A DNA stretch of 64,000 nt from NCBI GenBank assembly GCA_041736625.1, contig JBGSTG010000137.1, positions 36,896 to 100,895 of the forward strand, read 5' to 3'. The notes beneath the pieces were generated by a model that saw nothing but the letters and a program-made list of their open reading frames with translations, had not been told where the DNA came from and did no database searches. The translations under genes and the position numbers were made by a program. Source of the DNA: Saprospiraceae bacterium. Its GTDB lineage: Bacteria; Bacteroidota; Bacteroidia; Chitinophagales; Saprospiraceae. Shown piece after piece: positions 1 to 64,000 of this stretch; position 1 is the first letter of the stretch, and every line of letters begins with the position of its first letter.

Positions 1-2271
1 CACCCGCATGGCGACGGTTCTGTATACGACGCCATGGTGCGGCTGGCGCAGGAGTGGAGCATGCGTTACCCTCTGGTGGACGGGCAGGGTAACTTCGGAT
101 CTATGGACGGAGACAGCCCCGCTGCCATGCGGTACACCGAAGCGCGCCTGCGCCGGGTGGCCGACGAGATGTTGGGCGATATTGACAAGGAAACGGTTGA
201 CTTTCAGCTCAATTTCGACGATTCACTCGAGGAGCCCACCGTTTTGCCCACCAAATTCCCCAATCTCCTGGCAAACGGCGCCAGCGGCATAGCAGTGGGC
301 ATGGCCACCAATATGATGCCGCACAACCTGGGCGAAGTGTGCGAAGCCATCGTCGCCACTGTGGACAATCCGGAGATCACCGTCGACGAACTGATGCAGT
401 TTGTCAAAGCGCCCGATTTCCCCACCGGCGGCATTATTTTCGGCCTGTCCGGCGTTCAGGAGGCCTTCCGCACCGGCCGCGGCCGGGTGGTGGTACGCGC
501 CAAAACGGAAATTGAAGTGGATGAAAAGGGACGAGAATCCATCGTCATCACCGAAATCCCTTATCAGGTCAACAAGGCCGTTTTGATTGAAAAAATTGCC
601 GCCCTGGTCAACGAGAAACGCGTGCTGGGCATCAGCGATGTGGCCGACCTGTCCAACCGGGAAGGGGTGCGCGTGGTCATTGATATCAAGCGCGACGCCG
701 CGGCCAATGTGGTGCTCAGCCAGCTGTTCAAACTCACCCCGCTGCAAACCAGCTACGGCATCAACAACGTGGCGCTCGTCCGCGGGCGCCCCAGAACGCT
801 CAACCTCAAAGAGCTCATCGATGAGTTCGTGCGTTTCCGCCTGGACGTCATCGTCCGCCGAACCCAATACGAACTGCGCAAGGCCGAAGAGCGCGCCCAC
901 ATTCTTGAAGGGTTGCTCATCGCGTTGGATCGCCTCGACGAGGTCATCGCTCTCATCCGGGCATCCAAAGACGCCGAGGAAGCCCGCGAAGGACTGATGG
1001 GCACCTTCGGCCTGTCTGAAGTTCAATCCCGCGCCATTCTGGCCATGCGCTTGCAGCAACTCACCGGGCTGGAGCGCGACAAAGTGCGTCTCGAATTCGA
1101 GGAGTTGATCAAGCGCATCGCCGAACTCAAGGCCATCCTCGCCGACGAGGGTCTCCGACGCGGCATCATCAAGGAAGAGCTGCGAGAGATCAACGAACGG
1201 TATGGCGACCCGCGCCGTACCGCCATCGAACTCGATGAGGCCGAGATCAACATGGAAGACCTGATCGAAGACGAGGCGGTGGTCATTACCATCAGCCACG
1301 CCGGATACATCAAACGCACGCCCGCCAGCGAATACCGCGCGCAAGGCCGCGGTGGTCGCGGCGCCCAGGGCGTTCGTACCCGTGAGGAGGACTTCGTGGA
1401 GCACATGTTCACCGCCACCAACCACCAGACGCTGATGCTGTTCACCGAAAGCGGCCGCTGCTTCTGGCTGAAAGTGTACGAGATACCGGAGGGCGCCAAA
1501 ACTACCTCCGGCCGGGTCATCCAGAACCTGCTCAACATCCCAAAGGAAGATAAGGTGCGTGCCTATATCCTGGTGAAAAGTCTCCAGGACGAAGCGTTTA
1601 TAAACAGTCACTACATCCTGTTCTGCACCCGCAGGGGCCAAATCAAAAAAACCCTGCTCGAAGAATACTCCCGGCCACGTCAGGGGGGCATCAACGCCAT
1701 CGGCATCAACGAGGGCGATGCGCTGATCGAGGCCAGGCTCACCAACGGCAAAAACGAGATTCTGCTGGCCGTCCGCAGCGGACGAGCCATCCGATTCAAC
1801 GAAGAAGACGCCCGACCCATGGGCCGTACTGCCGCCGGCGTGCGCGGCATCCAGGTAGACGAAAGCCGGAACGATGTGGTCGTCGGCATGGTGTGTGTCG
1901 ACGCTGAAGACCCCACCACCAGCATATTCGTCGTTTCCGAAAAAGGCATGGGCAAACGCTCTGCGCTTGACGATTATCCTACCCAGGGACGGGGTGGCAA
2001 AGGGGTAAAAACCATGCAGATCACCGAAAAAACCGGACCCCTTATCGCCATCAAACGCATCACCGACGAGGATGATCTTATGGTCACCACCACTTCCGGC
2101 GTCACCATTCGCACCGCCGCCGCCGAACTCCGTGTCATGGGCCGCGCTACACAGGGCGTCCGGGTGATCCGGCTGGACGAACAGGATGAAATCGCCGACG
2201 TGACCGCGATCCGGGCCGAACCCGATGCCCCTCATGTGCCGGACGCCGAAGCGCCGGTCGCCGAATCATAA
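1..2271 (+). CDS. gyrA: DNA gyrase subunit A, 5'-truncated by the window edge
   Basis: Frame 1 is open from nt 1 ([34 protein letters not shown]). [10 protein letters not shown] carries the catalytic Tyr. [16 protein letters not shown] follows, then repeated C-terminal beta-pinwheel blades ([38 protein letters not shown]). Stop at 2269-2271. Confidence 0.97.
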
Positions 2272-2366
2272 CATTTTCTAAACATTCGGATCCGAAATTC
2301 TTCCGGTATATTCGCCCCCACTGAGACCACAGACATCACCGCTGACCATTAAAAGCAAACGCAACG

Positions 2367-3683
2367 ATGAAACCGTCATTCCTTACCTTCCTCCTGACCT
2401 TCGCGCTGGGCCTCACCCTCCAAGCTCAGGAAGGCGCAAAGTTGGCCAAACAGGCCGCCAAAGCATTGACCACCTACAACATGGACCAGGTCAACAACCA
2501 GGCTAAATTGAGCGAAGCAAAAACGCTCATTGACCAGGCCATGCTGCAACCCGACGCTCAAGCGATCTACTCCGCCTGGTTCTCCAAAGGGGAAATCTAC
2601 TCCACCATCTTCCAGCTCGAAACCGCCCAGATGCAGTTCAACCCGCAGGCCAAATACAGCGGAGACAACGACGCACTGGAAGCCTATAACGCCTACCAAA
2701 AAGCGTACGAAATCGGCGTCAAAAAATTTGAAAAATCAGACGCCGCCAAGGGTATCGCCACCGTACAGGGTGGCCTCATCAACCTGGGCATCATTAAATA
2801 CGATAAAGGCGAATACGAAAAAGCCCTGGCATCGTTCGAAGCCGTGCTGGCCAGCCACAACACCCTCACAGAGGCCAAACAGAACAGCCTGCTCTCCGAT
2901 CCGGTGCAGTACGACAATCAGGTGTTCACCACGGCCATCACCGCCACACTCGCTCAAAATTGCGAAAAAGCCATGGTGTACTACAACCAGCTCTACACCA
3001 AAGGCACCGATAAGGCGGCCGTGTACGACGGCATGTACACCTGCCTCAACGAAATGGGCAAAACCGACGAGGCCCGGAAAATACTCTCCGAAGGGCGCCA
3101 AAAATTTCCCGACGACACCGGCCTGTTGTTCTCCGAAATTAACGTGTACCTCCGCGAAGGCCGGCTGGATGAACTCACCAGCAACCTGAAAAAGGCCATA
3201 GAGGCCGAACCAAACAACATCGGGCTGTACATCACGCTTGGAAACGTGTACGACAACCTGTACACGCGCGAGCTGAAAGCCAACAACACGGACAAAGCCA
3301 ACGAATACTTTGAACTGGCCAAATCATACTACACCGAAGCCATCAACCGCGATCCCAAAAATGCCGACGCCCAGTATTCAATGGGCACCTTGTATTACAA
3401 CCGGGCTGCCCTCCGATCCGAAGAACTCAACAAAATGGCCGATGACTACTCGGCGGCAGGCATTAAAAAGTACGAGCAGATCAAAAAGGACATGATGAAC
3501 CAGTTCGAACTGGCCTTGCCCTATTTCCAAAAAGCAGAGGCGCTCAATCCCAATGAAAAAAATACGCTCCTCGCCCTTTCCGAAATCTACGCACGCAAGG
3601 ACGACCCACTCGCCACTGAATTTAAAAAACGACTCGAAGTGCTGAGCAAAGGCGGAAAGAACGAAACTTCGTATTTTAAGTAA
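2367..3683 (+). CDS. Secreted TPR-repeat protein
   Basis: Signal peptide MKPSFLTFLLTFALGLTLQAQ. Repeated about 34-aa A/Y/L-rich helical units (e.g. GEYEKALASFEAVL, EARKILSEGRQKFPDD, LYITLGNVYDNL, AQYSMGTLYYN, ALPYFQKAEALNPNE). Coding-like composition with no competing ORF. Confidence 0.7.
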   Translation: MKPSFLTFLLTFALGLTLQAQEGAKLAKQAAKALTTYNMDQVNNQAKLSEAKTLIDQAMLQPDAQAIYSAWFSKGEIYSTIFQLETAQMQFNPQAKYSGDNDALEAYNAYQKAYEIGVKKFEKSDAAKGIATVQGGLINLGIIKYDKGEYEKALASFEAVLASHNTLTEAKQNSLLSDPVQYDNQVFTTAITATLAQNCEKAMVYYNQLYTKGTDKAAVYDGMYTCLNEMGKTDEARKILSEGRQKFPDDTGLLFSEINVYLREGRLDELTSNLKKAIEAEPNNIGLYITLGNVYDNLYTRELKANNTDKANEYFELAKSYYTEAINRDPKNADAQYSMGTLYYNRAALRSEELNKMADDYSAAGIKKYEQIKKDMMNQFELALPYFQKAEALNPNEKNTLLALSEIYARKDDPLATEFKKRLEVLSKGGKNETSYFK

Positions 3684-3693
3684 TTCGAAGCCG

Positions 3694-4824
3694 TTAACCC
3701 TCGAAACGGACAAAGTCAATCAGCCTCCGGGCATTGTGCTCATTGGAAAAATGTGCGTCCAGAACGGCCTGCCGCTCCTGCATGCGATGGGTCTCGAAAG
3801 GCGCGTTGATCAGCGCTTCAATGGTCTGCCGGATAGAGGCAGCTGAATTCCGCACGTAACACAGTTTTCCTAGGGGGTTGCCCGACACCATAGCGTCGTT
3901 CACCATGCAGAACCGGCCACGATACAGGGCGTTTAACAATTTGAGTTTCATGCCCGCTGTTTGAAACGACACCAAAAGGTTGATGTGCGCATCGCGCATC
4001 AGGTCGTTCATTTGTTCATCATCCGGGTTTTCCACCAGGCGAATGTGGTCATAACGGCCGACAGCCTCGCGCAGCCGGTCTGTGGGCGCCAATCCTGCGA
4101 TTACAAACGGGACATTGAGCCCTTCAAACACCTCGGCGATGAGCCACAGCGCCGCCTTTTCGTTGTCCGGCACGCTTAGCTTGCCGTGAAAAAGCACATA
4201 CTGGCCTTTCCCGGGTTTGCTCTCCACCGTCGTGTTCGGGTGGAAGGCCGGGAGATAATGCGTATTGGCCTTCTGGGCTCGAAAATAAGCCTCGTCGGTG
4301 GTCGACAGACACAAAATTTCGTCGGCGTGCAGCAACACCCTCGGTTCGATGCGTTGCAATTTGATGCTCTCCGAAAAATAATACAGTTTCTCGCGCCAAT
4401 CGTCGGTGAGTTTGGAGAGCGACTCGTAATACTGCCATTCAATGTTGTGCATGCGCACCAGCTTTTTTCGCCCCCGGAGGCGTTTATGCCATACAAATCC
4501 ACAGGTGTGCATCCCCTCGAACAGGATGGGATGCTTGTCTTTGCCCAGACGCCTCAACAAAGCCGACGGCATGCGGGTGCGCATAATAAACGGTACCGGA
4601 CTGGCTTGAAATAACAACGAACGCGACCGTTTATAGTAATTGACCTCGGAACAATAACGCAGCAATTCGGGTTGTGGCGTCCGGTCTCCGTACTGGAAAC
4701 AATGCAGGATTATGCTCACCCCTTGCGCATGCAGCGCTTTGATCTGGTTAAAAACAACGATAACCCCGCCGTAATTGGCCGGGTACGGAATATCAAAAGA
4801 TACAATGTGTAAATGCATAGGCAT
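3694..4824 (-). CDS. Glycosyltransferase, GT-B fold (GT1/GT4-like)
   Basis: ORF 3694-4878. The likely start is MPMHLHIVSFDIPYPANYGGVIV at nt 4824. The C-terminal half (FHGKLSVPDNEKAALWL, VPFVIAG, ENPDDEQM) resembles the glycosyl transferase group 1 pattern. Confidence 0.55.
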   Translation of the reverse strand: MPMHLHIVSFDIPYPANYGGVIVVFNQIKALHAQGVSIILHCFQYGDRTPQPELLRYCSEVNYYKRSRSLLFQASPVPFIMRTRMPSALLRRLGKDKHPILFEGMHTCGFVWHKRLRGRKKLVRMHNIEWQYYESLSKLTDDWREKLYYFSESIKLQRIEPRVLLHADEILCLSTTDEAYFRAQKANTHYLPAFHPNTTVESKPGKGQYVLFHGKLSVPDNEKAALWLIAEVFEGLNVPFVIAGLAPTDRLREAVGRYDHIRLVENPDDEQMNDLMRDAHINLLVSFQTAGMKLKLLNALYRGRFCMVNDAMVSGNPLGKLCYVRNSAASIRQTIEALINAPFETHRMQERQAVLDAHFSNEHNARRLIDFVRFEG

Positions 4825-5008
4825 GGGCGCGGCGCAATGATATCGCAAAAACGCGCTCAAAGGTACTTTTAAGCGCATAATTGCACTAAACCGTTTTTTT
4901 TCTCAAAATATTTTGACGGAAAATGAAAACAACCATACCTTAGGAACGTCAACGGCAAGCGTTTCAGCAAGCACCCGTTGACCATCTGTTCACTAATATC
5001 ATAAACGT

Positions 5009-5263
5009 ATGAACATCACATTCGAAGAACTGCGCAGAATCAAACACCTGTTGCCCACCGGAAGCATCGCCCGCATCGCCGAATCACTCGAAATCGATGA
5101 ACAAACCGTCCGCAATTATTTTGGCGCCCATGATTATCAAGCCGGTCAAATCGTCGAGTGGCACCTGGAACCCGGGCCAAACGGCGGTATCGTACACCTG
5201 GAAGACCCCACTATCTACGAAAAAGCCGTCGAGATACTGCGTGAAAACGACATCGAGGTCTAA
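5009..5263 (+). CDS. Small hypothetical protein with a possible N-terminal helix-turn-helix
   Basis: 84-aa ORF in an otherwise empty gap, divergent from the glycosyltransferase. TGSIARIAESLEIDEQTVRNYF looks like an HTH. No further support. Confidence 0.4.
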   Translation: MNITFEELRRIKHLLPTGSIARIAESLEIDEQTVRNYFGAHDYQAGQIVEWHLEPGPNGGIVHLEDPTIYEKAVEILRENDIEV

Positions 5264-5268
5264 CCCCC

Positions 5269-5985
5269 CTACCATCCTGTATAAAAAGCGCCGCAAAGTC
5301 GTTTGAACCCCGGAGCAGGCGCTCCTTTGTCATCCAGCAACATCAACCATTCACGACTGTATACATAGGGCGTACGCTCCAATACCAGGAGCGTACGCGC
5401 TGTTTTTTTGCCCGGACGCGTCACTACATCCAGCCGCCTGGTCGTATACAAACCGATGCAGGCGCCGGCTTCCGTCAGGTGTTGTGCCGCGGCAGGAGGA
5501 AGGATGACGCATAAACGGCCTTCCGGCGCAAGTAGCCTCCCGGCCGCTTCGAGCAACTGTCCGGGACGCAACGACGACAGATGCCGGGCGCGCTTGCGAT
5601 CGTCGTCGGGCGACCATGTGGTTTCCGAAAAATACGGCGGATTGCTCACTACCAGATCATACGGCTTGCCCACTCCCAACCAGGTCGCCGCGTCGGCCTC
5701 CTGCATAAGCAACCGGTCCCGCCAGGGTGTAGCCGCCGCATTCCGGCCGGCCAAAGCCACCGAAGGTGGGTGAACGTCGACGCCATGCACCTGCACCTGC
5801 GCCGGGGTACGCTGAGCGAGCAGGAGGGCAACGACGCCGGTGCCACACCCAATATCCAGGATCATCCCCCGGTCGGGTACCGGCGCCCAGGCGCCCAGCA
5901 GCACGGCATCCGTACTAACCGGGTGCACCCCGGCTGCCTGTTCAACGACAAATTTTTTGAAACGGAAGGGTGGTGGCGCGTCCAT
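5269..5985 (-). CDS. trmN6: SAM-dependent N6-adenine methyltransferase, tRNA1(Val) m6A37 (TrmN6/YfiC)-like
   Basis: N-terminus FRFKKFVVEQ..VSTDAVLLGAW. SAM motif I is DIGCGTGVVALLLAQR. Motif IV is VVSNPPYF. Start taken at MDAPPP (5985); the ORF opens at 5994. Confidence 0.65.
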   Translation of the reverse strand: MDAPPPFRFKKFVVEQAAGVHPVSTDAVLLGAWAPVPDRGMILDIGCGTGVVALLLAQRTPAQVQVHGVDVHPPSVALAGRNAAATPWRDRLLMQEADAATWLGVGKPYDLVVSNPPYFSETTWSPDDDRKRARHLSSLRPGQLLEAAGRLLAPEGRLCVILPPAAAQHLTEAGACIGLYTTRRLDVVTRPGKKTARTLLVLERTPYVYSREWLMLLDDKGAPAPGFKRLCGAFYTGW

Positions 5986-8107
5986 TGTCTTCAATCACCT
6001 GCAATAAACACCAACCTTGCGGCAAAAACCCAATGGGCAGCTCCATTTCCCGCCCTTCCGGTTGGAACGTATGGCGCAATACGCCGGCCGAATCGTACAG
6101 GCGTCCGACAGCCGTATTTGCGGGTATTTGAACGCGCAGGAAGGTGCAAGCAGGGTTTGGCGAAACCCGGGCCTGTGTGAGGTCGCCAGGCTCGGGCGAT
6201 GCGGTGGACACCTCCGCCCAGCGCCGCTCGAACTCTGCCAGAAACAACCGGCTGATTCGCTCATCGGCAATGATCAGCGTGTTCTCATCGTTTCGCTCCT
6301 CGGCGACCGACGACCAGTTGTGCGATCCGGTGACCACCAGCGGGTCGGAATCCGGGTTGGTGGCGTCAACCACGGCGTATTTGTGGTGCAGGGATCCAGG
6401 CCGGGTATGGGTAAACACCTGGATGCCGTTATTGCTCAGGTAGTTGAACTCCGACCCCTGGTCGCCGATGTTCTCGATTATTCCCCGCACCGAAACGCCC
6501 CGGCTTTGGGCGTCTGCGCAGTCGGTGGCCAGTTCGTCGCGCGTGAAAGTCAACAACGCGAATTGTAGGTCGAAATCGCTGGTTTGGAGCGCTTGCCGGA
6601 TCTGACTCGTAGTGCCGTCGCTGGGCGAGAACCACAGGGAAACAGGCACCCCGCCGATCCTGAACTGATGGGGCGTATTGTCCGTTTTTTCCGAACCGAA
6701 AAGCGCCCGGTTGGTGTCGGGCAATGCGGCGCTACCGCCCCACATCTCCTCGAATTCCCGGACATAGCTGCGGGCGAGCGATTGATCCTGGATACAGAGC
6801 ATGTTGTTGTAGTCTTTGGTCATGTTCTCTGTCGTCCAGTTCATGGATCCGGTCACCACCCAGGCATGGTCGGGGAGGTCGGCGTCGCAAACCAAATACT
6901 TGTTGTGCATCAAATCCATGTCGTTGCCATACAAAACCGGGAACGGCGGTGGCGGCTGGAGGGCGGTACTGCTGGCGTTGATAGCGGCAACATAGCGCAC
7001 CTGCACGCCCCGGGTGTGCGCGGCATGCAGACGACTGACGATGTCGTTCCGGTTGTTGTTGTAGTAAGCCAGGTCGATGGTGCAGCAAGCGCTGTCGATG
7101 CGGTTCAGTATCTCCTCCAGGCATTCATCAAAGCTGTCGCCATCTGGTGAAAACGGGGCGGCGACCGTCTCATCCACAGGGTAGTTGAAAAAAACTTTAA
7201 TTCGACCGGTGGAGGCAGACGTAGTGGCGAACACGCGCACTTGCGAACGGATGGTGTCGCTGTTGTGTATGGCAACGGCCTGTGCGTTGTACAGGGTGCC
7301 GGGCGACAGGTTTTCCAGCGTCACTGAATGGTCGGTGACCTGCGCAGACTGAAGGTATACACTGTCCGTTTTATTCCCATCGCCCCAAAGCAAGATGGTG
7401 GGTGAAGTGAGATTCGTTTGCCAGGACAGGGTGAGATCGGTTTGGCCAAAATCGTCAACATCCACGTCCATGGTAAAATAAAAGCAAGGTGAAGGCTGCA
7501 TATCGGCTGCATACCGGGGCAGCAGTTGGGTCTGGATGAATTGGGAGGCGATGGCGAAGAGCAGTATCGGTCCTCCCGGGATGGAAGAACCGATCAGCGG
7601 GTGGCCGCTGCGCAGGAAAATGCGGGAAACGTTGCCGTCGCTGTCCGCAAAATCATACGTGCCATTGGTGTTAAAAGTGCTTCCACCGGCAGCAAACACC
7701 ACGCAGGGTACGCTGATCAATTGACTTTCCAGCGATTCGTTCAGCTCGGCCAGCGAGGTCAGGGCCCTGGGCGCCGGCAGCGGCAGACCGGAGGCCAGCA
7801 CCTGAAAGGACTGAATCGGGCTGATTTCCAGCAGGCCGTTGAAATCGACCAGCGTTCCGGTGACCTCAATGCTGTCGCCGGCTTTGACGGCGTTGCTGAA
7901 ACCCGGCACAGAACCCGAACCCGGAAAGGCGGCGATGCCCGCAGTGTGGTCTTGCAGGTAGCGGATGGAACCCAGCTCCGGGCCGTTGGTAACGACCCCG
8001 CGAACAGTGACCACGGCGCCTGCCGGTTGTTGGCGCGCGAGGGCGACCGTTTGGGCATCGAGAGCGGACGCCAACAACATTAAAAACAGGAAAAATCTGG
8101 ATTTCAT
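5942..8107 (-). CDS. Secreted phospholipase D / nuclease-superfamily protein (2 x HKD) with a T9SS type-A C-terminal domain
   Basis: Signal peptide MKSRFFLFLMLLASALDAQT (start 8107; the ORF opens at 8125). Two HKD motifs: HNKYLVCD..GSMNWT and HHKYAVVD..GSHNWS. C-terminal SPNPACTFLRVQIP...GWCLLQVIEDNGRATTLPFQK matches the T9SS CTD pattern. Confidence 0.75.
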   Translation of the reverse strand: MKSRFFLFLMLLASALDAQTVALARQQPAGAVVTVRGVVTNGPELGSIRYLQDHTAGIAAFPGSGSVPGFSNAVKAGDSIEVTGTLVDFNGLLEISPIQSFQVLASGLPLPAPRALTSLAELNESLESQLISVPCVVFAAGGSTFNTNGTYDFADSDGNVSRIFLRSGHPLIGSSIPGGPILLFAIASQFIQTQLLPRYAADMQPSPCFYFTMDVDVDDFGQTDLTLSWQTNLTSPTILLWGDGNKTDSVYLQSAQVTDHSVTLENLSPGTLYNAQAVAIHNSDTIRSQVRVFATTSASTGRIKVFFNYPVDETVAAPFSPDGDSFDECLEEILNRIDSACCTIDLAYYNNNRNDIVSRLHAAHTRGVQVRYVAAINASSTALQPPPPFPVLYGNDMDLMHNKYLVCDADLPDHAWVVTGSMNWTTENMTKDYNNMLCIQDQSLARSYVREFEEMWGGSAALPDTNRALFGSEKTDNTPHQFRIGGVPVSLWFSPSDGTTSQIRQALQTSDFDLQFALLTFTRDELATDCADAQSRGVSVRGIIENIGDQGSEFNYLSNNGIQVFTHTRPGSLHHKYAVVDATNPDSDPLVVTGSHNWSSVAEERNDENTLIIADERISRLFLAEFERRWAEVSTASPEPGDLTQARVSPNPACTFLRVQIPANTAVGRLYDSAGVLRHTFQPEGREMELPIGFLPQGWCLLQVIEDNGRATTLPFQKICR

Positions 8108-8124
8108 ATAGGTTATCTGTGACA

Positions 8125-8811
8125 TCAGACAGGTTGGTTTCGGTCACCAAAAAGCAGCGTACCCAGGCGAACCAGGGTACTTCCCTCTTCCACAGCGATG
8201 GGCCAGTCGCCGGACATACCCATGGAAATATCGCAGAACCGCTCGTCGTTGGGGAAATAACGATTTTTTAACGCTACAAAAATCCGGCGCAGCGTTTGAA
8301 ACTCCGCACGCACTTTCGAGGTGTCGTCTGTAAACGTAGCCATGCCCATTACCCCGCCGAAAATGATGTGCGGAAAATCGGTGGGTGGGTGGTTATCGAA
8401 CAAAGATTCGGCTTCCGGCAAAGAAAAACCGAATTTGGTCTCTTCTTCGGCGATGAAAAACTGCAAGAGGCAGCAGATGCTGCGGTTGCATCGGGCGCCC
8501 TGCTTTTCAATTTCCTGAAGCAACTTAAGGGTGTCGACCGACTGGATGGTGTGCACGAAGGGGGCAATGAAGCGCACTTTGTTGGTTTGCAGGTGGCCGA
8601 TGAGGTGCCACTCTATGTCGCCAGGCAGCGCTTCCGCTTTGGGAAGCATCTCCTGAACGCGATTCTCACCGAACCGCCGCTGCCCGCATTGATATAATTC
8701 AAGGATGCGCTCCGGCGGTTGGGTTTTGGAAACGGCCAGCAGTTTAACGCCCTTTTCACGAAGTGTTTCAGACAGCTGTACAAAAGATGATTCCCCATTC
8801 ATGGCAGGCAA
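8125..8811 (-). CDS. yggS: YggS-family pyridoxal-phosphate homeostasis protein
   Basis: 228 aa. LLAVSKTQ, FGENRVQE, WHLIGHLQTNKV, MGMATF and ISMGMSGDW are the conserved YggS/COG0325 blocks. Confidence 0.9.
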   Translation of the reverse strand: MPAMNGESSFVQLSETLREKGVKLLAVSKTQPPERILELYQCGQRRFGENRVQEMLPKAEALPGDIEWHLIGHLQTNKVRFIAPFVHTIQSVDTLKLLQEIEKQGARCNRSICCLLQFFIAEEETKFGFSLPEAESLFDNHPPTDFPHIIFGGVMGMATFTDDTSKVRAEFQTLRRIFVALKNRYFPNDERFCDISMGMSGDWPIAVEEGSTLVRLGTLLFGDRNQPV

Positions 8812-9000
8812 AGGTATGGCATATCACAAGTAGATCATTGAAAACAATAAATTTAACACGCTTCGTCGATATGACACATCCGATTTGCGTTGTTGTATTT
8901 ACCTTCGCCTGGTCATAAAAGCCGCTGATCGTCTACTGAAACGCCGCAGGATTTTCCGGCGGCATCACCCTCCTTTTGACTCATCCTTTGCCTTCGCTAC

Positions 9001-12000
9001 ATGTCCTCCCACCTTTCTCAGACCGTGCATTCCTACTTTTTGCCGTTTTTTTGCTTGCTGGTTTCGTTTTCCCTCACGGCGCAATGCCCCGATTTAGGAA
9101 CCAACGCAACCCTAACCTCCCCGGATTGTGTCGCAGGCAATACGCCTTGTGACTTGTGTCCGGGCGACGTAATGACCCTGACCGGTACTGGTACCGGTAT
9201 CCTTCCCGGCGCCTGCGTCAACTGGTACTACGGCGCCACCAACAACTTCAACCCTTACAGCGGCCAGGGCACCCTTATGGGCTGCTCCCAGCTGGAGGTC
9301 ACGCCGCCCGACCCCTGTGTCGACTGTCCCATCATTCTCTCCCTGTTCATCAACGCTTGCGGAACCGAACAAAACAACGAATACCTGGTGGTATGGTCGG
9401 GCAGCGGATTTAATGTTGATGCGTTTCAGCTGGACTTCGACGCCAACAATAACATGGGGGCCACGAATGCCGACGTTGGCACCGGCGCCGGTTGCGATTG
9501 GCAAACGCCCACGGCGACCGCCGTCGCCAGTGTGCAAACCATTTGCACGGGGGCGACCGTCGTGGGGGTTGGCCCTGGTGAATTTGTTCCCCCGGGTGTA
9601 CCGGTGCTAATTTTCACCAGTTCGAACTACGATTTTGGCTACAATTTCGGTGGGCTGTGCCCGCTGGCGCCCGTCATTTACGTGATGCAAAACGATTGCG
9701 GACGTTCGGTGGGCGGTTTCACCAACACCGGATCCGGCACCCGAACCACGGAAATTCGCCAGGATTGCGGTTGCGACAACGAATTGACCTACGACTTGGG
9801 TTTGCTTTCCAATACCAACGGAGACTTTGTCATCTGGACGCCCGTTTTGCCCATTTACGGCAACCTGGGATGTGGTTTTCCCAACATACCGGGCCTTCCG
9901 GGGGGCGGTGGAAGCAATCCCTTTTCACTGGCGCCGTTTGACTTCACCGTTCCGGCTTCGCTGTGCAACGACGGCCCTTACTGGGTTGTGGGGGTTGTTG
10001 AGCCCCTTCCAGCGGGTTGTACCCAAGACTTCACCAACTACATGCCGTTCGATGTACCCTGCCCTCCACCCGTGCTGGGCACGGCTACCGTATGCCAGTT
10101 TGCCGGGGTATATGACCTAACCCAGTTGGAAGATCCGAATGTGCCCGGCGGGGGCGTTTGGTCCGGCCCCGGCGTTTCCGGAAACAGCCTGGATCCATTT
10201 GGCTTGAATGGCACGATAACCCTGACGTTTACGTCCAACAACACGTGCTCCTCTGCGGCGACCACCATGGTGGATGTGGTAGAAGGTGTTGTAGCTACCC
10301 TTACCGCTAACGGTCCTACTACCGTATGCGCCGGCGGCAGCACCTCCTTCTCCGTCACCTTCAGCGGCGCTCCGGGTCCCTACACTTTTGAATACGCTAT
10401 AGACGGCGCCCCGCAGGGTCCGATCACTACGAGCGACAATCCGTATATAATAACCGCGTTTTTTACCCAGTCGTCGGAAGTTTCGCTGGCCAATGTGGCC
10501 GCCATTGGGTGCCCGGGGTCCACCAACGGCATCGTTCTGATAGATGTACAGGCCATTCCAACCGCTGTTATCCCCTCCGGTGCAGCCACTATTTGCAATG
10601 GCGACAGTTTGGTGCTCGACGTTCTGCTGAGTGGCACTGCTCCTTTTACTTTCGAATACGCCATTGACGGCGTCACTCAGGCTCCGCCGATCACCACCAG
10701 CAACGGCCTGTATTTCCTGGAGATATTCCCTCCCCTGGGCGTCAGCAACATCACATTGGTTGGCATTGTAGACGCCAATATGTGCCCCGGGCAGGTATTC
10801 GGCGACATTACTGTCACTGTGCAGGAGACCCCAACAGCGATACTTTCCGGAACTGACACCATTTGTTTTGGGCAAAATGCCGACTTGATGCTGGATTTCA
10901 CCGGAACGCCTTTCTGGTCGGTCACTTACACCATTAACGGCGGCTGTCCGGGCAACGACTGTATTTACTCAACCTTCGACAATCCGGACATACTGACGAT
11001 CACCCCCGATTCCACGTCTGTAATCACCCTGACCGGCGTAGTTTCCGGAGGCGGGTGCGTGGGTACGGCTTCCGGTTCCGGGATCATCGTGATAAAGCCC
11101 ACCCCCGGCGCTGTTTTGACCGGCGGGTCCGACACAGTTTGCGTGAACACGCCCGTAAGCCTTGAGGTCTCCTTCAGCGGCACCCCTCCGCCATATACGT
11201 TCAGTTACGCGGTGAATGGCGTGATTATGGACACCCTGATATCCAACAACGCCATTTATTCGCTCGGCCTGACGCTGCCACAGGGCGTGAACACCATTAC
11301 GCTTGGGCACGTCACCAATGGCGACTGCAACGGACCAGTGTCCGGAACATACACGCTGACGGTACAGGATTCTGTTTCAGCCGTTCTGAGCGCTTCATCG
11401 GACACCTTGTGCGGCGGAGAATCCGTGGAGTTGGCCGTGAATTTTACCGGTACGGGCCCTTACACGTTCACGTATACAACCAACGGGCAGAATCCGGATA
11501 CGGTGCAAACGGCGTTAAACCCGTACACCTTTATAGACACGCCCGACGAACCCACCGTGTATGCGCTCTCCGGCGTATCCGCCGGCGGCTGCAATGGAAC
11601 AGCGACGGGGACGGCCGCCGTGTTCGTTTACGATTCCCTGACAGCGGTGATCAGCGGGGGCGGGCAGACCTGCCAGGGTGGATCCGGGATCGATATCGTG
11701 TTCACTTTCACCGGTCAAGGCCCCTACACTTTCGTGTACAATGCCGGGGGGGTGGCTCAACCGCCCATCACGACCACAGACAGCGTTTACGTGATTACCG
11801 TAAACCCTCCGTTGGGCACTTTGTATACGCTGGCGAGTGTTACAAACGGGACTTGCAATGGTTCCGTCAGCGGCACCGCGCTGGTTTTCGTGTTTACCCC
11901 TCCAACCGCAGAAATGCTGGGCAACAGTTTTCACTGTTTTCAGGCCGACACCTCGGTGTACGTCAACTTCACCGGCACCGGTCCGTTCGAATACGTTTAT

Positions 12001-15000
12001 GCCATCAACGGCGTGCCCCAGCCACCAGTGACCACTTTTAATGACCCCGACACCATTGCGGTGATAACCAACATCAGCGAGACATACGCTCTGGTCAGCG
12101 TCAGTTCTCCGGGGTGCGTAGGAAATATTGTCGGCCCGCCGGTAAACATCACCATCCAGGGCACCCCAACGGTTGCCGATATTGTACAAAATTGCGATTC
12201 GGCAGCCATGACCTACACCCTGTCGTTCCAAATCGTAGGCGGTGTGCCTCCCTACACATTGACCTGTGGCGCGGGTACTTTCGCCGGCAATACCTTCACC
12301 AGCGGCCCCCTACCCTTCTCGCAACCCTACCAGTTCTGTTTTCTTGATTCCCTGGGTTGCGACACCGTCGTGGTGGCCGACCGTTCGAAGTGCGACTGCA
12401 TCACCCGCTCCGGCACCATGAATACGGATACGCTCATTGCTTGTGTGAATGGACAAGTCACGGCGATATTCAACAATAACGCGGTATTGGACGCCAATGA
12501 CACCATTGGTTTTATCCTGCACGATTACACTGCTTTCCCCTACGGCGCCATTCTGGCATACAACACGACGCCCACCTTCGGCTTTTTGCCGGGTATGCAG
12601 ACCGGTACCCTGTACCGCATTTCTGCCATTGTAGGCAACAACAATGGCATGGGGCAAGTCGATCTCAACGATAGCTGTCTGGCCGTCAGCCCCGGTGTGC
12701 CGCTTCGCTTTGTCGATCCGCCCCAACTCCTTGTCGGTAGCGCCGACACCACCTGCGCCGGCGTATCGGTAACGGTGCCGGTCGGGATGACCGGTCTGCC
12801 ACCCTACACCCTCACTTATACCATAAATGGTGGTCTACCAGTAAGTGTGCCCGGGTTGCCGGGGCCGGTGTACGATCTTATGCTCACCCTCGACACCACC
12901 AGCCAGGTGTTGATTTCCATTGGCGATCAGAATTGCGTCAATCCGGATGCCGACACCGTGAACATTTTGGTTAACCAGCCGCCTTCCTGGGGAATAGTAG
13001 CCGAAGCATGTGATCAGGTGAATAATACTTACACCCTGACCATTCCGCTAACGGGCACTGCACCCTTCGTAGTCGGCGGTTTGCCGGGCACGGTAACCGG
13101 CAGCACATTCACCAGCGACCCCATTCCCTTCGGACAACCATACAGCGGCACGCTAACCGATGCTTCCGGATGCGGGCTGGATAACCTGACAGGCACCTCC
13201 GCGTGCAACTGCACCAATTCTGCCGGCTCCATGGATCTCACCCAGCCGGGGCAGGCATGCGACACAAACAGCGTTACCGTTTTCCACAACGGAGATCAGG
13301 TGCTGGGCGCCGACGATGTGTTTTACTTCGTGCTGCACACCGGGCCCGGAAACACCCTGGGTACAATTCTGGATAGCTCGGCCAGCCCGGTATTCAGTTA
13401 TTTACCCGGCGTCATTGCCTTTGGTACTACGTATTATGTTTCTGCCATCGTAGAAAGCGGCGCCATTGCTCCGGATCCTTGCCGATCGGTCTCCGAGGGC
13501 GTACCCGTGGTCTGGCTTGCGCCGCCCACCGCTATGCTTAGCGGCAACTCGGACGTTTGCATCGGGCAGTCCGCTCCGGTGACCATTGTACTCACCGGTA
13601 CCGCACCCTATAGCCTGACATACACGAGCAACGGCAATCCGGTGGTTGTGACGGCCAACCAAAGTCCGTTCATCATCAACGCTACGTTGCTCGACACCAC
13701 CCTCTTCCTGCCGGTGTCCGTCACCGACGCCAATTGTCCGGGAACAGTTGCCGGCTCTGCGCTGATCACCCCGCACCCGGTACCCCAAATTCAGAATGTT
13801 CAGGTGAGTTGTGCACCCGGAGACTCCACGTACACCGTTTCTTTCTCCGTATTAAACGCCGATTTTTCCGGTTTGACCTATATGGGCGCGCCTGCCGGAA
13901 CGTTTACGAACGGCGTGTTCACCAGTGTGCTCACTCCAGTCAGCACACCTTTCAACTACTCGGTTAGCGACCAGTGGATGTGCGGCGCCGACACGGTCTC
14001 CGGCGCCGTAGTTTGCTGCACGACCACCTCCGGCACCCTGGATCAAACACCGCTGGTGCTGTGTAATGGCGACACCACGGCTATTGCCCCGGTAGTTGGC
14101 GCCGTCCTGGCGCCCGGCGACACCCTGCTGTACTATCTGGTCGACGGCACCGACCCCATGACCTGGAACGTACTGGCGATCCAGGCAACGCCGGCTTTTG
14201 GGTTCAACCCTTCAACCATGTCTCCGCTCACCTCCTATTTTGTCGTTGCCGTAGCCGGCAATCCGCTGGCCGGCGCCGTGGATCTGAACGACCCCTGTCT
14301 TTCCATTACCGTTGGCCCGGAGGCCCTCTGGCAGCCCGCCATCAGCGCCGACCTGGTTTTGGCTGCCGACAGCATTTGCACCGGCGGCGTGGTCGACGCC
14401 CAGATTCTCCTGAGCGGTGGCACAGCCTACGATTTCACGTACGAGATAAACGGGACACCCACCAATCTGACCGGTGTTCCGGGCCCAACGTACAATTTTA
14501 CCCTGAACGCACCCGCAAACGGTACTACCGTTCAACTCCTGAGCGTTTCCAGCAACGGCTGCACCGGCCAGGTGACCGGAAATACCCAGACCGTATTTGT
14601 AGAACCCGCTTTTCAAATCACCAACTTGCAAACAGCCTGCGACAACCAGCTGGCCAATTTCGTGCTGACGTTCGTGTTGGACAACGGCCCGGACCCGGAC
14701 CCCGCATACACGGTGAGCGGCATCACCGGAACCCTCAACGGCAATACGTTCACCTCAGCCCCGCAATCGGTTGCCGCCGGGTACAACCTGGTGGTCTCCA
14801 CGGGCCTGGGTTGCACCCAATCGGCATCCGGCGTGGTTAGCTGTGTGTGCACCACCGATGCCGGCACGATCAGCGTATCCCCCGCAACCGTTTGCACAAA
14901 CGACACCCTGATCATCACCCTCAACGGCAATGCGGTATTGGACCCCGACGATGGCCTCGTGTTCATATTGTACACCAACCCGGCCGATCCGCTGGGCAGC

Positions 15001-16701
15001 CTGGTGGCTACCAGCCTGCAGCCAGCGTTTGTGTTCCTGCCGGGTATGTCCGCAGGCGTGCCTTATTTTGTTTCGGTCGTAGCCGGGAACCTGTTGCCCG
15101 GAGGCGGAATTGACCTGGGCGACCCCTGCCTGTCCATTTCGGCGCCCTCGGTGCAGGTACAGTTTCAGGCGCCGCCGACCGCTTTGTTCGCAGGCGACAC
15201 CACGGTTTGCCCGGGTAGCAACGTCCAGTTTTTAGTTCAGTTTACCGGCACGGCGCCCTTCAACTTTTCCTATACCCTCAACGGCAACCTCACCAGCCTG
15301 GTGTCTCCCGGCCCTACTTTCAGCATTGCATCCAACAACATCCAGCAAGCACAGCTGTACCTCCCGGCTACAGTGAGCGACCAGGTCTGCACCGGCACAG
15401 TGTCCGGATCGGTAACCATCGGTATCCTGCCTTTGCCCAGTATTGACCTGGGACTGGACCAAACCGTCTGCAACGGCGACTCTGCCATCCTCACCATTTC
15501 TTTGAACAACACAGATACCGCTTCCTTTACGCTCAACGGCATTGTCCCTCCACTGGTCATCACCAACGCGGTTGATGGCCAAACCATTACCGTGACGCCC
15601 ACTTCAAATACGGTGTATTTTGCCGCCAACGTAACCGCACAAAACAATGCTTGCGCACCCATACCCGGCGACAGTGCCGACATTCGCATTTCCACCCTCG
15701 GCGGAACGCTGACCGCCAGCGACTTCAACGGTTTCGGCGTGTCTTGCGCAGGGCTGTCCGACGGCCAGATCACGCTCAATCCGGTGGGCGGAGCGCCACC
15801 CCTTTCCGCCGTATGGAACAATGGCGCCACCGGACTGACCATTACCAACCAGCCCGCCGGAACGTATGAGGTCACCCTGAGCGATGCGGCCGGTTGCCGT
15901 TGGACAGACAGTGTGGTACTGCTGTCGCCCCAACCCATCGCACCGGAGTTGACGGTGCAGAGTGCCGGTTGTACGGGCGACGAGAACGGATCCATTGTGA
16001 TTGACACGGTCTTGGGGGGCGTGGGGCCATTTACCTACACCCTGGATGGCGTACCCCTTTCCGGGAACACTGCCTCCAACCTGCCTCCGGGCACGTATTC
16101 TCTGGAGGTTTCCGATGTTAACGGATGTGCCGTGGAAACGGACATCGACATCCTGATCGCTCCGCCCCTGATCCTGGAGGCAGGCCCGGATGTGACGGTT
16201 TCTCTTGGAGATCAGGTCGTATTGAATGCGCTGGCCAATTCCAACGCACTGGTGTCGATCAAGTGGACGCCCGACAGCTCACTGAGTCGGTCGGATGATC
16301 TGCGCACGGTGGCCACGCCCACGGTTAATACGCAATATGTGTTGAGCATAGTCGATGCCAACGGATGCACGGCTACGGATTCACTGCTGGCGGTAGTCAT
16401 CAACGCCAACCGCATCTACATACCCAATGCGTTCCGTCCGAACGTTGAAAACGGAAACGAACGTTTTCTGGTGTTTGCCGGACCGGAGGTGCGGCTCGTC
16501 CGGCTCCTTCAAGTTTACGACCGTTGGGGTGAAACGGTATTTGAAGGGGTGAACATGATCCCCAATGAAGTGAACCTGGGCTGGGACGGCAACTGGCGCG
16601 GAGATGCCGCCCTGCCCGGGGTGTACATTTACGTGGCCGAAATCGAATTTACCGACGGAACAACGGTCATCCGTTCCGGTGATGTAACGGTTGTCCGTTA
16701 G
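9001..16701 (+). CDS. Giant (2566 aa) repeat-rich cell-surface protein with SprB-type repeats and a T9SS type-B (gliding-motility-associated) C-terminal domain
   Basis: Signal peptide ..FFCLLVSFSLTAQ. Cys-rich unique N-terminal region, followed by tandem Ig-like modules, SprB-like repeats (CAGLSDGQITLNPVGGAPPLSAVWNNG..AGTYEVTLSDAAGC) and the terminal YIPNAFRPN..NERF..VYDRWGE..WDG..PGVYIYV signature of the type-B CTD. Confidence 0.88.
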   Translation: MSSHLSQTVHSYFLPFFCLLVSFSLTAQCPDLGTNATLTSPDCVAGNTPCDLCPGDVMTLTGTGTGILPGACVNWYYGATNNFNPYSGQGTLMGCSQLEVTPPDPCVDCPIILSLFINACGTEQNNEYLVVWSGSGFNVDAFQLDFDANNNMGATNADVGTGAGCDWQTPTATAVASVQTICTGATVVGVGPGEFVPPGVPVLIFTSSNYDFGYNFGGLCPLAPVIYVMQNDCGRSVGGFTNTGSGTRTTEIRQDCGCDNELTYDLGLLSNTNGDFVIWTPVLPIYGNLGCGFPNIPGLPGGGGSNPFSLAPFDFTVPASLCNDGPYWVVGVVEPLPAGCTQDFTNYMPFDVPCPPPVLGTATVCQFAGVYDLTQLEDPNVPGGGVWSGPGVSGNSLDPFGLNGTITLTFTSNNTCSSAATTMVDVVEGVVATLTANGPTTVCAGGSTSFSVTFSGAPGPYTFEYAIDGAPQGPITTSDNPYIITAFFTQSSEVSLANVAAIGCPGSTNGIVLIDVQAIPTAVIPSGAATICNGDSLVLDVLLSGTAPFTFEYAIDGVTQAPPITTSNGLYFLEIFPPLGVSNITLVGIVDANMCPGQVFGDITVTVQETPTAILSGTDTICFGQNADLMLDFTGTPFWSVTYTINGGCPGNDCIYSTFDNPDILTITPDSTSVITLTGVVSGGGCVGTASGSGIIVIKPTPGAVLTGGSDTVCVNTPVSLEVSFSGTPPPYTFSYAVNGVIMDTLISNNAIYSLGLTLPQGVNTITLGHVTNGDCNGPVSGTYTLTVQDSVSAVLSASSDTLCGGESVELAVNFTGTGPYTFTYTTNGQNPDTVQTALNPYTFIDTPDEPTVYALSGVSAGGCNGTATGTAAVFVYDSLTAVISGGGQTCQGGSGIDIVFTFTGQGPYTFVYNAGGVAQPPITTTDSVYVITVNPPLGTLYTLASVTNGTCNGSVSGTALVFVFTPPTAEMLGNSFHCFQADTSVYVNFTGTGPFEYVYAINGVPQPPVTTFNDPDTIAVITNISETYALVSVSSPGCVGNIVGPPVNITIQGTPTVADIVQNCDSAAMTYTLSFQIVGGVPPYTLTCGAGTFAGNTFTSGPLPFSQPYQFCFLDSLGCDTVVVADRSKCDCITRSGTMNTDTLIACVNGQVTAIFNNNAVLDANDTIGFILHDYTAFPYGAILAYNTTPTFGFLPGMQTGTLYRISAIVGNNNGMGQVDLNDSCLAVSPGVPLRFVDPPQLLVGSADTTCAGVSVTVPVGMTGLPPYTLTYTINGGLPVSVPGLPGPVYDLMLTLDTTSQVLISIGDQNCVNPDADTVNILVNQPPSWGIVAEACDQVNNTYTLTIPLTGTAPFVVGGLPGTVTGSTFTSDPIPFGQPYSGTLTDASGCGLDNLTGTSACNCTNSAGSMDLTQPGQACDTNSVTVFHNGDQVLGADDVFYFVLHTGPGNTLGTILDSSASPVFSYLPGVIAFGTTYYVSAIVESGAIAPDPCRSVSEGVPVVWLAPPTAMLSGNSDVCIGQSAPVTIVLTGTAPYSLTYTSNGNPVVVTANQSPFIINATLLDTTLFLPVSVTDANCPGTVAGSALITPHPVPQIQNVQVSCAPGDSTYTVSFSVLNADFSGLTYMGAPAGTFTNGVFTSVLTPVSTPFNYSVSDQWMCGADTVSGAVVCCTTTSGTLDQTPLVLCNGDTTAIAPVVGAVLAPGDTLLYYLVDGTDPMTWNVLAIQATPAFGFNPSTMSPLTSYFVVAVAGNPLAGAVDLNDPCLSITVGPEALWQPAISADLVLAADSICTGGVVDAQILLSGGTAYDFTYEINGTPTNLTGVPGPTYNFTLNAPANGTTVQLLSVSSNGCTGQVTGNTQTVFVEPAFQITNLQTACDNQLANFVLTFVLDNGPDPDPAYTVSGITGTLNGNTFTSAPQSVAAGYNLVVSTGLGCTQSASGVVSCVCTTDAGTISVSPATVCTNDTLIITLNGNAVLDPDDGLVFILYTNPADPLGSLVATSLQPAFVFLPGMSAGVPYFVSVVAGNLLPGGGIDLGDPCLSISAPSVQVQFQAPPTALFAGDTTVCPGSNVQFLVQFTGTAPFNFSYTLNGNLTSLVSPGPTFSIASNNIQQAQLYLPATVSDQVCTGTVSGSVTIGILPLPSIDLGLDQTVCNGDSAILTISLNNTDTASFTLNGIVPPLVITNAVDGQTITVTPTSNTVYFAANVTAQNNACAPIPGDSADIRISTLGGTLTASDFNGFGVSCAGLSDGQITLNPVGGAPPLSAVWNNGATGLTITNQPAGTYEVTLSDAAGCRWTDSVVLLSPQPIAPELTVQSAGCTGDENGSIVIDTVLGGVGPFTYTLDGVPLSGNTASNLPPGTYSLEVSDVNGCAVETDIDILIAPPLILEAGPDVTVSLGDQVVLNALANSNALVSIKWTPDSSLSRSDDLRTVATPTVNTQYVLSIVDANGCTATDSLLAVVINANRIYIPNAFRPNVENGNERFLVFAGPEVRLVRLLQVYDRWGETVFEGVNMIPNEVNLGWDGNWRGDAALPGVYIYVAEIEFTDGTTVIRSGDVTVVR
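10290..12150 (+). repeat. Seven tandem in-frame modules of about 270 nt (about 90 aa) inside the giant gene
   Basis: The core F(T/S)G(T/A)xP(Y/F)TFxYxxNG recurs at about 10345, 10615, 10885, 11160, 11430, 11690 and 11955. Each copy is preceded by a C.G motif and followed by C.G..(S/T)G. Boundaries are approximate. Confidence 0.6.
12150..15400 (+). repeat. Four tandem in-frame super-repeats of about 815-830 nt (about 272 aa), each made of three different sub-modules
   Basis: The Cys-Cys landmark (CDCITRSG, CNCTNSAG, CCTTTSG, CVCTTDAG) recurs at about 12391, 13204, 14014 and 14845. Each unit contains a TYT(L/V)..G..GT..G.TFTS module, a C.C..G...LD..D..F.L...P.F.F.PG..Y.V.A..VDLND.C module and one F.G.xPY.F.Y..NG module. 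Confidence 0.6.
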
Positions 16702-19700
16702 TATTGAATGATCAGTTTGCGTGTTACCTGCTCATTTTCATGGAAAATGTGCAGGTAATACGCCCCTTCCGGTCTTGACGACAAGTCTATCCAGACGCGC
16801 TCCGGCTGGGTGAAACGCCCTTCCCAGATCAGCCGGCCCAAACCATCCGTTGCGCGCATGCGTACTTCTCCCGCCGGTACCTGACCGAACACCACTTGTG
16901 TTTTGCCCGCATTCGGGTTGGGCAGCAACTGTAAGCCTTGTGCCCATCCGGGTTCTGTTGCCGCAAGCACACTGCCCACCTGGATGACTTCCGTGCGGAT
17001 CACACAGCCATGCGCATCTGTGATTTGCAATACGTATTCGCCGGCGGGCACATTTTCCAGGTTTTGGGTGTAGCCTACCGTTTCGCCGCTGCGCGTCCAA
17101 TTAAACAGGTAGGGCGGAACACCGCCGGTAATGTTTACGATGATGCTGCCGTCGGACTGACCATCTTTGGCGGGTGTGGTTTCCACAGCTGTGATGGCGA
17201 CCGGCGCCAGAACCGTGACGGCGAATGAACAGACGCTGGAATTGCCGCTCTGGTCGGTGAAACGGTACACTTGTTCTGTAATGCCCACCGGGAAGAAGGA
17301 ACCGTTGTCCAGCCCGCTGAGGCGTTCTGTGTGAATCGCGTTAAAAGGCGTACAGGCATCCGAGAAGTTCGGCTGCGGGAATTGCACCGCTGTGGCGTCG
17401 GAGCAGGCCTGAACCGTGAGGTTGTCTGGACATACTGCCGTTGGCGGGGTCTGGTCAACAACGGTCAGTTGCACGATTCTCGAACCCACATTGCCGTTTC
17501 CGTCGCGGGCATTCAGTTCAACCGGCATGAGGCCGATATGCTGGCAGGTGACCTGGGTAAGTGGGAAAAACCACCAGGAAGCTACGCTGCAGTTGTCGCT
17601 TAATACCGCCAGTACGTCGGAATCAGCCAGCGTATGGATGCCGGTAGCGTCCAGATAAACGACGGCGTCCTGTGCTTCAACAACCGGTTTTTCGCTGTCG
17701 CTTGTCGCGGTGGCGTACGCAGACACGTGTGTACATGCATTGGCGTCGGTAACGGTCAGCTGATAATTGCCTGCCGGAATTTGATCGAGAGTCGCGGTAA
17801 ATTGGCCTGTGCTCCAGGCATAAGCGTATGGTGGCGTGCCTCCGCCGAGAGTAACGTTGATCATGCCCGTCTGATCGCCGGGGCACACCGGATGTTGCAC
17901 CGCGGCAGCGGCCGGCAGCAGCACCGGCGGTTGGGTCACCTGTGCGTCGGACACATTCGGGCAGCCTGCGGCATCAGTAGTGGTTACCGAGTAGGTTCCC
18001 GGGGCCAGGTTGTGAACGGCAGCGGTGGTGTCTCCCGTAGTCCATACGAAAGTAAACGGCCCGGCTCCTCCCGCAATGCTTGTGGCCAGGGCGCCGTCGG
18101 CAGCGCCAAAGCACGAGTTGTGCTGAACGGCCAGCTCGACCGACAGGGTGCAGTTGTACGCGTTCACATTGACGGTTTTTTGACTGGAGCAGCCGTGCGC
18201 GTCCGTAGCCGTAACGGTGTAAGCGGCTGGCGGCAGGTTGTTTTGGGATTGTCCCGACACGCCGTTGCTCCAAAGGTAAGCGAAGGGGGCGACGCCACCG
18301 GACGCATCGGCGCTCACGGCGCCGTCGGCAGCCTGGAAGCCCGTTTCGGGTGAAGACAGGGCGTTCACGGTCAACTGTTCGGGCTGCCCCAGGGCATACG
18401 TCAAGGCAGCGGTGCAGGCATCCGCGTCGGTCACCGTAACACCGTACGGGCCGGCAGACAAATTGAGTACCGTGCTGGTGCTGTCCCCGGTATTCCAGAC
18501 AAAGGTAGTAGTGCCGAAACCGCCAGTGGTTTCCGCCATCAGACCGCCGCCCGAGCCGCCGAAGCAAAAGATGGGGATAACCGAATCTATGGCGACCGTT
18601 GGATTGGCAAAATACAGCACCTCGGTGGTGTCGTTGGATGAACAGCCGTTTCCGGTGTTGTTGATCAGCAAGACGTAAGCCCCGGCAGTGTCTACCAACG
18701 GATTTTGTTCGTTCGAGCTGAATCCGGCGGGGCCCGTCCAGGTGTACACAAATTGCGCGCCTTGCGAAGAGCCCGTCGTCAGCAAAGCAACGGTGTCGTT
18801 CCGGCAGTTCAGGTGTTCCGGTGTGTGGAGGGTGAGCACCGGCCGGATGGTATCTGTCATCACCATGGCAGTGTCTGTTTTGACACAACCATTAAGGGTG
18901 TTTGTCACTTTAAGCACGTATGCGCCGGCCTCATCGATCACGGGGGTAAAGGTACTGTCGCCTGAAACCAGGCCCGGGCCCGTCCATATCCGCCAAAACG
19001 TTGTCCCCTCTGATCCCGCCCCCTCCAGCGTATCGGAGGCGGCCAGGCAATTGAGCAGTCCGTTCGGCCCGGCGTCGGCCAACGGCAACACGGTGTTGGC
19101 GAGCACCACAGTCGAGGCGAATGTGTTACAATTGTTCTCGGTGTTGGTGATCATCAGGGTGTAGGTTCCTGCCGCGTTGACGGTGGGGTTGAGGGTGTTG
19201 CCACCGGAAACGATGTTACCGCCGTTGGACGTCTGCCAGTTATACATAAATTCGGGCCCGGTGCTTGAATTGGTGGCGTTCAGTTGCACGACGGGGGTCT
19301 GGCAGGTGATCATCGGCGAGGGCGATATGATGGCGATCGGGTACGCCGGCTGGGCCATGGGCACCAACAGGGTTTTGGTGCAATTCAGGATGTCCGTTAC
19401 CGTTACCGTGTAGTTTCCGGGGGTGTATGCGGTAATGGTTGGCCCCGCAAGTCCGTTGCTCCACTGGTAGTCGTAGTCATTGGTCCACCCGCCAGAGGCC
19501 TCCACCGTTATGGAACCGGTGTAGCCGTTGCATCCAACCGGGGTGGTCTCGATCAGCTGAACGGAGACCGGGCCGGTTGGCTGCTCTACCTCAATGGGGC
19601 CGATGGTGCCGGTAATGCCGCTGCTGGACGTAACGGTACAGGAATAGTTGCCGGCTGGAACGTTTACCAGATCCTGACTTTGTGCGCCATTGCTCCATAA

Positions 19701-20336
19701 ATACGAATAAGGAGGAGCGCTGCCGGATGGGGTAATGTCGATGGCGCCGGTGGATTGTCCGTAACAATACACGTGGTTAATGCCGGTCAGGTCGATATCC
19801 ACCGTCAGCGCCTCGCAATAAGTGGTTCTTTTTTGCCAAAGCCCGGTGGCGTTTAGTTGACCGACCACGTACACCTTTCGGTCCGCAGGGCAAACCATAT
19901 AGATGGTCGGGTAGAAGTTGATGTTGTACAGATCGGCAACTGCGGCGTTATCGACGATGGGGTACGACACCCCGTCGGTCCAGTCGCCCCAGGTATTGTT
20001 GTTGCACCCGCTTGGGCCGAAGATGCAGGCTGTATTTGTATTGGGGTCGCCTTCAATCTGGAAGCAGAACGCCTCGTTGGTGCCGGGCGGACCGTACTGC
20101 TGCCAGATGTTTTCGAACGCGTGCTGGTTGTGATAGTTCCAGCAAGGCCCGCACCAGGTGGCGAAAAAGTCGAGGTAAACGGTGTATCCCTGGTCGAGCA
20201 GGGTGTACAGGGTGTAGGTCTGGCCGTTCACGTCCGTTACGGTGAAGTTGGGCGCCTGGCTGCCGTTCTGGAGTTGGGCGATGGCTTGGTGAGAGCAGAA
20301 CAGGGCAAATGCCGACAAGAGGAGAATTCTTTTCAT
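16698..20336 (-). CDS. Large (1212 aa) T9SS-secreted surface protein: N-terminal thioredoxin-fold (WCGPC) domain, SprB repeats, Ig-like and HYR-like domains, type-A CTD
   Basis: Signal peptide MKRILLLSAFALFCSHQAIAQ. QAPNFTVTDVNGQTYTL..VYLDFFATWCGPCWNYH is the redoxin/TlpA pattern. Multiple C.G..TG.I...G..PY.Y.WS.G...AG.Y..TVTD..GC repeats. HYR-like CPDNLTVQAC...VCSFAVTV. C-terminal LLPNPNAGKTQVVF...GAYYLHIF..KLIIQY. Confidence 0.85.
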   Translation of the reverse strand: MKRILLLSAFALFCSHQAIAQLQNGSQAPNFTVTDVNGQTYTLYTLLDQGYTVYLDFFATWCGPCWNYHNQHAFENIWQQYGPPGTNEAFCFQIEGDPNTNTACIFGPSGCNNNTWGDWTDGVSYPIVDNAAVADLYNINFYPTIYMVCPADRKVYVVGQLNATGLWQKRTTYCEALTVDIDLTGINHVYCYGQSTGAIDITPSGSAPPYSYLWSNGAQSQDLVNVPAGNYSCTVTSSSGITGTIGPIEVEQPTGPVSVQLIETTPVGCNGYTGSITVEASGGWTNDYDYQWSNGLAGPTITAYTPGNYTVTVTDILNCTKTLLVPMAQPAYPIAIISPSPMITCQTPVVQLNATNSSTGPEFMYNWQTSNGGNIVSGGNTLNPTVNAAGTYTLMITNTENNCNTFASTVVLANTVLPLADAGPNGLLNCLAASDTLEGAGSEGTTFWRIWTGPGLVSGDSTFTPVIDEAGAYVLKVTNTLNGCVKTDTAMVMTDTIRPVLTLHTPEHLNCRNDTVALLTTGSSQGAQFVYTWTGPAGFSSNEQNPLVDTAGAYVLLINNTGNGCSSNDTTEVLYFANPTVAIDSVIPIFCFGGSGGGLMAETTGGFGTTTFVWNTGDSTSTVLNLSAGPYGVTVTDADACTAALTYALGQPEQLTVNALSSPETGFQAADGAVSADASGGVAPFAYLWSNGVSGQSQNNLPPAAYTVTATDAHGCSSQKTVNVNAYNCTLSVELAVQHNSCFGAADGALATSIAGGAGPFTFVWTTGDTTAAVHNLAPGTYSVTTTDAAGCPNVSDAQVTQPPVLLPAAAAVQHPVCPGDQTGMINVTLGGGTPPYAYAWSTGQFTATLDQIPAGNYQLTVTDANACTHVSAYATATSDSEKPVVEAQDAVVYLDATGIHTLADSDVLAVLSDNCSVASWWFFPLTQVTCQHIGLMPVELNARDGNGNVGSRIVQLTVVDQTPPTAVCPDNLTVQACSDATAVQFPQPNFSDACTPFNAIHTERLSGLDNGSFFPVGITEQVYRFTDQSGNSSVCSFAVTVLAPVAITAVETTPAKDGQSDGSIIVNITGGVPPYLFNWTRSGETVGYTQNLENVPAGEYVLQITDAHGCVIRTEVIQVGSVLAATEPGWAQGLQLLPNPNAGKTQVVFGQVPAGEVRMRATDGLGRLIWEGRFTQPERVWIDLSSRPEGAYYLHIFHENEQVTRKLIIQY

Positions 20337-20485
20337 TGTTTAGCCATATTGAATAAGGGCAGGGTAAATATCCGTAATTTTTTATTTTGGATACTAAATT
20401 TATTCAGGCAGAAAGAAAACGTTCGTTCGCCTGAATCGGGGCGGGAAGTGCAACCATGGCTTACCTTTGCGCAAAGCAGTTCACC

Positions 20486-20869
20486 ATGAATGAGTCTCTC
20501 TTGTTGCGTCTGGCCGCCCTCTCCGGCGCCCTGGCGGTCGCACTGGGCGCGTTTGGCGCGCACGGTTTGAAGCCCCATCTTACGGATTACCAGATCAGCA
20601 TTTGGGAAAAAGCAGTGTTTTACCAGTTTATCCACACGGTTGTCGTGTTGGTGCTGGCTTTGTACATGCAACAGCATGGGGCGACACCAGCATGGCGTTG
20701 GGGCGCACTGCTCATGCTCACGGGTATTCTGCTGTTCTCCGGTTCGCTTTATGTTCTGGCTGTGCGCGAATTGTTGCCGTTTCCGGCGGGTTGGGCAGGC
20801 CCCATCACGCCACTGGGCGGTTTGTGCTTCATTGCAGGCTGGCTATTGCTGTTGGTCAGGGCCGTCTGA
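20486..20869 (+). CDS. DUF423 (YgdD-like) small membrane protein
   Basis: MNESLLLRLAALSGALAVALGAFGAHGLK is the DUF423 signature, followed by four hydrophobic helices. The ORF opens at 20456; the internal Met at 20486 is preferred. Confidence 0.75.
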   Translation: MNESLLLRLAALSGALAVALGAFGAHGLKPHLTDYQISIWEKAVFYQFIHTVVVLVLALYMQQHGATPAWRWGALLMLTGILLFSGSLYVLAVRELLPFPAGWAGPITPLGGLCFIAGWLLLLVRAV

Positions 20870-20880
20870 ACGGCTTTTTC
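20858..20880 (+). terminator. Rho-independent terminator candidate after the DUF423 gene
   Basis: aGGGCCGT-ctga-ACGGCTTT stem (5 GC-rich pairs extendable with G:U pairs). The loop contains the stop codon. It is followed by TTTTTCCTGATTTTTTT. Confidence 0.55.
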
Positions 20881-21307
20881 CTGATTTTTTTCAACCGTTA
20901 CCACCAAAAGGCAGACAGGGTGCATCTTTCCCGGCGCAGTGTTTTACTTTTGTATGCTCCGGTTTCTGTAATGGCATTTCATTCATAGGCTATTTGCGGT
21001 CATTCAGGCGCTAAAAATCGTCGTTTGTCCGAATTGGTGTTTCTCATTGTCATCCAATAGCCATAATTTGCAACCTGAAAGCGCAACTGGTTGTCTGTTG
21101 TAGCACATGAAAGGTTATCGATTACCCCAGCCCGAATCCCCCGCCACCCCGTCATCAGCACATTAACTTTGCAATAATTCTGAAACAAAAGAGTTATTCA
21201 CTCTGTTTTGGAATTATATTTGGTGTTATTTTTGCACCAAAGTTAAAAACCGCTCCATTGGCTTAAGACAATTCTGAAAGGCCTTTTAGCAAAATAAAAA
21301 TTGCACC

Positions 21308-22336
21308 ATGAAAACCGCACTGCAAAATTTTAAACCGGCATTGTCCTTTTTTATCCTGTCGCTGTTGGTCAACGCCTCAGCCGCGCAAGCGTCGGACGCA
21401 ACGCCGTCCGTATTTGAATACCTGACCCAGGTCGAAGGGGTCAAAATGACCCTGGATCTCGACCTGACCTACCTGATGGAAAACCGCCGGGATCAGGAGT
21501 ACCACGCAGGGCAACTGACGCTCGACGATCAGGGGAAGTCCTATCCGGTAGAGGTGCGCGTACGCGGAAAGTTCCGGCGTAAAATCTCTGAAGTGCCGCC
21601 GCTGAAGATCAAATTTAAAAAGAAAGTGTTGACGGCGGAAGGGTTGGACACCCTCAACGAAATGAAACTGGTGCTGCCGACCCAGGACGGTCCGGAGGGC
21701 GACGAGCTCATCCTGCGCGAATACGCCATCTACCGGATGTACGAACGCATCAGTCCGTATTCCTTCCGCGCCCGACTTGTTCGACTGACCTTGCGCGACA
21801 CCCACAATCCCAAAACAAAGATGACCATGTACGCCCTTCTTTTGGAAGACGTTGAAGAGCTATGTGCCCGCCTGGACGCCGAAGAGGTGGAGCAGTTCGG
21901 CGTTAATCCCTCCGATCTGGACATGAATCAGGCGGCGATGGTCAGTATGTTCGAATACCTCGTCGGCAACACAGATTGGGACATTTCCATGCTCCGAAAC
22001 GTCAAAATCCTGCGCGTGGCCGGAAACGAAAAGCTCATACCGGTGCCGTATGACTTCGATTTCTCCGGACTGGTAGACGCCCCGTACGCCACGCCGTCGT
22101 CCGATACCGGGCTGCGCAATGTGCGCGACCGCTACCTGATGGCCAACGGCATCGATGAAAAAGCGCTCGAACAGGCCGTCGTGAATCTCAAGTCGAATAA
22201 AGACAATCTCTTCGACGCCTGCATGCTCAAATCCATGCGCAGAGCAAGCGTCAGCGACATGATGTCCTACCTGAACACGTTTTTCAAAGAGGTAGAAACC
22301 GACAACGCGGTTCCGGTTATGATGAAAGTGGAATGA
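21308..22336 (+). CDS. Secreted hypothetical protein, possibly CotH-kinase-like
   Basis: Signal peptide ..LLVNASAAQA. VRVRGKFRRK..PPLKIKFKKK, ..LILREYAIYRMYERI.., YALLLEDVEEL and MFEYLVGNTDWDI..N..PVPYDFDFSG resemble the CotH pattern (RGNSS..K.S.KIKF, then N.D...N...D.D). The CDS is well supported; the family call is tentative. Confidence 0.45.
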   Translation: MKTALQNFKPALSFFILSLLVNASAAQASDATPSVFEYLTQVEGVKMTLDLDLTYLMENRRDQEYHAGQLTLDDQGKSYPVEVRVRGKFRRKISEVPPLKIKFKKKVLTAEGLDTLNEMKLVLPTQDGPEGDELILREYAIYRMYERISPYSFRARLVRLTLRDTHNPKTKMTMYALLLEDVEELCARLDAEEVEQFGVNPSDLDMNQAAMVSMFEYLVGNTDWDISMLRNVKILRVAGNEKLIPVPYDFDFSGLVDAPYATPSSDTGLRNVRDRYLMANGIDEKALEQAVVNLKSNKDNLFDACMLKSMRRASVSDMMSYLNTFFKEVETDNAVPVMMKVE

Positions 22337-22361
22337 TCAAGATCATGTTCCCTTTACGGAT

Positions 22362-23159
22362 GTGGCGGCGTATGTTTGCCCCGTTTTAAAAACCAATTAC
22401 ACTGCCTCATTCGTGAAAAAGCTTTTTCAATTACTGGCTAAAAAGTATTTCTGGTTCCACTTCAGGCTGTTCGGCAAGTACTCGTATCTGGGCATAGAAC
22501 AGATCATCCGAAAAGCTTCCCTGGTGGGCGATCATCCTTTTTATAAAAAAGACCAGTTCCCCTGGGTGAAGGACATTGAGTCCAACTGGCTCAAAATCAG
22601 GGCCGAGCTGGAGGAAGTCATGCGGAACGGCGATCGTATCCCGAACTTTCTGGACGTATCGCCCGGTCAATACCGCATCGACAATGAACCTGGCAAATGG
22701 AAAACGTTTTTCCTCTACGGCTACGGGTACAAGGTAGAAGCCAACATCGCCCGCTGCCCCGAAACGGCGCGCCTGGTTGAACAAATTCCGGGCATGAAAA
22801 CGGCCTTTTTTTCCATTCTCGCCCCCGGAAAACACATTCCGCCCCACCGTGGCCCCTACGCAGGCGTGTTGCGCTACCACCTGGGTCTCATCGTTCCCGA
22901 TCCCGAAAAAATCCGCATTCGCGTAGACAACGAGATCCGGCACTGGCAGGAAGGAGACAGCCTCATCTTCGACGACACCTACGAACACGAAGTGTGGAAC
23001 GACAGCAACGGCACCCGCGTCGTGCTTTTTGTCGATTTTGTACGGCCACTCGACGGATTTGCCCAAAAACTGAACGACCGCATCGTCAACATGATCTCCC
23101 GCTCACCCCTGGTGCAGGAAAGCATCCAGGCCATGGAAAAGGTGACCGAACGACGGTGA
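22362..23159 (+). CDS. Aspartyl/asparaginyl beta-hydroxylase family (LpxO-like cupin) oxygenase
   Basis: PWV..W..IR.E, KWKTFFLYGYG, CPETARLVEQIPG, FSILAPGKHIPPHRGPYAGVLRYHLGLIVP and WQEGDSLIFDDTYEHEVWNDS..RVVLFVDFVRP match the family. The start is a GTG (22362, or GTG at 22413). Confidence 0.8.
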   Translation: MAAYVCPVLKTNYTASFVKKLFQLLAKKYFWFHFRLFGKYSYLGIEQIIRKASLVGDHPFYKKDQFPWVKDIESNWLKIRAELEEVMRNGDRIPNFLDVSPGQYRIDNEPGKWKTFFLYGYGYKVEANIARCPETARLVEQIPGMKTAFFSILAPGKHIPPHRGPYAGVLRYHLGLIVPDPEKIRIRVDNEIRHWQEGDSLIFDDTYEHEVWNDSNGTRVVLFVDFVRPLDGFAQKLNDRIVNMISRSPLVQESIQAMEKVTERR

Positions 23160-23160
23160 C

Positions 23161-23280
23161 GAATGCGGAATGCGGAATGCGGAATGCGGAATGCGGAATG
23201 CGGAATAAACGGGCTCTTGGCTGCACGTTGGAATACCAAGAGGGGCTTATTCCGCATTCCGCATTCCGCGTTCCGCATTC
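23161..23280. repeat. Palindromic element built from tandem heptamers: (GAATGCG)x6, imperfect central hairpin, (CGCATTC)x4
   Basis: Six direct GAATGCG copies at 23161-23202 plus a partial GAAT. Central CTCTTGG (23214-23220) pairs with CCAAGAG (23236-23242). The inverted arm is attc + CGCATTC, CGCATTC, CGCGTTC, CGCATTC at 23249-23280. The element sits exactly between two convergent genes. Confidence 0.9.
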
Positions 23281-24497
23281 AAAAACCATTTCATCATCCC
23301 CGCCACCACCAAAGTGATGCCGCCTAGCGCCAGCCCATATTGCCCGGGCATGGTGAGCACGACATAAATGCCGAGGACAACCCAGACCAGCACCAAGCGG
23401 GTGATCTCGGCTGGCTTCACCCACGGACGATGGTCGAACGCCGCAATGGGGATTACCGAGGCCAGGGCGATCAACCCGAAAAAGACCCCTTCAAAGTAAG
23501 CCGGTTGCAGCGAACCGCCCAGGTACTTGCGCACGAGGATCAGAAAAAGAAGTCCGGACAGACCGAACAGAAACTGTACGAGTACGTAAGCGCCCAAAGG
23601 ACCCGAAAAAGAGGGAACGTACTTGCGATGCCGGCTTTTGTCCACTTCCGGAGGCGCCTTGTACCCGCCCAGGTATTCGGGCAGCCAGCCGGGGGGGGCA
23701 AAAAGGTATCGCAGCTTGTCGTTCCACGACGGCATACGGCGCAGGTTGCCGGCCATGTCGGCGTAATAATGCAGGTTGACCAGTGCCGGATTGTTGGTTC
23801 GAAGGGGTGTTGTGATGCCGTAGGTCGGCTCTTCCTCCTCCGCCTGGAACGTACCGAACAGCCTGTCCCAAATAATAAAGACACCGGAAAAATTTTTATC
23901 GATGTACTTGGGGTCCTTGCCGTGGTGCACCCGGTGGTGTGAAGGCGTGTGCATGACCCACTCCACCAGCCAGGGCAGGCGCCCGACTTTGCGCGTGTGT
24001 ATGATGAACTGGTAAAAATTGTGGAGCACCACCGCCGTCAGAAAGGTTTCCGGCTGAAAGCCCAGCATCGGGATGGGCAGGAAAAATCCAAACACCACCA
24101 AATCGGCCACCCACGAGCGCCGCAGCGCGATGGACAGGTTGAACTCCTCACTGGAATGATGCACCACGTGGGTGCCCCACAGGATGTTTATCACGTGGCT
24201 GAACCGATGTTCCCAGTAAAATACGAAATCGATAACCAATAAACAAAGCAATACCGACCACCAGGCATGGGGAATGTGGGCAATAGCCAGCCGGTGGAAG
24301 AAAATATCGATGAACAAAAACAACTTGATGCCTTCGGTGAACAGGTTGATCCCCTGGTTGCCGATGCCGCAGCTGATGTTGGTGAGGGTGTCCGGCAGAT
24401 TAAAATGTTTGTTCCGCTGAAAAAAGTCCAACGTGATTTCAAACAGGGTCAGAAACAGCAAAATGGGCACTGCCCAAAGTAAAAACTGTGGTGTCAT
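23247..24497 (-). CDS. Fatty-acid hydroxylase / sterol desaturase superfamily membrane oxygenase with an extra C-terminal membrane domain
   Basis: Histidine boxes HRFSH, WGTHVVHHSSEE and HHRVHHG, then NFSGVFIIWDRLFGTF. A further about 160 aa are hydrophobic. The last 11 codons (LNAERGMRNAE*) are supplied by the heptamer repeat. Confidence 0.8.
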   Translation of the reverse strand: MTPQFLLWAVPILLFLTLFEITLDFFQRNKHFNLPDTLTNISCGIGNQGINLFTEGIKLFLFIDIFFHRLAIAHIPHAWWSVLLCLLVIDFVFYWEHRFSHVINILWGTHVVHHSSEEFNLSIALRRSWVADLVVFGFFLPIPMLGFQPETFLTAVVLHNFYQFIIHTRKVGRLPWLVEWVMHTPSHHRVHHGKDPKYIDKNFSGVFIIWDRLFGTFQAEEEEPTYGITTPLRTNNPALVNLHYYADMAGNLRRMPSWNDKLRYLFAPPGWLPEYLGGYKAPPEVDKSRHRKYVPSFSGPLGAYVLVQFLFGLSGLLFLILVRKYLGGSLQPAYFEGVFFGLIALASVIPIAAFDHRPWVKPAEITRLVLVWVVLGIYVVLTMPGQYGLALGGITLVVAGMMKWFLNAERGMRNAE

Positions 24498-24613
24498 GAT
24501 GGATGAAGGATCAGTTAAGCCACAAAAATACTATACAATTTTGATCCGAAGCACCGTACCTTTGAGTTCTGATTAGCGAAACCCACTTTGAATCCCCATT
24601 ATACGCTGCATCA

Positions 24614-26350
24614 ATGAGCGCACTTTTTCCTCCTGCTCCTGAACTGAAAAATTTCGCAGAGGTATTGCAATGGCAAGGCGTTAACCATCCGAACAAGACC
24701 ACATTCCGATTTTTAACCGACGGCGAGACCACCGAAGACGCCATTACTTATGGCCGGCTGGACGCCCGCGCCAAAGGCATCGCCGACAAATTGTCGGCAC
24801 ACTGCCAAAAAGGCGACCGCGTGCTTTTGCTGCTCACGCCCGGAATCGATTTCATTGCCGCCTTTTTCGGCTGCCTTTACGCCGGTTGTGTCGCCATTCC
24901 CACCTACCCGCACCTGCGACAAAAGAAGGACGGCATCCTGACGCGCATCCTGAATGTCGCAGCCGACGCCACGCCCAAAGTTATTCTCTCCAACGCTATT
25001 GTGGAGCGCGCTTCCGCCGCTTTTTTTGCCGAAACAGCACACACGAAGGACATTCCGTGGGTTGACGTAACGCAGATCGCCCCAATGAACGACCCTGACT
25101 GGAACAGCACACCGATAGACACGGACGATCTGGCCTTTCTGCAATATACCTCCGGCTCAACCAACACCCCCAAGGGCGTGATGGTCAGCCACGGTAACCT
25201 GATGCACAACGCCATGACAATCACCAACGCTTTCGGTCTCACGCCGGAAGACAGGTGTGTGCTCTGGCTGCCTCCCTACCACGACATGGGCCTGATCGGC
25301 GGCATCCTCACCCAGGTATTTGCCGGCGTGGAAACCATCCTGATGGCGCCCGCTTATTTCCTGCAACGCCCCATCCGTTGGTTGCAAGCCATAACCCGCT
25401 ACCGGGCTACCGCCTCCGGCGGCCCCAATTTTACGTACGACTACGCCGTCAAAAAAGTAAAACCGGAACAACTCGCAGAGCTGGACCTGAGTACCCTGGC
25501 GGTGGCGTTCAGCGGCGCAGAACCCATCAACGCCGACACGTTGCTGCGTTTTGCCGACTATTTCGCCCCAACCGGCTTTCAGAACAAAGCCTTTCTGCCC
25601 TGCTACGGCCTTGCCGAAGGCACTCTGATGATTACCGCCCAGCGCCGGGGCAACGGCTTTGTGGCGCACCGTTTCGACAAATCCGCGCTCGAACAACACC
25701 GCGTGGTACCCGATCCGGAAAACGGCCGCCTATTGGTTGGCTGTGGTGACACCATAGACGATACGGTGTTGCGCATCGTAAATCCCGAAAGCCTGCTGCC
25801 CACACCGGAGGGCCAGATCGGCGAGATTTGGGCTGGCGGCAGCAGCGTCGCCAAGGGATACTGGAATCGGCCTGAAGCCACCCGGGAAACGTTCAAGGCC
25901 TTTATCGCCGGCACCGGCGAAGGACCGTTTATGCGCACCGGCGACCTGGGATTTGTCCAAAACAACCAGCTTTTCATCACCGGCCGCATCAAATCGCTCA
26001 TCATCATCGACGGCAGCAACCACTACCCGCAAGACATTGAATGGACCGTCGAGCACTGTCACCCGGATATACAACCCCACGGGGCTGCTGCTTTTTCCGT
26101 TGACCTCGACGGTGCAGAAAAACTCATCATTGTCGCCGAACTCGACCCGCGCATGTTGCGCGACCTCAACGACGAGCAGGCGCGTGCCATCAAACGCGCC
26201 ATCACCGCGGCGGTATCCAACGAACATACACTGAGCGTGCACGACATCGTTTTCACCGGACGACTGCCCAAAACCACCAGCGGCAAAATCAAACACCATG
26301 AATGCCGCGCCGAATACCTCGAATCACTAACCAACCCCCAGGCGCCATGA
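24614..26350 (+). CDS. Fatty acyl-AMP ligase (FAAL-type ANL enzyme), stand-alone
   Basis: LAFLQYTSGSTNTPKGVMVSHGNLMHN, WLPPYHDMGLIG, GYWNRPE, FMRTGDLGF, ITGRIKSLIIIDGSNHYPQDIE and LPKTTSGKI. The stop overlaps the next start (ATGA). Confidence 0.85.
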   Translation: MSALFPPAPELKNFAEVLQWQGVNHPNKTTFRFLTDGETTEDAITYGRLDARAKGIADKLSAHCQKGDRVLLLLTPGIDFIAAFFGCLYAGCVAIPTYPHLRQKKDGILTRILNVAADATPKVILSNAIVERASAAFFAETAHTKDIPWVDVTQIAPMNDPDWNSTPIDTDDLAFLQYTSGSTNTPKGVMVSHGNLMHNAMTITNAFGLTPEDRCVLWLPPYHDMGLIGGILTQVFAGVETILMAPAYFLQRPIRWLQAITRYRATASGGPNFTYDYAVKKVKPEQLAELDLSTLAVAFSGAEPINADTLLRFADYFAPTGFQNKAFLPCYGLAEGTLMITAQRRGNGFVAHRFDKSALEQHRVVPDPENGRLLVGCGDTIDDTVLRIVNPESLLPTPEGQIGEIWAGGSSVAKGYWNRPEATRETFKAFIAGTGEGPFMRTGDLGFVQNNQLFITGRIKSLIIIDGSNHYPQDIEWTVEHCHPDIQPHGAAAFSVDLDGAEKLIIVAELDPRMLRDLNDEQARAIKRAITAAVSNEHTLSVHDIVFTGRLPKTTSGKIKHHECRAEYLESLTNPQAP

Positions 26351-28836
26351 ACAAAGCGCAAGACACCACCTTAGAAGATATCCGGGATTGGCTCCTGAAC
26401 AACATCGCCCAACGCCTGGAAATGAAACCCGAAGATATCCGGCTCGACGAGCCGGTGACCGCCCTGGGCCTGTCGTCCCGCGAAGCCATCATGATTTCCG
26501 GCGAACTGGAAGAATGGCTGGACTGCGAATTGTCCCCCGAAATCCTGTACGAATACCCCGAGATCGGCCTGCTTTCGCAAAAGATCATGGAGAAGCTCCA
26601 AAAACACGCATCCGAAGCGCCGGTCTTCCGCTCGCGGCCACGCGAAGGCAAAGACGAGATGGCCTACGATTCGTTCGTCGATCTGGTGCAGGCCCGGGCC
26701 CGGGAGATTCCGAACAAGGACATATTCATTTTTCTGGCCGACGGCGAAACGGAGACGGTGCGCATCAACATGGCCCAACTCGACCGGCGCGCCCGCGCAG
26801 TAGCTGCCCATTTGCAACAACATGGGGCCGACGGAAAACCCGTGCTGCTGGTGTACCCGCCGGGCGTCGAGTTCATCACCGGTTTCCTCGGTTGCCTGTA
26901 CGCCAAAGCCATTGCCGTGCCGGCCTACCCGCCCACCAAAAACCGGGGCATGGAGCGCCTGGATACCATTGCCGCCGACTGCGATGCCCACTTCGCCCTC
27001 ACGACAGCCGAAGGGATGGCGCAAATGCTGCGGAACAAAAAAGTGTCCGACGACTCATTCATCCGCCGCATTCACCTGATGGCCTCCGACACCATACCCG
27101 ACGACGAGGCCGTTCATTGGAAAAAGCCCCTGCTGAGCCGGCCCGATCTGTGCTTCCTGCAGTACACCTCCGGGTCCACCGGCAACCCCAAAGGCGTCAT
27201 GGTGTCGCACGGCAACATCCTGCACAACGTGAAAACCATGCGCGAAGCCTTCGACCTGCCGGAACACTTCAACATGGTGAGCTGGCTACCCATGTTTCAC
27301 GACATGGGGCTGATCGGCCACGTGTTGGGGCCCATCAATGCCGGTTGCACACAGGTAACCATGACACCCAACGTGTTCCTGGAAAAACCCGTCCGCTGGC
27401 TCAAGGCCATCTCCGGGCTGGAGCAAGTGTACACCACCGCGCCAAATTTTGCATTCGACTATTGTGTCGACAAAATCACCGACGCCGAGATGCAAGGCAT
27501 CGATCTCCGTTCCTGGCAACTGGTGTGCAACGGTTCCGAACCGGTGCGCGAAGACACCATGACGCGCTTCACGCAGCGCTTTGCGCCTTATGGTTTCCGG
27601 CGCAACGTATTTTTCCCCTCTTACGGCATGGCCGAAGCTACCCTGTTGATCTCCGTACGCGCGGACCAGTCCGCAGAGCCCAAAGTAGCTTACCTGAATG
27701 CCGAATTGCTTGAAAACAACCAGGTGGTAGCCGACGATGCCGATGCCGACAGCGCCGTAGCCATGGTCAGTTGCGGCGCGGCGCGGCACGGGCGGCTGAT
27801 CATTGCAAATCCGGAGACGCTGGAAAAATTGCCCGAGAACCGGGTCGGGGAAATCTGGTATAAAAGCGACAGCGTAGCGCAAGGCTACTGGAAGAAACCC
27901 GAACTCACCGAACGCACCTTTCAGGCTTATACCGCCGGCAGCGGAGAAGGGCCTTTTATGCGCACCGGCGACCTGGGATTTCTCCAACAGGGTGAGGTGT
28001 TCATTACCGGCCGCCTCAAGGACCTGATCATCATTCGGGGGCGCAACCACTACCCGCAGGACATTGAGGAGACCGTGCAGGGCTGTCACCCTGCGCTCAC
28101 CATCAATGCAGGCGCCGCGTTCACCGTCGACGCCCACGGCGAAGAACAACTAGTACTGGTGCAGGAGGTCGAGCGTACTGCTTTGCGCGCGCTCGACACC
28201 GCAGCCGTATTCGACGACATCCGGTCGGCCATTGCCGAGGAGCACAACATTGCAGTGTACGCCATCGTACTGTTGGCGCCCGGACAACTACCCCGTACTA
28301 CGAGCGGCAAGATCCAGCGCCGCGCCTCCAAGCGCGGATTCCTGGAAAACACGCTCAACCGTGTAGGCGATTGGAAAATGGAGCGTATGGACGTTCCTTC
28401 CGAAGCGCTGCACGGTTGGAATGCGGAAGAACTGCTCCGTTTGCCGCTACCCGAACGAACCGGCAATACCCAACAATACCTGCTGCACCTCATCGCCAAA
28501 ACCATGCGCATGGCGCCGGACCAGATAGACCCCACCAAACCGATCATCAACCTCGGTTTTGACTCCATTCATGCCATCGAGATCAAAAACCGGATAGAGA
28601 CCGACTTCGGCTTCGAACTGCCAGCCACCCGGCTGATGGAGGGCATCAACATCAACGACCTGGCAAGAGAAGCTGCCGAAAAACTGAAAGTCCGTTCGGA
28701 AGCACCTAAACCCGTCATCGCCGACGCTCAGGAGGGAATTGACGCCGACACAGCACGCGACTTGCTACTGGACATCGACAACCTCTCTTCCGAAGAAGTA
28801 GAACGACTCCTGGCAGCCCTGGATAGCAACGAATGA
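26347..28836 (+). CDS. Carrier-FAAL-carrier tridomain protein (ACP-FAAL-ACP)
   Basis: N-terminal carrier: LEDIRDWLLNNIAQRL..ALGLSSREAIMISGELEEWL. FAAL core: CFLQYTSGSTGNPKGVMVSHGNILHN, WLPMFHDMGLIG, GYWKKPE, FMRTGDLGF, LPRTTSGKI. C-terminal carrier: INLGFDSIHAIEIKNRIETDFG. Start at 26347 (Met16 of the tracked ORF), coupled by ATGA to the upstream gene. Confidence 0.85.
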   Translation: MNKAQDTTLEDIRDWLLNNIAQRLEMKPEDIRLDEPVTALGLSSREAIMISGELEEWLDCELSPEILYEYPEIGLLSQKIMEKLQKHASEAPVFRSRPREGKDEMAYDSFVDLVQARAREIPNKDIFIFLADGETETVRINMAQLDRRARAVAAHLQQHGADGKPVLLVYPPGVEFITGFLGCLYAKAIAVPAYPPTKNRGMERLDTIAADCDAHFALTTAEGMAQMLRNKKVSDDSFIRRIHLMASDTIPDDEAVHWKKPLLSRPDLCFLQYTSGSTGNPKGVMVSHGNILHNVKTMREAFDLPEHFNMVSWLPMFHDMGLIGHVLGPINAGCTQVTMTPNVFLEKPVRWLKAISGLEQVYTTAPNFAFDYCVDKITDAEMQGIDLRSWQLVCNGSEPVREDTMTRFTQRFAPYGFRRNVFFPSYGMAEATLLISVRADQSAEPKVAYLNAELLENNQVVADDADADSAVAMVSCGAARHGRLIIANPETLEKLPENRVGEIWYKSDSVAQGYWKKPELTERTFQAYTAGSGEGPFMRTGDLGFLQQGEVFITGRLKDLIIIRGRNHYPQDIEETVQGCHPALTINAGAAFTVDAHGEEQLVLVQEVERTALRALDTAAVFDDIRSAIAEEHNIAVYAIVLLAPGQLPRTTSGKIQRRASKRGFLENTLNRVGDWKMERMDVPSEALHGWNAEELLRLPLPERTGNTQQYLLHLIAKTMRMAPDQIDPTKPIINLGFDSIHAIEIKNRIETDFGFELPATRLMEGININDLAREAAEKLKVRSEAPKPVIADAQEGIDADTARDLLLDIDNLSSEEVERLLAALDSNE

Positions 28837-28885
28837 GTCTGCCCCAAAGAATCGACCTCCCCATTCCGACTTTAACACCAAAACT

Positions 28886-31800
28886 ATGTCCATTTCCCAG
28901 GATAAAAAGGAGCTGCTGAAACAATTGCTGGCTAAAAAGGCCGGCGAACAGGAGCCCGTCGTTTACCCTCTTTCATACGGCCAGCAGGCGTTGTGGTTCC
29001 TGCACCAGAACGCGCCGGGCAATGCGGCATACAACGTAGCCTTCACCGCCCGCATTCTCTCCCCCATCGATGTGGAAGCGTGGAAACGCGCCTGTCAGCG
29101 CCTGATCAACCGCCACCCCATCCTGCGCACCACTTACCAGATGAAGGACGGGCAGCTGCGCCAGGTGGTGCATGGGCTGATGCCGCTCGATTTCACCTAT
29201 GAAGAGGTGGGCGGACTCGGTGAAATCGACCTGTACAATCGCGTACGCGAGCACTACGCCAAACCCTTTCACCTCGAAGCCGGACCCGTGTGCCGCGTGT
29301 ACCTGTTCCGCAAGTCGGCCGATCACCACGTGCTGCTGTTCAACATCCACCACATTGCCTGCGACGGCGTGTCGACGTGGATCCTGCTGGAGGAGCTCCG
29401 CGATCTGTACTCCGCGGAGAGCGAAGGCCGCCGGCCAGCGTTGCCGCCACTGGCATCCACTTACCGCGATTTTGTGACGGCGCAGCAGGAATTGCTGTCG
29501 GGGGAAAAAGGCGAAGCCATGTGGCAGTACTGGAAAAACCAACTGCAGGGTCCGTTGCCCACGCTCGACCTGAGCACCGACAAGGTCCGCCCGCTGGTTC
29601 AAACCTTCAATGGGGGGTCGGTACCCGTCAAACTCAATGCATCCCTAACCGAAAGCCTGCGCGCCCTGGCCAAAAACGAAGGCGCCACGCTGTTTGCCGT
29701 ACTGGCCTCCGCCTTTCAGGTGTTGTTGCACAGCCTGAGCGGGCAAGACGACGTCCTGGTGGGCACGCCCACTACCGGCCGCGAAAAAAAGGAATTTCAA
29801 CCCGTGGTCGGTTATTTCGTCAATCCGGTGGTGTTGCGCGCCCAATTTGCCGACAACCCCGGCTTTTCCACTTTTTTGCAGCGCAACAAACAAACCATAC
29901 TGGGTGCGTTGTCCAACCAGGACTTCCCGTTTCCCCACCTGGTGGAAAAACTGCAACTGCCGCGGGACAAAAGCCGCTCGGCGCTCTTCCAGGTGTTTTT
30001 TAGCCTGCTCAAAGCCCAGGGAGACGACGCCGTGCAGGCGGTGCTGTCCGAAGACGATCCGAACGGCGTCTACGCATGGGGCAATTTGCAGATTCAGGCG
30101 TACGACATCGGCCAGCAGGAAGGGCAGTTCGACCTCACCCTGGCCCTCACCGAGAGCATGGGCGCCGTGAGCGGCAAACTCAAATACAACGCCGACCTGT
30201 TCGAGCCCGAAACTGCCGCCCGCTTTGCCCTGCATTACCAAACGATTCTCGAAGACATTGTCCGAAACCCTTCCAAACCGGTTTCCGAAATCAACCTCCT
30301 GACCGAGGCAGAAAAAAGGTGGCTCATCGAAGACCTCAACCGGACGGAGACCCCCTACCCTGCCGACCAATGTATGCACCAGCTCTTCGAAGCACGTGTG
30401 GATGCAAACCCCGATCAGATAGCCCTGAGCATGCCGGCACTGGCCGAAAAAGGATTGCCTTCCCAATTCACTTACCGCCTGCTCGACCAGAAAGCCAACC
30501 AATTGGCGCACTACCTCCGGCGGCTGGGTGTTGGCCCGGAGGTCAAAGTGGGCATTTGCGTGCACCGTTCTCCCGAGATGGTCATCGGCATGCTGGCCAT
30601 CCTCAAGGCCGGAGGCGCCTATGTACCCCTGGATCCCGACTATCCCGCAGAGCGGCTGGCCTACATCATTGAGGATGCCGGCCTGACCATTGTGCTGACC
30701 CAGGAAACGGCCGCCGCTCACCTTCCCGAGGGAGCTGTTACGCCTGTTTTTATGGATAAGGACAGGCAGGGCATCGCCGCCGGGCCCACCACCAGGCCGT
30801 CAGTAGATGTGCACGCCGGCAACCTGGCGTACATCATCTACACCTCCGGTTCCACCGGAAACCCCAAAGGCGTACTCATCGAACACCGCGGCGTGGCCAA
30901 CAAGCTCACCAACTTCAAACAAGACGTCCGCTTCGACCACAACCACCGCTTTACGCTCATCGCTTCTTACGCGTTCGACGCCAGCATCGGCCAACTGTTC
31001 TTGCCCCTGGTACAGGGCTGCCCGTTGTTTCTGATGCCCAAGGACAAACAGAACGACCCGGATTATTTCTGGGACTTCATGTTCGAAAATCGCATCAATG
31101 TGGTGTACACCACCGCTTCCTTCCTGAACCCCATGCTCGACAGCCCGCGTGACCTCCGGCCGTTGGGCGTCCAATACGTGTTCCTCGGGGCCGAAACCTT
31201 TCCTTTGCCCCTGCTAAACAAAATCCGGGAAAAACTCAACCCGCCAACCATCGTGAACATGTACGGGCCGACGGAAACCACGGTCAACTGCGTGATGCAC
31301 ACGGTGACGGGCACACCGAAAGGGCAAATCCCGCTGGGGCATCCGCTTCCGAATTACAAAGCCTATCTGCTGGATAAAAACGGGCAGATCGTGCCCGTGG
31401 GCGTCACCGCCGAAATACACATTGGCGGCCCGGCCGTTGCCCGGGGTTATCACAACCAACCGGAAACCACTGCCGAACGTTTTATTGCGGACCCGTTCAG
31501 CGATGTACCCGGCGCCCGACTCTATAAAAGTGGCGATTTGGGCAAATACCTGCCCGACGGCAAAATCGTGTTCATGGGCCGCGTCGACAAACAGCTGAAA
31601 GTCAATGGCTACCGGATAGAACCCGGCGAGGTGGAGGCCGCCCTGCTGCAACACGAATCTGTTAAGGAAGCCCTGGTAATCGCCCGCGAAGACAGCGCCG
31701 GCAACCACCGACTGGTGGCCTACCTCATTCCCGCTCCTGGCACAGACGTTCCCGGCATTCAGGACATGCGGAATTTCCTGCAGCAAAAGTTACCGACCTA

Positions 31801-34261
31801 CTTGGTGCCTACCGCATTTGTGGGGCTGGATCGGTTCCCCGTTACCCCCACCGGCAAAGTGGACACCAACGCATTGCCTGCTCCGGGCATCCGACCCGAG
31901 GTGGGCGCCGAATACGTCGCTCCGCGCACCGAGGTGGAGCGTTTACTGGCCGGCGTCTGGGCTGAGGTGCTGCATGTGGACCGGGTGGGTGTGCACGACA
32001 ACTTTTTCGACCTGGGCGGCGCCTCCGTGCAGAGCATTCAGGTGGTCAACAAGGCCAATGAACTCGGCTTTCAGATCAATGCAGGCATGATGTTCGAGTT
32101 CCAGACCGTCGAGCAACTTGCCGAAGCAGCCAGGACGACTTACCATCCGGAAGCGAAAAAGGCCGCCCCGGAAATGCCGGCTCCGGCGCCCCCTGTCGAT
32201 GCAGATACGGCCCACCTGAGGCCATCTTTCGGTGGTGACCACGCGGCCGTCCTGGTGGAAAGCATCGGCACCTACCTGCCCGAAAAGGCGGTGTCTACAC
32301 AGGAAATTCTGGAGGCATGCACCGCCAACGTTCGCTTCCCGATCGAAAAGATGACCGGTATTCAGACACGCCGCATGGCCGGCGAGGAGGAATTTGCCAT
32401 CGATATGGCCATCAAGGCAGCCAAGGACTGCCTCTCGCGGTCAAAATACCAAGCAGAAGAAATAGAGTTGCTCATTTGCTGCAACATTTCGCGCTTCGAC
32501 GGCCCCACCAAGGTCTCCTACGAGCCAAGTACCTCTATGAAGTTGCGCAAATACTTCGGCATGAAGAACGCCATTGGCTTCGACTTGTCGAACGCCTGTG
32601 CCACCATGTGGACTGCGGTCAACATCATAGACGCGTTCATCGCCAACGGCATCATCAAGTGCGGTATGGCGGTCAGTGGGGAGTACATCACCCACATTAC
32701 CCGGACGGCCATGCAGGAGCTGAGCGACAACTTTCTCGACCCCCGCATGGCCTGCCTGACGGTGGGCGACTCCGCCGCCGCCATCATCCTCGAGCGCTCC
32801 GACAACCCGCAGGTGGGTTTTCACAACCTGCACATGTTCACCGAAAGCGAACTGTGCCGGAACTGCATTGCCCACTTCACCGACCAGGTGCACGGGGGAG
32901 CCATCATGTACGTGGAGTCGGTCAAAGCCGCAGCATCGGCCATCCAACCCGGCGCTAAACTGGTACTCGACGTCATCCGCCGACACAACTGGCTGCCTGA
33001 GGTCAAATTTGACCACCTGCTCATGCACCAGACCTCCAGCACCACCATCAGCGACGCCCGCCGCGAAATCAACAGCCAAAACCAGCACATCATCGCTACC
33101 CCGGAGAACATGATCGACAACATCGCGCACCGGGGCAACACCGCCACCACCAGCCACTGGGTGGCCATTGTGGATCAGGTCAGGCAGGGCCGGATACACG
33201 CTGGCGACAAAATGGTGTTCGGCATTTCCGGCTCCGGGCACACCCTCGGCGCCGCGCTGTACACCTTCGACGATTTGCCCGACCGCATCCGCGAAAACCG
33301 CCCAAACCGGCGCAGCCAGCCCAATGGAATGCCTGCCACGCCGGCCGCCCGGCGCTGGAAGGCGCCCAACCCACGCGTGTCCGTTCAGGCCATCGGCACG
33401 GCCAACCCGGAAGCAGGCGTCGCCGCTGATGCACTCGAAATGGCCAAAAAGGCAGCACGCGATTGTCTGGCCTACGCCGGATATCGCAAGGAAGAAGTAG
33501 GACTGGTGATCCACACCGGCAACTACCGCAACAAGTTCCTCAGCGAACCCGCGGTGGCCTCGCTGCTCGCCGGCGACCTGGGCATCAACCCGCACCCGGA
33601 AACCGACAGCCACAACAAGTCGTTTGCATTCGACCTGCTCAACGGCGCGGCCGGCACCCTCGAAGCCTGCTACACCGCCATCCAGATGATGCAGGCAGGC
33701 AAATTCAACACCGCCCTGATCACCGCGTCCGAGGTAGAAAACAACCTCGAACACCGGCCGGACCAACTGCTGGGCCTACAGGAAACGGGATCCGCCATGC
33801 TGCTGCACCGGGATGAGGGTGGCGCCCGCGGCTTCGGCAACTTCTATCTGAGGAGTTTCCCTGCATACCTCGACACCCTCGACATTTACATGACCTGGAA
33901 AGGAAACATTTCTTTCCTTAATTTCATTAAAAATCCCAACCTTGAGGAATATTACCTGAGCTGCGTGCAGGCGTCGGTCACAGATTTTCTGGAATCGGAA
34001 AACCTGACGGTGAGCGACATTCGCTGGATTTTGCCGCCCCAGATCGGCCGCGAATGGGTAAACCGCCTGGGCGTTCAACTGGGCGCCGGAGTCGAAAAGA
34101 TCGTGAATGCCGCCTTGCCGGATAAAGATCTGTACACGTCCTCCCTGCCTTACAGCCTTCAGCAACTGGAGCGGAGCGGACAACCAAAGCCCGGCGATAT
34201 CGGCCTGCTCATTTCCGTCGGCTCAGGCATACAAGTCGGCTGTGCTTTGTACTATTTTTGA
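28886..34261 (+). CDS. NRPS module (C-A-T) fused to two C-terminal KASIII/FabH-like domains
   Basis: C domain: YPLSYGQQALWF, HHIACDGVS (29348-29368). A domain: LAYIIYTSGSTGNPKGV, FDASIGQ, NMYGPTETT, IGGPAVARGYHNQPE, YKSGDLGKY, VNGYRIEPGEVE, PTGKVD. T domain: FFDLGGASVQ (Ser codon 32024-32026). KASIII-1: FDLSNACATMW (Cys 32597-32599), LMHQTS, HRGNTATTS. KASIII-2: FDLLNGAAGT, LPPQIG, DLYTSSLP (triad absent). Confidence 0.85.
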   Translation: MSISQDKKELLKQLLAKKAGEQEPVVYPLSYGQQALWFLHQNAPGNAAYNVAFTARILSPIDVEAWKRACQRLINRHPILRTTYQMKDGQLRQVVHGLMPLDFTYEEVGGLGEIDLYNRVREHYAKPFHLEAGPVCRVYLFRKSADHHVLLFNIHHIACDGVSTWILLEELRDLYSAESEGRRPALPPLASTYRDFVTAQQELLSGEKGEAMWQYWKNQLQGPLPTLDLSTDKVRPLVQTFNGGSVPVKLNASLTESLRALAKNEGATLFAVLASAFQVLLHSLSGQDDVLVGTPTTGREKKEFQPVVGYFVNPVVLRAQFADNPGFSTFLQRNKQTILGALSNQDFPFPHLVEKLQLPRDKSRSALFQVFFSLLKAQGDDAVQAVLSEDDPNGVYAWGNLQIQAYDIGQQEGQFDLTLALTESMGAVSGKLKYNADLFEPETAARFALHYQTILEDIVRNPSKPVSEINLLTEAEKRWLIEDLNRTETPYPADQCMHQLFEARVDANPDQIALSMPALAEKGLPSQFTYRLLDQKANQLAHYLRRLGVGPEVKVGICVHRSPEMVIGMLAILKAGGAYVPLDPDYPAERLAYIIEDAGLTIVLTQETAAAHLPEGAVTPVFMDKDRQGIAAGPTTRPSVDVHAGNLAYIIYTSGSTGNPKGVLIEHRGVANKLTNFKQDVRFDHNHRFTLIASYAFDASIGQLFLPLVQGCPLFLMPKDKQNDPDYFWDFMFENRINVVYTTASFLNPMLDSPRDLRPLGVQYVFLGAETFPLPLLNKIREKLNPPTIVNMYGPTETTVNCVMHTVTGTPKGQIPLGHPLPNYKAYLLDKNGQIVPVGVTAEIHIGGPAVARGYHNQPETTAERFIADPFSDVPGARLYKSGDLGKYLPDGKIVFMGRVDKQLKVNGYRIEPGEVEAALLQHESVKEALVIAREDSAGNHRLVAYLIPAPGTDVPGIQDMRNFLQQKLPTYLVPTAFVGLDRFPVTPTGKVDTNALPAPGIRPEVGAEYVAPRTEVERLLAGVWAEVLHVDRVGVHDNFFDLGGASVQSIQVVNKANELGFQINAGMMFEFQTVEQLAEAARTTYHPEAKKAAPEMPAPAPPVDADTAHLRPSFGGDHAAVLVESIGTYLPEKAVSTQEILEACTANVRFPIEKMTGIQTRRMAGEEEFAIDMAIKAAKDCLSRSKYQAEEIELLICCNISRFDGPTKVSYEPSTSMKLRKYFGMKNAIGFDLSNACATMWTAVNIIDAFIANGIIKCGMAVSGEYITHITRTAMQELSDNFLDPRMACLTVGDSAAAIILERSDNPQVGFHNLHMFTESELCRNCIAHFTDQVHGGAIMYVESVKAAASAIQPGAKLVLDVIRRHNWLPEVKFDHLLMHQTSSTTISDARREINSQNQHIIATPENMIDNIAHRGNTATTSHWVAIVDQVRQGRIHAGDKMVFGISGSGHTLGAALYTFDDLPDRIRENRPNRRSQPNGMPATPAARRWKAPNPRVSVQAIGTANPEAGVAADALEMAKKAARDCLAYAGYRKEEVGLVIHTGNYRNKFLSEPAVASLLAGDLGINPHPETDSHNKSFAFDLLNGAAGTLEACYTAIQMMQAGKFNTALITASEVENNLEHRPDQLLGLQETGSAMLLHRDEGGARGFGNFYLRSFPAYLDTLDIYMTWKGNISFLNFIKNPNLEEYYLSCVQASVTDFLESENLTVSDIRWILPPQIGREWVNRLGVQLGAGVEKIVNAALPDKDLYTSSLPYSLQQLERSGQPKPGDIGLLISVGSGIQVGCALYYF

Positions 34262-34282
34262 CCATCTGAAATCCGGTAAATT

Positions 34283-35434
34283 ATGAACACAAAACGCAAC
34301 GTATTGATTGAGGACACCACCCTGCGCGAGGGTGAACAAATGGCCCGGGTGGTGTTCACCGAAGACCAGAAGCGCCGCATCCTGGACGGGCTGTACGAGG
34401 CCCGCGTACCCTACGCCGAAGTAGGCATTCCGGTAATGGGCGCGGCCGAACTGCGCGACCTGCTCAACCTCATACGCGATTATCGCGAACCCATGCTCAT
34501 CGGATGGAACCGCGGCATGCGCTCCGATCTGGAGCACTCCGCACGCGCCGGCTTCCGCGGTGTGCACATCGGCATTCCCACTTCGGAGGCCCACCTGAAA
34601 GGCCAACTCAAAAAAGACACCAACTGGGTGCTCGACGTGGCCTGCGAACTGGTCGAATTCTGCCGCCAGGAGGGCATGGAGATCATCTCCGTGAGCGCCA
34701 TCGACATGAGCCGCTCCAAGATCGACTTTCTGCAGGAGTACGCCCGAACACTCGAACGGGCAGGAGCTACCCGGCTGCGACTGTCGGACACCATCGGCAT
34801 TTTTACACCGGAAAAAACGCGCGAAGTGGTGCGGGCCATCCGCTCGGTATCCAACATTACCCTGCAGATGCACATGCACAACGACTACGGCCTCTCGCTG
34901 GCGAATATGCTGGCGGGCGTAGACGAAGGCGCCGAGCAGGTGCAGGTGACGATCAACGGCCTGGGTGAACGCAACGGCATCACGGCCCTGCACCAGGCAG
35001 CGGTGGCCCTCGAACTGCTGTACAACTGCGAAACCGGCATCAACCTCAAGGCACTCCTTCCCCTGGCCCGGGAGGTAGCCGACTTCACCCACTTCCCCAT
35101 CGCCAACAACGAGCCAATCATCGGACGGGGCGCTTTCAGCCACGAGTCGGGCATACACGTAGACGGCATGCTCAAATCGAGAGACAGCTTCCAGCCTTTC
35201 GACCCCGAGATCGTAGGCCGGGAGCACGAGTTTGTACTGGGCAAACATTCGGGATCGAGCGCCCTGCAGTGGTTCCTGCACCAACAAGGCATCGAGGTGA
35301 CCCGCGACGAGGCCGCCGAACTGCTGCCGTTCGTGCGCGAGTTCGCCACCGCGCAAGGCGGAAGCCTGGAACCCAAGTTCTTAGGGCTGTTTTGGCAGTT
35401 ATATAAGTCCAAAACGATGGACAAGGTATTTTAG
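34283..35434 (+). CDS. HMGL-family 2-oxoacid:acyl-CoA condensing enzyme (homocitrate / isopropylmalate / citramalate synthase-like, short NifV-like form)
   Basis: IEDTTLREGEQ, repeated (beta/alpha)8 blocks, LRLSDTIGIFTPEKT, HMHNDYGLSLANMLAG, INGLGERNG and HESGIHVDG. 383 aa, with no LeuA-type C-terminal regulatory domain. Confidence 0.8.
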   Translation: MNTKRNVLIEDTTLREGEQMARVVFTEDQKRRILDGLYEARVPYAEVGIPVMGAAELRDLLNLIRDYREPMLIGWNRGMRSDLEHSARAGFRGVHIGIPTSEAHLKGQLKKDTNWVLDVACELVEFCRQEGMEIISVSAIDMSRSKIDFLQEYARTLERAGATRLRLSDTIGIFTPEKTREVVRAIRSVSNITLQMHMHNDYGLSLANMLAGVDEGAEQVQVTINGLGERNGITALHQAAVALELLYNCETGINLKALLPLAREVADFTHFPIANNEPIIGRGAFSHESGIHVDGMLKSRDSFQPFDPEIVGREHEFVLGKHSGSSALQWFLHQQGIEVTRDEAAELLPFVREFATAQGGSLEPKFLGLFWQLYKSKTMDKVF

Positions 35435-35449
35435 GTGTTTGACCACCCT

Positions 35450-36955
35450 TCACTCAACCCAGCCCGCCCCTTTCGCTTGTTCCAGTCTTTGCCACTCACC
35501 GTCTACTATGGCGCAGCCGAATTTGAAAATATATTGGTCCATGCCATGATCATCTACCACCCCTGTTTCAAACGCCGTCCCGTAACTCGCGCCGCTAAAT
35601 TCCTGAGGTGAGGTATCTAAAAAGTGGGTAGAGGCCTTAATGGATGTTTGCACAGCCTCCACGGACTGTCGAATCGCTTCCTGTGTGCGTGTATCCAGGT
35701 CCGCAAAACGCTGTTCGTGACCGGCATCCTCCTCCATGGTGTCATACCGACCCATAAAATGTCCGGCATCAAACAGACGAGGGGCTCCACCCAAGTGCTG
35801 AAAACCCAATAGTTGGGGTGGCAGTTGTGTTACGATATCCAGATGGTTGATGTGCAGGAAAGTTATATCCTCCAACAACGCATTATAGACCTCCCTGAAT
35901 TCCCGGTTGCCTACCCGGGGTGAGCCGAACACGTAAACACCAGCCACCGGGTAGTCGCCCAATGCCAAACGATGGGCTGCCAGCTGTGCCAGTGCAGCCC
36001 CCAGGCTGTGCCCGCAAACAAATATTTTTTTGTTGGCCCCATGCGCATTTACAGCAGACTGCACATGGGCCCACACGGAATCTAGTGACTGCTGAAACCC
36101 CCGGTGCACCCGACCGCGACCACCGAATGCTTCGGTCTTAAAAAAGTTCACGTCTGCTAGCGCATCTTTCCCACTGCTGGTGCCTCTGAAACAAACTACT
36201 ACATGATTTTCTTTGCCGGCTACAAACGCCTGGGTATCGGTGTCAGCATCTTCTATCCAGTGAAAGGTGCTATACGCCCATTGCCTGACGAGTTCCTCCA
36301 CGTAAGTGGGTTCGAAATAAGCCATGTGTGAGAAATCAGCCAGGGTCATGGCATTTTGCAGGCGGTAGTTGCCCCCTTGTTCATCAAAGCCAAAGACGAC
36401 AGATGGGATCACATCATTGCGGCCATACCGCGCTTTGTTGACCTCCCTGCCCATTTGACGGAGTGACCAGGCCGCACTCGTCCCAACCACGGGACCCCAT
36501 CCGCGGCACACCACTTCCTTGCCGTTCAGGTGCAGGATGGCATCGTCATGCTGCCCCCTGCTTACGGCTACACCAAGCGTTCGGGCATACCGGACTGCGG
36601 CGTCAAATACATCAAATAAGTCCTCCGATTCCTGTTCCGGAATGGGGCCATCGGTATTGACCACATAATGCAGAAACAGATGATCTATGACCGATTCCAA
36701 CGCTGCATCTGCCGACGCGTGTCGAAGCCTATTGCGGAATATGAGCAGCGACTCTGCCAGTTTAGGGTTGTGCGCGTGAATTTCCTTCAGCAGCCGATTC
36801 TGATTGGGCAGAAAGGTGAAGGCCCAGGTAATCTGGCGGATATCTTGCTGAAATAAAGGCAGACTATGTTTTAGTCGGAGCAGTGATTGCTGAATGCTTT
36901 CTTGTGTTGGAACAGGCATAATAAATTTGTTTAATAGCGGTTTCCACAGGTACAA
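35450..36955 (-). CDS. Class-3 (fungal-type) lipase-domain protein with an N-terminal extension of about 230 aa of unknown function
   Basis: VVVCFRGTSSGKDALADV, RVHRGF, nucleophile elbow FVCGHSLGAALAQLAA and VYVFGSPRVGN. No signal peptide is obvious. Confidence 0.75.
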   Translation of the reverse strand: MYLWKPLLNKFIMPVPTQESIQQSLLRLKHSLPLFQQDIRQITWAFTFLPNQNRLLKEIHAHNPKLAESLLIFRNRLRHASADAALESVIDHLFLHYVVNTDGPIPEQESEDLFDVFDAAVRYARTLGVAVSRGQHDDAILHLNGKEVVCRGWGPVVGTSAAWSLRQMGREVNKARYGRNDVIPSVVFGFDEQGGNYRLQNAMTLADFSHMAYFEPTYVEELVRQWAYSTFHWIEDADTDTQAFVAGKENHVVVCFRGTSSGKDALADVNFFKTEAFGGRGRVHRGFQQSLDSVWAHVQSAVNAHGANKKIFVCGHSLGAALAQLAAHRLALGDYPVAGVYVFGSPRVGNREFREVYNALLEDITFLHINHLDIVTQLPPQLLGFQHLGGAPRLFDAGHFMGRYDTMEEDAGHEQRFADLDTRTQEAIRQSVEAVQTSIKASTHFLDTSPQEFSGASYGTAFETGVVDDHGMDQYIFKFGCAIVDGEWQRLEQAKGAGWVE

Positions 36956-36976
36956 TTTAGCTGATGAGACGGGTTT

Positions 36977-37963
36977 CTACCGCCCCCCCAGCCAAGCCAG
37001 CGTCTCGCCCACCGACTGTTCCAAGGGTCTGTACGAGTATCCCAATTCCCGGATGGCCTTCTCACTGGAAAAATCCCAGTAACGGGTGTACTTGCGCACC
37101 AACTCGGGGGTGATCATCGGCGTGGCGCCAAACATACGCGCCATACGGATTTGGGCGTGCGAGAAGGCCAGCAGCATGGGCAAAGGCACACCGTACATCC
37201 GGTACGTCCTCCCACTGACGCGGCCTATCGTGTCGAAAAATTGCCGGAACGATGCATTTTCGCCACCCAGGATGTACCGTTCGCCCGGCCGGCCCTTTTG
37301 CATGGCCAGCAGGTGCCCGTTCACCACATCATCCACGTGCACGTAACTGCCTGTTGACGAGCCGTCTCCCGGCAAAAAGCGAAATTTACCCCGGATGTAC
37401 CGTTGCATGACCACTACCTCGCCATTGCTGTCGCCCAGGGCCCCTGGGCCAAACACGCGGGTGGGATTAACGATGACAACCTCCGGCCCTTCGCCAATGT
37501 TGGAACGGATGTACGCCTCCAGCCTGGCTTTGGAGCGCTCGTAAGCCGTCATGTGTGCCGGATCACCCTGGGCCGACTCGTCCAGCACGCGCCCGGGAGG
37601 GCTGGCGCCCATCACCCCGCCTGTGGAGGTGACCACCACCCGCGCCACACCCGCCTGGCGGGCGGCGTGCAGCACCGACAACCCGCCGAGAAAATTGATG
37701 CGGTCGAATATTTCCGGGTCCGGGGACCACGCCCGCGCAAATGCCGCCAGGTGGAACGCTTTGGAGCAACCGGCAATCGCGACATCAATACTTTCGCGCC
37801 GGTCCAGGTCGCCCGTAAACAAGCGAACCTGGGGGTGTGCGAGCGTGTTTGCCTTTTGTGGGTCGCGCACCAATGCATGCACAAAAAAGCCTTCGTCGAC
37901 CAACCTACTGACCAGTGCGGAGCCAATGAGCCCTGTAGCTCCGGTGACAAATATTTTTTCCAT
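36977..37963 (-). CDS. Extended short-chain dehydrogenase (NAD-dependent epimerase/dehydratase; 3-beta-HSD / dihydroflavonol-reductase-like)
   Basis: MEKIFVTGATGLIGSALVSRL Rossmann motif, catalytic YERSK (YxxxK) and VNPTRVFGPG. 328 aa. Confidence 0.85.
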   Translation of the reverse strand: MEKIFVTGATGLIGSALVSRLVDEGFFVHALVRDPQKANTLAHPQVRLFTGDLDRRESIDVAIAGCSKAFHLAAFARAWSPDPEIFDRINFLGGLSVLHAARQAGVARVVVTSTGGVMGASPPGRVLDESAQGDPAHMTAYERSKARLEAYIRSNIGEGPEVVIVNPTRVFGPGALGDSNGEVVVMQRYIRGKFRFLPGDGSSTGSYVHVDDVVNGHLLAMQKGRPGERYILGGENASFRQFFDTIGRVSGRTYRMYGVPLPMLLAFSHAQIRMARMFGATPMITPELVRKYTRYWDFSSEKAIRELGYSYRPLEQSVGETLAWLGGR

Positions 37964-37966
37964 CCC

Positions 37967-38692
37967 TTATGCCCTTTCGATTTTCATATTCGGGTTAAAG
38001 TACAGGGCAAACACGTCGGCCGACAGGGTAAGTGCCAGATGGATGACCACCACAGCCCAGATGTTGCCCGTGCTCAGGGTGATCCAGCACAACAGGATGC
38101 CTAAGGGTACCGAGCCGATGGTCTCGCCCATGCCTTTGTGGATGTGGGCCAGGGCGTAAACAAGTACATTGACAGCAATCGCCACATACGCGCCCATCAA
38201 AGGCATACAGGCAAACAGAAAAAATCCCCTGAACAGGAATTCGTAGGCCACAATAAAGGCCGAAGAGGCCAGCAGGGAAGAAAATAACAGCGCAGGTGTC
38301 CAGCGCGCCCGACGGATCAGCGGATAAACAGCGTAGTGCGCCGGCCGTCGGGCTTGCAGCCAGTTGACGACCAGCACAAAACCGCCAAAACCCGCCATCC
38401 AGGCGTACGTTGCGTTATGGGTTACAGGCCCTGCCCCAAAGTCGCTGAGCGGCAGGCGCAACCAAAAGACGATCACCCATGCCGGGAGCAGGCCCAGCAA
38501 CAGGAAGCCGGACCATTTGTTGGCCCACAACACATGCCTCGTCTGACCCTCGTCGGCGCCATAACGATCCAACAGGCGGCGTTCCAGCGATACGGAGACC
38601 AGCAGGGCGAGATAAGTCAAAAAACCCACCGTAAAACAAACCAGCGCCGTAAGCGGCGCCAGATAGCGGGCATCCCAGGAAAAATCGACCAT
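37967..38692 (-). CDS. CPBP-family (CAAX/Abi) intramembrane glutamic protease
   Basis: Polytopic membrane protein. AYEFLFRGFFL (EExxxR-like motif 1), YALAHIHKG (motif with His) and VVIHLALTLS. Separated by 3 nt from the SDR gene. Confidence 0.7.
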   Translation of the reverse strand: MVDFSWDARYLAPLTALVCFTVGFLTYLALLVSVSLERRLLDRYGADEGQTRHVLWANKWSGFLLLGLLPAWVIVFWLRLPLSDFGAGPVTHNATYAWMAGFGGFVLVVNWLQARRPAHYAVYPLIRRARWTPALLFSSLLASSAFIVAYEFLFRGFFLFACMPLMGAYVAIAVNVLVYALAHIHKGMGETIGSVPLGILLCWITLSTGNIWAVVVIHLALTLSADVFALYFNPNMKIERA

Positions 38693-38731
38693 AGCATTCC
38701 GTGATTATTGCGCGAAGATAGGTCTGCGTGG

Positions 38732-39415
38732 CTATTTACCGGCTAATTCGACGGCTGGTACTTCCTCCAGAGAAAACGTGTCTATCTCCCGGTCGGATGC
38801 CAGGTGGCACGCATACCCTGCACGCACCGGCACGTGCCGGAGGTGCCACAGCCTGCCCTCCAGTAAAACCTGGTTGCCCAGCGCGTTTACCGTGTCCAAA
38901 GCGTTGTACAGACCGCGGCCCTCTGCCTTGCACACCGCTTCTTTTTTGGTCCAGATGGAAAAAAACAAGTCGACAGGGTCTTCCAGCGTATGCAACAGGC
39001 GCCACTCCTCGGGACACAGGATGGAGCGGAAATCGCGCAGGCGAATCGCCGCCATTTGCTCTACATCGATACCAACCGGGCCCCCATGGGAAACAGCCAC
39101 TACAACCCAGTCACCCGAGTGCGCGATATTGAAATCAGGAAATCCGGTCAGCGACGGGCGCTTGTAGTCGTTCCAGGTTACCTGGTCCAACACATCAGGC
39201 CGGTCTTCCAGCCCAAGTGCCCGGAGCAACAACAGCCGGCCAAAAAACGTTGCCTGCCGGTCGGGCCACCGGACGTACCGGAGGATGCCAGCTCTGGCCA
39301 AAGGCGGAAGCCGGGCCATGTTTTCCGCCCATACGTCTGCGGGGAGCGGCTGGGCATTGCGGCAATACAGGATTTGCATGCTACTAAAAGCGCAAAGGTA
39401 TGGAAGATCGCGCAT
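38732..39415 (-). CDS. Sfp-type 4'-phosphopantetheinyl transferase
   Basis: FNIAHSGDWVVVAVS, GPVGIDVEQ and FFSIWTKKEAVCKAEGRG are the three PPTase motifs. An alternative start is MQILY at 39379. Confidence 0.8.
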   Translation of the reverse strand: MRDLPYLCAFSSMQILYCRNAQPLPADVWAENMARLPPLARAGILRYVRWPDRQATFFGRLLLLRALGLEDRPDVLDQVTWNDYKRPSLTGFPDFNIAHSGDWVVVAVSHGGPVGIDVEQMAAIRLRDFRSILCPEEWRLLHTLEDPVDLFFSIWTKKEAVCKAEGRGLYNALDTVNALGNQVLLEGRLWHLRHVPVRAGYACHLASDREIDTFSLEEVPAVELAGK

Positions 39416-39549
39416 TCAAGGTTTTCCCGATTGGCCAGTTGATTATTTTTTAAACTATTTGTTTTATTTTTGCATTTGAGATACCTGCTTTCGGTGTTAA
39501 AAAAGTCTTTGCAAACCCCCAACACTTAACAACGAAAAAAACTTACCCT

Positions 39550-39729
39550 ATGGAAAAATACCAAAACAAGTACCGCATACCCTCTGCCCGCGCTCAATGG
39601 TGGGACTATGGCTGGAACGGCGCTTATTTCATCACCATTTGCACCCAAAACCGTGAGCATTATTTCGGCAACATCCAGCATGGTCGGATGACGCTTTCGC
39701 CGGTGGGGGTTATTGCCGATGTTTTATGA
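39550..39729 (+). pseudogene. N-terminal fragment (59 codons) of a RayT/IS200-like Y1 (HUH) transposase
   Basis: MEKYQNKYRIPSARAQWWDYGWNGAYFITICTQNREHYFGNIQHGRMTLSPVGVIADVL* matches the conserved N-terminus of REP-associated tyrosine transposase-like proteins. It stops before the HUH and catalytic Tyr motifs, and no continuation is seen in any frame. A TAttTTTG box lies at 39465-39472 upstream. Confidence 0.6.
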
Positions 39730-39811
39730 CGCTGTTTGATGATGCAATTTATCCCCAATCCAAAAAAACAAGCCAGCCGATTGGTAATAATTCCGTACTT
39801 ATCTTTGCCCC

Positions 39812-41137
39812 ATGCAAAATGCCCGTTTTTCAACCCCTGAAACGTTTACCAGAAAGACCTCCGCCGCCCTGTTTGAGGAGGCCAAACGCTACTTCCCCGG
39901 CGGCGTACACTCACCCGTGCGCGCATTCAAGAGCGTAGACGGCCCCCCCGTGTTTTTCACCCGCGGCGAAGGCGCCCACCTCATCGACGTCGACGGCCAG
40001 CGATATGTGGATTTCTGCTGCTCCTGGGGGCCGCTCATCCTCGGCCACGCACACCCCGGTGTGATGGCGCACGTTCTGGAAACCGCCGCCAACGGACTCT
40101 CCTTCGGCACGCCTACTCCACACGACAACCTGATCGGCAAGCTTATTCTCGACAACCACCGTTACATCGAGATGATCCGCTTCGTGAGCAGCGGCACCGA
40201 AGCAGTGATGAGCGCCCTGCGCCTGGCGCGGGGCGTCACCGGCAAGTCCAAGATCATCAAGTTCGAAGGGTGTTACCACGGTCACGTGGACAGCCTGCTC
40301 GTGCAGGCGGGCTCCGGGCTGGCTACCCTCGGCATCAGCACGTCGGCCGGCATTCCGGAGTCGTTCGCCCGCGAGACCATTGTGGTGCCCCTGGCCGAAC
40401 CCGACCTGCTGGACAAGGCGCTGCAGGAGCACGGACACGACGTGGCCGCCATCATCGTGGAACCCATTCCGGCCAACAACGGGTTGCTGTTGCAAGACAC
40501 CTCCTTTTTGAAATGCCTGCGTCTGAAAGCATATAAATACAATGTGCTGCTCATTTTCGACGAGGTCATCTCCGGGTTCCGCGTGGGCTTCGAAGGCGCG
40601 GCCGGACTGTACGGCATCCAGCCCGACATCATCACCTTCGGCAAGATCATCGGCGGCGGCATGCCGGTGGGCGCCTATGCTGCGAGCGCGGCGATCATGC
40701 GCCACGTTGCCCCCGAAGGACCCGTGTACCAGGCCGGCACCCTGAGCGCCAACCCCGTGGCCATGGCCGCCGGATACGCCACCCTGAGCGAGCTGCTCCG
40801 GCCGGGCGTGTACGAAGAGCTGCGCCAAAAAACAGCCTGGTTCACCAGCGAGTTGCAGGCGTACTGCGACCAAAAAGGCTACGAAGCCACCTTCCCGCAC
40901 GTCGGCTCCATTTTCTGGCCGACGTTCACGCGGGAACACCTCCGAAAGTCCTCCGAGATCAAGCCGGAAGGGATGTCGCTGTTCAAAACCATGCACCTGG
41001 AATGTTTGAAACGGGGCGTGTATTTCGGGCCGTCGGGGTATGAGGTGGGATTTATTTCCACGGCGCATACGGAAGAAGACTTGACTTACGCGATGGAGAT
41101 GATTGCCAAGGCGTTGGATATTGTGTTTTCCAATTAA
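39812..41137 (+). CDS. hemL: Glutamate-1-semialdehyde 2,1-aminomutase
   Basis: LFEEAKRYFPGGVHSPVRAF, GPLILGH, IKFEGCYHGH, LIFDEVISGFR, ITFGKIIGGGMPVGAY and YQAGTLSANP. 441 aa. Confidence 0.93.
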   Translation: MQNARFSTPETFTRKTSAALFEEAKRYFPGGVHSPVRAFKSVDGPPVFFTRGEGAHLIDVDGQRYVDFCCSWGPLILGHAHPGVMAHVLETAANGLSFGTPTPHDNLIGKLILDNHRYIEMIRFVSSGTEAVMSALRLARGVTGKSKIIKFEGCYHGHVDSLLVQAGSGLATLGISTSAGIPESFARETIVVPLAEPDLLDKALQEHGHDVAAIIVEPIPANNGLLLQDTSFLKCLRLKAYKYNVLLIFDEVISGFRVGFEGAAGLYGIQPDIITFGKIIGGGMPVGAYAASAAIMRHVAPEGPVYQAGTLSANPVAMAAGYATLSELLRPGVYEELRQKTAWFTSELQAYCDQKGYEATFPHVGSIFWPTFTREHLRKSSEIKPEGMSLFKTMHLECLKRGVYFGPSGYEVGFISTAHTEEDLTYAMEMIAKALDIVFSN

Positions 41138-41144
41138 GCAAAAC

Positions 41145-44003
41145 TTATTCGCCAAAGATTTCTTCCAGCGTTAGTTCCCGCACTTTGCCGATGGTCTTCA
41201 AAAACGCAAAATCCACCCGCTCCCGATCACCCAACACCAGCCACGTGTAATGGCGTCCTTTGATGTGCCGGGCCTGGTAATCGACCAGGGCATCGGATGT
41301 GGCTTGCTGTAAAAACCGGTATTTGTCTTCTCGCAAGTCATGCTGGTAACCGCGTTCGCGCACGCTGCGCCAGTTCCAGTACAAGTCGGCCCGGTTAATT
41401 CGGGAAGCGGCGATTTGTTTGAGCACGCTTTGGCGGGCGAACGACATCTGCGATGGTGATACCGGCATATTTTCCAGTATGGACTGGAAAGCGTTTACGG
41501 CCTCGCGAAGCTTGTCGGGCTGGGTGCCTACGTAGGCCCGCATAAAATGCGCTCTGTTTTTGCGGTCGGGCACGCCGGAATAGGCGTAGGCCGAGTAGGC
41601 AAGCGCTTTGGACTCCCGGATTTCCTGAAACACAATCGATGAAAGGCCGAAACCAAAGTACTGATTATACCAGTCGGACAGGATGTACTCGTTCAGGTCA
41701 AATTTCGGAGTACCCTTGGAGAGCAGCATCAATTCGACCTGCACCATGGGGAAATGCACGAACAACACGCGGTCTTGCCGCACGCCCCTTTCCGGAAATC
41801 GACGGGGCGGAATAGGCGGCAGCGGTTTGCCCGGTTGAGGCGCATATTTTTTCAAAGGTGCTGCCGCCGCCCGCGCACCCAGGGGACCGGTGTAGAACAA
41901 CTCGTGGCGATACGCCAACAGGCCGCGCAGCAGTCCGGTAAGCTCCTCTGCTGTGCGTTTTTTCAGTTCTTCTTTAGTCAGGCGGTTGGTAAACGGCGAC
42001 ACCGGGCCGTAGTGTGCAAAGTTGAGCATCCCCTTTTGCAGAATGGCCTTTTTGTCTTTTTTGTCGTTTTCCCGGCGTTGCAAGATGTCGGCCACCAGAT
42101 TGTCCAACGCTTCAGTGTTGGGCCTGGCATGTGCCATGAGGTGGAAGAGCAACTCAATGCCTTCGGCGTACGACTTGCTTAATCCACTGATTGTCAGATA
42201 AAAATACTCGTTGTGGCAGCTGGCAGAAAATTGCACGCCCAGGCGAAAAAAGGCCTGCTGCATTTCGGCAGCTGTGTATTGATCGGTACCCAGGAAGTTG
42301 AGGTACTGGGCGGCAATGCTCAAGCGGGGGTCGCTGTTTTTACCCATATCGAAGGTAAAGAACAGGCGGAAAAGCCCGCTTTCTTTGTCCTGCACTACCT
42401 TCAGTCGTTGCCCGGGCCTCAACGAAGCATGCTGAAATGCCTTTTTGAAATCCACGAATTGCGGCTCAATATCGGGCATAGCTTCTGCCAAAAAATCGCG
42501 GGCGAAGACCGAGTTGTCCTGCCGGTTCACCTCCACGGGCGTGATTTCGGGTTTATCCACCTTCATCACATTGGAATCGGGGCCGTGGTGTTTGTACACC
42601 GCTACGTAATTGTCGGTGCGCAGGTGCTCGGTGGCAAATCGCATCACCGTTTCGGCTGTTACCTGTTCCAGCATTTTCCAGCGTTCGACCACCTGTTTCC
42701 AGTCCAGCCCGAGCACAAACGCGCTCGTGATCGTACCAGCGCGTCCTTCGTTTTTTTCGAAGGCCTTCATTTCTCCGAGCTTTAAGTCATTTACGACGGC
42801 CTCCGGCAGCCAGGCTTCGAACCGGCCTTCGCGCAGGTGAGCGACTTGCTGGAGCAGCAGGGTCTCCAGTTGCTCCAGGGTTTGGCCTTCGCGGGGTTTG
42901 GCGTGCAGCACCAGGCTACTGTAGTCTTCGTAGGTACGGTGGTATGCGTAAGCCTCCAGCACTTGCTGGTTTTGGGTGAGGTTGATGTCGAACAGGCCTG
43001 CCTGGTCGTTGTACAACGTGCCTGAAAGCAGCGGGAGCAGACGCGCTTCCGGCGACGCGGCGCCCGGGAATCGCCAGGCCAGCTCCACCCAGGAGGCCTC
43101 GTTGCCGTACACCTCGCGTTGCACACGGGCGGTCATGGGCGGCTGCAGGGCTACCTGAAACTTCGGGATGGGCTTGGTCGGAAAGTGGCCAAAATATTTG
43201 TTGGCCAACTGCAGTGCCTCCTGGGGGTCAAAATCGCCGCAAAGGATCATGGCCATGTTATTCGGCACATAGTACGTGTCGAAAAACCGGTAAATATTGG
43301 TCTGTGAAGGGTTCTTCAGGTCTTCGCCGCGGCCCAACGTGGTCTGGGTGCCGTAGGGGTGGGTGGGGGTGAGCACTTCCTGCTGGGTTTTCATGACCTT
43401 GCGGAAGTCGCGATCCTGGCTGATGTTGTACTCTTCAAACACCGTTTCCAATTCGGTATGAAACAGGCGTAGCACCGGGCGGCGGAACCGCTCGCTCTCC
43501 AGTTGGAACCAGCGCTCCAGCTCGTTGGCGGGGATGTCGTTGAGGTACACCGTTTGCTCCACCCACGTGTAGGCGTTGGTGCCCTTGGCGCCCATGGCGC
43601 TCACCAACTTGTCGTATTCATTGGCGGCGGCATAACGCGCGGCTTCTGACGACAAGCTGTCGATCTCCGCATACAAGGCTCTTTTCTTCGCCGGATCCAG
43701 CTCGGCCCGGTGTTGCTCAAAAAGTTGCTCAATGCGGTCGAGCAATGCTTTTTCTTTTTCCCAGTCCAGCGTGCCCATGCGGTCGGTCCCTTTGAACATC
43801 ATGTGCTCGAAGTAGTGGGCGAGACCGGTCGTTTCGGCGGGGTCGTGCTTGGAACCTACCCGCACGGCGATCTCCGTGTACACACGAGGCTGTTCTTTAT
43901 TGACGGAGAAAAAAAGGCGCAATCCGTTCGGCAAAGTATATTGCAAAACGTGAATGGGATCGTGCGGTACGGTGTGGAACAACGAATGGGCGGCTGCGTT
44001 CAT
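41145..44003 (-). CDS. M16-family (insulinase/pitrilysin-like) zinc peptidase, double-length form
   Basis: GLAHYFEHMMFKGT (HxxEH zinc motif) near the N-terminus, followed by a second degenerate M16 half. 952 aa. Confidence 0.85.
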   Translation of the reverse strand: MNAAAHSLFHTVPHDPIHVLQYTLPNGLRLFFSVNKEQPRVYTEIAVRVGSKHDPAETTGLAHYFEHMMFKGTDRMGTLDWEKEKALLDRIEQLFEQHRAELDPAKKRALYAEIDSLSSEAARYAAANEYDKLVSAMGAKGTNAYTWVEQTVYLNDIPANELERWFQLESERFRRPVLRLFHTELETVFEEYNISQDRDFRKVMKTQQEVLTPTHPYGTQTTLGRGEDLKNPSQTNIYRFFDTYYVPNNMAMILCGDFDPQEALQLANKYFGHFPTKPIPKFQVALQPPMTARVQREVYGNEASWVELAWRFPGAASPEARLLPLLSGTLYNDQAGLFDINLTQNQQVLEAYAYHRTYEDYSSLVLHAKPREGQTLEQLETLLLQQVAHLREGRFEAWLPEAVVNDLKLGEMKAFEKNEGRAGTITSAFVLGLDWKQVVERWKMLEQVTAETVMRFATEHLRTDNYVAVYKHHGPDSNVMKVDKPEITPVEVNRQDNSVFARDFLAEAMPDIEPQFVDFKKAFQHASLRPGQRLKVVQDKESGLFRLFFTFDMGKNSDPRLSIAAQYLNFLGTDQYTAAEMQQAFFRLGVQFSASCHNEYFYLTISGLSKSYAEGIELLFHLMAHARPNTEALDNLVADILQRRENDKKDKKAILQKGMLNFAHYGPVSPFTNRLTKEELKKRTAEELTGLLRGLLAYRHELFYTGPLGARAAAAPLKKYAPQPGKPLPPIPPRRFPERGVRQDRVLFVHFPMVQVELMLLSKGTPKFDLNEYILSDWYNQYFGFGLSSIVFQEIRESKALAYSAYAYSGVPDRKNRAHFMRAYVGTQPDKLREAVNAFQSILENMPVSPSQMSFARQSVLKQIAASRINRADLYWNWRSVRERGYQHDLREDKYRFLQQATSDALVDYQARHIKGRHYTWLVLGDRERVDFAFLKTIGKVRELTLEEIFGE

Positions 44004-44090
44004 AGAGCGAAAGGATGATCAGGGGGAACAATGGAATACTTGGAAAATGTCAGCATCAGAATAAGAACAGGTAGCTTCATGCCTCTTCGG

Positions 44091-45329
44091 TTACACGGTA
44101 ACAGGCAAGGGCAGTTGGGTACGGATCAGGTCTTCAATGGTTTCGCGGCGGCGGATAAGATGGGCCTGGCCCTGGTAAACGAGCACTTCGGCGGGGCGCG
44201 GGCGCGAATTGTAGTTCGAGCTCATCATCCAGCCGTAGGCGCCTGCGTTGTAAAAACACAGGATGTCGCCTTCCACCACTTCTGCGATCCGGCGGTCGGA
44301 GCCGAAGGTGTCCGTCTCGCAGATGTTGCCCACCACCGTATAGATGCGCGGTTTGAACTGGGGCTCGGTGACGTTGACGATCTTGTGATACGAACCGTAA
44401 AACATCGGACGGATGAGATGGTTGAATCCGGTGTTCAGGCCGACAAAAACGGTGGAGGTGGTTTGCTTGACCAGTGTGCACTGCGCAAACAGGTAGCCGG
44501 CTTCGCTCACCAGAAATTTTCCGGGTTCGAACATGAGGGTAAGCTCCCGACCGTAGTCGGCGGTGAATGCGGCGAAGCGTTCGCTGAGTTTTTCCCCCAG
44601 TTCTTCTACGTCTGTTTCGATGTCTTCGGTTTTGTAAGGCACCTTAAAGCCGCTGCCCAAGTCGATATATTTTAGTTCGGGGAACTTGGCGGCGGCCTCA
44701 AAGAGGATTTCTGCGCCGCGGATGAACACGTCCACATCCAGGATGTCCGACCCGGTGTGCATGTGCAGCCCTTCGACGCGCAGGCCCTGGCTTTCCACCA
44801 CGCGCACGGCGTGTGGCAGCTGGTGGATGCTGATGCCGAATTTGGAGTCGATATGGCCCACGCTGATTTTCTCGTTGCCGCCAGCCATCAGGTGCGGGTT
44901 GATGCGCAGGCAAACGGGCACGTCTTTGTGGTGCAAACCCCAGTTTTCCAGCATGGGGATGGCGTCGATGTTGATCATCACCCCCAGACGCGCCGCCGCC
45001 TCGTACTCGGCCATAGCGGCGAAGTTGGGCGTAAACAGGATGTCCCCCGGCGGGAAACCGGCCATGATACCGAGTTTGACCTCTTCGATGGACACACAGT
45101 CCAGCCCCGCGCCCCACTCCCTGAACATCCGCATGACCGACAAGTTGGTCAGCGCTTTGCATGCGTAATGGATGCGCACATTCGGGTACGTGAATGCGCC
45201 GGTGATGCGCCGGTACTGGCGTTCCATCACCCCGGCGTCGTACACATAAAGCGGGGTACCGTACTCGCGGCACAGCGCCAGCGGGTCGAGCCCCCCTTCA
45301 AATTGATATTTTCCGTTGACTAAATCCAT
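44091..45329 (-). CDS. lysA: Diaminopimelate decarboxylase (fold-type III PLP decarboxylase)
   Basis: GTPLYVYD, HYACKALTN (PLP Lys), HMHTGSDI, DLGSGF, GNICETD and FYNAGAYG. Start set at MDLVNGKYQF (45329) rather than the ORF opening at 45440. Confidence 0.85.
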   Translation of the reverse strand: MDLVNGKYQFEGGLDPLALCREYGTPLYVYDAGVMERQYRRITGAFTYPNVRIHYACKALTNLSVMRMFREWGAGLDCVSIEEVKLGIMAGFPPGDILFTPNFAAMAEYEAAARLGVMINIDAIPMLENWGLHHKDVPVCLRINPHLMAGGNEKISVGHIDSKFGISIHQLPHAVRVVESQGLRVEGLHMHTGSDILDVDVFIRGAEILFEAAAKFPELKYIDLGSGFKVPYKTEDIETDVEELGEKLSERFAAFTADYGRELTLMFEPGKFLVSEAGYLFAQCTLVKQTTSTVFVGLNTGFNHLIRPMFYGSYHKIVNVTEPQFKPRIYTVVGNICETDTFGSDRRIAEVVEGDILCFYNAGAYGWMMSSNYNSRPRPAEVLVYQGQAHLIRRRETIEDLIRTQLPLPVTV

Positions 45330-45424
45330 AGAACCGGCAAATTTCGGGAAAAAACAACAGGCGTGTACGCCAAAAATGTCTGTTTTTTGCATCTGGGAAA
45401 AAAGACAACCCGCAAAAGCGTTTC

Positions 45425-45964
45425 GTGGAAGAACAAGCACTGCTGTCCCGTTTACTGGAAGAAGACCGACTGGCCCAAAAATGGCTCTATGAACGGTATT
45501 CGCCCCTGTTTTTTTCCGTATGCCGGCGCTACCTCAGCAGTCGCGAAGACGCAGAGGAGGCGCTGGTCAGCGGTTTTTACAAGATTTTTTCCCAGATCGA
45601 CGCTTACCAAAACACCGGAAGCTTCGAAGGCTGGATGCGCCGCATTATGGTCAACGAGGCGCTTATGATGCTGCGCAAACGCCGCAACCTGGTATTTCCA
45701 GGCGACGACCGGGCCTACCCCGAAACGCGCGACGACTTCAGCATCGACGCCGAACTGTCGGCCCGAGAAATACTGTCCTTACTCGAAGAACTGCCCCCCG
45801 GCTACCGCACCGTGTTCAACCTGTACGTCATGGAGGGCTACAAACACCAGGAAATTGCCGATTTGCTGGGCATCAGCATCAACACCAGTAAATCGCAGCT
45901 AATTTTGGCCAAAGAAAAACTCAGAAAACTGTTGCTCAACAAAGGCATCGGCCGGGAAACCTGA
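45425..45964 (+). CDS. ECF-type RNA polymerase sigma-70 family factor
   Basis: Region 2: LYERYSPLFFSVCRRYL..EDAEEALVSGFYKIF, FEGWMRRIMVNEAL. Region 4: LPPGYRTVFNLYVMEGYKHQEIADLLGISINTSKSQLILAKEKLR. GTG start. Confidence 0.85.
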   Translation: MEEQALLSRLLEEDRLAQKWLYERYSPLFFSVCRRYLSSREDAEEALVSGFYKIFSQIDAYQNTGSFEGWMRRIMVNEALMMLRKRRNLVFPGDDRAYPETRDDFSIDAELSAREILSLLEELPPGYRTVFNLYVMEGYKHQEIADLLGISINTSKSQLILAKEKLRKLLLNKGIGRET

Positions 45965-45974
45965 TTCAACAATT

Positions 45975-46196
45975 ATGGATCCATTCGATATATTCAAACA
46001 ACAGGAGTCCAAACTGCACGAGAAACCACCGGAGCAGGTCTGGAAAAAGCTGGAAAAGCGCCTTGAGCAGCACCGCCGACGGCGGCCCCGCAGGGGTTTG
46101 CGCAAACCGGAGCTGCAGCTCGGTGCGGTGGCCCTGGCGCTGTTGCTGATTTTGTTTGCGGCGGTGGTGGTGTGGTGGTTTGTGCGGAATGGTTGA
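45975..46196 (+). CDS. Small single-pass membrane protein, possible anti-sigma factor
   Basis: 73 aa, 10 nt after the ECF sigma gene. A basic stretch is followed by one TM helix (LGAVALALLLILFAAVVVWWF). The call rests on position only. Confidence 0.35.
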   Translation: MDPFDIFKQQESKLHEKPPEQVWKKLEKRLEQHRRRRPRRGLRKPELQLGAVALALLLILFAAVVVWWFVRNG

Positions 46197-46290
46197 TTTT
46201 CCAGACGTGCGAGCTGTCGGGATGTAACCTTGGTGCGATAGTTCCAACAATCCTTATCTTGCGCCAAATTTTTCAGCCAAACCCATCTAC

Positions 46291-48537
46291 ATGGCAAAAT
46301 CCGGCAAACGCCCCCAAACGCCGAAACAGCGGAGTATACCTGCCCAATCGCCCGCATCCAAGCCGGCGGAAGCCTCGAAAAAAAATATCCACTCTTCGCC
46401 CATCGATTACCTGGCGCGGCCGGCAGTGACCAGTGCGCACGACCCGTTATTGTTCAACGTGTTCTGGGTGGTGGCCGCCCTCGGGCTGGGCTTTATGCTC
46501 CTGCTCTCCCTGGGCTCCGGCATCAATGCCGACGATAAATTCCAGGTGGACTACTCCGAAAAGCTCGTCAGCTACTACGCCACCGGCGGACGCGACACCA
46601 CGGCGCTAAACATACCCGAAGGCAACATGCACCTCTACGGCGGCTTTTTCGAAGTGATCAGCGGCGCCGCCAACCACGCGCTGGGGCTCAAACCCGAGCA
46701 CCTCAAATACCACCAGTTGCGCCACGCTTTCAGCGCCATGCTGGGCTGGGCCGCCATCGTTTGCGCCGCCCTGTTCGCCCGCCTGATCGCGGGCTGGCAA
46801 GCGGGCATACTGACCCTGCTGATCATGTTGTTCTCTCCCCGCTTTGTCGGTGATTCGATGATGAACCCCAAAGACATCCCCTTTGCTGCGGGGTACATGA
46901 TGGCCATTTACAACATGGCGCGTCTGCTCGACGACATGCCGCGGCCCCGGTGGTGGAACATTATCGGACTGGTTGCCGGGCTGGGCATCGCCCTTGCCCT
47001 TCGGGCCGGCGGTTTGTTGCCCTTTGCCATGCTGTTTTTGTTCGCCGGTCTGCATTTTATAATGAAAAACGGCCTGCTCTCTGCCTTTTCCAACACCAAA
47101 CTGCTGGGTCGCTACGCCCTGGTCATCCTGGGTACGGCCTTTGCGGGTTATGTGTTTGCCCTGGCCTTCTGGCCCTACGCCATGCAGGCGCCGCTGAAAA
47201 ACCCGTTTATAGCCTTGTCCAAATTCGCCGAGCTGGAGGTCAAAATCCGCGTGCTGTTCGGCGGCGAGAACGTGATGTCGGACAAAACACCGTGGCATTA
47301 CCCCATTAGCTGGATAGCCAACACCATTCCGCTGGCCGCCCTGGCGGGTTTTGCCGGCGCCATGGTGCTGCTGCCCCGGTTGTACAAAAAATACAACCCC
47401 CTGTGGATCACCCTCGCGCTGTTCGCCGCGATTTTTCCGGTGTTTTACGTCATTTACAAGGATTCGGTGATTCACGACGGTTGGCGACACCTCACCTTCG
47501 CCTACCCCACCCTGGCGGTGCTCGCCGCATTGTTTTGGCATGAAATAGTCCAGGGGTTCAGCGGCAAAAAAGCCCTTCAATACGCCACTTACGGCGCTTT
47601 TGCCCTGCTGATGGCCGACGCTGCCGCGTTTATCATTGCCCATCCGAAATACCCGTACGTGTACTTCAACCCGGTGGCCGGCGGCGTAAAGGGCGCTTAT
47701 GGCCAATACGAAACCGATTACTGGGGCGTGAGCGTACGCCAGGGACTGGAGTGGCTGGAAAAGGAAAAAGTCATTTACCCCGGCATGAGCGACACGGTGA
47801 CCATCGCCACCAACATGTATTACTCTGCCAAACAACTGGCGGCCAAATACGGCGACCACGTGGTGGTCAAATACCTCAAGTGGGAAAAACGCTGCGACCT
47901 GCCCTGGGACTACGCCCTATACCCCACCCGATTCATCGACGGCGCCACCCTGCAAAAAGGCCTGTGGCCTCCCGACAACGCGGTGCACACCGTCAAAGCC
48001 GGCGGTGCGCCCATCCTGGCCGTGCTCAAAAACAGCAACTACGCTTGCAACGAGGGCATGGAAGCCTCCAAAAGGGGCGATATGCCGGCCGCCGTCGCCG
48101 CCTTTGAGCGCGCCACCCAAACGGTGCCCGACGACGACATCGCCTGGGTAAACCTCGCACAAGCCTACCTGAACAACAACCAGCTCGAAGAAGGCAGGGC
48201 CGCTGCGGAAAAAGCGCTGGAGATCAGTCCGGACGACGCCCAGGCCGGCAACCTGCTCGGGCTCTACTGGCTCAACAAAGGCGACGCCAACCAGGCCAAA
48301 CAGCAATTCGAGGCCTCCATCAAACGCGAGTCCAACAACCCCGCCGCCTGGTATTACCTGGCCCTTATCGCCCGCAGCGGGGGCGACAACCAAACGGCGC
48401 TCAACAACCTCAACAAGGCCATACAAATGGCCCCCAATTTCAAACCGGCCTACGAAATGGCCGCACAGATCTTTGAAGCCACCGGAAATACCGGCGCCGC
48501 CCAACAATACCGCGCGGCCATGCAGCAGATCCGATAA
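46291..48537 (+). CDS. Polytopic GT-C-like membrane glycosyltransferase (PMT_2/DUF2723-like) fused to C-terminal TPR repeats
   Basis: About 11 predicted TM helices in the first 450 aa or so, with an early periplasmic DD/DxD-like loop (GINADDKFQVDY). The C-terminal 200 aa are clear TPRs (AVAAFERATQTVPDD, AWVNLAQAYLNN, AGNLLGLYWLNKGD, AWYYLALIARSGGD). Confidence 0.5.
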   Translation: MAKSGKRPQTPKQRSIPAQSPASKPAEASKKNIHSSPIDYLARPAVTSAHDPLLFNVFWVVAALGLGFMLLLSLGSGINADDKFQVDYSEKLVSYYATGGRDTTALNIPEGNMHLYGGFFEVISGAANHALGLKPEHLKYHQLRHAFSAMLGWAAIVCAALFARLIAGWQAGILTLLIMLFSPRFVGDSMMNPKDIPFAAGYMMAIYNMARLLDDMPRPRWWNIIGLVAGLGIALALRAGGLLPFAMLFLFAGLHFIMKNGLLSAFSNTKLLGRYALVILGTAFAGYVFALAFWPYAMQAPLKNPFIALSKFAELEVKIRVLFGGENVMSDKTPWHYPISWIANTIPLAALAGFAGAMVLLPRLYKKYNPLWITLALFAAIFPVFYVIYKDSVIHDGWRHLTFAYPTLAVLAALFWHEIVQGFSGKKALQYATYGAFALLMADAAAFIIAHPKYPYVYFNPVAGGVKGAYGQYETDYWGVSVRQGLEWLEKEKVIYPGMSDTVTIATNMYYSAKQLAAKYGDHVVVKYLKWEKRCDLPWDYALYPTRFIDGATLQKGLWPPDNAVHTVKAGGAPILAVLKNSNYACNEGMEASKRGDMPAAVAAFERATQTVPDDDIAWVNLAQAYLNNNQLEEGRAAAEKALEISPDDAQAGNLLGLYWLNKGDANQAKQQFEASIKRESNNPAAWYYLALIARSGGDNQTALNNLNKAIQMAPNFKPAYEMAAQIFEATGNTGAAQQYRAAMQQIR

Positions 48538-48542
48538 TCGCT

Positions 48543-49373
48543 ATGAATTTCAAACACCTCTTTCCCACTTTCCGAAACCGGTACCGCTTCGTCCGCGAAC
48601 AGGTGAACCGCTTGTCCAAACAACACACCTTCGACCAGGCCCTCAACCTGGGCACCGGCGAAGGCGACTACGACCGCATGCTGGCCGGCTATTGCCGGGA
48701 ACTCATCGGCTGCGACGTAAACGAAGACGACCTGGCGCACGCGCGCTCCGTGAACCAGGGCGTGATGAACCTCCGCTATGAGGTCAACGACGCGCTAAAC
48801 CTGAGCTATGCGAACGACAGTTTCGACCTCGTTGTTTCCTGCGAGGTGATCGAACACGTCGGCAAACCCGAACGCATGCTGGCGGAAATATTCCGCGTGC
48901 TTAAACCGGGCGGATACGCCGTGCTGACCTTTCCGAGCCGGGAGTTCCCGTTCACCTACGACCCCGTCAACCGCGTCGGTCACTGGCTTCACCAGCCCGG
49001 CCGACCGGAATACCTGATCCACCAGGGTGCCTATGCCTTTGGGCACGACTACCTCATCCCCGCCGTGCCGTTCAAACGATGGGCGACGGACCTGGGCTTC
49101 GAAATCCACGCCTTCCACCCCCTGAGCGGCTACCTGGTCGGCCTCCTGGAGATGTACTGGACGGGCCTCGCGCAGCGCCTTTTCAAAAAGAATGCGCGCA
49201 ACCTGGATGCCGACGGGCGAAATAAAGTAGTGCTTCGGCCCGGTACGGCCGAAGCACCTGCCCTGGCCGCCGTAACCGATGCCGTGCTGTTCGTCGACCG
49301 CGAATTGTTCACCGGAAAAAAATTCTCCGTCGGGAAGGGCGTGGTGCTCCATAAACTCAATCAGAATAATTGA
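48543..49373 (+). CDS. Class I SAM-dependent methyltransferase
   Basis: ALNLGTGEGDY (motif I), GCDVNEDDL, FDLVVSCEVIEHV and LKPGGYAVLTFP. Confidence 0.8.
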   Translation: MNFKHLFPTFRNRYRFVREQVNRLSKQHTFDQALNLGTGEGDYDRMLAGYCRELIGCDVNEDDLAHARSVNQGVMNLRYEVNDALNLSYANDSFDLVVSCEVIEHVGKPERMLAEIFRVLKPGGYAVLTFPSREFPFTYDPVNRVGHWLHQPGRPEYLIHQGAYAFGHDYLIPAVPFKRWATDLGFEIHAFHPLSGYLVGLLEMYWTGLAQRLFKKNARNLDADGRNKVVLRPGTAEAPALAAVTDAVLFVDRELFTGKKFSVGKGVVLHKLNQNN

Positions 49374-49646
49374 CGGTATTTTTAAGTTTTTAAAAATATT
49401 TATTCTATTTTTCAAAAAAAACTTTCATTTTTTTCTGAAACAAATGAAAAAAATAAAGATATGACCAAATGCGACATGTTTTTGTTTTTTTAAAATTTGT
49501 ACACAGTGTAAATAAATCACACTGATTTTTATTGTGGGATCAAGCCGGATTTCAAAAAATAATAACGAAATACTAAACCAGTTTTAACTATTGGCGTTTA
49601 ACGTTTGCTGGGATTTTCCAGTAAAACATTAAACATTCTTTCTTGC
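49374..49646 (+). promoter_or_regulatory. Strikingly AT-rich leader / promoter region upstream of the rhodopsin gene
   Basis: Long A and T runs (tttttaagtttttaaaaatatttattctatttttcaaaaaaaac...) in an otherwise GC-rich window. No convincing ORF. No promoter box was confidently identified. Confidence 0.3.
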
Positions 49647-50396
49647 ATGAAAGCGCTGTTATTCTCCCCCCTTTTTCTGGCCGCCAACCTGGCGCCGAAC
49701 GATTACATCGGTTTCACCTTTTTCATCGGTTACATGGCCATGTTTGCGGCTTCCGTATTTTTCTTCATGGAGCGCAGCCAGGTAGACGGCAAGTGGAGAA
49801 CCTCTTTGCTGATCTCCGGGTTGATCACCATGATCGCTGCCGTGCACTACTTTTACATGCGGGGCGTTTGGCTGGACACCCAAACGTCGCCCACGCAGTT
49901 CCGGTACATCGACTGGATTCTGACGGTGCCGCTCATGTGCGTGGAATTTTACCTGATTCTGAAGGCATTTGGCGCCAAAATTGGTCTGCTGTGGAAGATG
50001 ATTGGTTACTCCATGCTGATGCTCGTGGCGGGCTATCTGGGAGAAACGGCGTTCCGCAACAACAGTGTGTTGTGGGGCATCATCTCTACGGCAGGCTACG
50101 TAGGCATTTTGTATGAGGTATGGCTGGGCTCTGCCCGCAAGCTGGCCAACAACTCGAACGACCCGAACCTGCAAAAGGCATTTAGCGCACTGGCCTGGTT
50201 CGTCCTCGTAGGCTGGGCCATCTATCCCATCGGGTACATGGCCATCGAAACCGACGGCTGGCTGCGCAACGTGATCGCCGTGCAAAACCTGGACCTCATC
50301 TACAACATCGGCGATGCGGTCAATAAAATCGGATTCGGTCTGGTGATCTACGGCCTCGCCGTTAATGCTACCGCTTCCGCCAAGGCGTCCGCATAA
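49647..50396 (+). CDS. Microbial rhodopsin, proteorhodopsin/xanthorhodopsin-type outward proton pump (DTE motif)
   Basis: RYIDWILTVPLMCVEF gives Asp (49911-13), Thr (49923-25), Met at the tuning position (49935-37) and Glu (49944-46). The Schiff-base Lys is in DAVNKIGFG (50325-27). Seven hydrophobic helices. Start at MKALLF (49647); the tracked ORF opens at a TTG at 49605. Confidence 0.9.
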   Translation: MKALLFSPLFLAANLAPNDYIGFTFFIGYMAMFAASVFFFMERSQVDGKWRTSLLISGLITMIAAVHYFYMRGVWLDTQTSPTQFRYIDWILTVPLMCVEFYLILKAFGAKIGLLWKMIGYSMLMLVAGYLGETAFRNNSVLWGIISTAGYVGILYEVWLGSARKLANNSNDPNLQKAFSALAWFVLVGWAIYPIGYMAIETDGWLRNVIAVQNLDLIYNIGDAVNKIGFGLVIYGLAVNATASAKASA

Positions 50397-50442
50397 CAAA
50401 CCGGACATGCGGGCGCAAGCTGCATGACTTTTTTCGGCCCAC

Positions 50443-50500
50443 GGCCGGCAATGTTATCCTGCGGGTTTTTCCACCCCGGCTAAGCATTGCCGGCCTTTTT
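50443..50500 (+). terminator. Terminator candidate downstream of the rhodopsin gene
   Basis: GGCCGGCAATG (50443-50453) pairs with CATTGCCGGCC (50485-50495) and is followed by TTTTT. The loop is long (31 nt). A weaker CATGC..GCATG hairpin with a T6 tail lies just upstream at about 50406-50434. Confidence 0.4.
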
Positions 50501-50609
50501 GTTCCGATCAGGCCCGGGAAAAAATTGAAGCCGGCAAATCTTCCGACAACAGGTTAATTCCTCCTGTTTGGTTTTACCTTTGTGTGACCTATTTCTAACG
50601 CGATACTCC

Positions 50610-52151
50610 ATGAACGGAAAACTCGATCTCCTCCAGGAAAAACTAGCAGAAGCCCGGCTCGGCGGCGGCCAAAAACGCATCGACACCCAGCACCAGAAGG
50701 GCAAACTCACTGCACTGGAACGCATCCGGCTCTTGCTCGATCCCGGGTCTTTTGAGGAGATCGGCGCCCTGGTGACCCACCGCTGCACTGATTTTGGCAT
50801 GGCCGAACAACACGTTCTTGGCGACGGGGTGGTGACCGGCTACGGCACCGTGAACGGCCGACTGGTGTACGTTTTCGCCCAGGATTTCACCGTTTTCGGT
50901 GGGTCCCTCTCCGAAACGCACGCCGAAAAGATCTGCAAGATTATGGACCTCGCCATGCGCAACGGCGCGCCCGTGATCGGCCTGAACGACTCCGGGGGCG
51001 CGCGCATCCAGGAGGGTGTGAACTCACTCGGGGGGTATGCCGACATCTTTTACCGCAACGTGTTGTCCTCCGGAGTGGTTCCCCAGATATCTGCCATCAT
51101 GGGCCCCTGCGCCGGCGGCGCGGTGTACAGCCCGGCCATGACGGACTTCATCATCATGGTCGAAGGGTCGTCTTACATGTTCGTCACCGGCCCCAATGTG
51201 GTCAAAACCGTCACCAACGAAGAGGTGAGCAGCGAGGAGCTCGGCGGCGCCACCACCCACGCCACCAAGTCCGGCGTCACCCACCTGGTGGCGGCCAACG
51301 ACCTGGACTGCATCGAAAAAATCAAGCGGCTGTTGTCTTTTGTTCCCCAGAACTGCGAGGACACCGTACCCCATCTCCCGTATGAAATGGGCGACGAGTT
51401 CCGCGAACAATTGCGCAGCATCGTGCCCGAAAACCCCAACCAGCCGTACGACATCCGGGATGTCATCAACAACACGGTGGACACCGAATCCTTCATGGAA
51501 ATTCAGGAGTCTTTTGCCGAAAACATCGTGGTCGGGTTTGCGCGACTGGGCGGACGCAGCATCGGTATCATTGCCAACCAGCCGATCAGCCTGGCCGGGG
51601 TGCTCGACGTGAACTCGTCCAAAAAAGCCGCCCGGTTTGTGCGTTTCTGCAACTGCTTCAACATCCCGATGTGGGTGCTGGTCGACGTGCCGGGCTTCCT
51701 GCCGGGCACCGACCAGGAGTGGAACGGCATCATCATCAACGGATCCAAGCTGCTCTTCGCATTTTCGGAGGCCACCGTGCCCCGCGTGACCCTCATCACC
51801 CGCAAGGCCTACGGCGGCGCCTACGACGTGATGAACTCCAAACACATCGGCGCCGATATGAACTTCGCCTGGCCCAGCGCCGAGATCGCCGTGATGGGCG
51901 CCAAAGGCGCGTCGGAGATCATTTTCAAACGCGAAATTGAAACGGCGCCCGACCCGGCAGCCAAACTGGCGGAAAAGGAAAAAGAATACGCCAACACTTT
52001 TGCAAACCCCTACCGCGCCGCCGCCCGCGGGTACATCGACGAGGTCATAGACCCCGCAGAAACCCGCCGCAAACTGATCAAAGCCTTCGCTATGCTGGAA
52101 AACAAGGCGGTGGCCAGACCCCGAAAAAAACACGGCAACATCCCTTTGTAA
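50610..52151 (+). CDS. Acyl-CoA carboxylase carboxyltransferase (beta) subunit, propionyl-CoA carboxylase beta / methylmalonyl-CoA carboxyltransferase type
   Basis: [13 protein letters not shown]-like block ([13 protein letters not shown]), [48 protein letters not shown] and [11 protein letters not shown]. Start at MNGKLDLL (50610). Confidence 0.9.
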
Positions 52152-52171
52152 ACCACCCAGACTATCCCGGC

Positions 52172-52747
52172 ATGCAGCTCGTATTCGCCACCCATAACCC
52201 AAACAAAGCCCGGGAAATACAGCACATCCTCGGGCCCGGTTTTGAGGTAAAAACCCTCACCGACATCGGTTGCCTGGAGGAAATACCCGAGACGGCCGAC
52301 ACCCTGGAGGAAAATGCGCTGCTCAAGGCGCGTTATGTAAAAGCCTCTTACGGGTATGATTGTTTCTCGGAAGATACCGGTCTGGAGGTGGAAGCCCTGG
52401 GCGGCGCGCCGGGGGTGCATACTGCGCGTTATGCCGGGGAGGCCAAAGACCCGAACGCCAATATGGATCTGCTGCTGCAAAACCTGGCGCCCCACGAAAA
52501 CCGGAAGGCCCGGTTTCGCACGGTCATCGCCCTGGTGCGCGACGGCCGGGAAACCCTGTTGGAGGGCATCTGCCCGGGCCACATCGCGGAAACGAAAAGT
52601 GGCCAACAAGGGTTTGGATACGATCCGGTGTTTATCCCCGACGGTTACCGGGAAACCTTCGCAGAACTGGGCGATGACGTGAAAAACCGGATCAGCCACC
52701 GGGCGGTGGCGACTGAAAAGCTGAGACTTGCGCTTACCGGTGCGTAA
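52172..52747 (+). CDS. rdgB: RdgB/HAM1-family non-canonical purine NTP pyrophosphatase
   Basis: MQLVFATHNPNKAREI, EETADTLEENALLKA-like block, SEDTGLEVEALGGAPGV, FRTVIAL, GFGYDPVF and ISHRA. Confidence 0.9.
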   Translation: MQLVFATHNPNKAREIQHILGPGFEVKTLTDIGCLEEIPETADTLEENALLKARYVKASYGYDCFSEDTGLEVEALGGAPGVHTARYAGEAKDPNANMDLLLQNLAPHENRKARFRTVIALVRDGRETLLEGICPGHIAETKSGQQGFGYDPVFIPDGYRETFAELGDDVKNRISHRAVATEKLRLALTGA

Positions 52748-52749
52748 GA

Positions 52750-54324
52750 CTAAAATTTGTTCGCCGAAGAGAACACCCGATCCCAGTTCACCCCGTTAAA
52801 GAGGGAGCCGTCTTTTCCGCTGAGCCAGATGAACAGCGGCTTGCCAACGATGTGGTCTTCGGGCACGTAACCCCACACACGAGAATCTTCGGAGTTGTTC
52901 CGGTTGTCGCCCATCATCCAGTAGTAGTTCTGCCTGAACGTGTAGGTGGTGGCGGGTTGCCCGTTGATGAGGTATTGATCGCCCCGAATTTCCAGCTTGT
53001 TCAACTCGTAATCGCGGATCAATCGCTCATAAAACGGCATGCTCTGTGGCGTAAGCGCCACGGTTGCCCCTGCTTTGGGGATGTAGATGGGGCCGTAATC
53101 CTCCATGGTCCAGGCGCCGTAATATTTGGCGTCGTTCGGATAAACGTAACCCGGGTAGGGCGAGGCGATCTGGATTTTTTCCACTTTCACATCGGGTCCG
53201 AGGGCTTTTATCTTTTCTACCTGTTTGGCGTCGAGGTTAAAACGCCCCTCTTGCGGGTCGCCGGCGTCGTTCAGGCTGACCCCCATTTCCGCCAGTTTTT
53301 TCAGGCTGATGCTGCCGGAGGCGTTGCTCACCTGGTAGGTGTACTGCATGTGGGTGGGGTTGGGCGCCACCTGGCCGTTGATGTACAGCTGGGCGCCGCG
53401 AATCTCCAGGCTGTCGCCCGCCACGGCTACGCAGCGCTTGATGTAGTGGTCTTTTTTGTCGATGGGCCGCGTCACCACGGGCATATTCGGCGCCTGCTTG
53501 TCGTAGCCCAGGCGGCGCCACTGGTACACGTCGAACGTCCGACCGGGGACAATGACCACACTGTCGCCGGCAGGGAAATTGAACACCACGGATTCGTTGC
53601 GGTCGATGCTTTCTATGGCCGGGAGGCGGTTGTAGCGCAACGCGGGTTTTTTCAGATAAGATTCCGTGTTAATAACCGGCATGCGGTTGTGGATCAGGGG
53701 AAACTGCAGCACCGTCATGGGTGTGCGTATGCCGTAATGGGCTTTGCTGACAAACAGGAAGTCCCCGACTTTCAGGGTGCCTTCCATAGAGGACGTAGGG
53801 ATGACAAACGCTTCGATGAGGAACATCCGGATAAAAGCGGCGGCAAAAACGGCGAAGATGATGGCTTCCGTCCATTCACGGCCGATGGACTTGTGGTAGG
53901 GGTTGGTCGCGTCCATCTTGCGGATTTTTCCCTTGTCGCCGGCCTTCACTGCGGCGTCGTACTCCGCGCGGAATGCCCGGTACTGCGTCAGCACAGGCCC
54001 TCCGTATTTGGCCTGAGGATCACGGCCGAGGAGGAAATAAGGAATGGGGGCGTACACCACCGCCATAAAGGCATCCCAGAAGCTGTGTTTCCCGAAAGAG
54101 CGCGACAGGTCGATCGCCAAACCCGCATAAATAAAAATATTGACCACCGGAAAGAGCAGCCAGAGCGCGTAGACGGGCTTGCGGCCGACCAGCTTGCACC
54201 ATTCCACCTCTTTCATCCCTGGTACCAGCGCCTTCCAGGCGGGCACGCCGGCCTTTTCAAATAATTTCATCATGCTCAGGCTGAGCAGGATGTACAAAAC
54301 GATAAGAAAAAGAAGAACCGACAT
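52750..54324 (-). CDS. lepB: Signal peptidase I (long Bacteroidota form)
   Basis: IPTSSMEGTLKVGDFLFV (catalytic Ser box), YIKRCVAVAGD (Lys box) and MMGDNRNNSEDSRVWGYVPEDHIVGKPLFIW. The N-terminal membrane extension and large insert are typical of the phylum. Confidence 0.88.
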   Translation of the reverse strand: MSVLLFLIVLYILLSLSMMKLFEKAGVPAWKALVPGMKEVEWCKLVGRKPVYALWLLFPVVNIFIYAGLAIDLSRSFGKHSFWDAFMAVVYAPIPYFLLGRDPQAKYGGPVLTQYRAFRAEYDAAVKAGDKGKIRKMDATNPYHKSIGREWTEAIIFAVFAAAFIRMFLIEAFVIPTSSMEGTLKVGDFLFVSKAHYGIRTPMTVLQFPLIHNRMPVINTESYLKKPALRYNRLPAIESIDRNESVVFNFPAGDSVVIVPGRTFDVYQWRRLGYDKQAPNMPVVTRPIDKKDHYIKRCVAVAGDSLEIRGAQLYINGQVAPNPTHMQYTYQVSNASGSISLKKLAEMGVSLNDAGDPQEGRFNLDAKQVEKIKALGPDVKVEKIQIASPYPGYVYPNDAKYYGAWTMEDYGPIYIPKAGATVALTPQSMPFYERLIRDYELNKLEIRGDQYLINGQPATTYTFRQNYYWMMGDNRNNSEDSRVWGYVPEDHIVGKPLFIWLSGKDGSLFNGVNWDRVFSSANKF

Positions 54325-54438
54325 GGCGAGTTATGGAAAGGGGACGTCCCTGGTTTTAAATGTTCACAAAGGTAACCGCAGCGATCCCAACAAGCATTTT
54401 GTGTAGACCAGCGGCGCAAAACAGTCGATCAAAGCGGC

Positions 54439-55836
54439 TTAAGCCTCATCGGAAGCCCGTTTTTTGCGACGGGTTTTGAAGATGTCCACCACTTCCTTAT
54501 CGGTCAGGAAACCGAAGTCGACAAAAGTCGTAGACACAAAGCGCTTGATGTCCTGGTAATCCTTGCCGCGCTTGTCGGTGTATTTGAGCAGTAGTTTGCG
54601 GACGTAGTTCATGGACTGTTTTTCCACGGCCTGGTTGAACTGCTGGTTGTTGAAGATCTTCATATACAGGCCGAAGATTTTGTTGAGCTCGAAATAGTCG
54701 GCATATTCCTCCTCAATCAGGCCGTTGATCAGGCGCTCGAAATATTGGAGGATGAGATGCCTCAGGCATTCGCTCTCTACCGAAAGCCCTTCGTGGCCGT
54801 TGTAAAAATCCTGCACCGCTTCGATGGTGTCGGGATGCACGTAACCCAGGCTGTGCACTTTGTCCGCAATGCGATAAAACTCCGACAGTTTGTCTTTGTA
54901 TGCCTTGTCAATGCTGCGGCTCATGCGCTCGTCTTCGCGGCTGCCGATTTGTACCTCCGAGCCTTGTAATTCGGCCAGGAAACGCAGGAACTGTTTATCG
55001 AAACCGGGGAATGCACGCCGCTCCCTTTCAAAATGAGTAGAAAAGGACTTTTGCTCGTCGGCGGTCCGTTCCATGAAAAGGCCGTAGATGGACAGCATTT
55101 CCAGGTATTCGGGTGTTCCATAAAATTCGGAATTGTCTAAAAAGGCGACGATTTTGTCTTTCAGGCTCGAGTTGTCGCTGCCCACGGCGAAGCGTTTGAG
55201 CAGGAAGAGGCGGAGGGCGGAGAAATTGGCCTTCATTTCGCCCAGGGTCTCAGGGAACTCGGCGGAGAAGTACAATTCGTTGCGGAACTGCCGGGCGTAG
55301 CGTTCGTAGAGCTGTTCGCGCTCGTGATGATCGCGGAAGCGGTCGTTTTTTTGCTGCAGGAAAAAGTTGCGCACTTTTTTGTTCTCCACCTGGGCGAGCA
55401 GGTTGGTGATCCAAATGTCGCTGCTGAGCGCGAACCCAACCTGAATGGTTTGGCCGATGCGCTTTTTGAGTTGATCGAAGTGCACGCTGTTGGCGATGGC
55501 CAGCAGCACTTCCTTGAAGTGATCGTTCGGACGCAGGTAGCGAAACTGGTTGTTGACCTCCCCGCGCAGGACCGCGAAGCCGAGGATGCGCGGCAGGTAA
55601 AGGCCTTCGAACGCCGGATCGAGCATGTAACGCTCCAGGGCCGCGAGTTGCAGGGGCGCCTCGGCGGCCACCTGGTTGTGGAGTTCAGCCATTTGGGGTT
55701 CAAAAACACCCCGGAATTCGTTGTACAACTCGTCGTCTTCCTCCTCCAGGTACTGGGCCAGCAAAGGGGATTCCTGTATGGTTGCCGCCAGTTCGTTGAG
55801 GCGGTCGTAGTAGTTTTCGGATAATGGTTCCAGCAT
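54439..55836 (-). CDS. Conserved-looking hypothetical cytoplasmic protein (all-helical)
   Basis: 465 codons with clean coding composition. The start is moved to MLEPLSENYY (55836) because the rpsP terminator hairpin occupies 55858-55898. No recognisable motif. Confidence 0.55.
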   Translation of the reverse strand: MLEPLSENYYDRLNELAATIQESPLLAQYLEEEDDELYNEFRGVFEPQMAELHNQVAAEAPLQLAALERYMLDPAFEGLYLPRILGFAVLRGEVNNQFRYLRPNDHFKEVLLAIANSVHFDQLKKRIGQTIQVGFALSSDIWITNLLAQVENKKVRNFFLQQKNDRFRDHHEREQLYERYARQFRNELYFSAEFPETLGEMKANFSALRLFLLKRFAVGSDNSSLKDKIVAFLDNSEFYGTPEYLEMLSIYGLFMERTADEQKSFSTHFERERRAFPGFDKQFLRFLAELQGSEVQIGSREDERMSRSIDKAYKDKLSEFYRIADKVHSLGYVHPDTIEAVQDFYNGHEGLSVESECLRHLILQYFERLINGLIEEEYADYFELNKIFGLYMKIFNNQQFNQAVEKQSMNYVRKLLLKYTDKRGKDYQDIKRFVSTTFVDFGFLTDKEVVDIFKTRRKKRASDEA

Positions 55837-55857
55837 GTTAAACTGTTTTGGATATTT

Positions 55858-55898
55858 TAAAAAGACCTGATAAAACCGCAAAGGGCTTTACCAGGTCT
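55858..55898 (-). terminator. Rho-independent terminator of rpsP
   Basis: On the minus strand: AGACCTG-(22 nt loop)-CAGGTCT followed by TTTTTAAAATA. The arms are at 55892-55898 and 55863-55869. Confidence 0.5.
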
Positions 55899-55950
55899 GT
55901 TTCTACTTTGCACAGGGCAAAGATACGCGAAGACGGGACTTTTCAGGCCC

Positions 55951-56580
55951 TTATTCTGCTGTTTTTTCTGCGTCGTCAGTCGATTCCGCAGTGGGAGCAG
56001 CCTCCTGCGCGGGGGCTTCTGTTGCGGTTTCTTCGGCAGCTACCGGGGTGTCGACAACCGTTTCGGTTTCAGCGACGGCTGCCACTTCGGGAGCGGCTTC
56101 CACTTCAGCCGGAGCGGCTTCTACTTCGGGAGCAGCTTCCTCAACGGGGGCTTCTGCCTTCGGTTTGGCTTTGGGTTTGCCGTCGATAGCCAACACCAGT
56201 TGTTGTTTCTTCTCTGCTACTTTTTCCTTGTGCTGGGTGATGGCCTTGTCTTTGTTCTCCAGCCAGGCGTTCAGTTTTTCCAGCGCCTGCTCTTCCGTCA
56301 GCGCGCCTTTTACTACGCCCATGTGCAGGTGTTTTTGAAAAAGCACTCCTTTGTAGCGCAGGATGGCCCGAACCGTATCGGTTGGCTGGGCGCCGTTGAT
56401 CAGCCATTTGAAGGCCAGTTCACGGTCCAGTTCAATGGTGGCCGGTTGGGTCAGGGGGTTGTACGTACCGACTTTTTCGATGAAACGGCCGTCGCGCGGG
56501 GAACGGCTGTCGGCAATCACGATGTGGTAAAAGGGCGCCTTGCTGCGACCCTTGCGCTGTAAACGTATCTTAACGGACAT
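55951..56580 (-). CDS. rpsP: 30S ribosomal protein S16 with an Ala/Glu/Pro/Lys-rich C-terminal extension
   Basis: [43 protein letters not shown] is canonical S16. About 125 extra residues follow, including low-complexity [26 protein letters not shown]. Start at 56580. Confidence 0.92.
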
Positions 56581-56745
56581 GCGACTACGAAAATTTAAGG
56601 TGAAAAACGACACGATACCGCTCAATTACTTCCATAAAAGGAACGTCGAGCTTTTCGCGGGCGCAAAGGTACGCGCCGTTGTGCTATTTTCCAAACCAAT
56701 TTTTAAAAATTGCTGTTCTTTGTTCCATCATTTGGCCAGACGCAC

Positions 56746-56985
56746 ATGCTTAAATACCCGCTGATTCTACTGATACGGCTCTACCAGCTCACCTTGTCAC
56801 CCCTGCTCGGGGTCAACAAATGCCGCTATCAGCCTACCTGCTCGCACTACATGATCGATGCCATCCGGGAATGGGGCGTGCTGCGGGGCCTGTGGATGGG
56901 CCTGCTGCGCATCGGGCGATGCCACCCCTGGAGCAACCACCCAATGCACGACCCGGTACCCAAACGCGGAGAAAAAACACCCTGA
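56746..56985 (+). CDS. yidD: Membrane protein insertion efficiency factor YidD
   Basis: LIRLYQLTLSPLLG..CRYQPTCSHYMIDAIREWGVLRGLWMGLLRIGRCHPW is the YidD signature. Start at MLKYPL (56746). Confidence 0.87.
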   Translation: MLKYPLILLIRLYQLTLSPLLGVNKCRYQPTCSHYMIDAIREWGVLRGLWMGLLRIGRCHPWSNHPMHDPVPKRGEKTP

Positions 56986-57032
56986 GATGCGGCGAACAGG
57001 TGTAGCGAGCATGCAGAAAACAAAGCAAATTA

Positions 57033-57054
57033 GCCCACGGCTTCAGCCGTGGGC
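57033..57054 (+). terminator. GC-rich perfect hairpin after yidD (terminator or REP-like stem-loop)
   Basis: GCCCACGGC-ttca-GCCGTGGGC, a 9-bp perfect stem with a 4-nt loop. No T tract follows, so the terminator function is uncertain. Confidence 0.3.
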
Positions 57055-57206
57055 GGAGTAGGGGGAGATGGAGGAAAGAGAGAAGCCCGAATTGCATACG
57101 TGCAAATATTTCATTAAATTTGCATCAAAATATTTATTCAAAGAACCAAACATTTACCTCATGTTGCGATCCACTCTTTTCCTCCCCGCCCTTCTTCCCA
57201 AACATC

Positions 57207-58985
57207 ATGCAAAAAAAACCCGCCACCCTCGCCATCATCATCCACCTTGCTTGCGCCTTGTACGCCCAGTCGCCCAACAGTTACCAACTGGCATACACCA
57301 CCTATCTCGGAGGCGTCCATTTTGAACAGGCCCGGGATCTGGCGGTCGATAAAGACGGCAATATTTATGTAACCGGCGGCACCTCTTCCAACAATTTCCC
57401 CACCACGCCCGGCGTCTACAACACGGTTTACAACAATGCCGGAAGCGCAACAGTGGGCACGTGGGGCCCGATGATGGTATTCATCGCCAAGTTTACGCCC
57501 CAGGGAGACCTGGTCTGGTCGACCTACCTCGGCGGGCCGAATTACGACAGGGCATACGCCATTGAGGTTGACCAGCATGGATACGTTTATGTCGGGGGCC
57601 GGGCCGGCGATGATTTTCCCACTACTCCCGGTGCTTTTCAGGAGCAATTCACCCAATTTGGCGGCAAAAACAACCTGTATGGCCACCAGAACGGATTCAT
57701 TGCCAAGCTGTCGCCCGACGGCGCCCAACTCCTCTGGTCCACATATTACGGTTCAGACAGCTACGGTTTTTTCCGGGATATAGACATTGACGAAGAGGGC
57801 TATGTATACGGCATCCTGAATGCGGTGAGCACCAAGCCGGGCGGGATTCCGAATGACGCATTTGATCCGGACCACAATGGCGGTTACGACATGGTGGCCG
57901 TAAAATTCAAGCCGGACGGCAGTGATGTGGTATGGGCCACTTTTTTGGGCGGCTCGGGTGAGGATCAGGGCGGCCCGTCCATTCGGGTCGGTCCCGACAA
58001 AAGCGTGTACGTAGCCGGGAGCACCAAATCAACCAATTTCCCTACAACCGCCAATGCCGTGCAGAAACAACGCAAAGGCCCGGAGGACATGTTTGTTACC
58101 CGCATTGCGCCGGACGGGAAATCGCTGATCTACTCCACTTACTTTGGCGGCAGCGCCGGCGAGTTCTCTGAAACGCACAGCCTGTTTGTCGATCACCTTG
58201 GTCAGGCTTATGTTGCCTGCGGAACGTCTTCATCCGATATGGCAACGACCCCTGGCGCAATGAAAGGCCAAAAGCCCGGAACCGACATCGACGGCTTATT
58301 TTTCAAGTTGTCGACTGACGGGGCCAATGTGCTGGCTTGCACCTACTTCGGCGGCATTGCCAACGATGCGCCGGAAGGTCTGTACGTGGATTCCCTGCAA
58401 AATTTGTACGTAGGAGGCGGCAGCAACTCCGATGGACTGCCGGTAACCCCCAATGCGCATCAGCTTCAACGAAAAGGCGGCCACGATGGGTTCGTGGTAA
58501 AATTGAACCCCGATTTTTCGGCGCCCCTGTATTGCACCTATTTTGGCGGCGGCAAGGATGAGGCTGTCCGGGCATTTCATGTATCCGGCGATGGCTACAT
58601 TTGCCTTTCCGGCCAAACCCTTTCCATCGATCTCCCGGTGACGGCAACCGCCTTTCAAACATCCCATGGAAGCCCCAATAACAACAACCGGGCAGATAGC
58701 TATCTGGCTATTTTGCAAGGTGGTGTATCCACGTCATCAACCTATTTACAGAAAAATGTTCGGGTGGATTTATTTCCGAATCCGGCTAGGTCGGAATTTT
58801 TTGTGCTGAATCATGGGTTTGTTTTTGAGAAAATTGCCGTTTTCGACCCATTGGGTCGACGGGTACTTGAGCAACCCCTGCTTGGCAATGGCATTGATAT
58901 TCAAAAACTTGTTCCGGGAGAATATCTGGTAAGACTGGAAATGAAAGACAGCAATTTTGTATTTAGCAAATTAATAAAATATTAA
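57207..58985 (+). CDS. Secreted SBBP/beta-propeller-repeat protein with a T9SS type-A C-terminal domain
   Basis: Signal peptide MQKKPATLAIIIHLACALYAQ. Repeated D..GN.YV.G.T.S.NFPTT.G(A/V) units. C-terminal VDLFPNPARSEFFVL...PGEYLVRLEM...SKLIKY. Confidence 0.75.
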   Translation: MQKKPATLAIIIHLACALYAQSPNSYQLAYTTYLGGVHFEQARDLAVDKDGNIYVTGGTSSNNFPTTPGVYNTVYNNAGSATVGTWGPMMVFIAKFTPQGDLVWSTYLGGPNYDRAYAIEVDQHGYVYVGGRAGDDFPTTPGAFQEQFTQFGGKNNLYGHQNGFIAKLSPDGAQLLWSTYYGSDSYGFFRDIDIDEEGYVYGILNAVSTKPGGIPNDAFDPDHNGGYDMVAVKFKPDGSDVVWATFLGGSGEDQGGPSIRVGPDKSVYVAGSTKSTNFPTTANAVQKQRKGPEDMFVTRIAPDGKSLIYSTYFGGSAGEFSETHSLFVDHLGQAYVACGTSSSDMATTPGAMKGQKPGTDIDGLFFKLSTDGANVLACTYFGGIANDAPEGLYVDSLQNLYVGGGSNSDGLPVTPNAHQLQRKGGHDGFVVKLNPDFSAPLYCTYFGGGKDEAVRAFHVSGDGYICLSGQTLSIDLPVTATAFQTSHGSPNNNNRADSYLAILQGGVSTSSTYLQKNVRVDLFPNPARSEFFVLNHGFVFEKIAVFDPLGRRVLEQPLLGNGIDIQKLVPGEYLVRLEMKDSNFVFSKLIKY

Positions 58986-58992
58986 TATTAAA

Positions 58993-59052
58993 AAACCCTC
59001 GCCCAGGAAATTGCCCTTGGCAATATCCAAGTAAGTTCCCAGGCGAGGGTTT
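58993..59052. terminator. Bidirectional terminator candidate between convergent genes
   Basis: AAACCCTCGCC (58993-59003) pairs with GGCGAGGGTTT (59042-59052). An inner hairpin is ATTGCC-ctt-GGCAAT. There is an A run on the left and a T run on the right. Confidence 0.45.
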
Positions 59053-59061
59053 CCTTTACAC

Positions 59062-60210
59062 CTAGTTAAACGCATACTTCACACTAAACTGCAAGCGATC
59101 TGCCGAACCATCCCCGTCGTCTTTGTCCGTCCGAACCCCATGCAGGTACTCCACCCCCGCAAACGCGTTGTGGGTAAAATGCCACACCAGGTTGAGGGCG
59201 AAGTAGGAAGCTGAGTAGAGGGCGGTGCCGGGCTGACCGTCGGTGTTGTCGTCGTGGCCGTAGTTGAACACGATGTTGGACGACAGGATGGGCGACCAGT
59301 AGTGCAGGTAACTGCCGGTGAAACCGATGCCGGTCAGCGGATCAAGCTGATCGCCCTCTGCATCCAGGCCGGCCGACAGGCCGCCCCGGTAGCGGGCGAT
59401 GCCCGGGCCGTAAATGACCTGGTAGCCCAACCGGTCTTTTTCCAGGAGTTTGAACTGGCCGGACAGGTTGGCGCCGAAGAGCGGCTCATCGTCGTTGTCG
59501 CCGTTATCGGGGCGGAAGCGGATCACACCGGCGAAGCCGGAGACCTGCACGTGTCCCCACGACCGGGTCATCCGATAGCGGGCCGTCAGGTCGGGAAGGG
59601 GACTTTCCAGCGTGCCCGGTACCGTTGGTGTCTGGGCCGACGCGCTGGGTTCCTCGAGGGCCAGGGCGAGGTAGGCATCGGTGCCGAGCGGGTGTTTCCA
59701 CCGGATTTGCGGGTGGCGGATAAGCGCGTAGGCAGCCGGTTTTTCGAAGTCGAGCGTGGCGGGTATAATGTCTTCGTCCATGAAGTTCGACCAGTATTGG
59801 CCGGCCAGCCAGGTGTCGTCAATCTCCAAAAATGCGTGACGCAGGCGAAAGCCGCTGCCGGAGCCGTAAAAGTCGCCCTCTACGTACGTTTTGATCTCTC
59901 CAACCTTCGAGGGCGTGCGGACGTCGAGAAACAGGCGCGTTTCCTTGGCGTTCAGGTGAGAGCTTTGGCCTTTTGAGTCGTCGGTCGGAATTTTGGACAC
60001 GTCGAAGAAGTCCGGCGACCCGATGGGCTTGAAGTCGTGGATCAGATCCAATTTCACATAACCGCCGATTTTAAAACGGGTCTCTGTTTTGGGCAGTCCG
60101 ATCCAGCCGGGCGGCAGGTCGTTGGCCGTTTGCTGTGCCTGTACGGGGATCGCAAATACGGATAGGGCTGCTGCCGTCAGGCAGAGCAGTTGGGTGCATG
60201 GCGTATTCAT
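59062..60210 (-). CDS. Outer-membrane beta-barrel porin-like protein
   Basis: Signal peptide MNTPCTQLLCLTAAALSVFAIPVQAQ. Alternating amphipathic beta-strand pattern throughout (FKIGGYVKLDLIHDF, LRHAFLEI, ...QFSVKYAFN terminus). The family assignment (DcaP-like?) is unverified. Confidence 0.5.
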   Translation of the reverse strand: MNTPCTQLLCLTAAALSVFAIPVQAQQTANDLPPGWIGLPKTETRFKIGGYVKLDLIHDFKPIGSPDFFDVSKIPTDDSKGQSSHLNAKETRLFLDVRTPSKVGEIKTYVEGDFYGSGSGFRLRHAFLEIDDTWLAGQYWSNFMDEDIIPATLDFEKPAAYALIRHPQIRWKHPLGTDAYLALALEEPSASAQTPTVPGTLESPLPDLTARYRMTRSWGHVQVSGFAGVIRFRPDNGDNDDEPLFGANLSGQFKLLEKDRLGYQVIYGPGIARYRGGLSAGLDAEGDQLDPLTGIGFTGSYLHYWSPILSSNIVFNYGHDDNTDGQPGTALYSASYFALNLVWHFTHNAFAGVEYLHGVRTDKDDGDGSADRLQFSVKYAFN

Positions 60211-60220
60211 GTTCGGCGAT

Positions 60221-61084
60221 TTACTTTTTGATCTCGTCCATGGTGATCGCCCGGTCATTCAGGGTTTGCACGGGGCGGTTGTTGTTTTTCAGGCGGTCGG
60301 TAAACAGTTTGATCTGGTCGGCGCTCATGGAGATGCGTTCGCGCAGCACCAGCCAGTCCACGTTTTCCGAGCAGGGGGGCGTGGTCAGCGAGCCTTTGTA
60401 GTGGAAGGCATGGATGTTTTTGGGCACGTGCAGGGTGAGGTCGAGGCGCGTATCGGCCAGGCGGTTGGTCTCACCGGGTGCGTCGGGCAGGTTTTTGATG
60501 ATCTGGGCGAAGTTGGCATTGGCTTTTCCTTCTTCTACGAATACGCCAACCACGGCAAAACTACCATCGGCGGCCTGGTGGACGAAGTGGGTCTCCATCG
60601 GGAAGTGCTTGCCGTTGAGGGTGTGTTCGCTGGGGGTGTGAAAGTGGAATTGTTTGAGGGCGAACACCTTGCCGTTGAGGGTGATGGTGTTGCCGGAGTC
60701 TACGTTCACCTGGATGGTGTGCCCGTTGTCCACGATATCGTCCACGTGCTGGTTGTGGGCGATGTGAAGACCGGTGGTGTTGTACTCCATGGTCCAGTTC
60801 GGGGTGCCGCCCGGCTTGGAGGGGGTGAGGTTAATGGGCGATTGGGCACGGCCGTTGCCGCAGGCGGCGTAAACGGGGGTGAGGGAACCCCAGGTTTCGG
60901 GTCCGGCCTCCCCCGTGTAACCCCAGTGCACCGGGCGGGCGGAGGGTTTTTCGGTGGGCGCCGACGCGGCCGAAACCGAGTCCTGAGCGGTGGCGGAGGT
61001 CGTCTCTTTTGGTTTTGTTTCGCATGCGGCGAAGCCTAGCGCCAGCATAACCAGGGAGGGCAAAAGGGTTTTAACTGCTTTCAT
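60221..61084 (-). CDS. Alpha-class carbonic anhydrase, probable lipoprotein
   Basis: Lipobox-like LALGFAAC. HWGYTGEAGPETWG, QSPINL, FHFHTPSEHTLNGK (zinc His pair), ETHFVH (third His) and GSLTTPPCSE. Confidence 0.9.
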   Translation of the reverse strand: MKAVKTLLPSLVMLALGFAACETKPKETTSATAQDSVSAASAPTEKPSARPVHWGYTGEAGPETWGSLTPVYAACGNGRAQSPINLTPSKPGGTPNWTMEYNTTGLHIAHNQHVDDIVDNGHTIQVNVDSGNTITLNGKVFALKQFHFHTPSEHTLNGKHFPMETHFVHQAADGSFAVVGVFVEEGKANANFAQIIKNLPDAPGETNRLADTRLDLTLHVPKNIHAFHYKGSLTTPPCSENVDWLVLRERISMSADQIKLFTDRLKNNNRPVQTLNDRAITMDEIKK

Positions 61085-61123
61085 AATAGTAATTTGTCAA
61101 GTGAAAAAGATATAAAGACAGAC

Positions 61124-61567
61124 CTAACCTGGATGGGAGTTCCCGCCGGCTAAATCCGCTTTGTTCACCAGAAAGTACCCAAGGGTGAGGGCAATGACCA
61201 GCCCCGCTACTGCGAACTCTACCATGGGCTCCGGCTCCATCATATCGAGCAGCAGGATTTTACGTGTTACGGCAATAATCCCGATGAGTATGATGGTTTT
61301 TAGTTTAAAGGCGTGGTTTTCGGTGAAATAGCGTATGCTCTGGATAATTTCAAGCCACAGCAGGATGGTGAAAAACAGGACAGCCAGCGGCTTGTCGTGC
61401 TCCTGGCGCTCAAAGGTGCTGTGCTGTATGGAATGGATCAGCTTGCCGCCCAGCTCGAATACCAGTTCGAACGTGAGATAGGTGATGCCTACAATGGCGA
61501 CCAGAATAAGGGTAATCGATATAACTTTTTCAAAAAGGCTGAAAAATCTTTCCATGGTTGGGTTCAT
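61124..61567 (-). CDS. PsiE-family (phosphate-starvation-inducible E-like) membrane protein
   Basis: Four TM helices. LWLEIIQSIRYF and IGIIAVTRKILLLD parallel E. coli PsiE YFEFIALIVKYF and IGITAIVRLIIVD. Start at MNPTMERFF (61567, or 61555). Confidence 0.55.
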   Translation of the reverse strand: MNPTMERFFSLFEKVISITLILVAIVGITYLTFELVFELGGKLIHSIQHSTFERQEHDKPLAVLFFTILLWLEIIQSIRYFTENHAFKLKTIILIGIIAVTRKILLLDMMEPEPMVEFAVAGLVIALTLGYFLVNKADLAGGNSHPG

Positions 61568-61672
61568 CTTGATTTGACGGCAGCAAATGTAAAATACAGA
61601 TTCCTTTACTGCCGCCAAAGGTAAACAAAGATGTTATCCAACCACGGGAATTTGTTGGCATGCGCGACCTGG

Positions 61673-63871
61673 TTACAAGCGCACCACCACCATGCCCGTT
61701 ACCCCCAAACCGTCGCTGGGCCAGACCCCGGGGCCGGGGTAAGTGGTCGGCCGTTTGGTAAAGTAAGACACATTGGCAAGGTTGCTGACCGTCAGCTGGA
61801 ACCGGAGGTGGGCGTTGATTGTGGCGCCGAAATGGGCGTCCCAGAGCGAATAAGCCGGCACAATCCCACGGGAACCGTTTGCCGTGGGCTTCTCCTTGTT
61901 GAGGGCGTCGGAGTAGGTTTTATCTACAAAACTGTACTGCACAGCGGCGCTGAAACGACGCCAGTAAGCTTGAACACCGTTGCGGGAGGTCCAGTACGGC
62001 ACACTTTCGAGGTGATTTAATGTGATATCCCAATTTTCGGTACCCGAAGCCAGTTGGCCTTCCGTGTAGCGCCCGTTCATGATGGCGGTGGCGGTAAAGA
62101 CGGACACCCCGGCGTTATTGGCCCTGAAGAGGGTCGCTTCGGCGTAAAGTTCCAGGCCATCGGTCCGGCTGTCGCCGATGTTGGTTCTCAGGAACCGGGT
62201 GACGCCGTCGGTGTCTTCGAACGCCTGTTGCCCGATGCGGTCGTTGTACTGCACGCGGAACAGGGTGGCGTTCACCTTCAGGCGGTCTTCCCACAGGCTG
62301 GTACGCACGCCCAGTTCTGCGTTGTAGCCGTAGGAGTCGTTCAGATTGGGGTCTACCCTTTCCAGGTCGTTTGCCGGGATGAACTCGGCCATGATGACCG
62401 GGCGGTACGCCTGGGAAAGGCCTCCGTAGAGGCGGGTCTTTTTACCCACCTGGTAATCGAAGCTGCAGCCCAGCAGCACAAATTCGTGCTGCACATCCGA
62501 CGGAATCTGTTCGGGTGGCAGGGCGCGGATGACGCCGGTCATCTCCGTCAGCCCCTTTTCCAGGCGTATGCCGGGGGAAACGCTGAACCGGGGCGTGATG
62601 TAGAGCAGGTTTTCCACAAAAGCGGCGATGTTATTGGTGCGGTAGTGCAGGTCACGCCCCCAGTTCGGATCCACCAGGGTGAGGTCATAATCGCTGCCGG
62701 TGGTGCCCTTGCCGAGCTGGCGTCGGTGCAGGTCATTGTGGATGATTCGCACCCCGCCGGACACGGCCGACTGCATGCGCCCGAGGGTGTACCGGTGCAG
62801 GATTCGCACCTCGGAGGTGGTGCTGTTGAAGCGGTCGATGTCCACCTGCCGGTTGGCGTATTCGCCGGTTTGCGGATTGATGGTGTCGCGCCAGTCGACG
62901 GTTCCAATAAACTGGACGCTGTTTCGGTCTCCGGTGAGGTGCTGGATGGTCCAGTTCAGGTCGGTATTGGAGCCGAGCTGCGCGTCGAGGGTCAGGGAAG
63001 GAATGATGATGTCGGGGCTGTAGTGGTTGCGCGAGCGGCTGGCCTGTCGGGGGTCGGCGGCGAACATGCTGTCGTTCAGCGGCCCTGGTATCTGGAACTG
63101 GTAGGTAGAGCGTGCCACCTCGCCTTTGATGCGCAGGTAGGGGTTGATCTGCCAGCTCAGGCTGCCGAACTGGGCTTCGGAGCTGGAGGAGCTGTTGTCG
63201 CGGTAACCGTCGCTGCTGCGCCGATAGTAGTACGTCTGCCAGGTGAGTTTGCCGTGGTGCCCGCCCAGGGCGTTGTAGGTGCTCAGCAAGCCGAAAGAAC
63301 CCGCCGCGCTTTGGTTCTCGAACGTGATGGGCCGGGTGGTGTCCGGTAGTTTAGTCACGTAGTTGACCATGCCGCCGAACATAGCGCCGTATTGCAGGGC
63401 GGCCGTGCCGCGCACGAGTTCGATGCGCTCGATCGACTCCAGGGGCGGGTTGTAATGGCTGGCCGGGTACCCATAGATGTCGGAGTTGAGCAGAATGCCG
63501 TTTTGGCGCACGTTCATGTCCCAACTCCGGTGCGGGTCAAGGCCGCGCAGGGAGAAGTTGATCTGGTTTCCCGAGCCGTCCATGTCGTAGGCAAATGTAC
63601 CCGGAATTTTGGCCATCACCTGGCGCACGGTTTTTTCCACTGTGTTGGCGGCGGCTTGGTCCATCTGAACAGTTTCCGTTCGCTTGCCGGCAAGGAGGTA
63701 GGTCTTGTAAACGTCCGGCAGGGGCTCCACCAGTCGGGCGGGCGATTTCCAGGCCGCTATGGTAACGGCTTTCAGGTTTTGGTTGGAAAGGGTGTCGACG
63801 CCCGTCGGGTTTTGGGCCTGCACGGCGATTACACTGGACAGAAAAGCGGCCGTTAGCGTGGGTCTCAGCAT
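61673..63871 (-). CDS. TonB-dependent outer-membrane receptor
   Basis: Signal peptide MLRPTLTAAFLSSVIAVQAQ (start 63871; the ORF opens at 63895). Plug-domain blocks: SLRGLDPHRS, IERIELVRGTAALQYGAMFGG. A long beta-barrel with aromatic-rich strands follows. Confidence 0.85.
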   Translation of the reverse strand: MLRPTLTAAFLSSVIAVQAQNPTGVDTLSNQNLKAVTIAAWKSPARLVEPLPDVYKTYLLAGKRTETVQMDQAAANTVEKTVRQVMAKIPGTFAYDMDGSGNQINFSLRGLDPHRSWDMNVRQNGILLNSDIYGYPASHYNPPLESIERIELVRGTAALQYGAMFGGMVNYVTKLPDTTRPITFENQSAAGSFGLLSTYNALGGHHGKLTWQTYYYRRSSDGYRDNSSSSSEAQFGSLSWQINPYLRIKGEVARSTYQFQIPGPLNDSMFAADPRQASRSRNHYSPDIIIPSLTLDAQLGSNTDLNWTIQHLTGDRNSVQFIGTVDWRDTINPQTGEYANRQVDIDRFNSTTSEVRILHRYTLGRMQSAVSGGVRIIHNDLHRRQLGKGTTGSDYDLTLVDPNWGRDLHYRTNNIAAFVENLLYITPRFSVSPGIRLEKGLTEMTGVIRALPPEQIPSDVQHEFVLLGCSFDYQVGKKTRLYGGLSQAYRPVIMAEFIPANDLERVDPNLNDSYGYNAELGVRTSLWEDRLKVNATLFRVQYNDRIGQQAFEDTDGVTRFLRTNIGDSRTDGLELYAEATLFRANNAGVSVFTATAIMNGRYTEGQLASGTENWDITLNHLESVPYWTSRNGVQAYWRRFSAAVQYSFVDKTYSDALNKEKPTANGSRGIVPAYSLWDAHFGATINAHLRFQLTVSNLANVSYFTKRPTTYPGPGVWPSDGLGVTGMVVVRL

Positions 63872-63893
63872 GATTATAAACAGTTGAGTTACC

Positions 63894-63930
63894 ATTCGTC
63901 CTACGAGTAAATTCGTAGGACGAATTTTTT
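63894..63930 (+). terminator. Perfect 13-bp hairpin with a T6 tail, located in the 5' leader of the TonB-dependent receptor gene
   Basis: ATTCGTCCTACGA (63894-63906), loop gtaaat, TCGTAGGACGAAT (63913-63925), then TTTTT on the plus strand. On the minus strand it is preceded by A6. Confidence 0.45.
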
Positions 63931-64000
63931 GCTGTAAAACGGCAAAAATAGCGCCTAAAACAGTCCGCCCGTGCGACCGGAAATTAAAATTGGCTTAAAC

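What the first reader, a model, noticed from the sequence alone, without database searches (positions are those of the whole stretch)
24614..39415. Orphan ~15 kb lipid/NRPS cluster with two FAALs, three carrier domains, one C-A-T module and no conventional release domain
Two convergent operons meet with only 15 nt between their stop codons (35434 and 35450).

Plus strand:
- stand-alone FAAL
- ACP-FAAL-ACP
- C-A-T-KASIII-KASIII' megasynthase
- HMGL-family condensing enzyme

Minus strand:
- Sfp-type PPTase
- CPBP protease
- extended SDR
- class-3 lipase

Together this gives two fatty-acid activation sites, one amino-acid activation site and three phosphopantetheine carriers with a dedicated PPTase. 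There is no TE, R or terminal C release domain, no MbtH and no transporter. The leading C domain directly follows a FAAL-carrier protein, which is the layout of lipo-initiation. I do not recognise this gene set as any characterised pathway. The product is probably a small lipo-amino-acid-type metabolite built from two acyl chains and one amino acid.
Basis: partly seen in the sequence, partly recalled or inferred. Interest (0 to 1): 0.82.

Follow-up and report, generated by a model that had tools for sequence, protein, structure and literature searches.

The report
Lipo-amino-acid cluster with chain-fusing terminus
A Saprospiraceae gene cluster joins two fatty-acid loaders and one amino-acid module to a built-in pair of ketosynthase-like domains that probably fuses two chains head-to-head instead of using a normal release domain; its product is unknown, and I found no published study of this widespread design.

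Summary
All eight genes and every domain call hold, as does the 15-nt gap between the convergent stop codons.

- **Terminus.** The "KASIII-KASIII'" end is the key feature. KASIII-1 keeps Glu/Cys/His/Asn. KASIII' has lost Cys/His/Asn but keeps one invariant Glu that aligns with OleA Glu117 (LstB Glu60). It is therefore a fused pseudo-heterodimer of the OleA/LstAB/NocG type. It most likely ends the assembly line by non-decarboxylative Claisen fusion of the T-bound N-acyl-aminoacyl chain with a second FAAL-loaded acyl-ACP. This would explain the missing TE/R domain.
- **Family size.** The K2-type domain sits at the C-terminus of about 200 protein clusters (50% identity), either stand-alone or closing NRPS/PKS lines.
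- **Saprospiraceae subgroup.** It has an unrecognised, invariant A-domain code (DAGYFGMVNK). It also always carries an adjacent homocitrate-synthase-like gene whose presumed catalytic Glu is replaced by Ile.
- **Co-conservation is partial.** Megasynthase plus HMGL always travel together. Hydroxylase plus FAAL plus ACP-FAAL-ACP form a second unit. The minus-strand operon is adjacent only here and in one close relative, but PPTase, SDR and hydrolase genes recur next to related synthetases.
- **Extent.** The cluster extends left to 23247, and probably to 22362.

No published match was found. This is a new variant of a known kind.

The parts
22362..23159 (+). Asp/Arg beta-hydroxylase family protein (LpxO/OlsC-like lipid 2-hydroxylase); probable tailoring enzyme
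   Evidence: Pfam PF05118, 193 bits. A 72%-identical homolog lies directly upstream of FAAL1 and ACP-FAAL-ACP in L023. It is absent from this position in L003, so membership is probable, not certain.
23247..24497 (-). Membrane di-iron fatty-acid hydroxylase (His boxes, 6 predicted TM segments), divergent from FAAL1
   Evidence: Pfam FA_hydroxylase, 106 bits; weak OlsE match. TM segments and His boxes are shown. The gene is conserved next to FAAL1 in L003, L024 and L038-40. The left synteny break with L003 falls right after it.
24614..26350 (+). FAAL1, stand-alone fatty acyl-AMP ligase; proposed to load ACP_N
   Evidence: Pfam AMP-binding plus DIP2-like C-domain. FAAL families rank first in NCBIfam. 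It is 47-48% identical to the stand-alone FAALs that precede an N-terminal ACP in L001 and L016.
26347..28836 (+). ACP_N - FAAL2 - ACP_C tridomain protein. ACP_N is about 26377-26577, FAAL2 about 26689-28359, ACP_C about 28474-28668.
   Evidence: Pfam finds two PP-binding stretches plus AMP-binding. Carrier Ser motifs are GLSS and GFDS. P0241 is 100% identical and 829 aa long, which places the start at 26347. FAAL2-ACP_C is 41% identical to the FAAL-ACP proteins that directly precede C-A-T-K1-K2 in L027, L028 and L013. ACP_N is 34-42% identical to the N-terminal ACP of the L001/L016 PKS.
28886..32128 (+). NRPS module C (28961-30325, HHIACDG at residue 155), A (30386-31858, code DAGYFGMVNK), T (31943-32128, Ser1047)
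   Evidence: Pfam and NCBIfam. The 10-residue code was extracted with anchors validated by canonical Gly and Ser codes in relatives. The code is identical in homologs of 60-92% identity. The C domain is LCL-like.
32240..33265 (+). KASIII-1 (K1): catalytically complete thiolase-fold domain with Glu1213, Cys1238 (32597-32599), His1381 and Asn1418
   Evidence: Pfam ACP_syn_III/_C; FabH models 176-184 bits. All four residues are invariant in 121/121 family members. AF2 model: pLDDT 89.7. Fold matches to FabH, OleA and PqsD with target-normalised TM-scores of 0.75-0.91.
33374..34261 (+). KASIII' (K2): degenerate partner domain. Cys is replaced by Ala1589, His by Pro1718 and Asn by Leu1749. It retains Glu1554 (33545-33547), which aligns to OleA Glu117.
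   Evidence: Alignment to E. coli FabH. The best PDB matches for its N-terminal half are X. campestris OleA structures, with SEPAVAS aligned to LEPSTAS. Glu is present in 120/121 homologs and the triad is absent in all. The K2-type domain is always C-terminal in its roughly 200 clusters.
34283..35434 (+). HMGL-like / homocitrate-synthase-like protein with Ile140 (34700-34702) where the family has an otherwise invariant Glu
   Evidence: Pfam HMGL-like plus HCS_D2. NifV model scores 367 bits, below its 463 cut-off. The gene is always immediately downstream of the megasynthase in L003, L018-22 and L038-40. The motif is SAID in 18/18 close homologs and AED in 102/102 others.
35450..36955 (-). Class-3 lipase-fold alpha/beta hydrolase (GHSLG at residue 315; no signal peptide or TM segment; N-terminal ~240 aa unassigned); candidate thioester hydrolase
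   Evidence: Pfam Lipase_3, 89 bits; weak Thioesterase hit at E 6e-4. It is adjacent only in the window, L003 and L038-40. Type II thioesterases occupy the analogous place in L034 and L035.
36977..37963 (-). Extended SDR of the 3-beta-HSD/HpnA/OleD type; candidate beta-keto reductase
   Evidence: Pfam Epimerase and 3Beta_HSD. NCBIfam: HpnA 243 bits, SdmB 138, OleD 82, all below cut-off. SDR genes follow related megasynthases in L026 and L027.
37967..38692 (-). CPBP/Rce1-like membrane protein (5 TM segments); role unknown
   Evidence: Pfam PF02517, 43 bits. No counterpart was found next to related loci.
38732..39415 (-). Sfp-type 4'-phosphopantetheinyl transferase
   Evidence: Pfam ACPS plus AASDHPPT_N. 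PPTase genes also follow diKASIII synthetases in L001, L027 and L030.

Best explanation
This is a thiotemplated two-chain-fusion pathway for a hydroxylated lipo-amino-acid lipid.

**Proposed steps (all inferred unless marked):**
1. The PPTase activates three carriers.
2. FAAL1 loads one fatty acid on ACP_N, and the internal FAAL2 loads another on ACP_C.
3. The A domain loads an unidentified alpha-amino acid (code DAGYFGMVNK) on T.
4. The C domain N-acylates that amino acid with the ACP_C acyl chain.
5. The fused K1-K2 pair works as one OleA/LstAB-like active site.
   - Cys1238 of K1 takes the N-acyl-aminoacyl chain from the adjacent T domain.
   - Glu1554 of the catalytically dead K2 deprotonates C-alpha of the acyl-ACP_N thioester.
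   - A non-decarboxylative Claisen condensation joins the two chains. This gives an alpha-alkyl, beta-keto, gamma-(acylamino) acyl thioester and ends the assembly line without a TE or R domain.
6. The 3-beta-HSD-type SDR reduces the beta-keto group, and the Lipase_3 hydrolase frees the product. Alternatively, the free beta-keto acid decarboxylates to an amino-ketone lipid.
7. The di-iron hydroxylase and the LpxO-like hydroxylase decorate the acyl chains.
8. The HMGL-like enzyme either makes the unusual amino acid's keto-acid precursor or has a new role.

**Shown here:** domain content, residue patterns, family distribution and synteny.
**Inferred:** substrate order, chemistry and product.
For: **K1-K2 residue pattern**
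- K1 has invariant Glu/Cys/His/Asn. K2 lacks the triad in all 121 sequences but keeps the Glu in 120/121.
- K2's Glu aligns to OleA Glu117, and K2's N-terminal half matches OleA best in the PDB.
- FabH has no Glu at that position.
- The same division of labour is documented for LstA (Cys/His/Asn) and LstB (Glu60) (PMC12141560).
- E/C/H/N is the stated signature of the head-to-head ketosynthases OleA, PpyS and NocG. NocG uses FAAL-ACP-tethered acyls (PMC9486936).
- The AF2 model packs the two halves confidently (pTM 0.93).

**Position in assembly lines**
- The K2-type domain is always C-terminal. It occurs on stand-alone didomains and on proteins whose lengths fit A-T-, C-A-T- and multimodule fusions. 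This fits a termination role.

**Homology of parts**
- FAAL1/ACP_N and FAAL2-ACP_C match loading units of related lines.

**Accessory genes**
- PPTase, SDR and thioesterase genes recur beside related synthetases.
- The SDR belongs to the OleD/3-beta-HSD group.
- A lipid hydroxylase is conserved next to FAAL1 and AFA.
- The genes are tightly spaced on each strand.
Against: - There is no biochemical data. Which chain goes on Cys and which is deprotonated is inference only.
- K1 as a whole scores higher against FabH than against OleA. The fold search does not separate the two types.
- K1's own Glu1213 is also invariant and is not explained.
- Most family members have only one FAAL or acyl line. 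In those, the second substrate must come from elsewhere or the reaction differs.
- The minus-strand genes (SDR, lipase, CPBP) are not co-conserved in L018-L024.
- The C domain is not of the classical starter type.
- The amino acid and the HMGL role are unknown.
Confidence: 0.5

Rival explanations
1. K1 is an ordinary decarboxylative FabH-like ketosynthase and K2 is only a structural partner. K1 would extend the T-bound N-acyl-aminoacyl chain with malonyl-ACP, giving a gamma-amino-beta-keto (statine-like) acid.
For: K1's best NCBIfam and PDB matches are FabH. The Cys-His-Asn triad is the same as in decarboxylating KASIII enzymes.
Against: Both K1 and K2 carry the invariant Glu typical of non-decarboxylative head-to-head ketosynthases, which FabH lacks. 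This reading leaves the second FAAL and ACP_N without a role.
Confidence: 0.15
2. The didomain is a Dieckmann-type cyclase. Cys1238 holds the aminoacyl carbonyl, and the Glu deprotonates C-alpha of the N-acyl chain within the same molecule. This would release a 3-alkyl/acyl tetramic acid.
For: Many relatives have a PKS module before C-A-T. The amino-acid codes in the family are diverse: Gly, Ser, aromatic-type, Gln, Ala. My own recollection is that tetramates show similar diversity. Only one acyl line is present in most relatives.
Against: The window has no PKS module, so the N-acyl chain lacks a beta-keto group and its amide alpha-proton is poorly acidic. The related PKS modules carry DH and KR domains. 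The extra FAAL1/ACP_N and the SDR would be unexplained.
Confidence: 0.1
3. This is a lipstatin/nocardiolactone-like beta-lactone pathway. K1-K2 would act as LstAB, the SDR as LstD/OleD, one ANL enzyme as the beta-lactone synthetase (LstC/OleC), and the NRPS module would esterify an amino acid onto a hydroxylated chain.
For: At superfamily level every Lst/Ole function has a counterpart: a KASIII pair, a 3-beta-HSD-type SDR, ANL enzymes, an alpha/beta hydrolase and one NRPS module. Hydroxylases are present and could make the ester acceptor.
Against: Both ANL enzymes score best as FAALs, and one is embedded between two ACPs. The T domain is fused directly to K1, which points to the T-bound chain as a K1 substrate. 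No formyltransferase is present. OleC membership was not specifically tested.
Confidence: 0.08
4. The minus-strand operon (lipase, SDR, CPBP, perhaps PPTase) is merely adjacent. The functional unit would be only the plus-strand genes and the hydroxylase(s).
For: Relatives L018-L022 have megasynthase plus HMGL without these genes, and L023/L024 have the FAAL unit without them. The synteny block shared with L003 also includes housekeeping hemL, so block conservation between close relatives proves little.
Against: Three carriers need a PPTase. PPTase, SDR and thioesterase genes recur next to distant diKASIII synthetases. Only 15 nt separate the two operons. The chemistry needs a reductase and a hydrolase.
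Confidence: 0.3

Closest known systems
Lipstatin pathway LstAB (KAS-III heterodimer) with LstC, LstD and LstE, Streptomyces toxytricini
   Same: Two KASIII-like polypeptides form one active unit. One carries Cys/His/Asn and the other an essential Glu. The unit condenses two fatty acyl thioesters without decarboxylation (PMC12141560). From my own recollection, the lst operon also encodes a 3-beta-HSD-type reductase and a single NRPS module. In the window, K1 and K2 show the same residue split.
   Different: Here the two halves are fused to each other and to the C-terminus of the NRPS module. The substrates are carrier-bound through FAALs rather than CoA esters. There is no recognisable OleC/LstC beta-lactone synthetase or formyltransferase. 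An HMGL-like enzyme and lipid hydroxylases are added. The host is a Bacteroidota member.
OleABCD olefin/beta-lactone pathway (OleA thiolase, Xanthomonas campestris)
   Same: K2's N-terminal half matches OleA best in the PDB, and its Glu1554 aligns with Glu117. The SDR gives weak OleD hits.
   Different: OleA is a homodimer in which both subunits are active, and it uses acyl-CoAs. No OleB or OleC orthologs are present. K1 overall scores closer to FabH.
NocG/NocH of nocuolin A biosynthesis (cyanobacteria)
   Same: FAAL-ACP-tethered fatty acyl chains are joined by a ketosynthase with E/C/H/N through non-decarboxylative Claisen condensation (PMC9486936).
   Different: NocG is a stand-alone single-domain ketosynthase. 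One FAAL-ACP loads both chains. No NRPS module is involved.
FadD32-Pks13-CmrA mycolic acid condensation (my own knowledge)
   Same: A FAAL loads an N-terminal ACP, a second chain sits on a C-terminal ACP, a condensing enzyme makes an alpha-alkyl beta-keto product, and an SDR reduces it. Both window FAALs score well on FadD32 models.
   Different: Pks13 uses a type I KS and a carboxylated extender, so the condensation is decarboxylative. It releases the product through a TE onto trehalose. No amino acid is involved.
CorB/MxnB pyrone-forming KASIII homologs
   Same: KASIII homologs that fuse two separately built chains head-to-head at the end of assembly lines. Such cases are described as very few (PMC12304814).
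   Different: They are stand-alone homodimers acting on beta-keto intermediates to form alpha-pyrones. The similarity is weak (CorB E = 0.08 to K2).
Homocitrate / isopropylmalate / citramalate synthases (LeuA-NifV family)
   Same: The HMGL-like TIM barrel plus HCS_D2 domain is present. The LREGEQ, HxH and SGIH motifs are conserved.
   Different: The score falls below every NCBIfam cut-off. The Glu of the xAED strand is Ile in the whole megasynthase-linked clade. From memory, that Glu corresponds to the catalytic Glu218 of M. tuberculosis LeuA.

Membership tests
OleA/LstAB-type head-to-head (non-decarboxylative) ketosynthases | KASIII/thiolase fold forming a dimer | tested here: met
   Pfam ACP_syn_III/_C, found twice. 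AF2 model of the didomain: pLDDT 89.7, pTM 0.93. Foldseek target-normalised TM-scores of 0.75-0.91 to FabH, OleA and PqsD for one half of the model.
OleA/LstAB-type head-to-head (non-decarboxylative) ketosynthases | Cys-His-Asn triad in the acyl-accepting subunit | tested here: met
   K1 Cys1238, His1381 and Asn1418 are invariant in 121/121 sequences.
OleA/LstAB-type head-to-head (non-decarboxylative) ketosynthases | Catalytic Glu supplied by the partner subunit (OleA E117, LstB E60, NocG E100) | tested here: met
   K2 Glu1554 aligns to OleA Glu117 and is present in 120/121 sequences. FabH has no Glu there. Spatial proximity to Cys1238 was not measured.
OleA/LstAB-type head-to-head (non-decarboxylative) ketosynthases | Non-decarboxylative Claisen condensation of two acyl thioesters | not testable with these tools
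   This needs enzyme assays or labelling experiments.
OleABCD / lipstatin-type beta-lactone pathway | OleC/LstC-type beta-lactone synthetase, and OleB for olefins | tested here: inconclusive
   Both ANL enzymes rank FAAL families first. No OleC model appears among the 25 listed hits, but only 25 of about 100 hits are shown. The hydrolase is Lipase_3, not the OleB type.
Lipo-initiating NRPS (starter C domain fed by FAAL-ACP) | FAAL and ACP directly upstream of the first C domain | tested here: met
   FAAL2-ACP_C ends 49 nt before the megasynthase gene. The same order occurs in L027, L028 and L013.
Lipo-initiating NRPS (starter C domain fed by FAAL-ACP) | C domain of the starter (Cs) subtype | tested here: not met
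   The best PDB matches are LCL domains: Txo2 247 bits and TycC6 243 bits. The starter domains RzmA (54 bits) and CDA-C1 (46 bits) match weakly. The FAAL-fed PvdL C domain is intermediate at 146 bits. The HHxxxDG motif is intact.
Fatty acyl-AMP ligase (FAAL) | FAAL-type sequence rather than acyl-CoA synthetase | tested here: inconclusive
   FAAL models rank first (464-470 bits) but fall below their curated cut-offs of 600-1100. The PF23024 DIP2-like C-domain is present. The FAAL-specific insertion was not examined.
Homocitrate/isopropylmalate synthase | Curated family score | tested here: not met
   NifV scores 367 against a 463 cut-off. All LeuA and CimA models are also below cut-off.
Homocitrate/isopropylmalate synthase | Metal and 2-oxoacid ligands (Arg-Glu/Asp, HxH) together with the catalytic Glu of the xAED strand | tested here: not met
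   The ligand motifs are kept, but the Glu is Ile140 in 18/18 close homologs and Glu in 102/102 others. That this Glu is catalytic rests on my memory of MtLeuA E218 / HCS E155-E167. A literature check did not confirm or refute it.
Sfp-type PPTase | Two-domain ACPS fold of about 220 aa | tested here: met
   PF01648 plus PF22624, 227 aa.

The most novel reading that the evidence does not exclude
The KASIII-KASIII' didomain is a general termination module of NRPS and PKS-NRPS lines that has not been recognised as such. It would off-load aminoacyl or peptidyl thioesters by non-decarboxylative Claisen fusion with a second carrier-bound acyl chain. The products would be alpha-branched gamma-(acylamino)-beta-keto/hydroxy acids or, after decarboxylation, ceramide-like N-acyl amino-ketone lipids made without a PLP enzyme. 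In the Saprospiraceae branch it would be obligatorily coupled to a neofunctionalised homocitrate-synthase homolog (catalytic Glu replaced by Ile) that supplies or processes a non-proteinogenic building block.
Probability: 0.3. Interest if true: 0.8.

Novelty: new variant of a known kind. Interest (0 to 1): 0.62.

Why it matters
[quoted passage not shown] Here that chemistry appears hard-wired as the last two domains of an NRPS module. The same terminal didomain closes about 200 sequence clusters of stand-alone, NRPS and PKS-NRPS proteins across several phyla.

If the mechanism holds, several things follow:
- It defines a new release logic that genome-mining tools currently leave unexplained ("no TE").
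- It predicts a class of two-tailed amino-lipids.
- It offers a compact part for engineering C-C-linked lipid-amino-acid hybrids.

The tightly linked HMGL-like enzyme, which lacks the family's conserved Glu, is a separate enzymological puzzle.

Tried and rejected
1. **Generic NRPS hits.** The genome-collection scan with the whole megasynthase returned mostly generic NRPSs (L004-L012). These matched only C-A-T and said nothing about this system. Only L003 was useful.
2. **Missed homologs.** The first protein search with the didomain listed nothing above 49% identity. I briefly read that as "no close relatives". That was wrong: 60-65%-identical megasynthases exist. The word-index search had simply not listed them.
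3. **Ser-only family idea.** From six loci I first thought the wider family was essentially Ser-specific and therefore ceramide-like. A broader sample of 38 representatives overturned this. It showed roughly equal groups of Gly, Ser and aromatic-type codes (8-9 each), plus Gln, Ala and Asn-like codes. The ceramide idea can hold for a subset at most.
4. **hemL.** The class-III aminotransferase at 39812-41137 is HemL, not a pathway enzyme.
5. **Fold search.** The fold search of the didomain could not separate OleA-type from FabH-type.
6. **Promoter and terminator scans.** Counts were no higher than in shuffled sequence, and no clear terminator lies between the convergent genes.
7. **Metagenome scan.** It found only 45-48% relatives.
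8. **Literature.** Seven searches found no paper on a diKASIII-terminated NRPS. The library lacks many subscription-journal papers and there was no MIBiG comparison, so "unpublished" is not proven.
9. **Amino acid.** It could not be assigned. DAGYFGMVNK resembles no code I know. The nearest is the Thr-type xxxxIGMVHK tail.
10. **Flexirubin/dialkylresorcinol and aryl-polyene clusters.** I considered and rejected these: there is no NRPS in those systems, and no DarA or KS/CLF genes here.


Full report
**1. Observation**

Plus-strand genes, by Pfam:
- a stand-alone ligase with AMP-binding and the DIP2-like C-domain
- a PP-binding / AMP-binding / PP-binding protein
- a 1791-aa Condensation / AMP-binding / PP-binding / ACP_syn_III(+C) x2 megasynthase
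- an HMGL-like plus HCS_D2 protein

Minus-strand genes, by Pfam:
- Lipase_3
- an Epimerase/3Beta_HSD extended SDR
- an Rce1-like CPBP protein
- an ACPS/AASDHPPT_N PPTase

Further checks:
- NCBIfam ranks FAAL families first for both ligases, though below their curated cut-offs.
- The convergent stops are 15 nt apart, and gaps within each strand set are -4 to 57 nt.
- The tridomain gene most likely starts at 26347, overlapping the FAAL1 stop as ATGA. An identical database protein is 829 aa long.
- No MbtH motif, TE or R domain, or neighbouring transporter is present.

**2. Source and extent**

SprB repeats and a T9SS sorting domain in the neighbours point to Bacteroidota.

A Saprospiraceae MAG (JANRJH010000006.1, L003) carries the same locus, with 92% amino-acid identity for the megasynthase.
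- It is collinear with window 23256-39405 at 88% nucleotide identity, and again across hemL (39722-41129).
- The flanks differ on both sides.

The left boundary therefore includes the divergently transcribed membrane fatty-acid hydroxylase (23247-24497). The aminotransferase on the right is HemL and is not part of the pathway.

The LpxO/OlsC-family hydroxylase at 22362-23159 has a 72%-identical homolog directly upstream of FAAL1 and ACP-FAAL-ACP in another Bacteroidota contig, L023. It probably belongs too.

**3. The terminal didomain**

*K1* (about residues 1119-1460) has Glu1213, Cys1238, His1381 and Asn1418.

*K2* (about residues 1497-1791), aligned to E. coli FabH, has:
- Ala in place of Cys112
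- Pro in place of His244
- Leu in place of Asn274

The N-terminal half of K2 finds Xanthomonas OleA structures as its best PDB matches. Its SEPAVAS segment aligns with OleA's LEPSTAS. Counting along the printed alignment places that Glu at OleA Glu117.

In an alignment with 120 homologs:
- the four K1 residues are invariant
- the K2 Glu is present in 120 of 121 sequences
- the K2 triad is absent from all

An AF2 model of the didomain is confident (pLDDT 89.7, pTM 0.93), with only the inter-domain linker disordered. Fold search returns FabH, OleA and PqsD without separating them.

This residue split matches published systems:
- In LstA/LstB, LstA carries Cys128/His271/Asn305 and LstB an essential Glu60. 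Together they condense two acyl chains without decarboxylation (PMC12141560).
- E/C/H/N is the shared signature of OleA, PpyS and NocG. NocG acts on FAAL-ACP-tethered acyls (PMC9486936).

I therefore read K1-K2 as a fused pseudo-heterodimer of this enzyme class.

**4. The family**

An exhaustive search with K2 found 200 clusters (50% identity) at E <= 1e-30. The domain is always at the C-terminus. The protein lengths fall into classes of about:
- 670 aa, the stand-alone didomain
- 1240 aa, A-T-K1-K2
- 1730-1840 aa, C-A-T-K1-K2
- 2400-3900 aa, multimodular proteins

Sampled neighbourhoods:
- FAAL / one PKS module with an embedded luciferase-like oxygenase / C-A-T / diKASIII. This occurs in Shivajiella, another Bacteroidota member, Nonomuraea and others.
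- FAAL-ACP / C-A-T-K1-K2 without a PKS module (L027, L028).
- A stand-alone didomain beside kdsB-kdsA-kdsC-lptC-lptA-lptB.

Genes that follow such synthetases:
- PPTase
- adh_short SDR
- type II thioesterase
- an MGDG-synthase-like glycosyltransferase
- a CDP-alcohol phosphatidyltransferase-like protein
- a CarS-like protein
- WS/DGAT
- P450

This set suggests a keto reduction, a hydrolytic release and lipid-type head-group chemistry.

The last A domain before the didomain is diverse across 38 representatives. There are roughly nine Gly codes, nine Ser codes and eight or nine aromatic-type codes. There are also two Gln codes, one Ala, one Asn-like and a few unassigned. The code-extraction anchors were validated by the canonical Gly and Ser codes they recover.

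**5. What is special about the window's subgroup**

*The A-domain code.* Window, L003, L018 and L021 share DAGYFGMVNK, although their megasynthases are only 60-92% identical. In the broader sample the code occurs only in this subgroup. I cannot assign it. Asp235 and Lys517 indicate an alpha-amino acid.

*The HMGL-like gene.*
- It sits immediately downstream of the megasynthase in every relative.
- It is more conserved than the megasynthase (about 80% against 60-65%).
- All 18 members of this clade read SAID where 102 of 102 other homologs read AED. The LREGEQ, HxH and SGIH motifs are kept.
- From memory, this Glu is the catalytic base candidate (MtLeuA Glu218, yeast HCS Glu155). A literature look-up did not settle this.
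- The protein also fails every NCBIfam cut-off.
- It may supply the keto-acid precursor of the unusual amino acid, as IPMS homologs do in other NRPS clusters, or it may have a changed activity. This is unresolved.

*The second loading system.*
- FAAL1 is 47-48% identical to the stand-alone FAAL of L001 and L016.
- ACP_N is 34-42% identical to the N-terminal ACP of their PKS.
- FAAL2-ACP_C is 41% identical to the FAAL-ACP that feeds C-A-T-K1-K2 in L027, L028 and L013.

The tridomain protein thus looks like the related PKS with its KS-AT-DH-KR core replaced by a FAAL. That gives two loaded carriers on one protein.

**6. Co-conservation**

The genes behave as three modules:
- Module II (megasynthase plus HMGL) is always intact. 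It can stand alone in L018-L020.
- Module I (hydroxylase plus FAAL1 plus ACP-FAAL-ACP) can also stand alone, in L023 and L024. It abuts module II in the window, L003, L021 and L038-40. In L021 a vanadium-haloperoxidase-like gene is inserted between them.
- Module III (lipase, SDR, CPBP, PPTase) is adjacent only in the window, L003 and identical Logan contigs.

The synteny block shared with L003 also contains hemL, so that block alone does not prove linkage. The argument for module III is functional:
- the carriers need a PPTase
- PPTase, SDR and thioesterase genes recur beside distant family members
- the SDR is of the 3-beta-HSD/OleD group

I put about 0.3 on the minus-strand genes being merely adjacent.

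**7. Mechanism**

The favoured scheme is stated under the best explanation.

Shown here:
- domain content
- residue patterns
- C-terminal position across the family
- homology of the loading units
- synteny

Inferred:
- FAAL1 loads ACP_N and FAAL2 loads ACP_C.
- The C domain N-acylates the T-bound amino acid. Its HHIACDG motif is intact, but it is LCL-like rather than starter-type.
- Cys1238 takes the upstream T-bound chain, by analogy with KS domains.
- Glu1554 deprotonates the acyl-ACP_N.

The predicted product class is an alpha-alkyl, beta-keto or beta-hydroxy, gamma-(acylamino) acid bearing hydroxylated chains, or its decarboxylated amino-ketone.

The rivals cannot be excluded without experiments:
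- decarboxylative extension with malonyl-ACP
- intramolecular Dieckmann cyclisation
- a lipstatin-like beta-lactone
- adjacency only for the minus-strand operon

**8. Novelty**

Every enzyme family involved is known, and head-to-head Claisen fusion is known. What I found in no paper:
- its fusion as the terminal didomain of an NRPS module
- the pairing with a dual FAAL/ACP loader
- the Glu-to-Ile HMGL clade

The library is incomplete and no MIBiG comparison was possible. I rate this a new variant of a known kind, with interest 0.62.

Noticed in passing
window 34700-34702 (HMGL residue 140): The megasynthase-linked HMGL clade has Ile where all other sampled homocitrate/isopropylmalate-synthase homologs have Glu (SAID versus AED; 18/18 against 0/102). 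The metal and 2-oxoacid motifs are retained. This suggests a changed catalytic mechanism.
   Followed up: partly
L014 10001-16296 and L015 10001-16021: Stand-alone KASIII-KASIII' didomain genes sit directly upstream of kdsB-kdsA-kdsC-lptC-lptA-lptB in two large genomes. This hints at a role for the didomain in outer-membrane or LPS lipid synthesis, independent of any NRPS.
   Followed up: no
L021 2179-3684 and 9298-9951: A related Saprospiraceae cluster has a vanadium-haloperoxidase-like gene (DUF6851/VCPO_2nd) between ACP-FAAL-ACP and the megasynthase. It also has an unannotated 217-aa ORF between the megasynthase and HMGL. This may be a halogenated variant.
   Followed up: no
L027 12033-14779; L026 6768-9271; L035 11995-13971: Related C-A-T-K1-K2 synthetases are followed by several kinds of gene. 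L027 has a PPTase, an SDR and an MGDG-synthase-like GT28. L026 has an SDR and a tocopherol-cyclase-like protein. L035 has a type II thioesterase and a class I/II aminotransferase. This points to glycolipid-like products in parts of the family.
   Followed up: partly
The search for homologous proteins: The word-indexed protein search with the didomain listed nothing above 49% identity. Yet 60-65%-identical full-length megasynthases exist in the same collection. Absence of close hits from that tool is not evidence that they are absent.
   Followed up: yes
window 49605-50396 (+): A bacteriorhodopsin-like gene (PF01036, 146 bits) lies about 10 kb right of the cluster, with an acyl-CoA carboxyltransferase at 50568-52151 next to it. 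Both are outside the synteny block shared with L003.
   Followed up: no
window 9001-16701 (+) and 16698-20336 (-): There are two very large ORFs. The 1212-aa ORF has SprB repeats, an HYR domain, a T9SS C-terminal sorting domain and an N-terminal redoxin-like region. The 2566-aa ORF was not scanned.
   Followed up: no
window 32522-32524 (K1 Glu1213): K1 also carries an invariant Glu at the OleA-Glu117-equivalent position. In a pseudo-dimer this residue would point into the catalytically dead K2 pocket. Its conservation is unexplained.
   Followed up: no

What the first reader, a model, noticed from the sequence alone, without database searches (positions are those of the whole stretch)
32230..34261. 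NRPS terminates in a fused KASIII didomain: one catalytically intact, one with the whole Cys-His-Asn triad replaced
After the T domain and a Pro/Ala linker, the protein continues with two FabH-like domains.
- Domain 1 keeps all three FabH catalytic positions: FDLSNACATMW (Cys codon 32597-32599), LLMHQTS (His) and HRGNTATTS (Asn).
- Domain 2 aligns to the same blocks but reads FDLLNGAAGT (Cys to Gly, 33644-33646), ILPPQIG (His to Pro) and DLYTSSLP (Asn lost).

FabH enzymes are homodimers, so an active plus dead pair in one chain looks like a covalent pseudo-heterodimer. The closest analogy I know is PqsBC of Pseudomonas alkylquinolone synthesis: PqsC carries the nucleophilic Cys and PqsB is catalytically silent. 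KASIII-like enzymes are also known to join two carrier-bound chains, as in MxnB/CorB pyrone formation, DarB dialkylresorcinols, OleA and LstA/LstB head-to-head Claisen condensation. Here the pair sits where a TE would be, which suggests chain release by C-C (or C-O) bond formation between the PCP-bound aminoacyl or N-acyl-aminoacyl unit and an ACP-bound acyl chain. I am not aware of a described C-A-T-KASIII-KASIII' architecture.
Basis: partly seen in the sequence, partly recalled or inferred. Interest (0 to 1): 0.86.

Follow-up and report, generated by a model that had tools for sequence, protein, structure and literature searches.

The report
NRPS with fused LstAB-like ketosynthase pair
A lipid-type peptide synthetase from a Saprospiraceae bacterium ends, where a releasing thioesterase normally sits, in one chain holding both halves of the two-protein lipstatin-type condensing enzyme LstA/LstB; this probably releases the product by joining it to a second fatty chain through a new carbon-carbon bond, and the design is widespread but apparently unstudied.

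Summary
ORF 28886-34261 (1791 aa) reads C-A-T-KASIII-KASIII'. The first KASIII domain (D1) keeps Cys1238/His1381/Asn1418.

It is not an assembly artefact: ten orthologues at 44-100% identity carry the same uninterrupted fusion. D2 is under purifying selection (dN/dS 0.11).

The pair is a covalent fusion of the two subunits of the lipstatin/nocardiolactone KAS-III heterodimer. D1 matches the LstA-like gene of a Streptomyces lstABCDEF-type cluster (31% identity, E 4e-56). D2 matches the adjacent LstB-like gene (27%, E 4e-25). The cross comparisons are much weaker. Glu1554 of D2 aligns with the Glu that is essential in LstB (E60) and OleA (E117), and it is invariant in the homologues examined (121 didomains, 28 full-length fusions).

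The most likely mechanism is a non-decarboxylative Claisen condensation that off-loads the T-bound N-acyl-aminoacyl chain onto a second FAAL/ACP-delivered fatty acyl chain. An LstD/OleD-family reductase lies nearby.

The didomain family is large (332 clusters at 50% identity, E<1e-30). It occurs free-standing or at the end of NRPS/PKS lines in Mycobacterium, Planctomycetes, Actinomycetes and Bacteroidota. I found no paper describing it. I rate it a new variant of a known kind.

The parts
24614..26350 (+). Stand-alone fatty acyl-AMP ligase (FAAL), 578 aa. Proposed loader of one of the two ACPs of the next protein.
   Evidence: Pfam AMP-binding plus AMP-dom_DIP2-like. NCBIfam best hits are FAAL/FadD32-type, E 5e-139. 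The same gene precedes the NRPS in L004, L006 and L007.
26302..28836 (+). ACP-FAAL-ACP tridomain protein, 844 aa, with two carrier domains. The start overlaps the upstream FAAL by 49 nt.
   Evidence: Pfam finds two PP-binding stretches and one FAAL. The N-terminal carrier has the motif LGLSS and the C-terminal carrier LGFDS at residue 752. Orthologues in L006 and L007 are annotated PP-binding/AMP-binding/PP-binding.
28961..30325 (+). Condensation domain (residues 26-480) with an intact HHIACDG motif at residue 155. Proposed N-acylation of the T-bound amino acid with an acyl-ACP.
   Evidence: Pfam E 3e-107. The closest solved C domains are elongation-type (Txo1/Txo2, TycC, E about 1e-71), not starter-type (E about 1e-13). 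The motif is kept in orthologues.
30386..31858 (+). Adenylation domain (residues 501-991). Specificity code DAGYFGMVNK, substrate unassigned.
   Evidence: Pfam. The code was extracted. It is identical in all nine full-length close orthologues and matches no standard code that I know (reference codes from memory).
31943..32128 (+). Thiolation (PCP) domain. The phosphopantetheine Ser1047 sits in an LGGAS motif.
   Evidence: Pfam PP-binding. The 'GGAS' core is kept in 26 of the 28 fused homologues besides the window (GGTS and GGSS in the other two). Codon confirmed.
32141..32245 (+). Pro/Ala-rich T-D1 linker (residues 1086-1120).
   Evidence: Sequence. It is the least constrained segment (71% identity and dN/dS 0.32 against L004).
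32246..33280 (+). D1, the LstA-like KAS-III domain (residues 1121-1465). Key residues: Glu1213 (32522-32524), Cys1238 (32597-32599), His1381 (33026-33028), Asn1418 (33137-33139).
   Evidence: FabH structures E 3e-18. LstA-like protein of Streptomyces plasmid NZ_CP107820.1: 31% identity, 174 bits, E 4e-56. Glu, Cys, His and Asn are invariant in 121 of 121 homologues. dN/dS 0.037.
33281..33367 (+). D1-D2 linker (residues 1466-1494).
   Evidence: The only low-confidence stretch of the AF2 model is didomain residues 362-375.
33368..34261 (+). D2, the LstB-like triad-less KAS-III domain (residues 1495-1791, plus stop). Key residues: Glu1554 (33545-33547), Ala1588 at the Cys position (33647-33649), Pro1718 at the His position (34037-34039), Asp1748 at the Asn position (34127-34129).
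   Evidence: FabH E 1e-10. The N-terminal half hits OleA best, E 2e-6, with Glu1554 on OleA Glu117. LstB-like protein: 27% identity, E 4e-25, against E 5e-13 for LstA-like. Glu1554 is invariant in 121 of 121 and 28 of 28 homologues. dN/dS 0.11.
34283..35434 (+). Homocitrate/isopropylmalate-synthase-like gene, 21 nt downstream. Possibly supplies an unusual amino acid. The link to the NRPS rests on synteny only.
   Evidence: Pfam HMGL-like plus HCS_D2. NCBIfam NifV/IPMS hits fall below cut-off. PDB IPMS/HCS hits at E 1e-54. The gene is kept downstream of the NRPS in L004, L005 and L006, including L005 where no FAAL was seen among the ORFs of at least 200 aa within 6.7 kb upstream and 10 kb downstream of the NRPS.
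36977..37963 (-). NAD-dependent epimerase/3-beta-HSD-family reductase. Candidate reductase for the beta-keto product (LstD/OleD-like role).
   Evidence: Pfam Epimerase/3Beta_HSD. NCBIfam OleD 2-alkyl-3-oxoalkanoate reductase E 4e-23 and HpnA E 4e-72, both below cut-off. 27% identity over the full length to the LstD-like gene of the lst-type cluster, E 1e-14. An SDR lies near the didomain gene in 7 of 11 loci.
38732..39415 (-). Sfp-type phosphopantetheinyl transferase, needed to activate the three carrier domains.
   Evidence: Pfam ACPS plus AASDHPPT_N. A PPTase also sits next to the didomain gene in L001 and L008.
22362..24497 (.). Two lipid hydroxylase genes upstream: OlsC-like Asp/Asn beta-hydroxylase family (22362-23159, +) and FA_hydroxylase family (23247-24497, -). 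Possible tailoring enzymes.
   Evidence: Pfam. NCBIfam OlsC E 1e-77 and OlsE E 3e-15, both below cut-off. A FA_hydroxylase gene also lies upstream of the FAAL in L006.

Best explanation
The last 676 residues are a single-chain version of the LstA/LstB (NltA/NltB) KAS-III heterodimer, which is an OleA-type head-to-head condensing enzyme. It is attached to the end of a one-module lipo-NRPS in place of a thioesterase.

Shown:
- D1 carries the Glu-Cys-His-Asn set of non-decarboxylative KAS-III enzymes.
- D2 has lost the triad but keeps the Glu that, in LstB and OleA, is supplied by the partner subunit and is essential.
- The two halves are specifically related to LstA-like and LstB-like proteins.
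- The fusion is conserved and both halves are under purifying selection.

Inferred mechanism:
1. The two FAALs load two fatty acids onto the two ACPs of the ACP-FAAL-ACP protein.
2. The C domain uses one acyl-ACP to N-acylate the amino acid held on the T domain.
3. Cys1238 of D1 takes one thioester-bound chain.
4. Glu1554, reaching across the pseudo-dimer interface from D2, makes the alpha-carbanion.
5. A non-decarboxylative Claisen condensation joins the N-acyl-aminoacyl unit and the second fatty acyl chain and frees the T domain.
6. Hydrolysis gives an alpha-branched beta-keto acid. This is either reduced by the neighbouring LstD/OleD-family reductase or loses CO2 to give an N-acyl-alpha-aminoketone or amino alcohol.

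The end product would be a two-tailed amide lipid. Which partner acts as nucleophile is open. Either direction gives the same product class after decarboxylation.
For: Homology, half by half, to a Streptomyces plasmid cluster with lstABCDEF gene content and order (KAS-III, 'hypothetical', AMP-ligase, 3-beta-HSD, NRPS, formyltransferase):
- D1 vs LstA-like: 174 bits, E 4e-56.
- D2 vs LstB-like: 89 bits, E 4e-25.
- D2 vs LstA-like: 55 bits. D1 vs LstB-like: 40 bits.
- In those alignments Cys1238 and Asn1418 fall on C128 and N305, and Glu1554 on E59, of the plasmid proteins. These match published LstA C128/H271/N305 and LstB E60 (PMC12141560).

Published precedent:
- LstB and NltB lack the triad, and the LstB Glu is essential (bioRxiv 10.1101/856955).
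- Glu1554 aligns with OleA Glu117.
- The Glu-to-Cys spacing in D1 is 25 residues, against 24-26 in NocG, PpyS and OleA (PMC9486936 Table 1).

Conservation:
- Glu/Cys/His/Asn of D1 and Glu of D2 are invariant in 121 of 121 didomains. The triad replacements in D2 are conserved.
- The same holds in 28 full-length NRPS fusions.
- dN/dS is 0.037 for D1 and 0.11 for D2, against 0.08-0.10 for the C and A domains.

Structure: AF2 pTM 0.94 for the pair. Each half matches FabH or OleA with TM up to 0.9.

Context:
- FAAL plus ACP-FAAL-ACP lie directly upstream here and in L004, L006 and L007.
- An SDR lies nearby in 7 of 11 loci, and the one here is 27% identical to LstD-like.
- The Mycobacterium eburneum locus is followed by MmpS/MmpL lipid-export genes and two SDRs.
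- NocG shows that OleA-type condensation can use FAAL/ACP-tethered substrates.
Against: - There is no biochemical evidence. Substrates, direction of the Claisen reaction and the product are all inferred.
- I could not read the model coordinates. The FabH-like packing and the distance from Glu1554 to Cys1238 are therefore untested.
- D1 keeps its own invariant Glu1213, which would point into the triad-less D2 pocket. I cannot explain that.
- No OleC/LstC-type beta-lactone synthetase or OleB was identified, so this is not an ole or lst pathway.
- Many family loci show only one carrier-bound chain (FAAL-PKS-NRPS). The second substrate there is unknown.
- The C domain groups with elongation-type rather than starter-type C domains.
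- LstAB, NltAB and OleA use acyl-CoAs, not carrier-bound chains.
- By overall similarity to solved structures, D1 scores higher against FabH (69 bits) than against OleA (41 bits).
Confidence: 0.6

Rival explanations
1. D1 acts as a FabH-type decarboxylative ketosynthase. It takes the N-acyl-aminoacyl chain from the T domain and extends it with malonyl-ACP or malonyl-CoA, possibly followed by cyclisation (tetramate- or pyrone-like release, as with the terminal KS of fungal TAS1). D2 is only a structural partner.
For: The best solved-structure matches of D1 are genuine FabH enzymes, with the full Cys-His-Asn triad. The NCBIfam FabH models give the highest, though sub-threshold, scores. A terminal KS after C-A-T is known from TAS1 (my own knowledge, not checked here).
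Against: The FabH position equivalent to Phe87 is an invariant Glu in both halves, which is the hallmark of non-decarboxylative OleA/PpyS/NocG/LstB enzymes. D1 is far closer to an LstA-like protein (174 bits) than to any FabH (69 bits). FabH model scores are below the curated cut-offs (189 vs 249 and 182 vs 292). No malonyl-loading AT or malonyl-specific carrier lies in the cluster, whereas two FAALs and two ACPs do.
Confidence: 0.15
2. The didomain is a KAS-III-like acyltransferase (CerJ/ChlB3/DpsC type). It off-loads the T-bound chain onto a hydroxyl or amine of a second molecule, for example a hydroxy fatty acid made by the neighbouring hydroxylases, forming an ester or amide rather than a C-C bond.
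For: KAS-III-like enzymes with intact nucleophile and His are known to form C-O bonds (ChlB3, PMC9573744, listed; others from my own knowledge). Lipid hydroxylase genes and a WS/DGAT gene occur in some loci. ChlB3 and DpsC appear among weak structure-sequence hits of D2.
Against: Those hits are very weak (E 0.19-0.95). The specific half-by-half relationship is to the C-C-forming LstA/LstB pair. An invariant partner-subunit Glu has no known role in the acyltransferases.
Confidence: 0.12
3. The didomain is a PqsBC-like enzyme. An acyl group on the D1 cysteine is condensed with a free beta-keto acid in a decarboxylative reaction, and D2 is a silent PqsB-like partner.
For: The overall logic is the same: an active plus a triad-less KAS-III pair. 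PqsC and PqsD appear among the D1 hits.
Against: The PqsC hit is marginal (E 5e-4, against 3e-18 for FabH and 4e-56 for LstA-like). No pqsA/D/E-type or anthranilate genes lie nearby. D1 keeps the Asn that PqsC lacks (the PqsC dyad is from my own knowledge).
Confidence: 0.04
4. The fusion is an assembly or gene-calling artefact, or D2 is a decaying duplicate with no function.
For: None found.
Against: An identical protein occurs on four independent contigs. Orthologues at 93, 75, 74, 66, 65, 64, 62, 60, 60 and 44% identity all carry the uninterrupted fusion. D2 has dN/dS 0.11 and its own invariant motifs.
Confidence: 0.01

Closest known systems
LstA/LstB of lipstatin biosynthesis (Streptomyces toxytricini), and NltA/NltB of nocardiolactone
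   Same: One KAS-III subunit holds the Cys-His-Asn triad. The other is a divergent, triad-less KAS-III subunit that supplies an essential Glu. The two halves are about 22-23% identical to each other. D1 and D2 are specifically homologous to the LstA-like and LstB-like proteins of an lst-type cluster, and the catalytic residues align. An LstD-family reductase lies nearby.
   Different: Here the two subunits are one polypeptide, and that polypeptide is fused to C-A-T. The substrates are expected to be carrier-bound (T and ACP), not acyl-CoAs. One partner is an N-acyl-amino acid. No LstC/NltC beta-lactone synthetase or formyltransferase is present. Identity is only 27-31%.
OleA (Xanthomonas campestris), the homodimeric head-to-head Claisen thiolase
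   Same: KAS-III fold (TM about 0.85). Same Glu/Cys/His/Asn set. Glu117, from the partner subunit, aligns with Glu1554 and Glu1213. The reaction is a non-decarboxylative Claisen condensation that gives an alpha-alkyl-beta-keto acid.
   Different: OleA is a symmetric homodimer with two active sites and works with OleBCD on acyl-CoAs. Sequence similarity is low (E 1e-9 for D1).
NocG of nocuolin A biosynthesis
   Same: An OleA-type condensation that uses two fatty acyl chains activated by a FAAL and tethered to a carrier protein. It has an E/C/H/N set with the same Glu-to-Cys spacing.
   Different: NocG is a stand-alone single-domain protein, so presumably a homodimer. It has no NRPS partner and no triad-less half.
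PqsBC (Pseudomonas alkylquinolone synthesis)
   Same: A heterodimer of an active KAS-III subunit and one lacking catalytic residues.
   Different: It is only a marginal sequence relative (E 5e-4). Its chemistry is decarboxylative, with a free beta-keto acid, and it has a Cys-His dyad without Asn (my own knowledge). No essential partner Glu is known for it.
TAS1 (fungal tenuazonic acid synthetase, C-A-T-KS) and fused KS-CLF didomains of PUFA and type II systems (my own knowledge, not checked here)
   Same: In TAS1 a thiolase-fold condensing domain takes the place of a TE after C-A-T. In KS-CLF an active and an inactive ketosynthase sit in one chain or one obligate pair.
   Different: Those are KAS-I/II-type ketosynthases that work decarboxylatively. 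They are not KAS-III and not LstAB-like.

Membership tests
LstAB/NltAB-type heteromeric KAS-III (non-decarboxylative Claisen) | Subunit A has the KAS-III fold with a Cys-His-Asn triad. | tested here: met
   D1 has Cys1238/His1381/Asn1418, aligned to FabH and to C128/N305 of an LstA-like protein. They are invariant in 121 of 121 homologues.
LstAB/NltAB-type heteromeric KAS-III (non-decarboxylative Claisen) | Subunit B is a divergent KAS-III-like protein without the triad but with a conserved, essential Glu (LstB E60). | tested here: met
   D2 has Ala/Pro/Asp at the triad positions. Glu1554 aligns with E59 of the LstB-like protein and with OleA E117, and is invariant. That this Glu is essential here was not tested.
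LstAB/NltAB-type heteromeric KAS-III (non-decarboxylative Claisen) | Specific sequence relationship of each half to LstA and to LstB respectively. | tested here: met
   Reciprocal BLASTP gives D1-LstA-like 174 bits and D2-LstB-like 89 bits, against 55 and 40 bits for the crossed pairs. The reference is an lst-type cluster on plasmid NZ_CP107820.1, not the S. toxytricini proteins themselves.
LstAB/NltAB-type heteromeric KAS-III (non-decarboxylative Claisen) | Two separate, co-clustered polypeptides that form a heterodimer. | tested here: not met
   Here, and in the homologues examined, the two halves are one chain joined by a linker of about 30 residues. It is therefore a fused variant, not a canonical member.
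LstAB/NltAB-type heteromeric KAS-III (non-decarboxylative Claisen) | The partner Glu lies in the active site of the triad-bearing half (FabH-like dimer packing). | not testable with these tools
   The AF2 model is confident as one body (pTM 0.94), but the coordinates cannot be read. Foldseek aligns only one half at a time.
LstAB/NltAB-type heteromeric KAS-III (non-decarboxylative Claisen) | Condenses two acyl thioesters without decarboxylation to an alpha-alkyl-beta-keto acid. | not testable with these tools
   This needs biochemistry.
ole / lst / nlt beta-lactone or olefin pathway | Co-occurrence with an OleC/LstC beta-lactone synthetase and an OleD/LstD reductase (plus OleB for olefins). | tested here: not met
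   An LstD/OleD-family SDR is present. Both AMP-ligases are FAAL-type, and the stand-alone one is only 25% identical to LstC-like. No OleB-like hydrolase was identified.
FabH (initiating beta-ketoacyl-ACP synthase III) | Scores above the curated FabH model cut-offs and has a hydrophobic residue (E. coli Phe87) in the partner loop. | tested here: not met
   NCBIfam PRK09352 scores 189 bits against a cut-off of 249, and TIGR00747 scores 182 against 292. The loop residue is Glu in both halves, where the aligned FabHs have Phe.
PqsBC | Close similarity to PqsC and PqsB, and a pqs/anthranilate gene context. | tested here: not met
   PqsC E 5e-4 only. No pqs-type neighbours.
Lipo-initiating NRPS module | FAAL and ACP upstream, an N-terminal C domain with an intact HHxxxDG motif, an A domain, and a T domain with its Ser. 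| tested here: met
   The C domain resembles elongation-type more than starter-type C domains.

The most novel reading that the evidence does not exclude
The family is a thiotemplated, PLP-independent route to ceramide-like two-tailed lipids. An NRPS builds an N-acyl-aminoacyl thioester. The fused LstAB-type pair joins it by Claisen condensation to a second fatty acyl chain. Loss of CO2 and reduction by the neighbouring SDR then give an N-acyl amino ketone or amino alcohol.

Where the A domain is Ser-specific, this would be 3-ketodihydroceramide or dihydroceramide made without serine palmitoyltransferase. Nine of 57 fused members have a Ser-like code, and one of them sits next to an SDR and an MGDG-synthase-like glycosyltransferase.

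The Mycobacterium eburneum locus, with MmpS/MmpL export genes, would then encode an unknown envelope lipid class.
Probability: 0.2. Interest if true: 0.85.

Novelty: new variant of a known kind. Interest (0 to 1): 0.66.

Why it matters
NRPS and PKS lines are normally off-loaded by thioesterase, reductase or terminal condensation domains. A conserved terminal domain pair that releases the chain by head-to-head Claisen condensation with a second lipid chain would add another release logic. It would also define a large, phylogenetically wide class of unexplored lipid-like products.

Because the two halves are one chain, the family is also a natural, soluble single-chain form of the LstAB/NltAB heterodimer, whose separate subunits are poorly soluble or inactive on their own. 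That makes it a good handle for the structural study of this enzyme type, which has no solved structure. It could also be a portable off-loading part for engineering branched lipopeptides.

Cultured carriers make it directly testable: Mycobacterium eburneum, Roseimaritima ulvae, Nonomuraea and Shivajiella.

Tried and rejected
- Literature: eight full-text searches used terms for fused, tandem or pseudo-dimeric KAS-III, KAS-III domains in NRPS, and non-decarboxylative chain release. None found a paper describing this didomain or an NRPS-KASIII fusion. The primary LstAB paper (PMID 30763089) is not held. A review cites it when mentioning 'naturally occurring fusion chimeras', so fused LstAB homologues may have been noted there. 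I could not check.
- Exact look-up of the window protein failed, although an identical database protein exists (P0276).
- NCBIfam has no dedicated model for the didomain. All hits are generic and below cut-off.
- Foldseek against the PDB gave only single-domain KAS-III matches (TMq up to 0.44). No solved two-domain chain of this kind exists, and the interdomain packing could not be compared.
- Assigning the A-domain substrate from its code failed: DAGYFGMVNK matches no standard code at more than 6 of 10 positions.
- I considered whether the stand-alone FAAL could be an OleC/LstC-type beta-lactone synthetase and rejected it. It is FAAL-like by NCBIfam and only generically similar to LstC-like.
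- I considered an offset active site in D2 and rejected it. No conserved His or Asn accompanies the only well-conserved nearby Cys (Cys1595).
- I considered PqsBC membership and an assembly artefact and rejected both (see rival explanations).

Full report
**Observation.** The window has one uninterrupted ORF at 28886-34261 (+), 1791 aa.

Pfam places the following domains:
- Condensation, residues 26-480
- AMP-binding plus AMP-binding_C, 501-991
- PP-binding, 1020-1081
- ACP_syn_III, 1232-1319
- ACP_syn_III_C, two stretches, the best at 1702-1789

The first KAS-III domain (D1, about 1121-1465) aligns over its full length with solved FabH enzymes (E 3e-18). Cys1238, His1381 and Asn1418 fall on the FabH triad.

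The second domain (D2, about 1495-1791) also aligns over its full length with FabH (E 1e-10) and with D1 (22% identity, E 1e-9). In both alignments the triad positions of D2 read Ala1588, Pro1718 and Asp1748.

- The Cys equivalent is Ala1588 (33647-33649), not Gly1587. Gly1587 pairs with Ala1237.
- The Asn is replaced by an Asp that is itself almost invariant in the family.

**Not an artefact, not a relic.**
- An identical protein is on record from four contigs, and a 93% identical one comes from a Saprospiraceae MAG with the same gene order.
- Nine further full-length orthologues at 44-75% identity have the same C-A-T-KASIII-KASIII' layout.
- dN/dS against the 93% orthologue is 0.037 for D1 and 0.11 for D2. 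The C and A domains give 0.08-0.10 and the T-D1 linker gives 0.32. D2 is therefore maintained by selection.
- The neighbouring genes encode SprB/T9SS cargo proteins. This fits the Saprospiraceae (Bacteroidota) assignment.

**A large family.**
- A search with the 676-aa didomain found at least 660 clusters at 90% identity. Most are free-standing proteins of about 672 aa that contain both halves.
- An exhaustive search of 50%-identity representatives gave 332 clusters at E<1e-30.
- Among the best 150, about half are free-standing. The rest carry the didomain at the C-terminus of proteins of about 1230-1385, 1730-1840, 2440-2580 or 3850-3930 residues.
- Named carriers include Mycobacterium eburneum and M. 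talmoniae, Roseimaritima ulvae, Nonomuraea, Shivajiella, Roseivirga, Ktedonobacteraceae and Aminicenantes.

In an alignment of 121 didomains:
- D1 Cys, His and Asn are invariant.
- The D2 replacements are conserved: Gly/Ser at 1587, Ala/Ser/Gly at 1588, Pro-Pro at 1717-1718, Asp at 1748.
- Both halves keep an invariant Glu-Pro in the loop about 25 residues before the nucleophile position: Glu1213 in D1 and Glu1554 in D2.

The same holds for 28 full-length NRPS fusions. There the D2 Glu is 28 of 28, and the D1 Glu is Asp in two.

**What the Glu means.**
- The N-terminal half of D2 finds OleA as its best solved relative. The alignment puts Glu1554 on OleA Glu117.
- In FabH the same position is Phe.
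- Published work identifies this Glu as the base of non-decarboxylative, head-to-head KAS-III enzymes: OleA E117/C143, PpyS E105/C129, NocG E100/C125 (PMC9486936). In OleA it is contributed by the partner subunit (bioRxiv 10.1101/856955).
- The lipstatin enzyme LstAB and the nocardiolactone enzyme NltAB are heterodimers. LstA/NltA carries the triad (LstA C128/H271/N305). LstB/NltB lacks the triad but supplies an essential Glu (LstB E60) (PMC12141560).
- This is exactly the division of labour seen between D1 and D2.

**Direct homology to LstA/LstB.** A tblastn search of plasmids found Streptomyces records in which the didomain matches two adjacent genes. The best hit, NZ_CP107820.1, has this gene order:
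- KAS-III (353 aa)
- 'hypothetical protein' (285 aa)
- AMP-ligase family
- 3-beta-HSD/epimerase
- NRPS
- formyltransferase

That is the gene content and order I know for lstABCDEF (Bai et al. 2014, my own knowledge).

| Comparison | Identity | Bits | E-value |
|---|---|---|---|
| D1 vs LstA-like | 31% | 174 | 4e-56 |
| D2 vs LstB-like | 27% | 89 | 4e-25 |
| D2 vs LstA-like | 23% | 55 | 5e-13 |
| D1 vs LstB-like | 21% | 40 | 2e-8 |

In these alignments Cys1238 and Asn1418 fall on residues 128 and 305 of the LstA-like protein. Glu1554 falls on Glu59 of the LstB-like protein, within one residue of the published LstA/LstB numbering. D1 is much closer to this protein than to any FabH (69 bits) or OleA (41 bits) in the PDB. 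I conclude that the didomain is a covalently fused LstA-LstB homologue.

**Structure.** AlphaFold2, run with a 91-sequence family alignment, gives pLDDT 91 and pTM 0.94 for the 676 residues. Only the inter-domain linker (didomain residues 362-375) is disordered. So high a pTM for a two-domain chain implies a confidently fixed mutual arrangement. Foldseek matches each half to FabH (TM about 0.9) and OleA (about 0.85). It finds no solved chain that covers both halves. I could not read coordinates, so FabH-like packing and the Glu1554-Cys1238 distance remain inferred.

**Context in the window**:
- OlsC-like hydroxylase (22362-23159, +)
- FA_hydroxylase (23247-24497, -)
- FAAL (24614-26350)
- ACP-FAAL-ACP protein (26302-28836), both carriers with their Ser
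- the NRPS
- homocitrate/IPMS-like gene, 21 nt downstream
- on the other strand: Lipase_3 protein, 3-beta-HSD/epimerase SDR, CAAX protease and PPTase

**Context in related loci:**
- FAAL plus ACP-FAAL-ACP recur upstream in L004, L006 and L007. A FAAL-ACP precedes the 44% orthologue in L008, which is followed by a PPTase, an SDR and an MGDG-synthase-like glycosyltransferase.
- Free-standing didomain genes lie beside FAAL-PKS-(luciferase-like)-C-A-T assembly lines: Shivajiella L001 and Nonomuraea L002. L003 has the same kind of line but carries an A-T-didomain fusion.
- In Mycobacterium eburneum the order is FAAL, two PKS modules, C-A-T-didomain, MmpS, MmpL, then two SDRs.
- In Roseimaritima ulvae a 3929-aa FAAL-PKS-NRPS ends in the didomain and has a divergent 3-beta-HSD-type SDR next to it.
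- An SDR lies near the didomain gene in 7 of 11 loci. The one in the window is 27% identical over its whole length to the LstD-like reductase (E 1e-14) and hits the OleD model at E 4e-23.
- All of this points to lipid-like products whose beta-keto group is reduced.

**Which amino acid.** I extracted the ten Stachelhaus positions from the A domain that precedes the didomain in 57 fused proteins, the window's own included. The reference codes are from my memory.
- 14 are Gly-like (DILQLG[LM][IV]WK).
- 9 are Ser-like (DVWH.SL[IV]DK).
- About ten are aromatic/Tyr-like.
- Two are Gln-like and one is Asn-like.
- The Saprospiraceae clade, including the window, has DAGYFGMVNK throughout, which I cannot assign.
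- The homocitrate/IPMS-like gene stays next to the NRPS even in L005, where no FAAL was seen among the ORFs of at least 200 aa within 6.7 kb upstream and 10 kb downstream of the NRPS. It may therefore supply an unusual, chain-extended amino acid. That is speculation.

**Mechanism.**
Shown:
- the domain order
- the residue pattern
- the homology to LstA/LstB
- the conservation
- the gene context

Inferred:
1. Two FAALs load two fatty acids on the two ACPs.
2. The C domain N-acylates the T-bound amino acid. It is closest to elongation-type C domains, as expected for one descended from PKS-NRPS lines.
3. D1 Cys1238 is acylated.
4. Glu1554 from D2 generates an alpha-carbanion.
5. A non-decarboxylative Claisen condensation couples the N-acyl-aminoacyl unit to the second acyl chain and empties the T domain.

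In OleA the Cys-bound chain is the nucleophile (PMC8180931). If the T-bound chain is the one passed to Cys1238, the amino acid alpha-carbon would attack the fatty acyl-ACP. That resembles the logic of PLP-dependent alpha-oxoamine synthases, and the frequency of Gly and Ser modules would fit it. If instead the fatty acyl chain sits on Cys1238, it attacks the T-bound thioester. Either way, hydrolysis gives a beta-keto acid. After loss of CO2 this becomes an N-acyl-alpha-aminoketone, reducible to a ceramide-like amino alcohol. Alternatively it is reduced first, as in the lst and ole pathways.

**Rivals.** A FabH-like malonyl-dependent extension, a CerJ/ChlB3-like acyl transfer, and a PqsBC-like reaction are each disfavoured. 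The reasons are the Glu signature, the much stronger similarity to LstA/LstB, the sub-threshold FabH model scores, and the marginal PqsC and ChlB3 hits. None is excluded without biochemistry.

**Comparison and novelty.** The enzyme works like LstAB/NltAB and meets their residue and homology criteria. It fails the criterion of two separate subunits, and it lacks the beta-lactone synthetase of those pathways. It is therefore a fused, assembly-line-embedded variant rather than a member of the lst, nlt or ole pathways. Eight literature searches found no description of such a didomain or of an NRPS ending in KAS-III domains. The primary LstAB paper could not be read and may mention fused homologues. 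I rate it a new variant of a known kind. It is of solid interest to natural-product enzymologists, and cultured carriers make it testable.

**Unexplained:**
- Glu1213 of D1 is invariant although it should point into the triad-less D2 pocket. The LstA-like protein keeps the same Glu.
- Asp1748 is conserved at the former Asn position of D2.
- The second substrate is unknown in loci with only one visible carrier-bound chain.

Noticed in passing
window 9001-16701 (+) and 16698-20336 (-): Two convergent giant surface-protein genes (2566 and 1212 aa) with SprB repeats, Ig-like/HYR domains and T9SS C-terminal sorting domains (CHU_C, Por_Secre_tail). The second starts with a thioredoxin/redoxin-like domain, an odd combination for a T9SS cargo.
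   Followed up: no
window 26302-28836 (+): The FAAL is flanked by two carrier domains (ACP-FAAL-ACP). Its start overlaps the upstream stand-alone FAAL by 49 nt. The tridomain is conserved in L004, L006 and L007. Two loaders and two carriers suggest two different fatty acids.
   Followed up: partly
window 34283-35434 (+); L004 12053-13204; L005 12972-14111; L006 16152-17303: A short (about 380 aa) homocitrate/isopropylmalate-synthase-like gene stays downstream of the NRPS in four Saprospiraceae-type loci. In L005 nothing else among the ORFs of at least 200 aa within about 7-10 kb of the NRPS is shared with the window. It co-occurs with the unassigned A-domain code DAGYFGMVNK.
   Followed up: partly
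window 32006-32026 (T domain, residues 1041-1047): The carrier domain upstream of the didomain has the motif LGGAS instead of the usual LGGHS/LGGDS. The 'GGAS' core is kept in 26 of the 28 fused homologues besides the window, from many phyla (the other two read GGTS and GGSS). It may mark a T domain adapted to dock on the KAS-III pair.
   Followed up: no
window 32522-32524 (Glu1213), 34127-34129 (Asp1748), 33668-33670 (Cys1595): D1 keeps its own invariant loop Glu, although its partner pocket in D2 has no triad. D2 has a nearly invariant Asp at the former Asn position and a nearly invariant Cys seven residues after the former Cys position. Together these hint that the D2 pocket may still bind or process something.
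   Followed up: partly
window 22362-23159 (+) and 23247-24497 (-): An OlsC-like acyl 2-hydroxylase (E 1e-77, below cut-off) and a FA_hydroxylase-family protein with weak OlsE similarity sit just upstream of the FAALs. This suggests the product is hydroxylated like ornithine lipids. A FA_hydroxylase gene also lies upstream in L006.
   Followed up: no
window 35450-36955 (-), 37967-38692 (-): A 501-aa protein with a class-3 lipase domain (no NCBIfam match) and a CAAX-protease-family membrane protein lie between the NRPS operon and the PPTase. Their role is unknown.
   Followed up: no
L009 (Mycobacterium eburneum SMSD01000004.1, 30363-55699): A cultured mycobacterium carries FAAL, two PKS modules and a C-A-T-KASIII-KASIII' protein, followed by MmpS/MmpL and two SDR genes. 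This looks like an uncharacterised envelope-lipid locus.
   Followed up: partly
L008 (JGI 3300023212 Ga0256295_10001314): The 44% orthologue has a Ser-like A-domain code and is followed by a PPTase, a short-chain reductase and an MGDG-synthase-like glycosyltransferase. This fits a glycosylated serine-derived two-tailed lipid.
   Followed up: partly
L011 (Streptomyces sp. NBC_00536 plasmid NZ_CP107820.1, 69851-91734): A complete lipstatin-type lstABCDEF-like cassette sits on a 268-kb linear plasmid. Three further Streptomyces plasmids give a match that spans a KAS-III gene and the adjacent 'hypothetical protein', as the LstA/LstB-like pair does in H1; their flanking genes were not examined. The LstB-like gene is annotated only as 'hypothetical protein'.
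   Followed up: partly
window 39812-41137 (+), 41145-44003 (-): These are a HemL-type glutamate-1-semialdehyde aminomutase (score above the subfamily cut-off) and a 952-aa M16 peptidase. They are probably housekeeping genes that mark the edge of the cluster.
   Followed up: no
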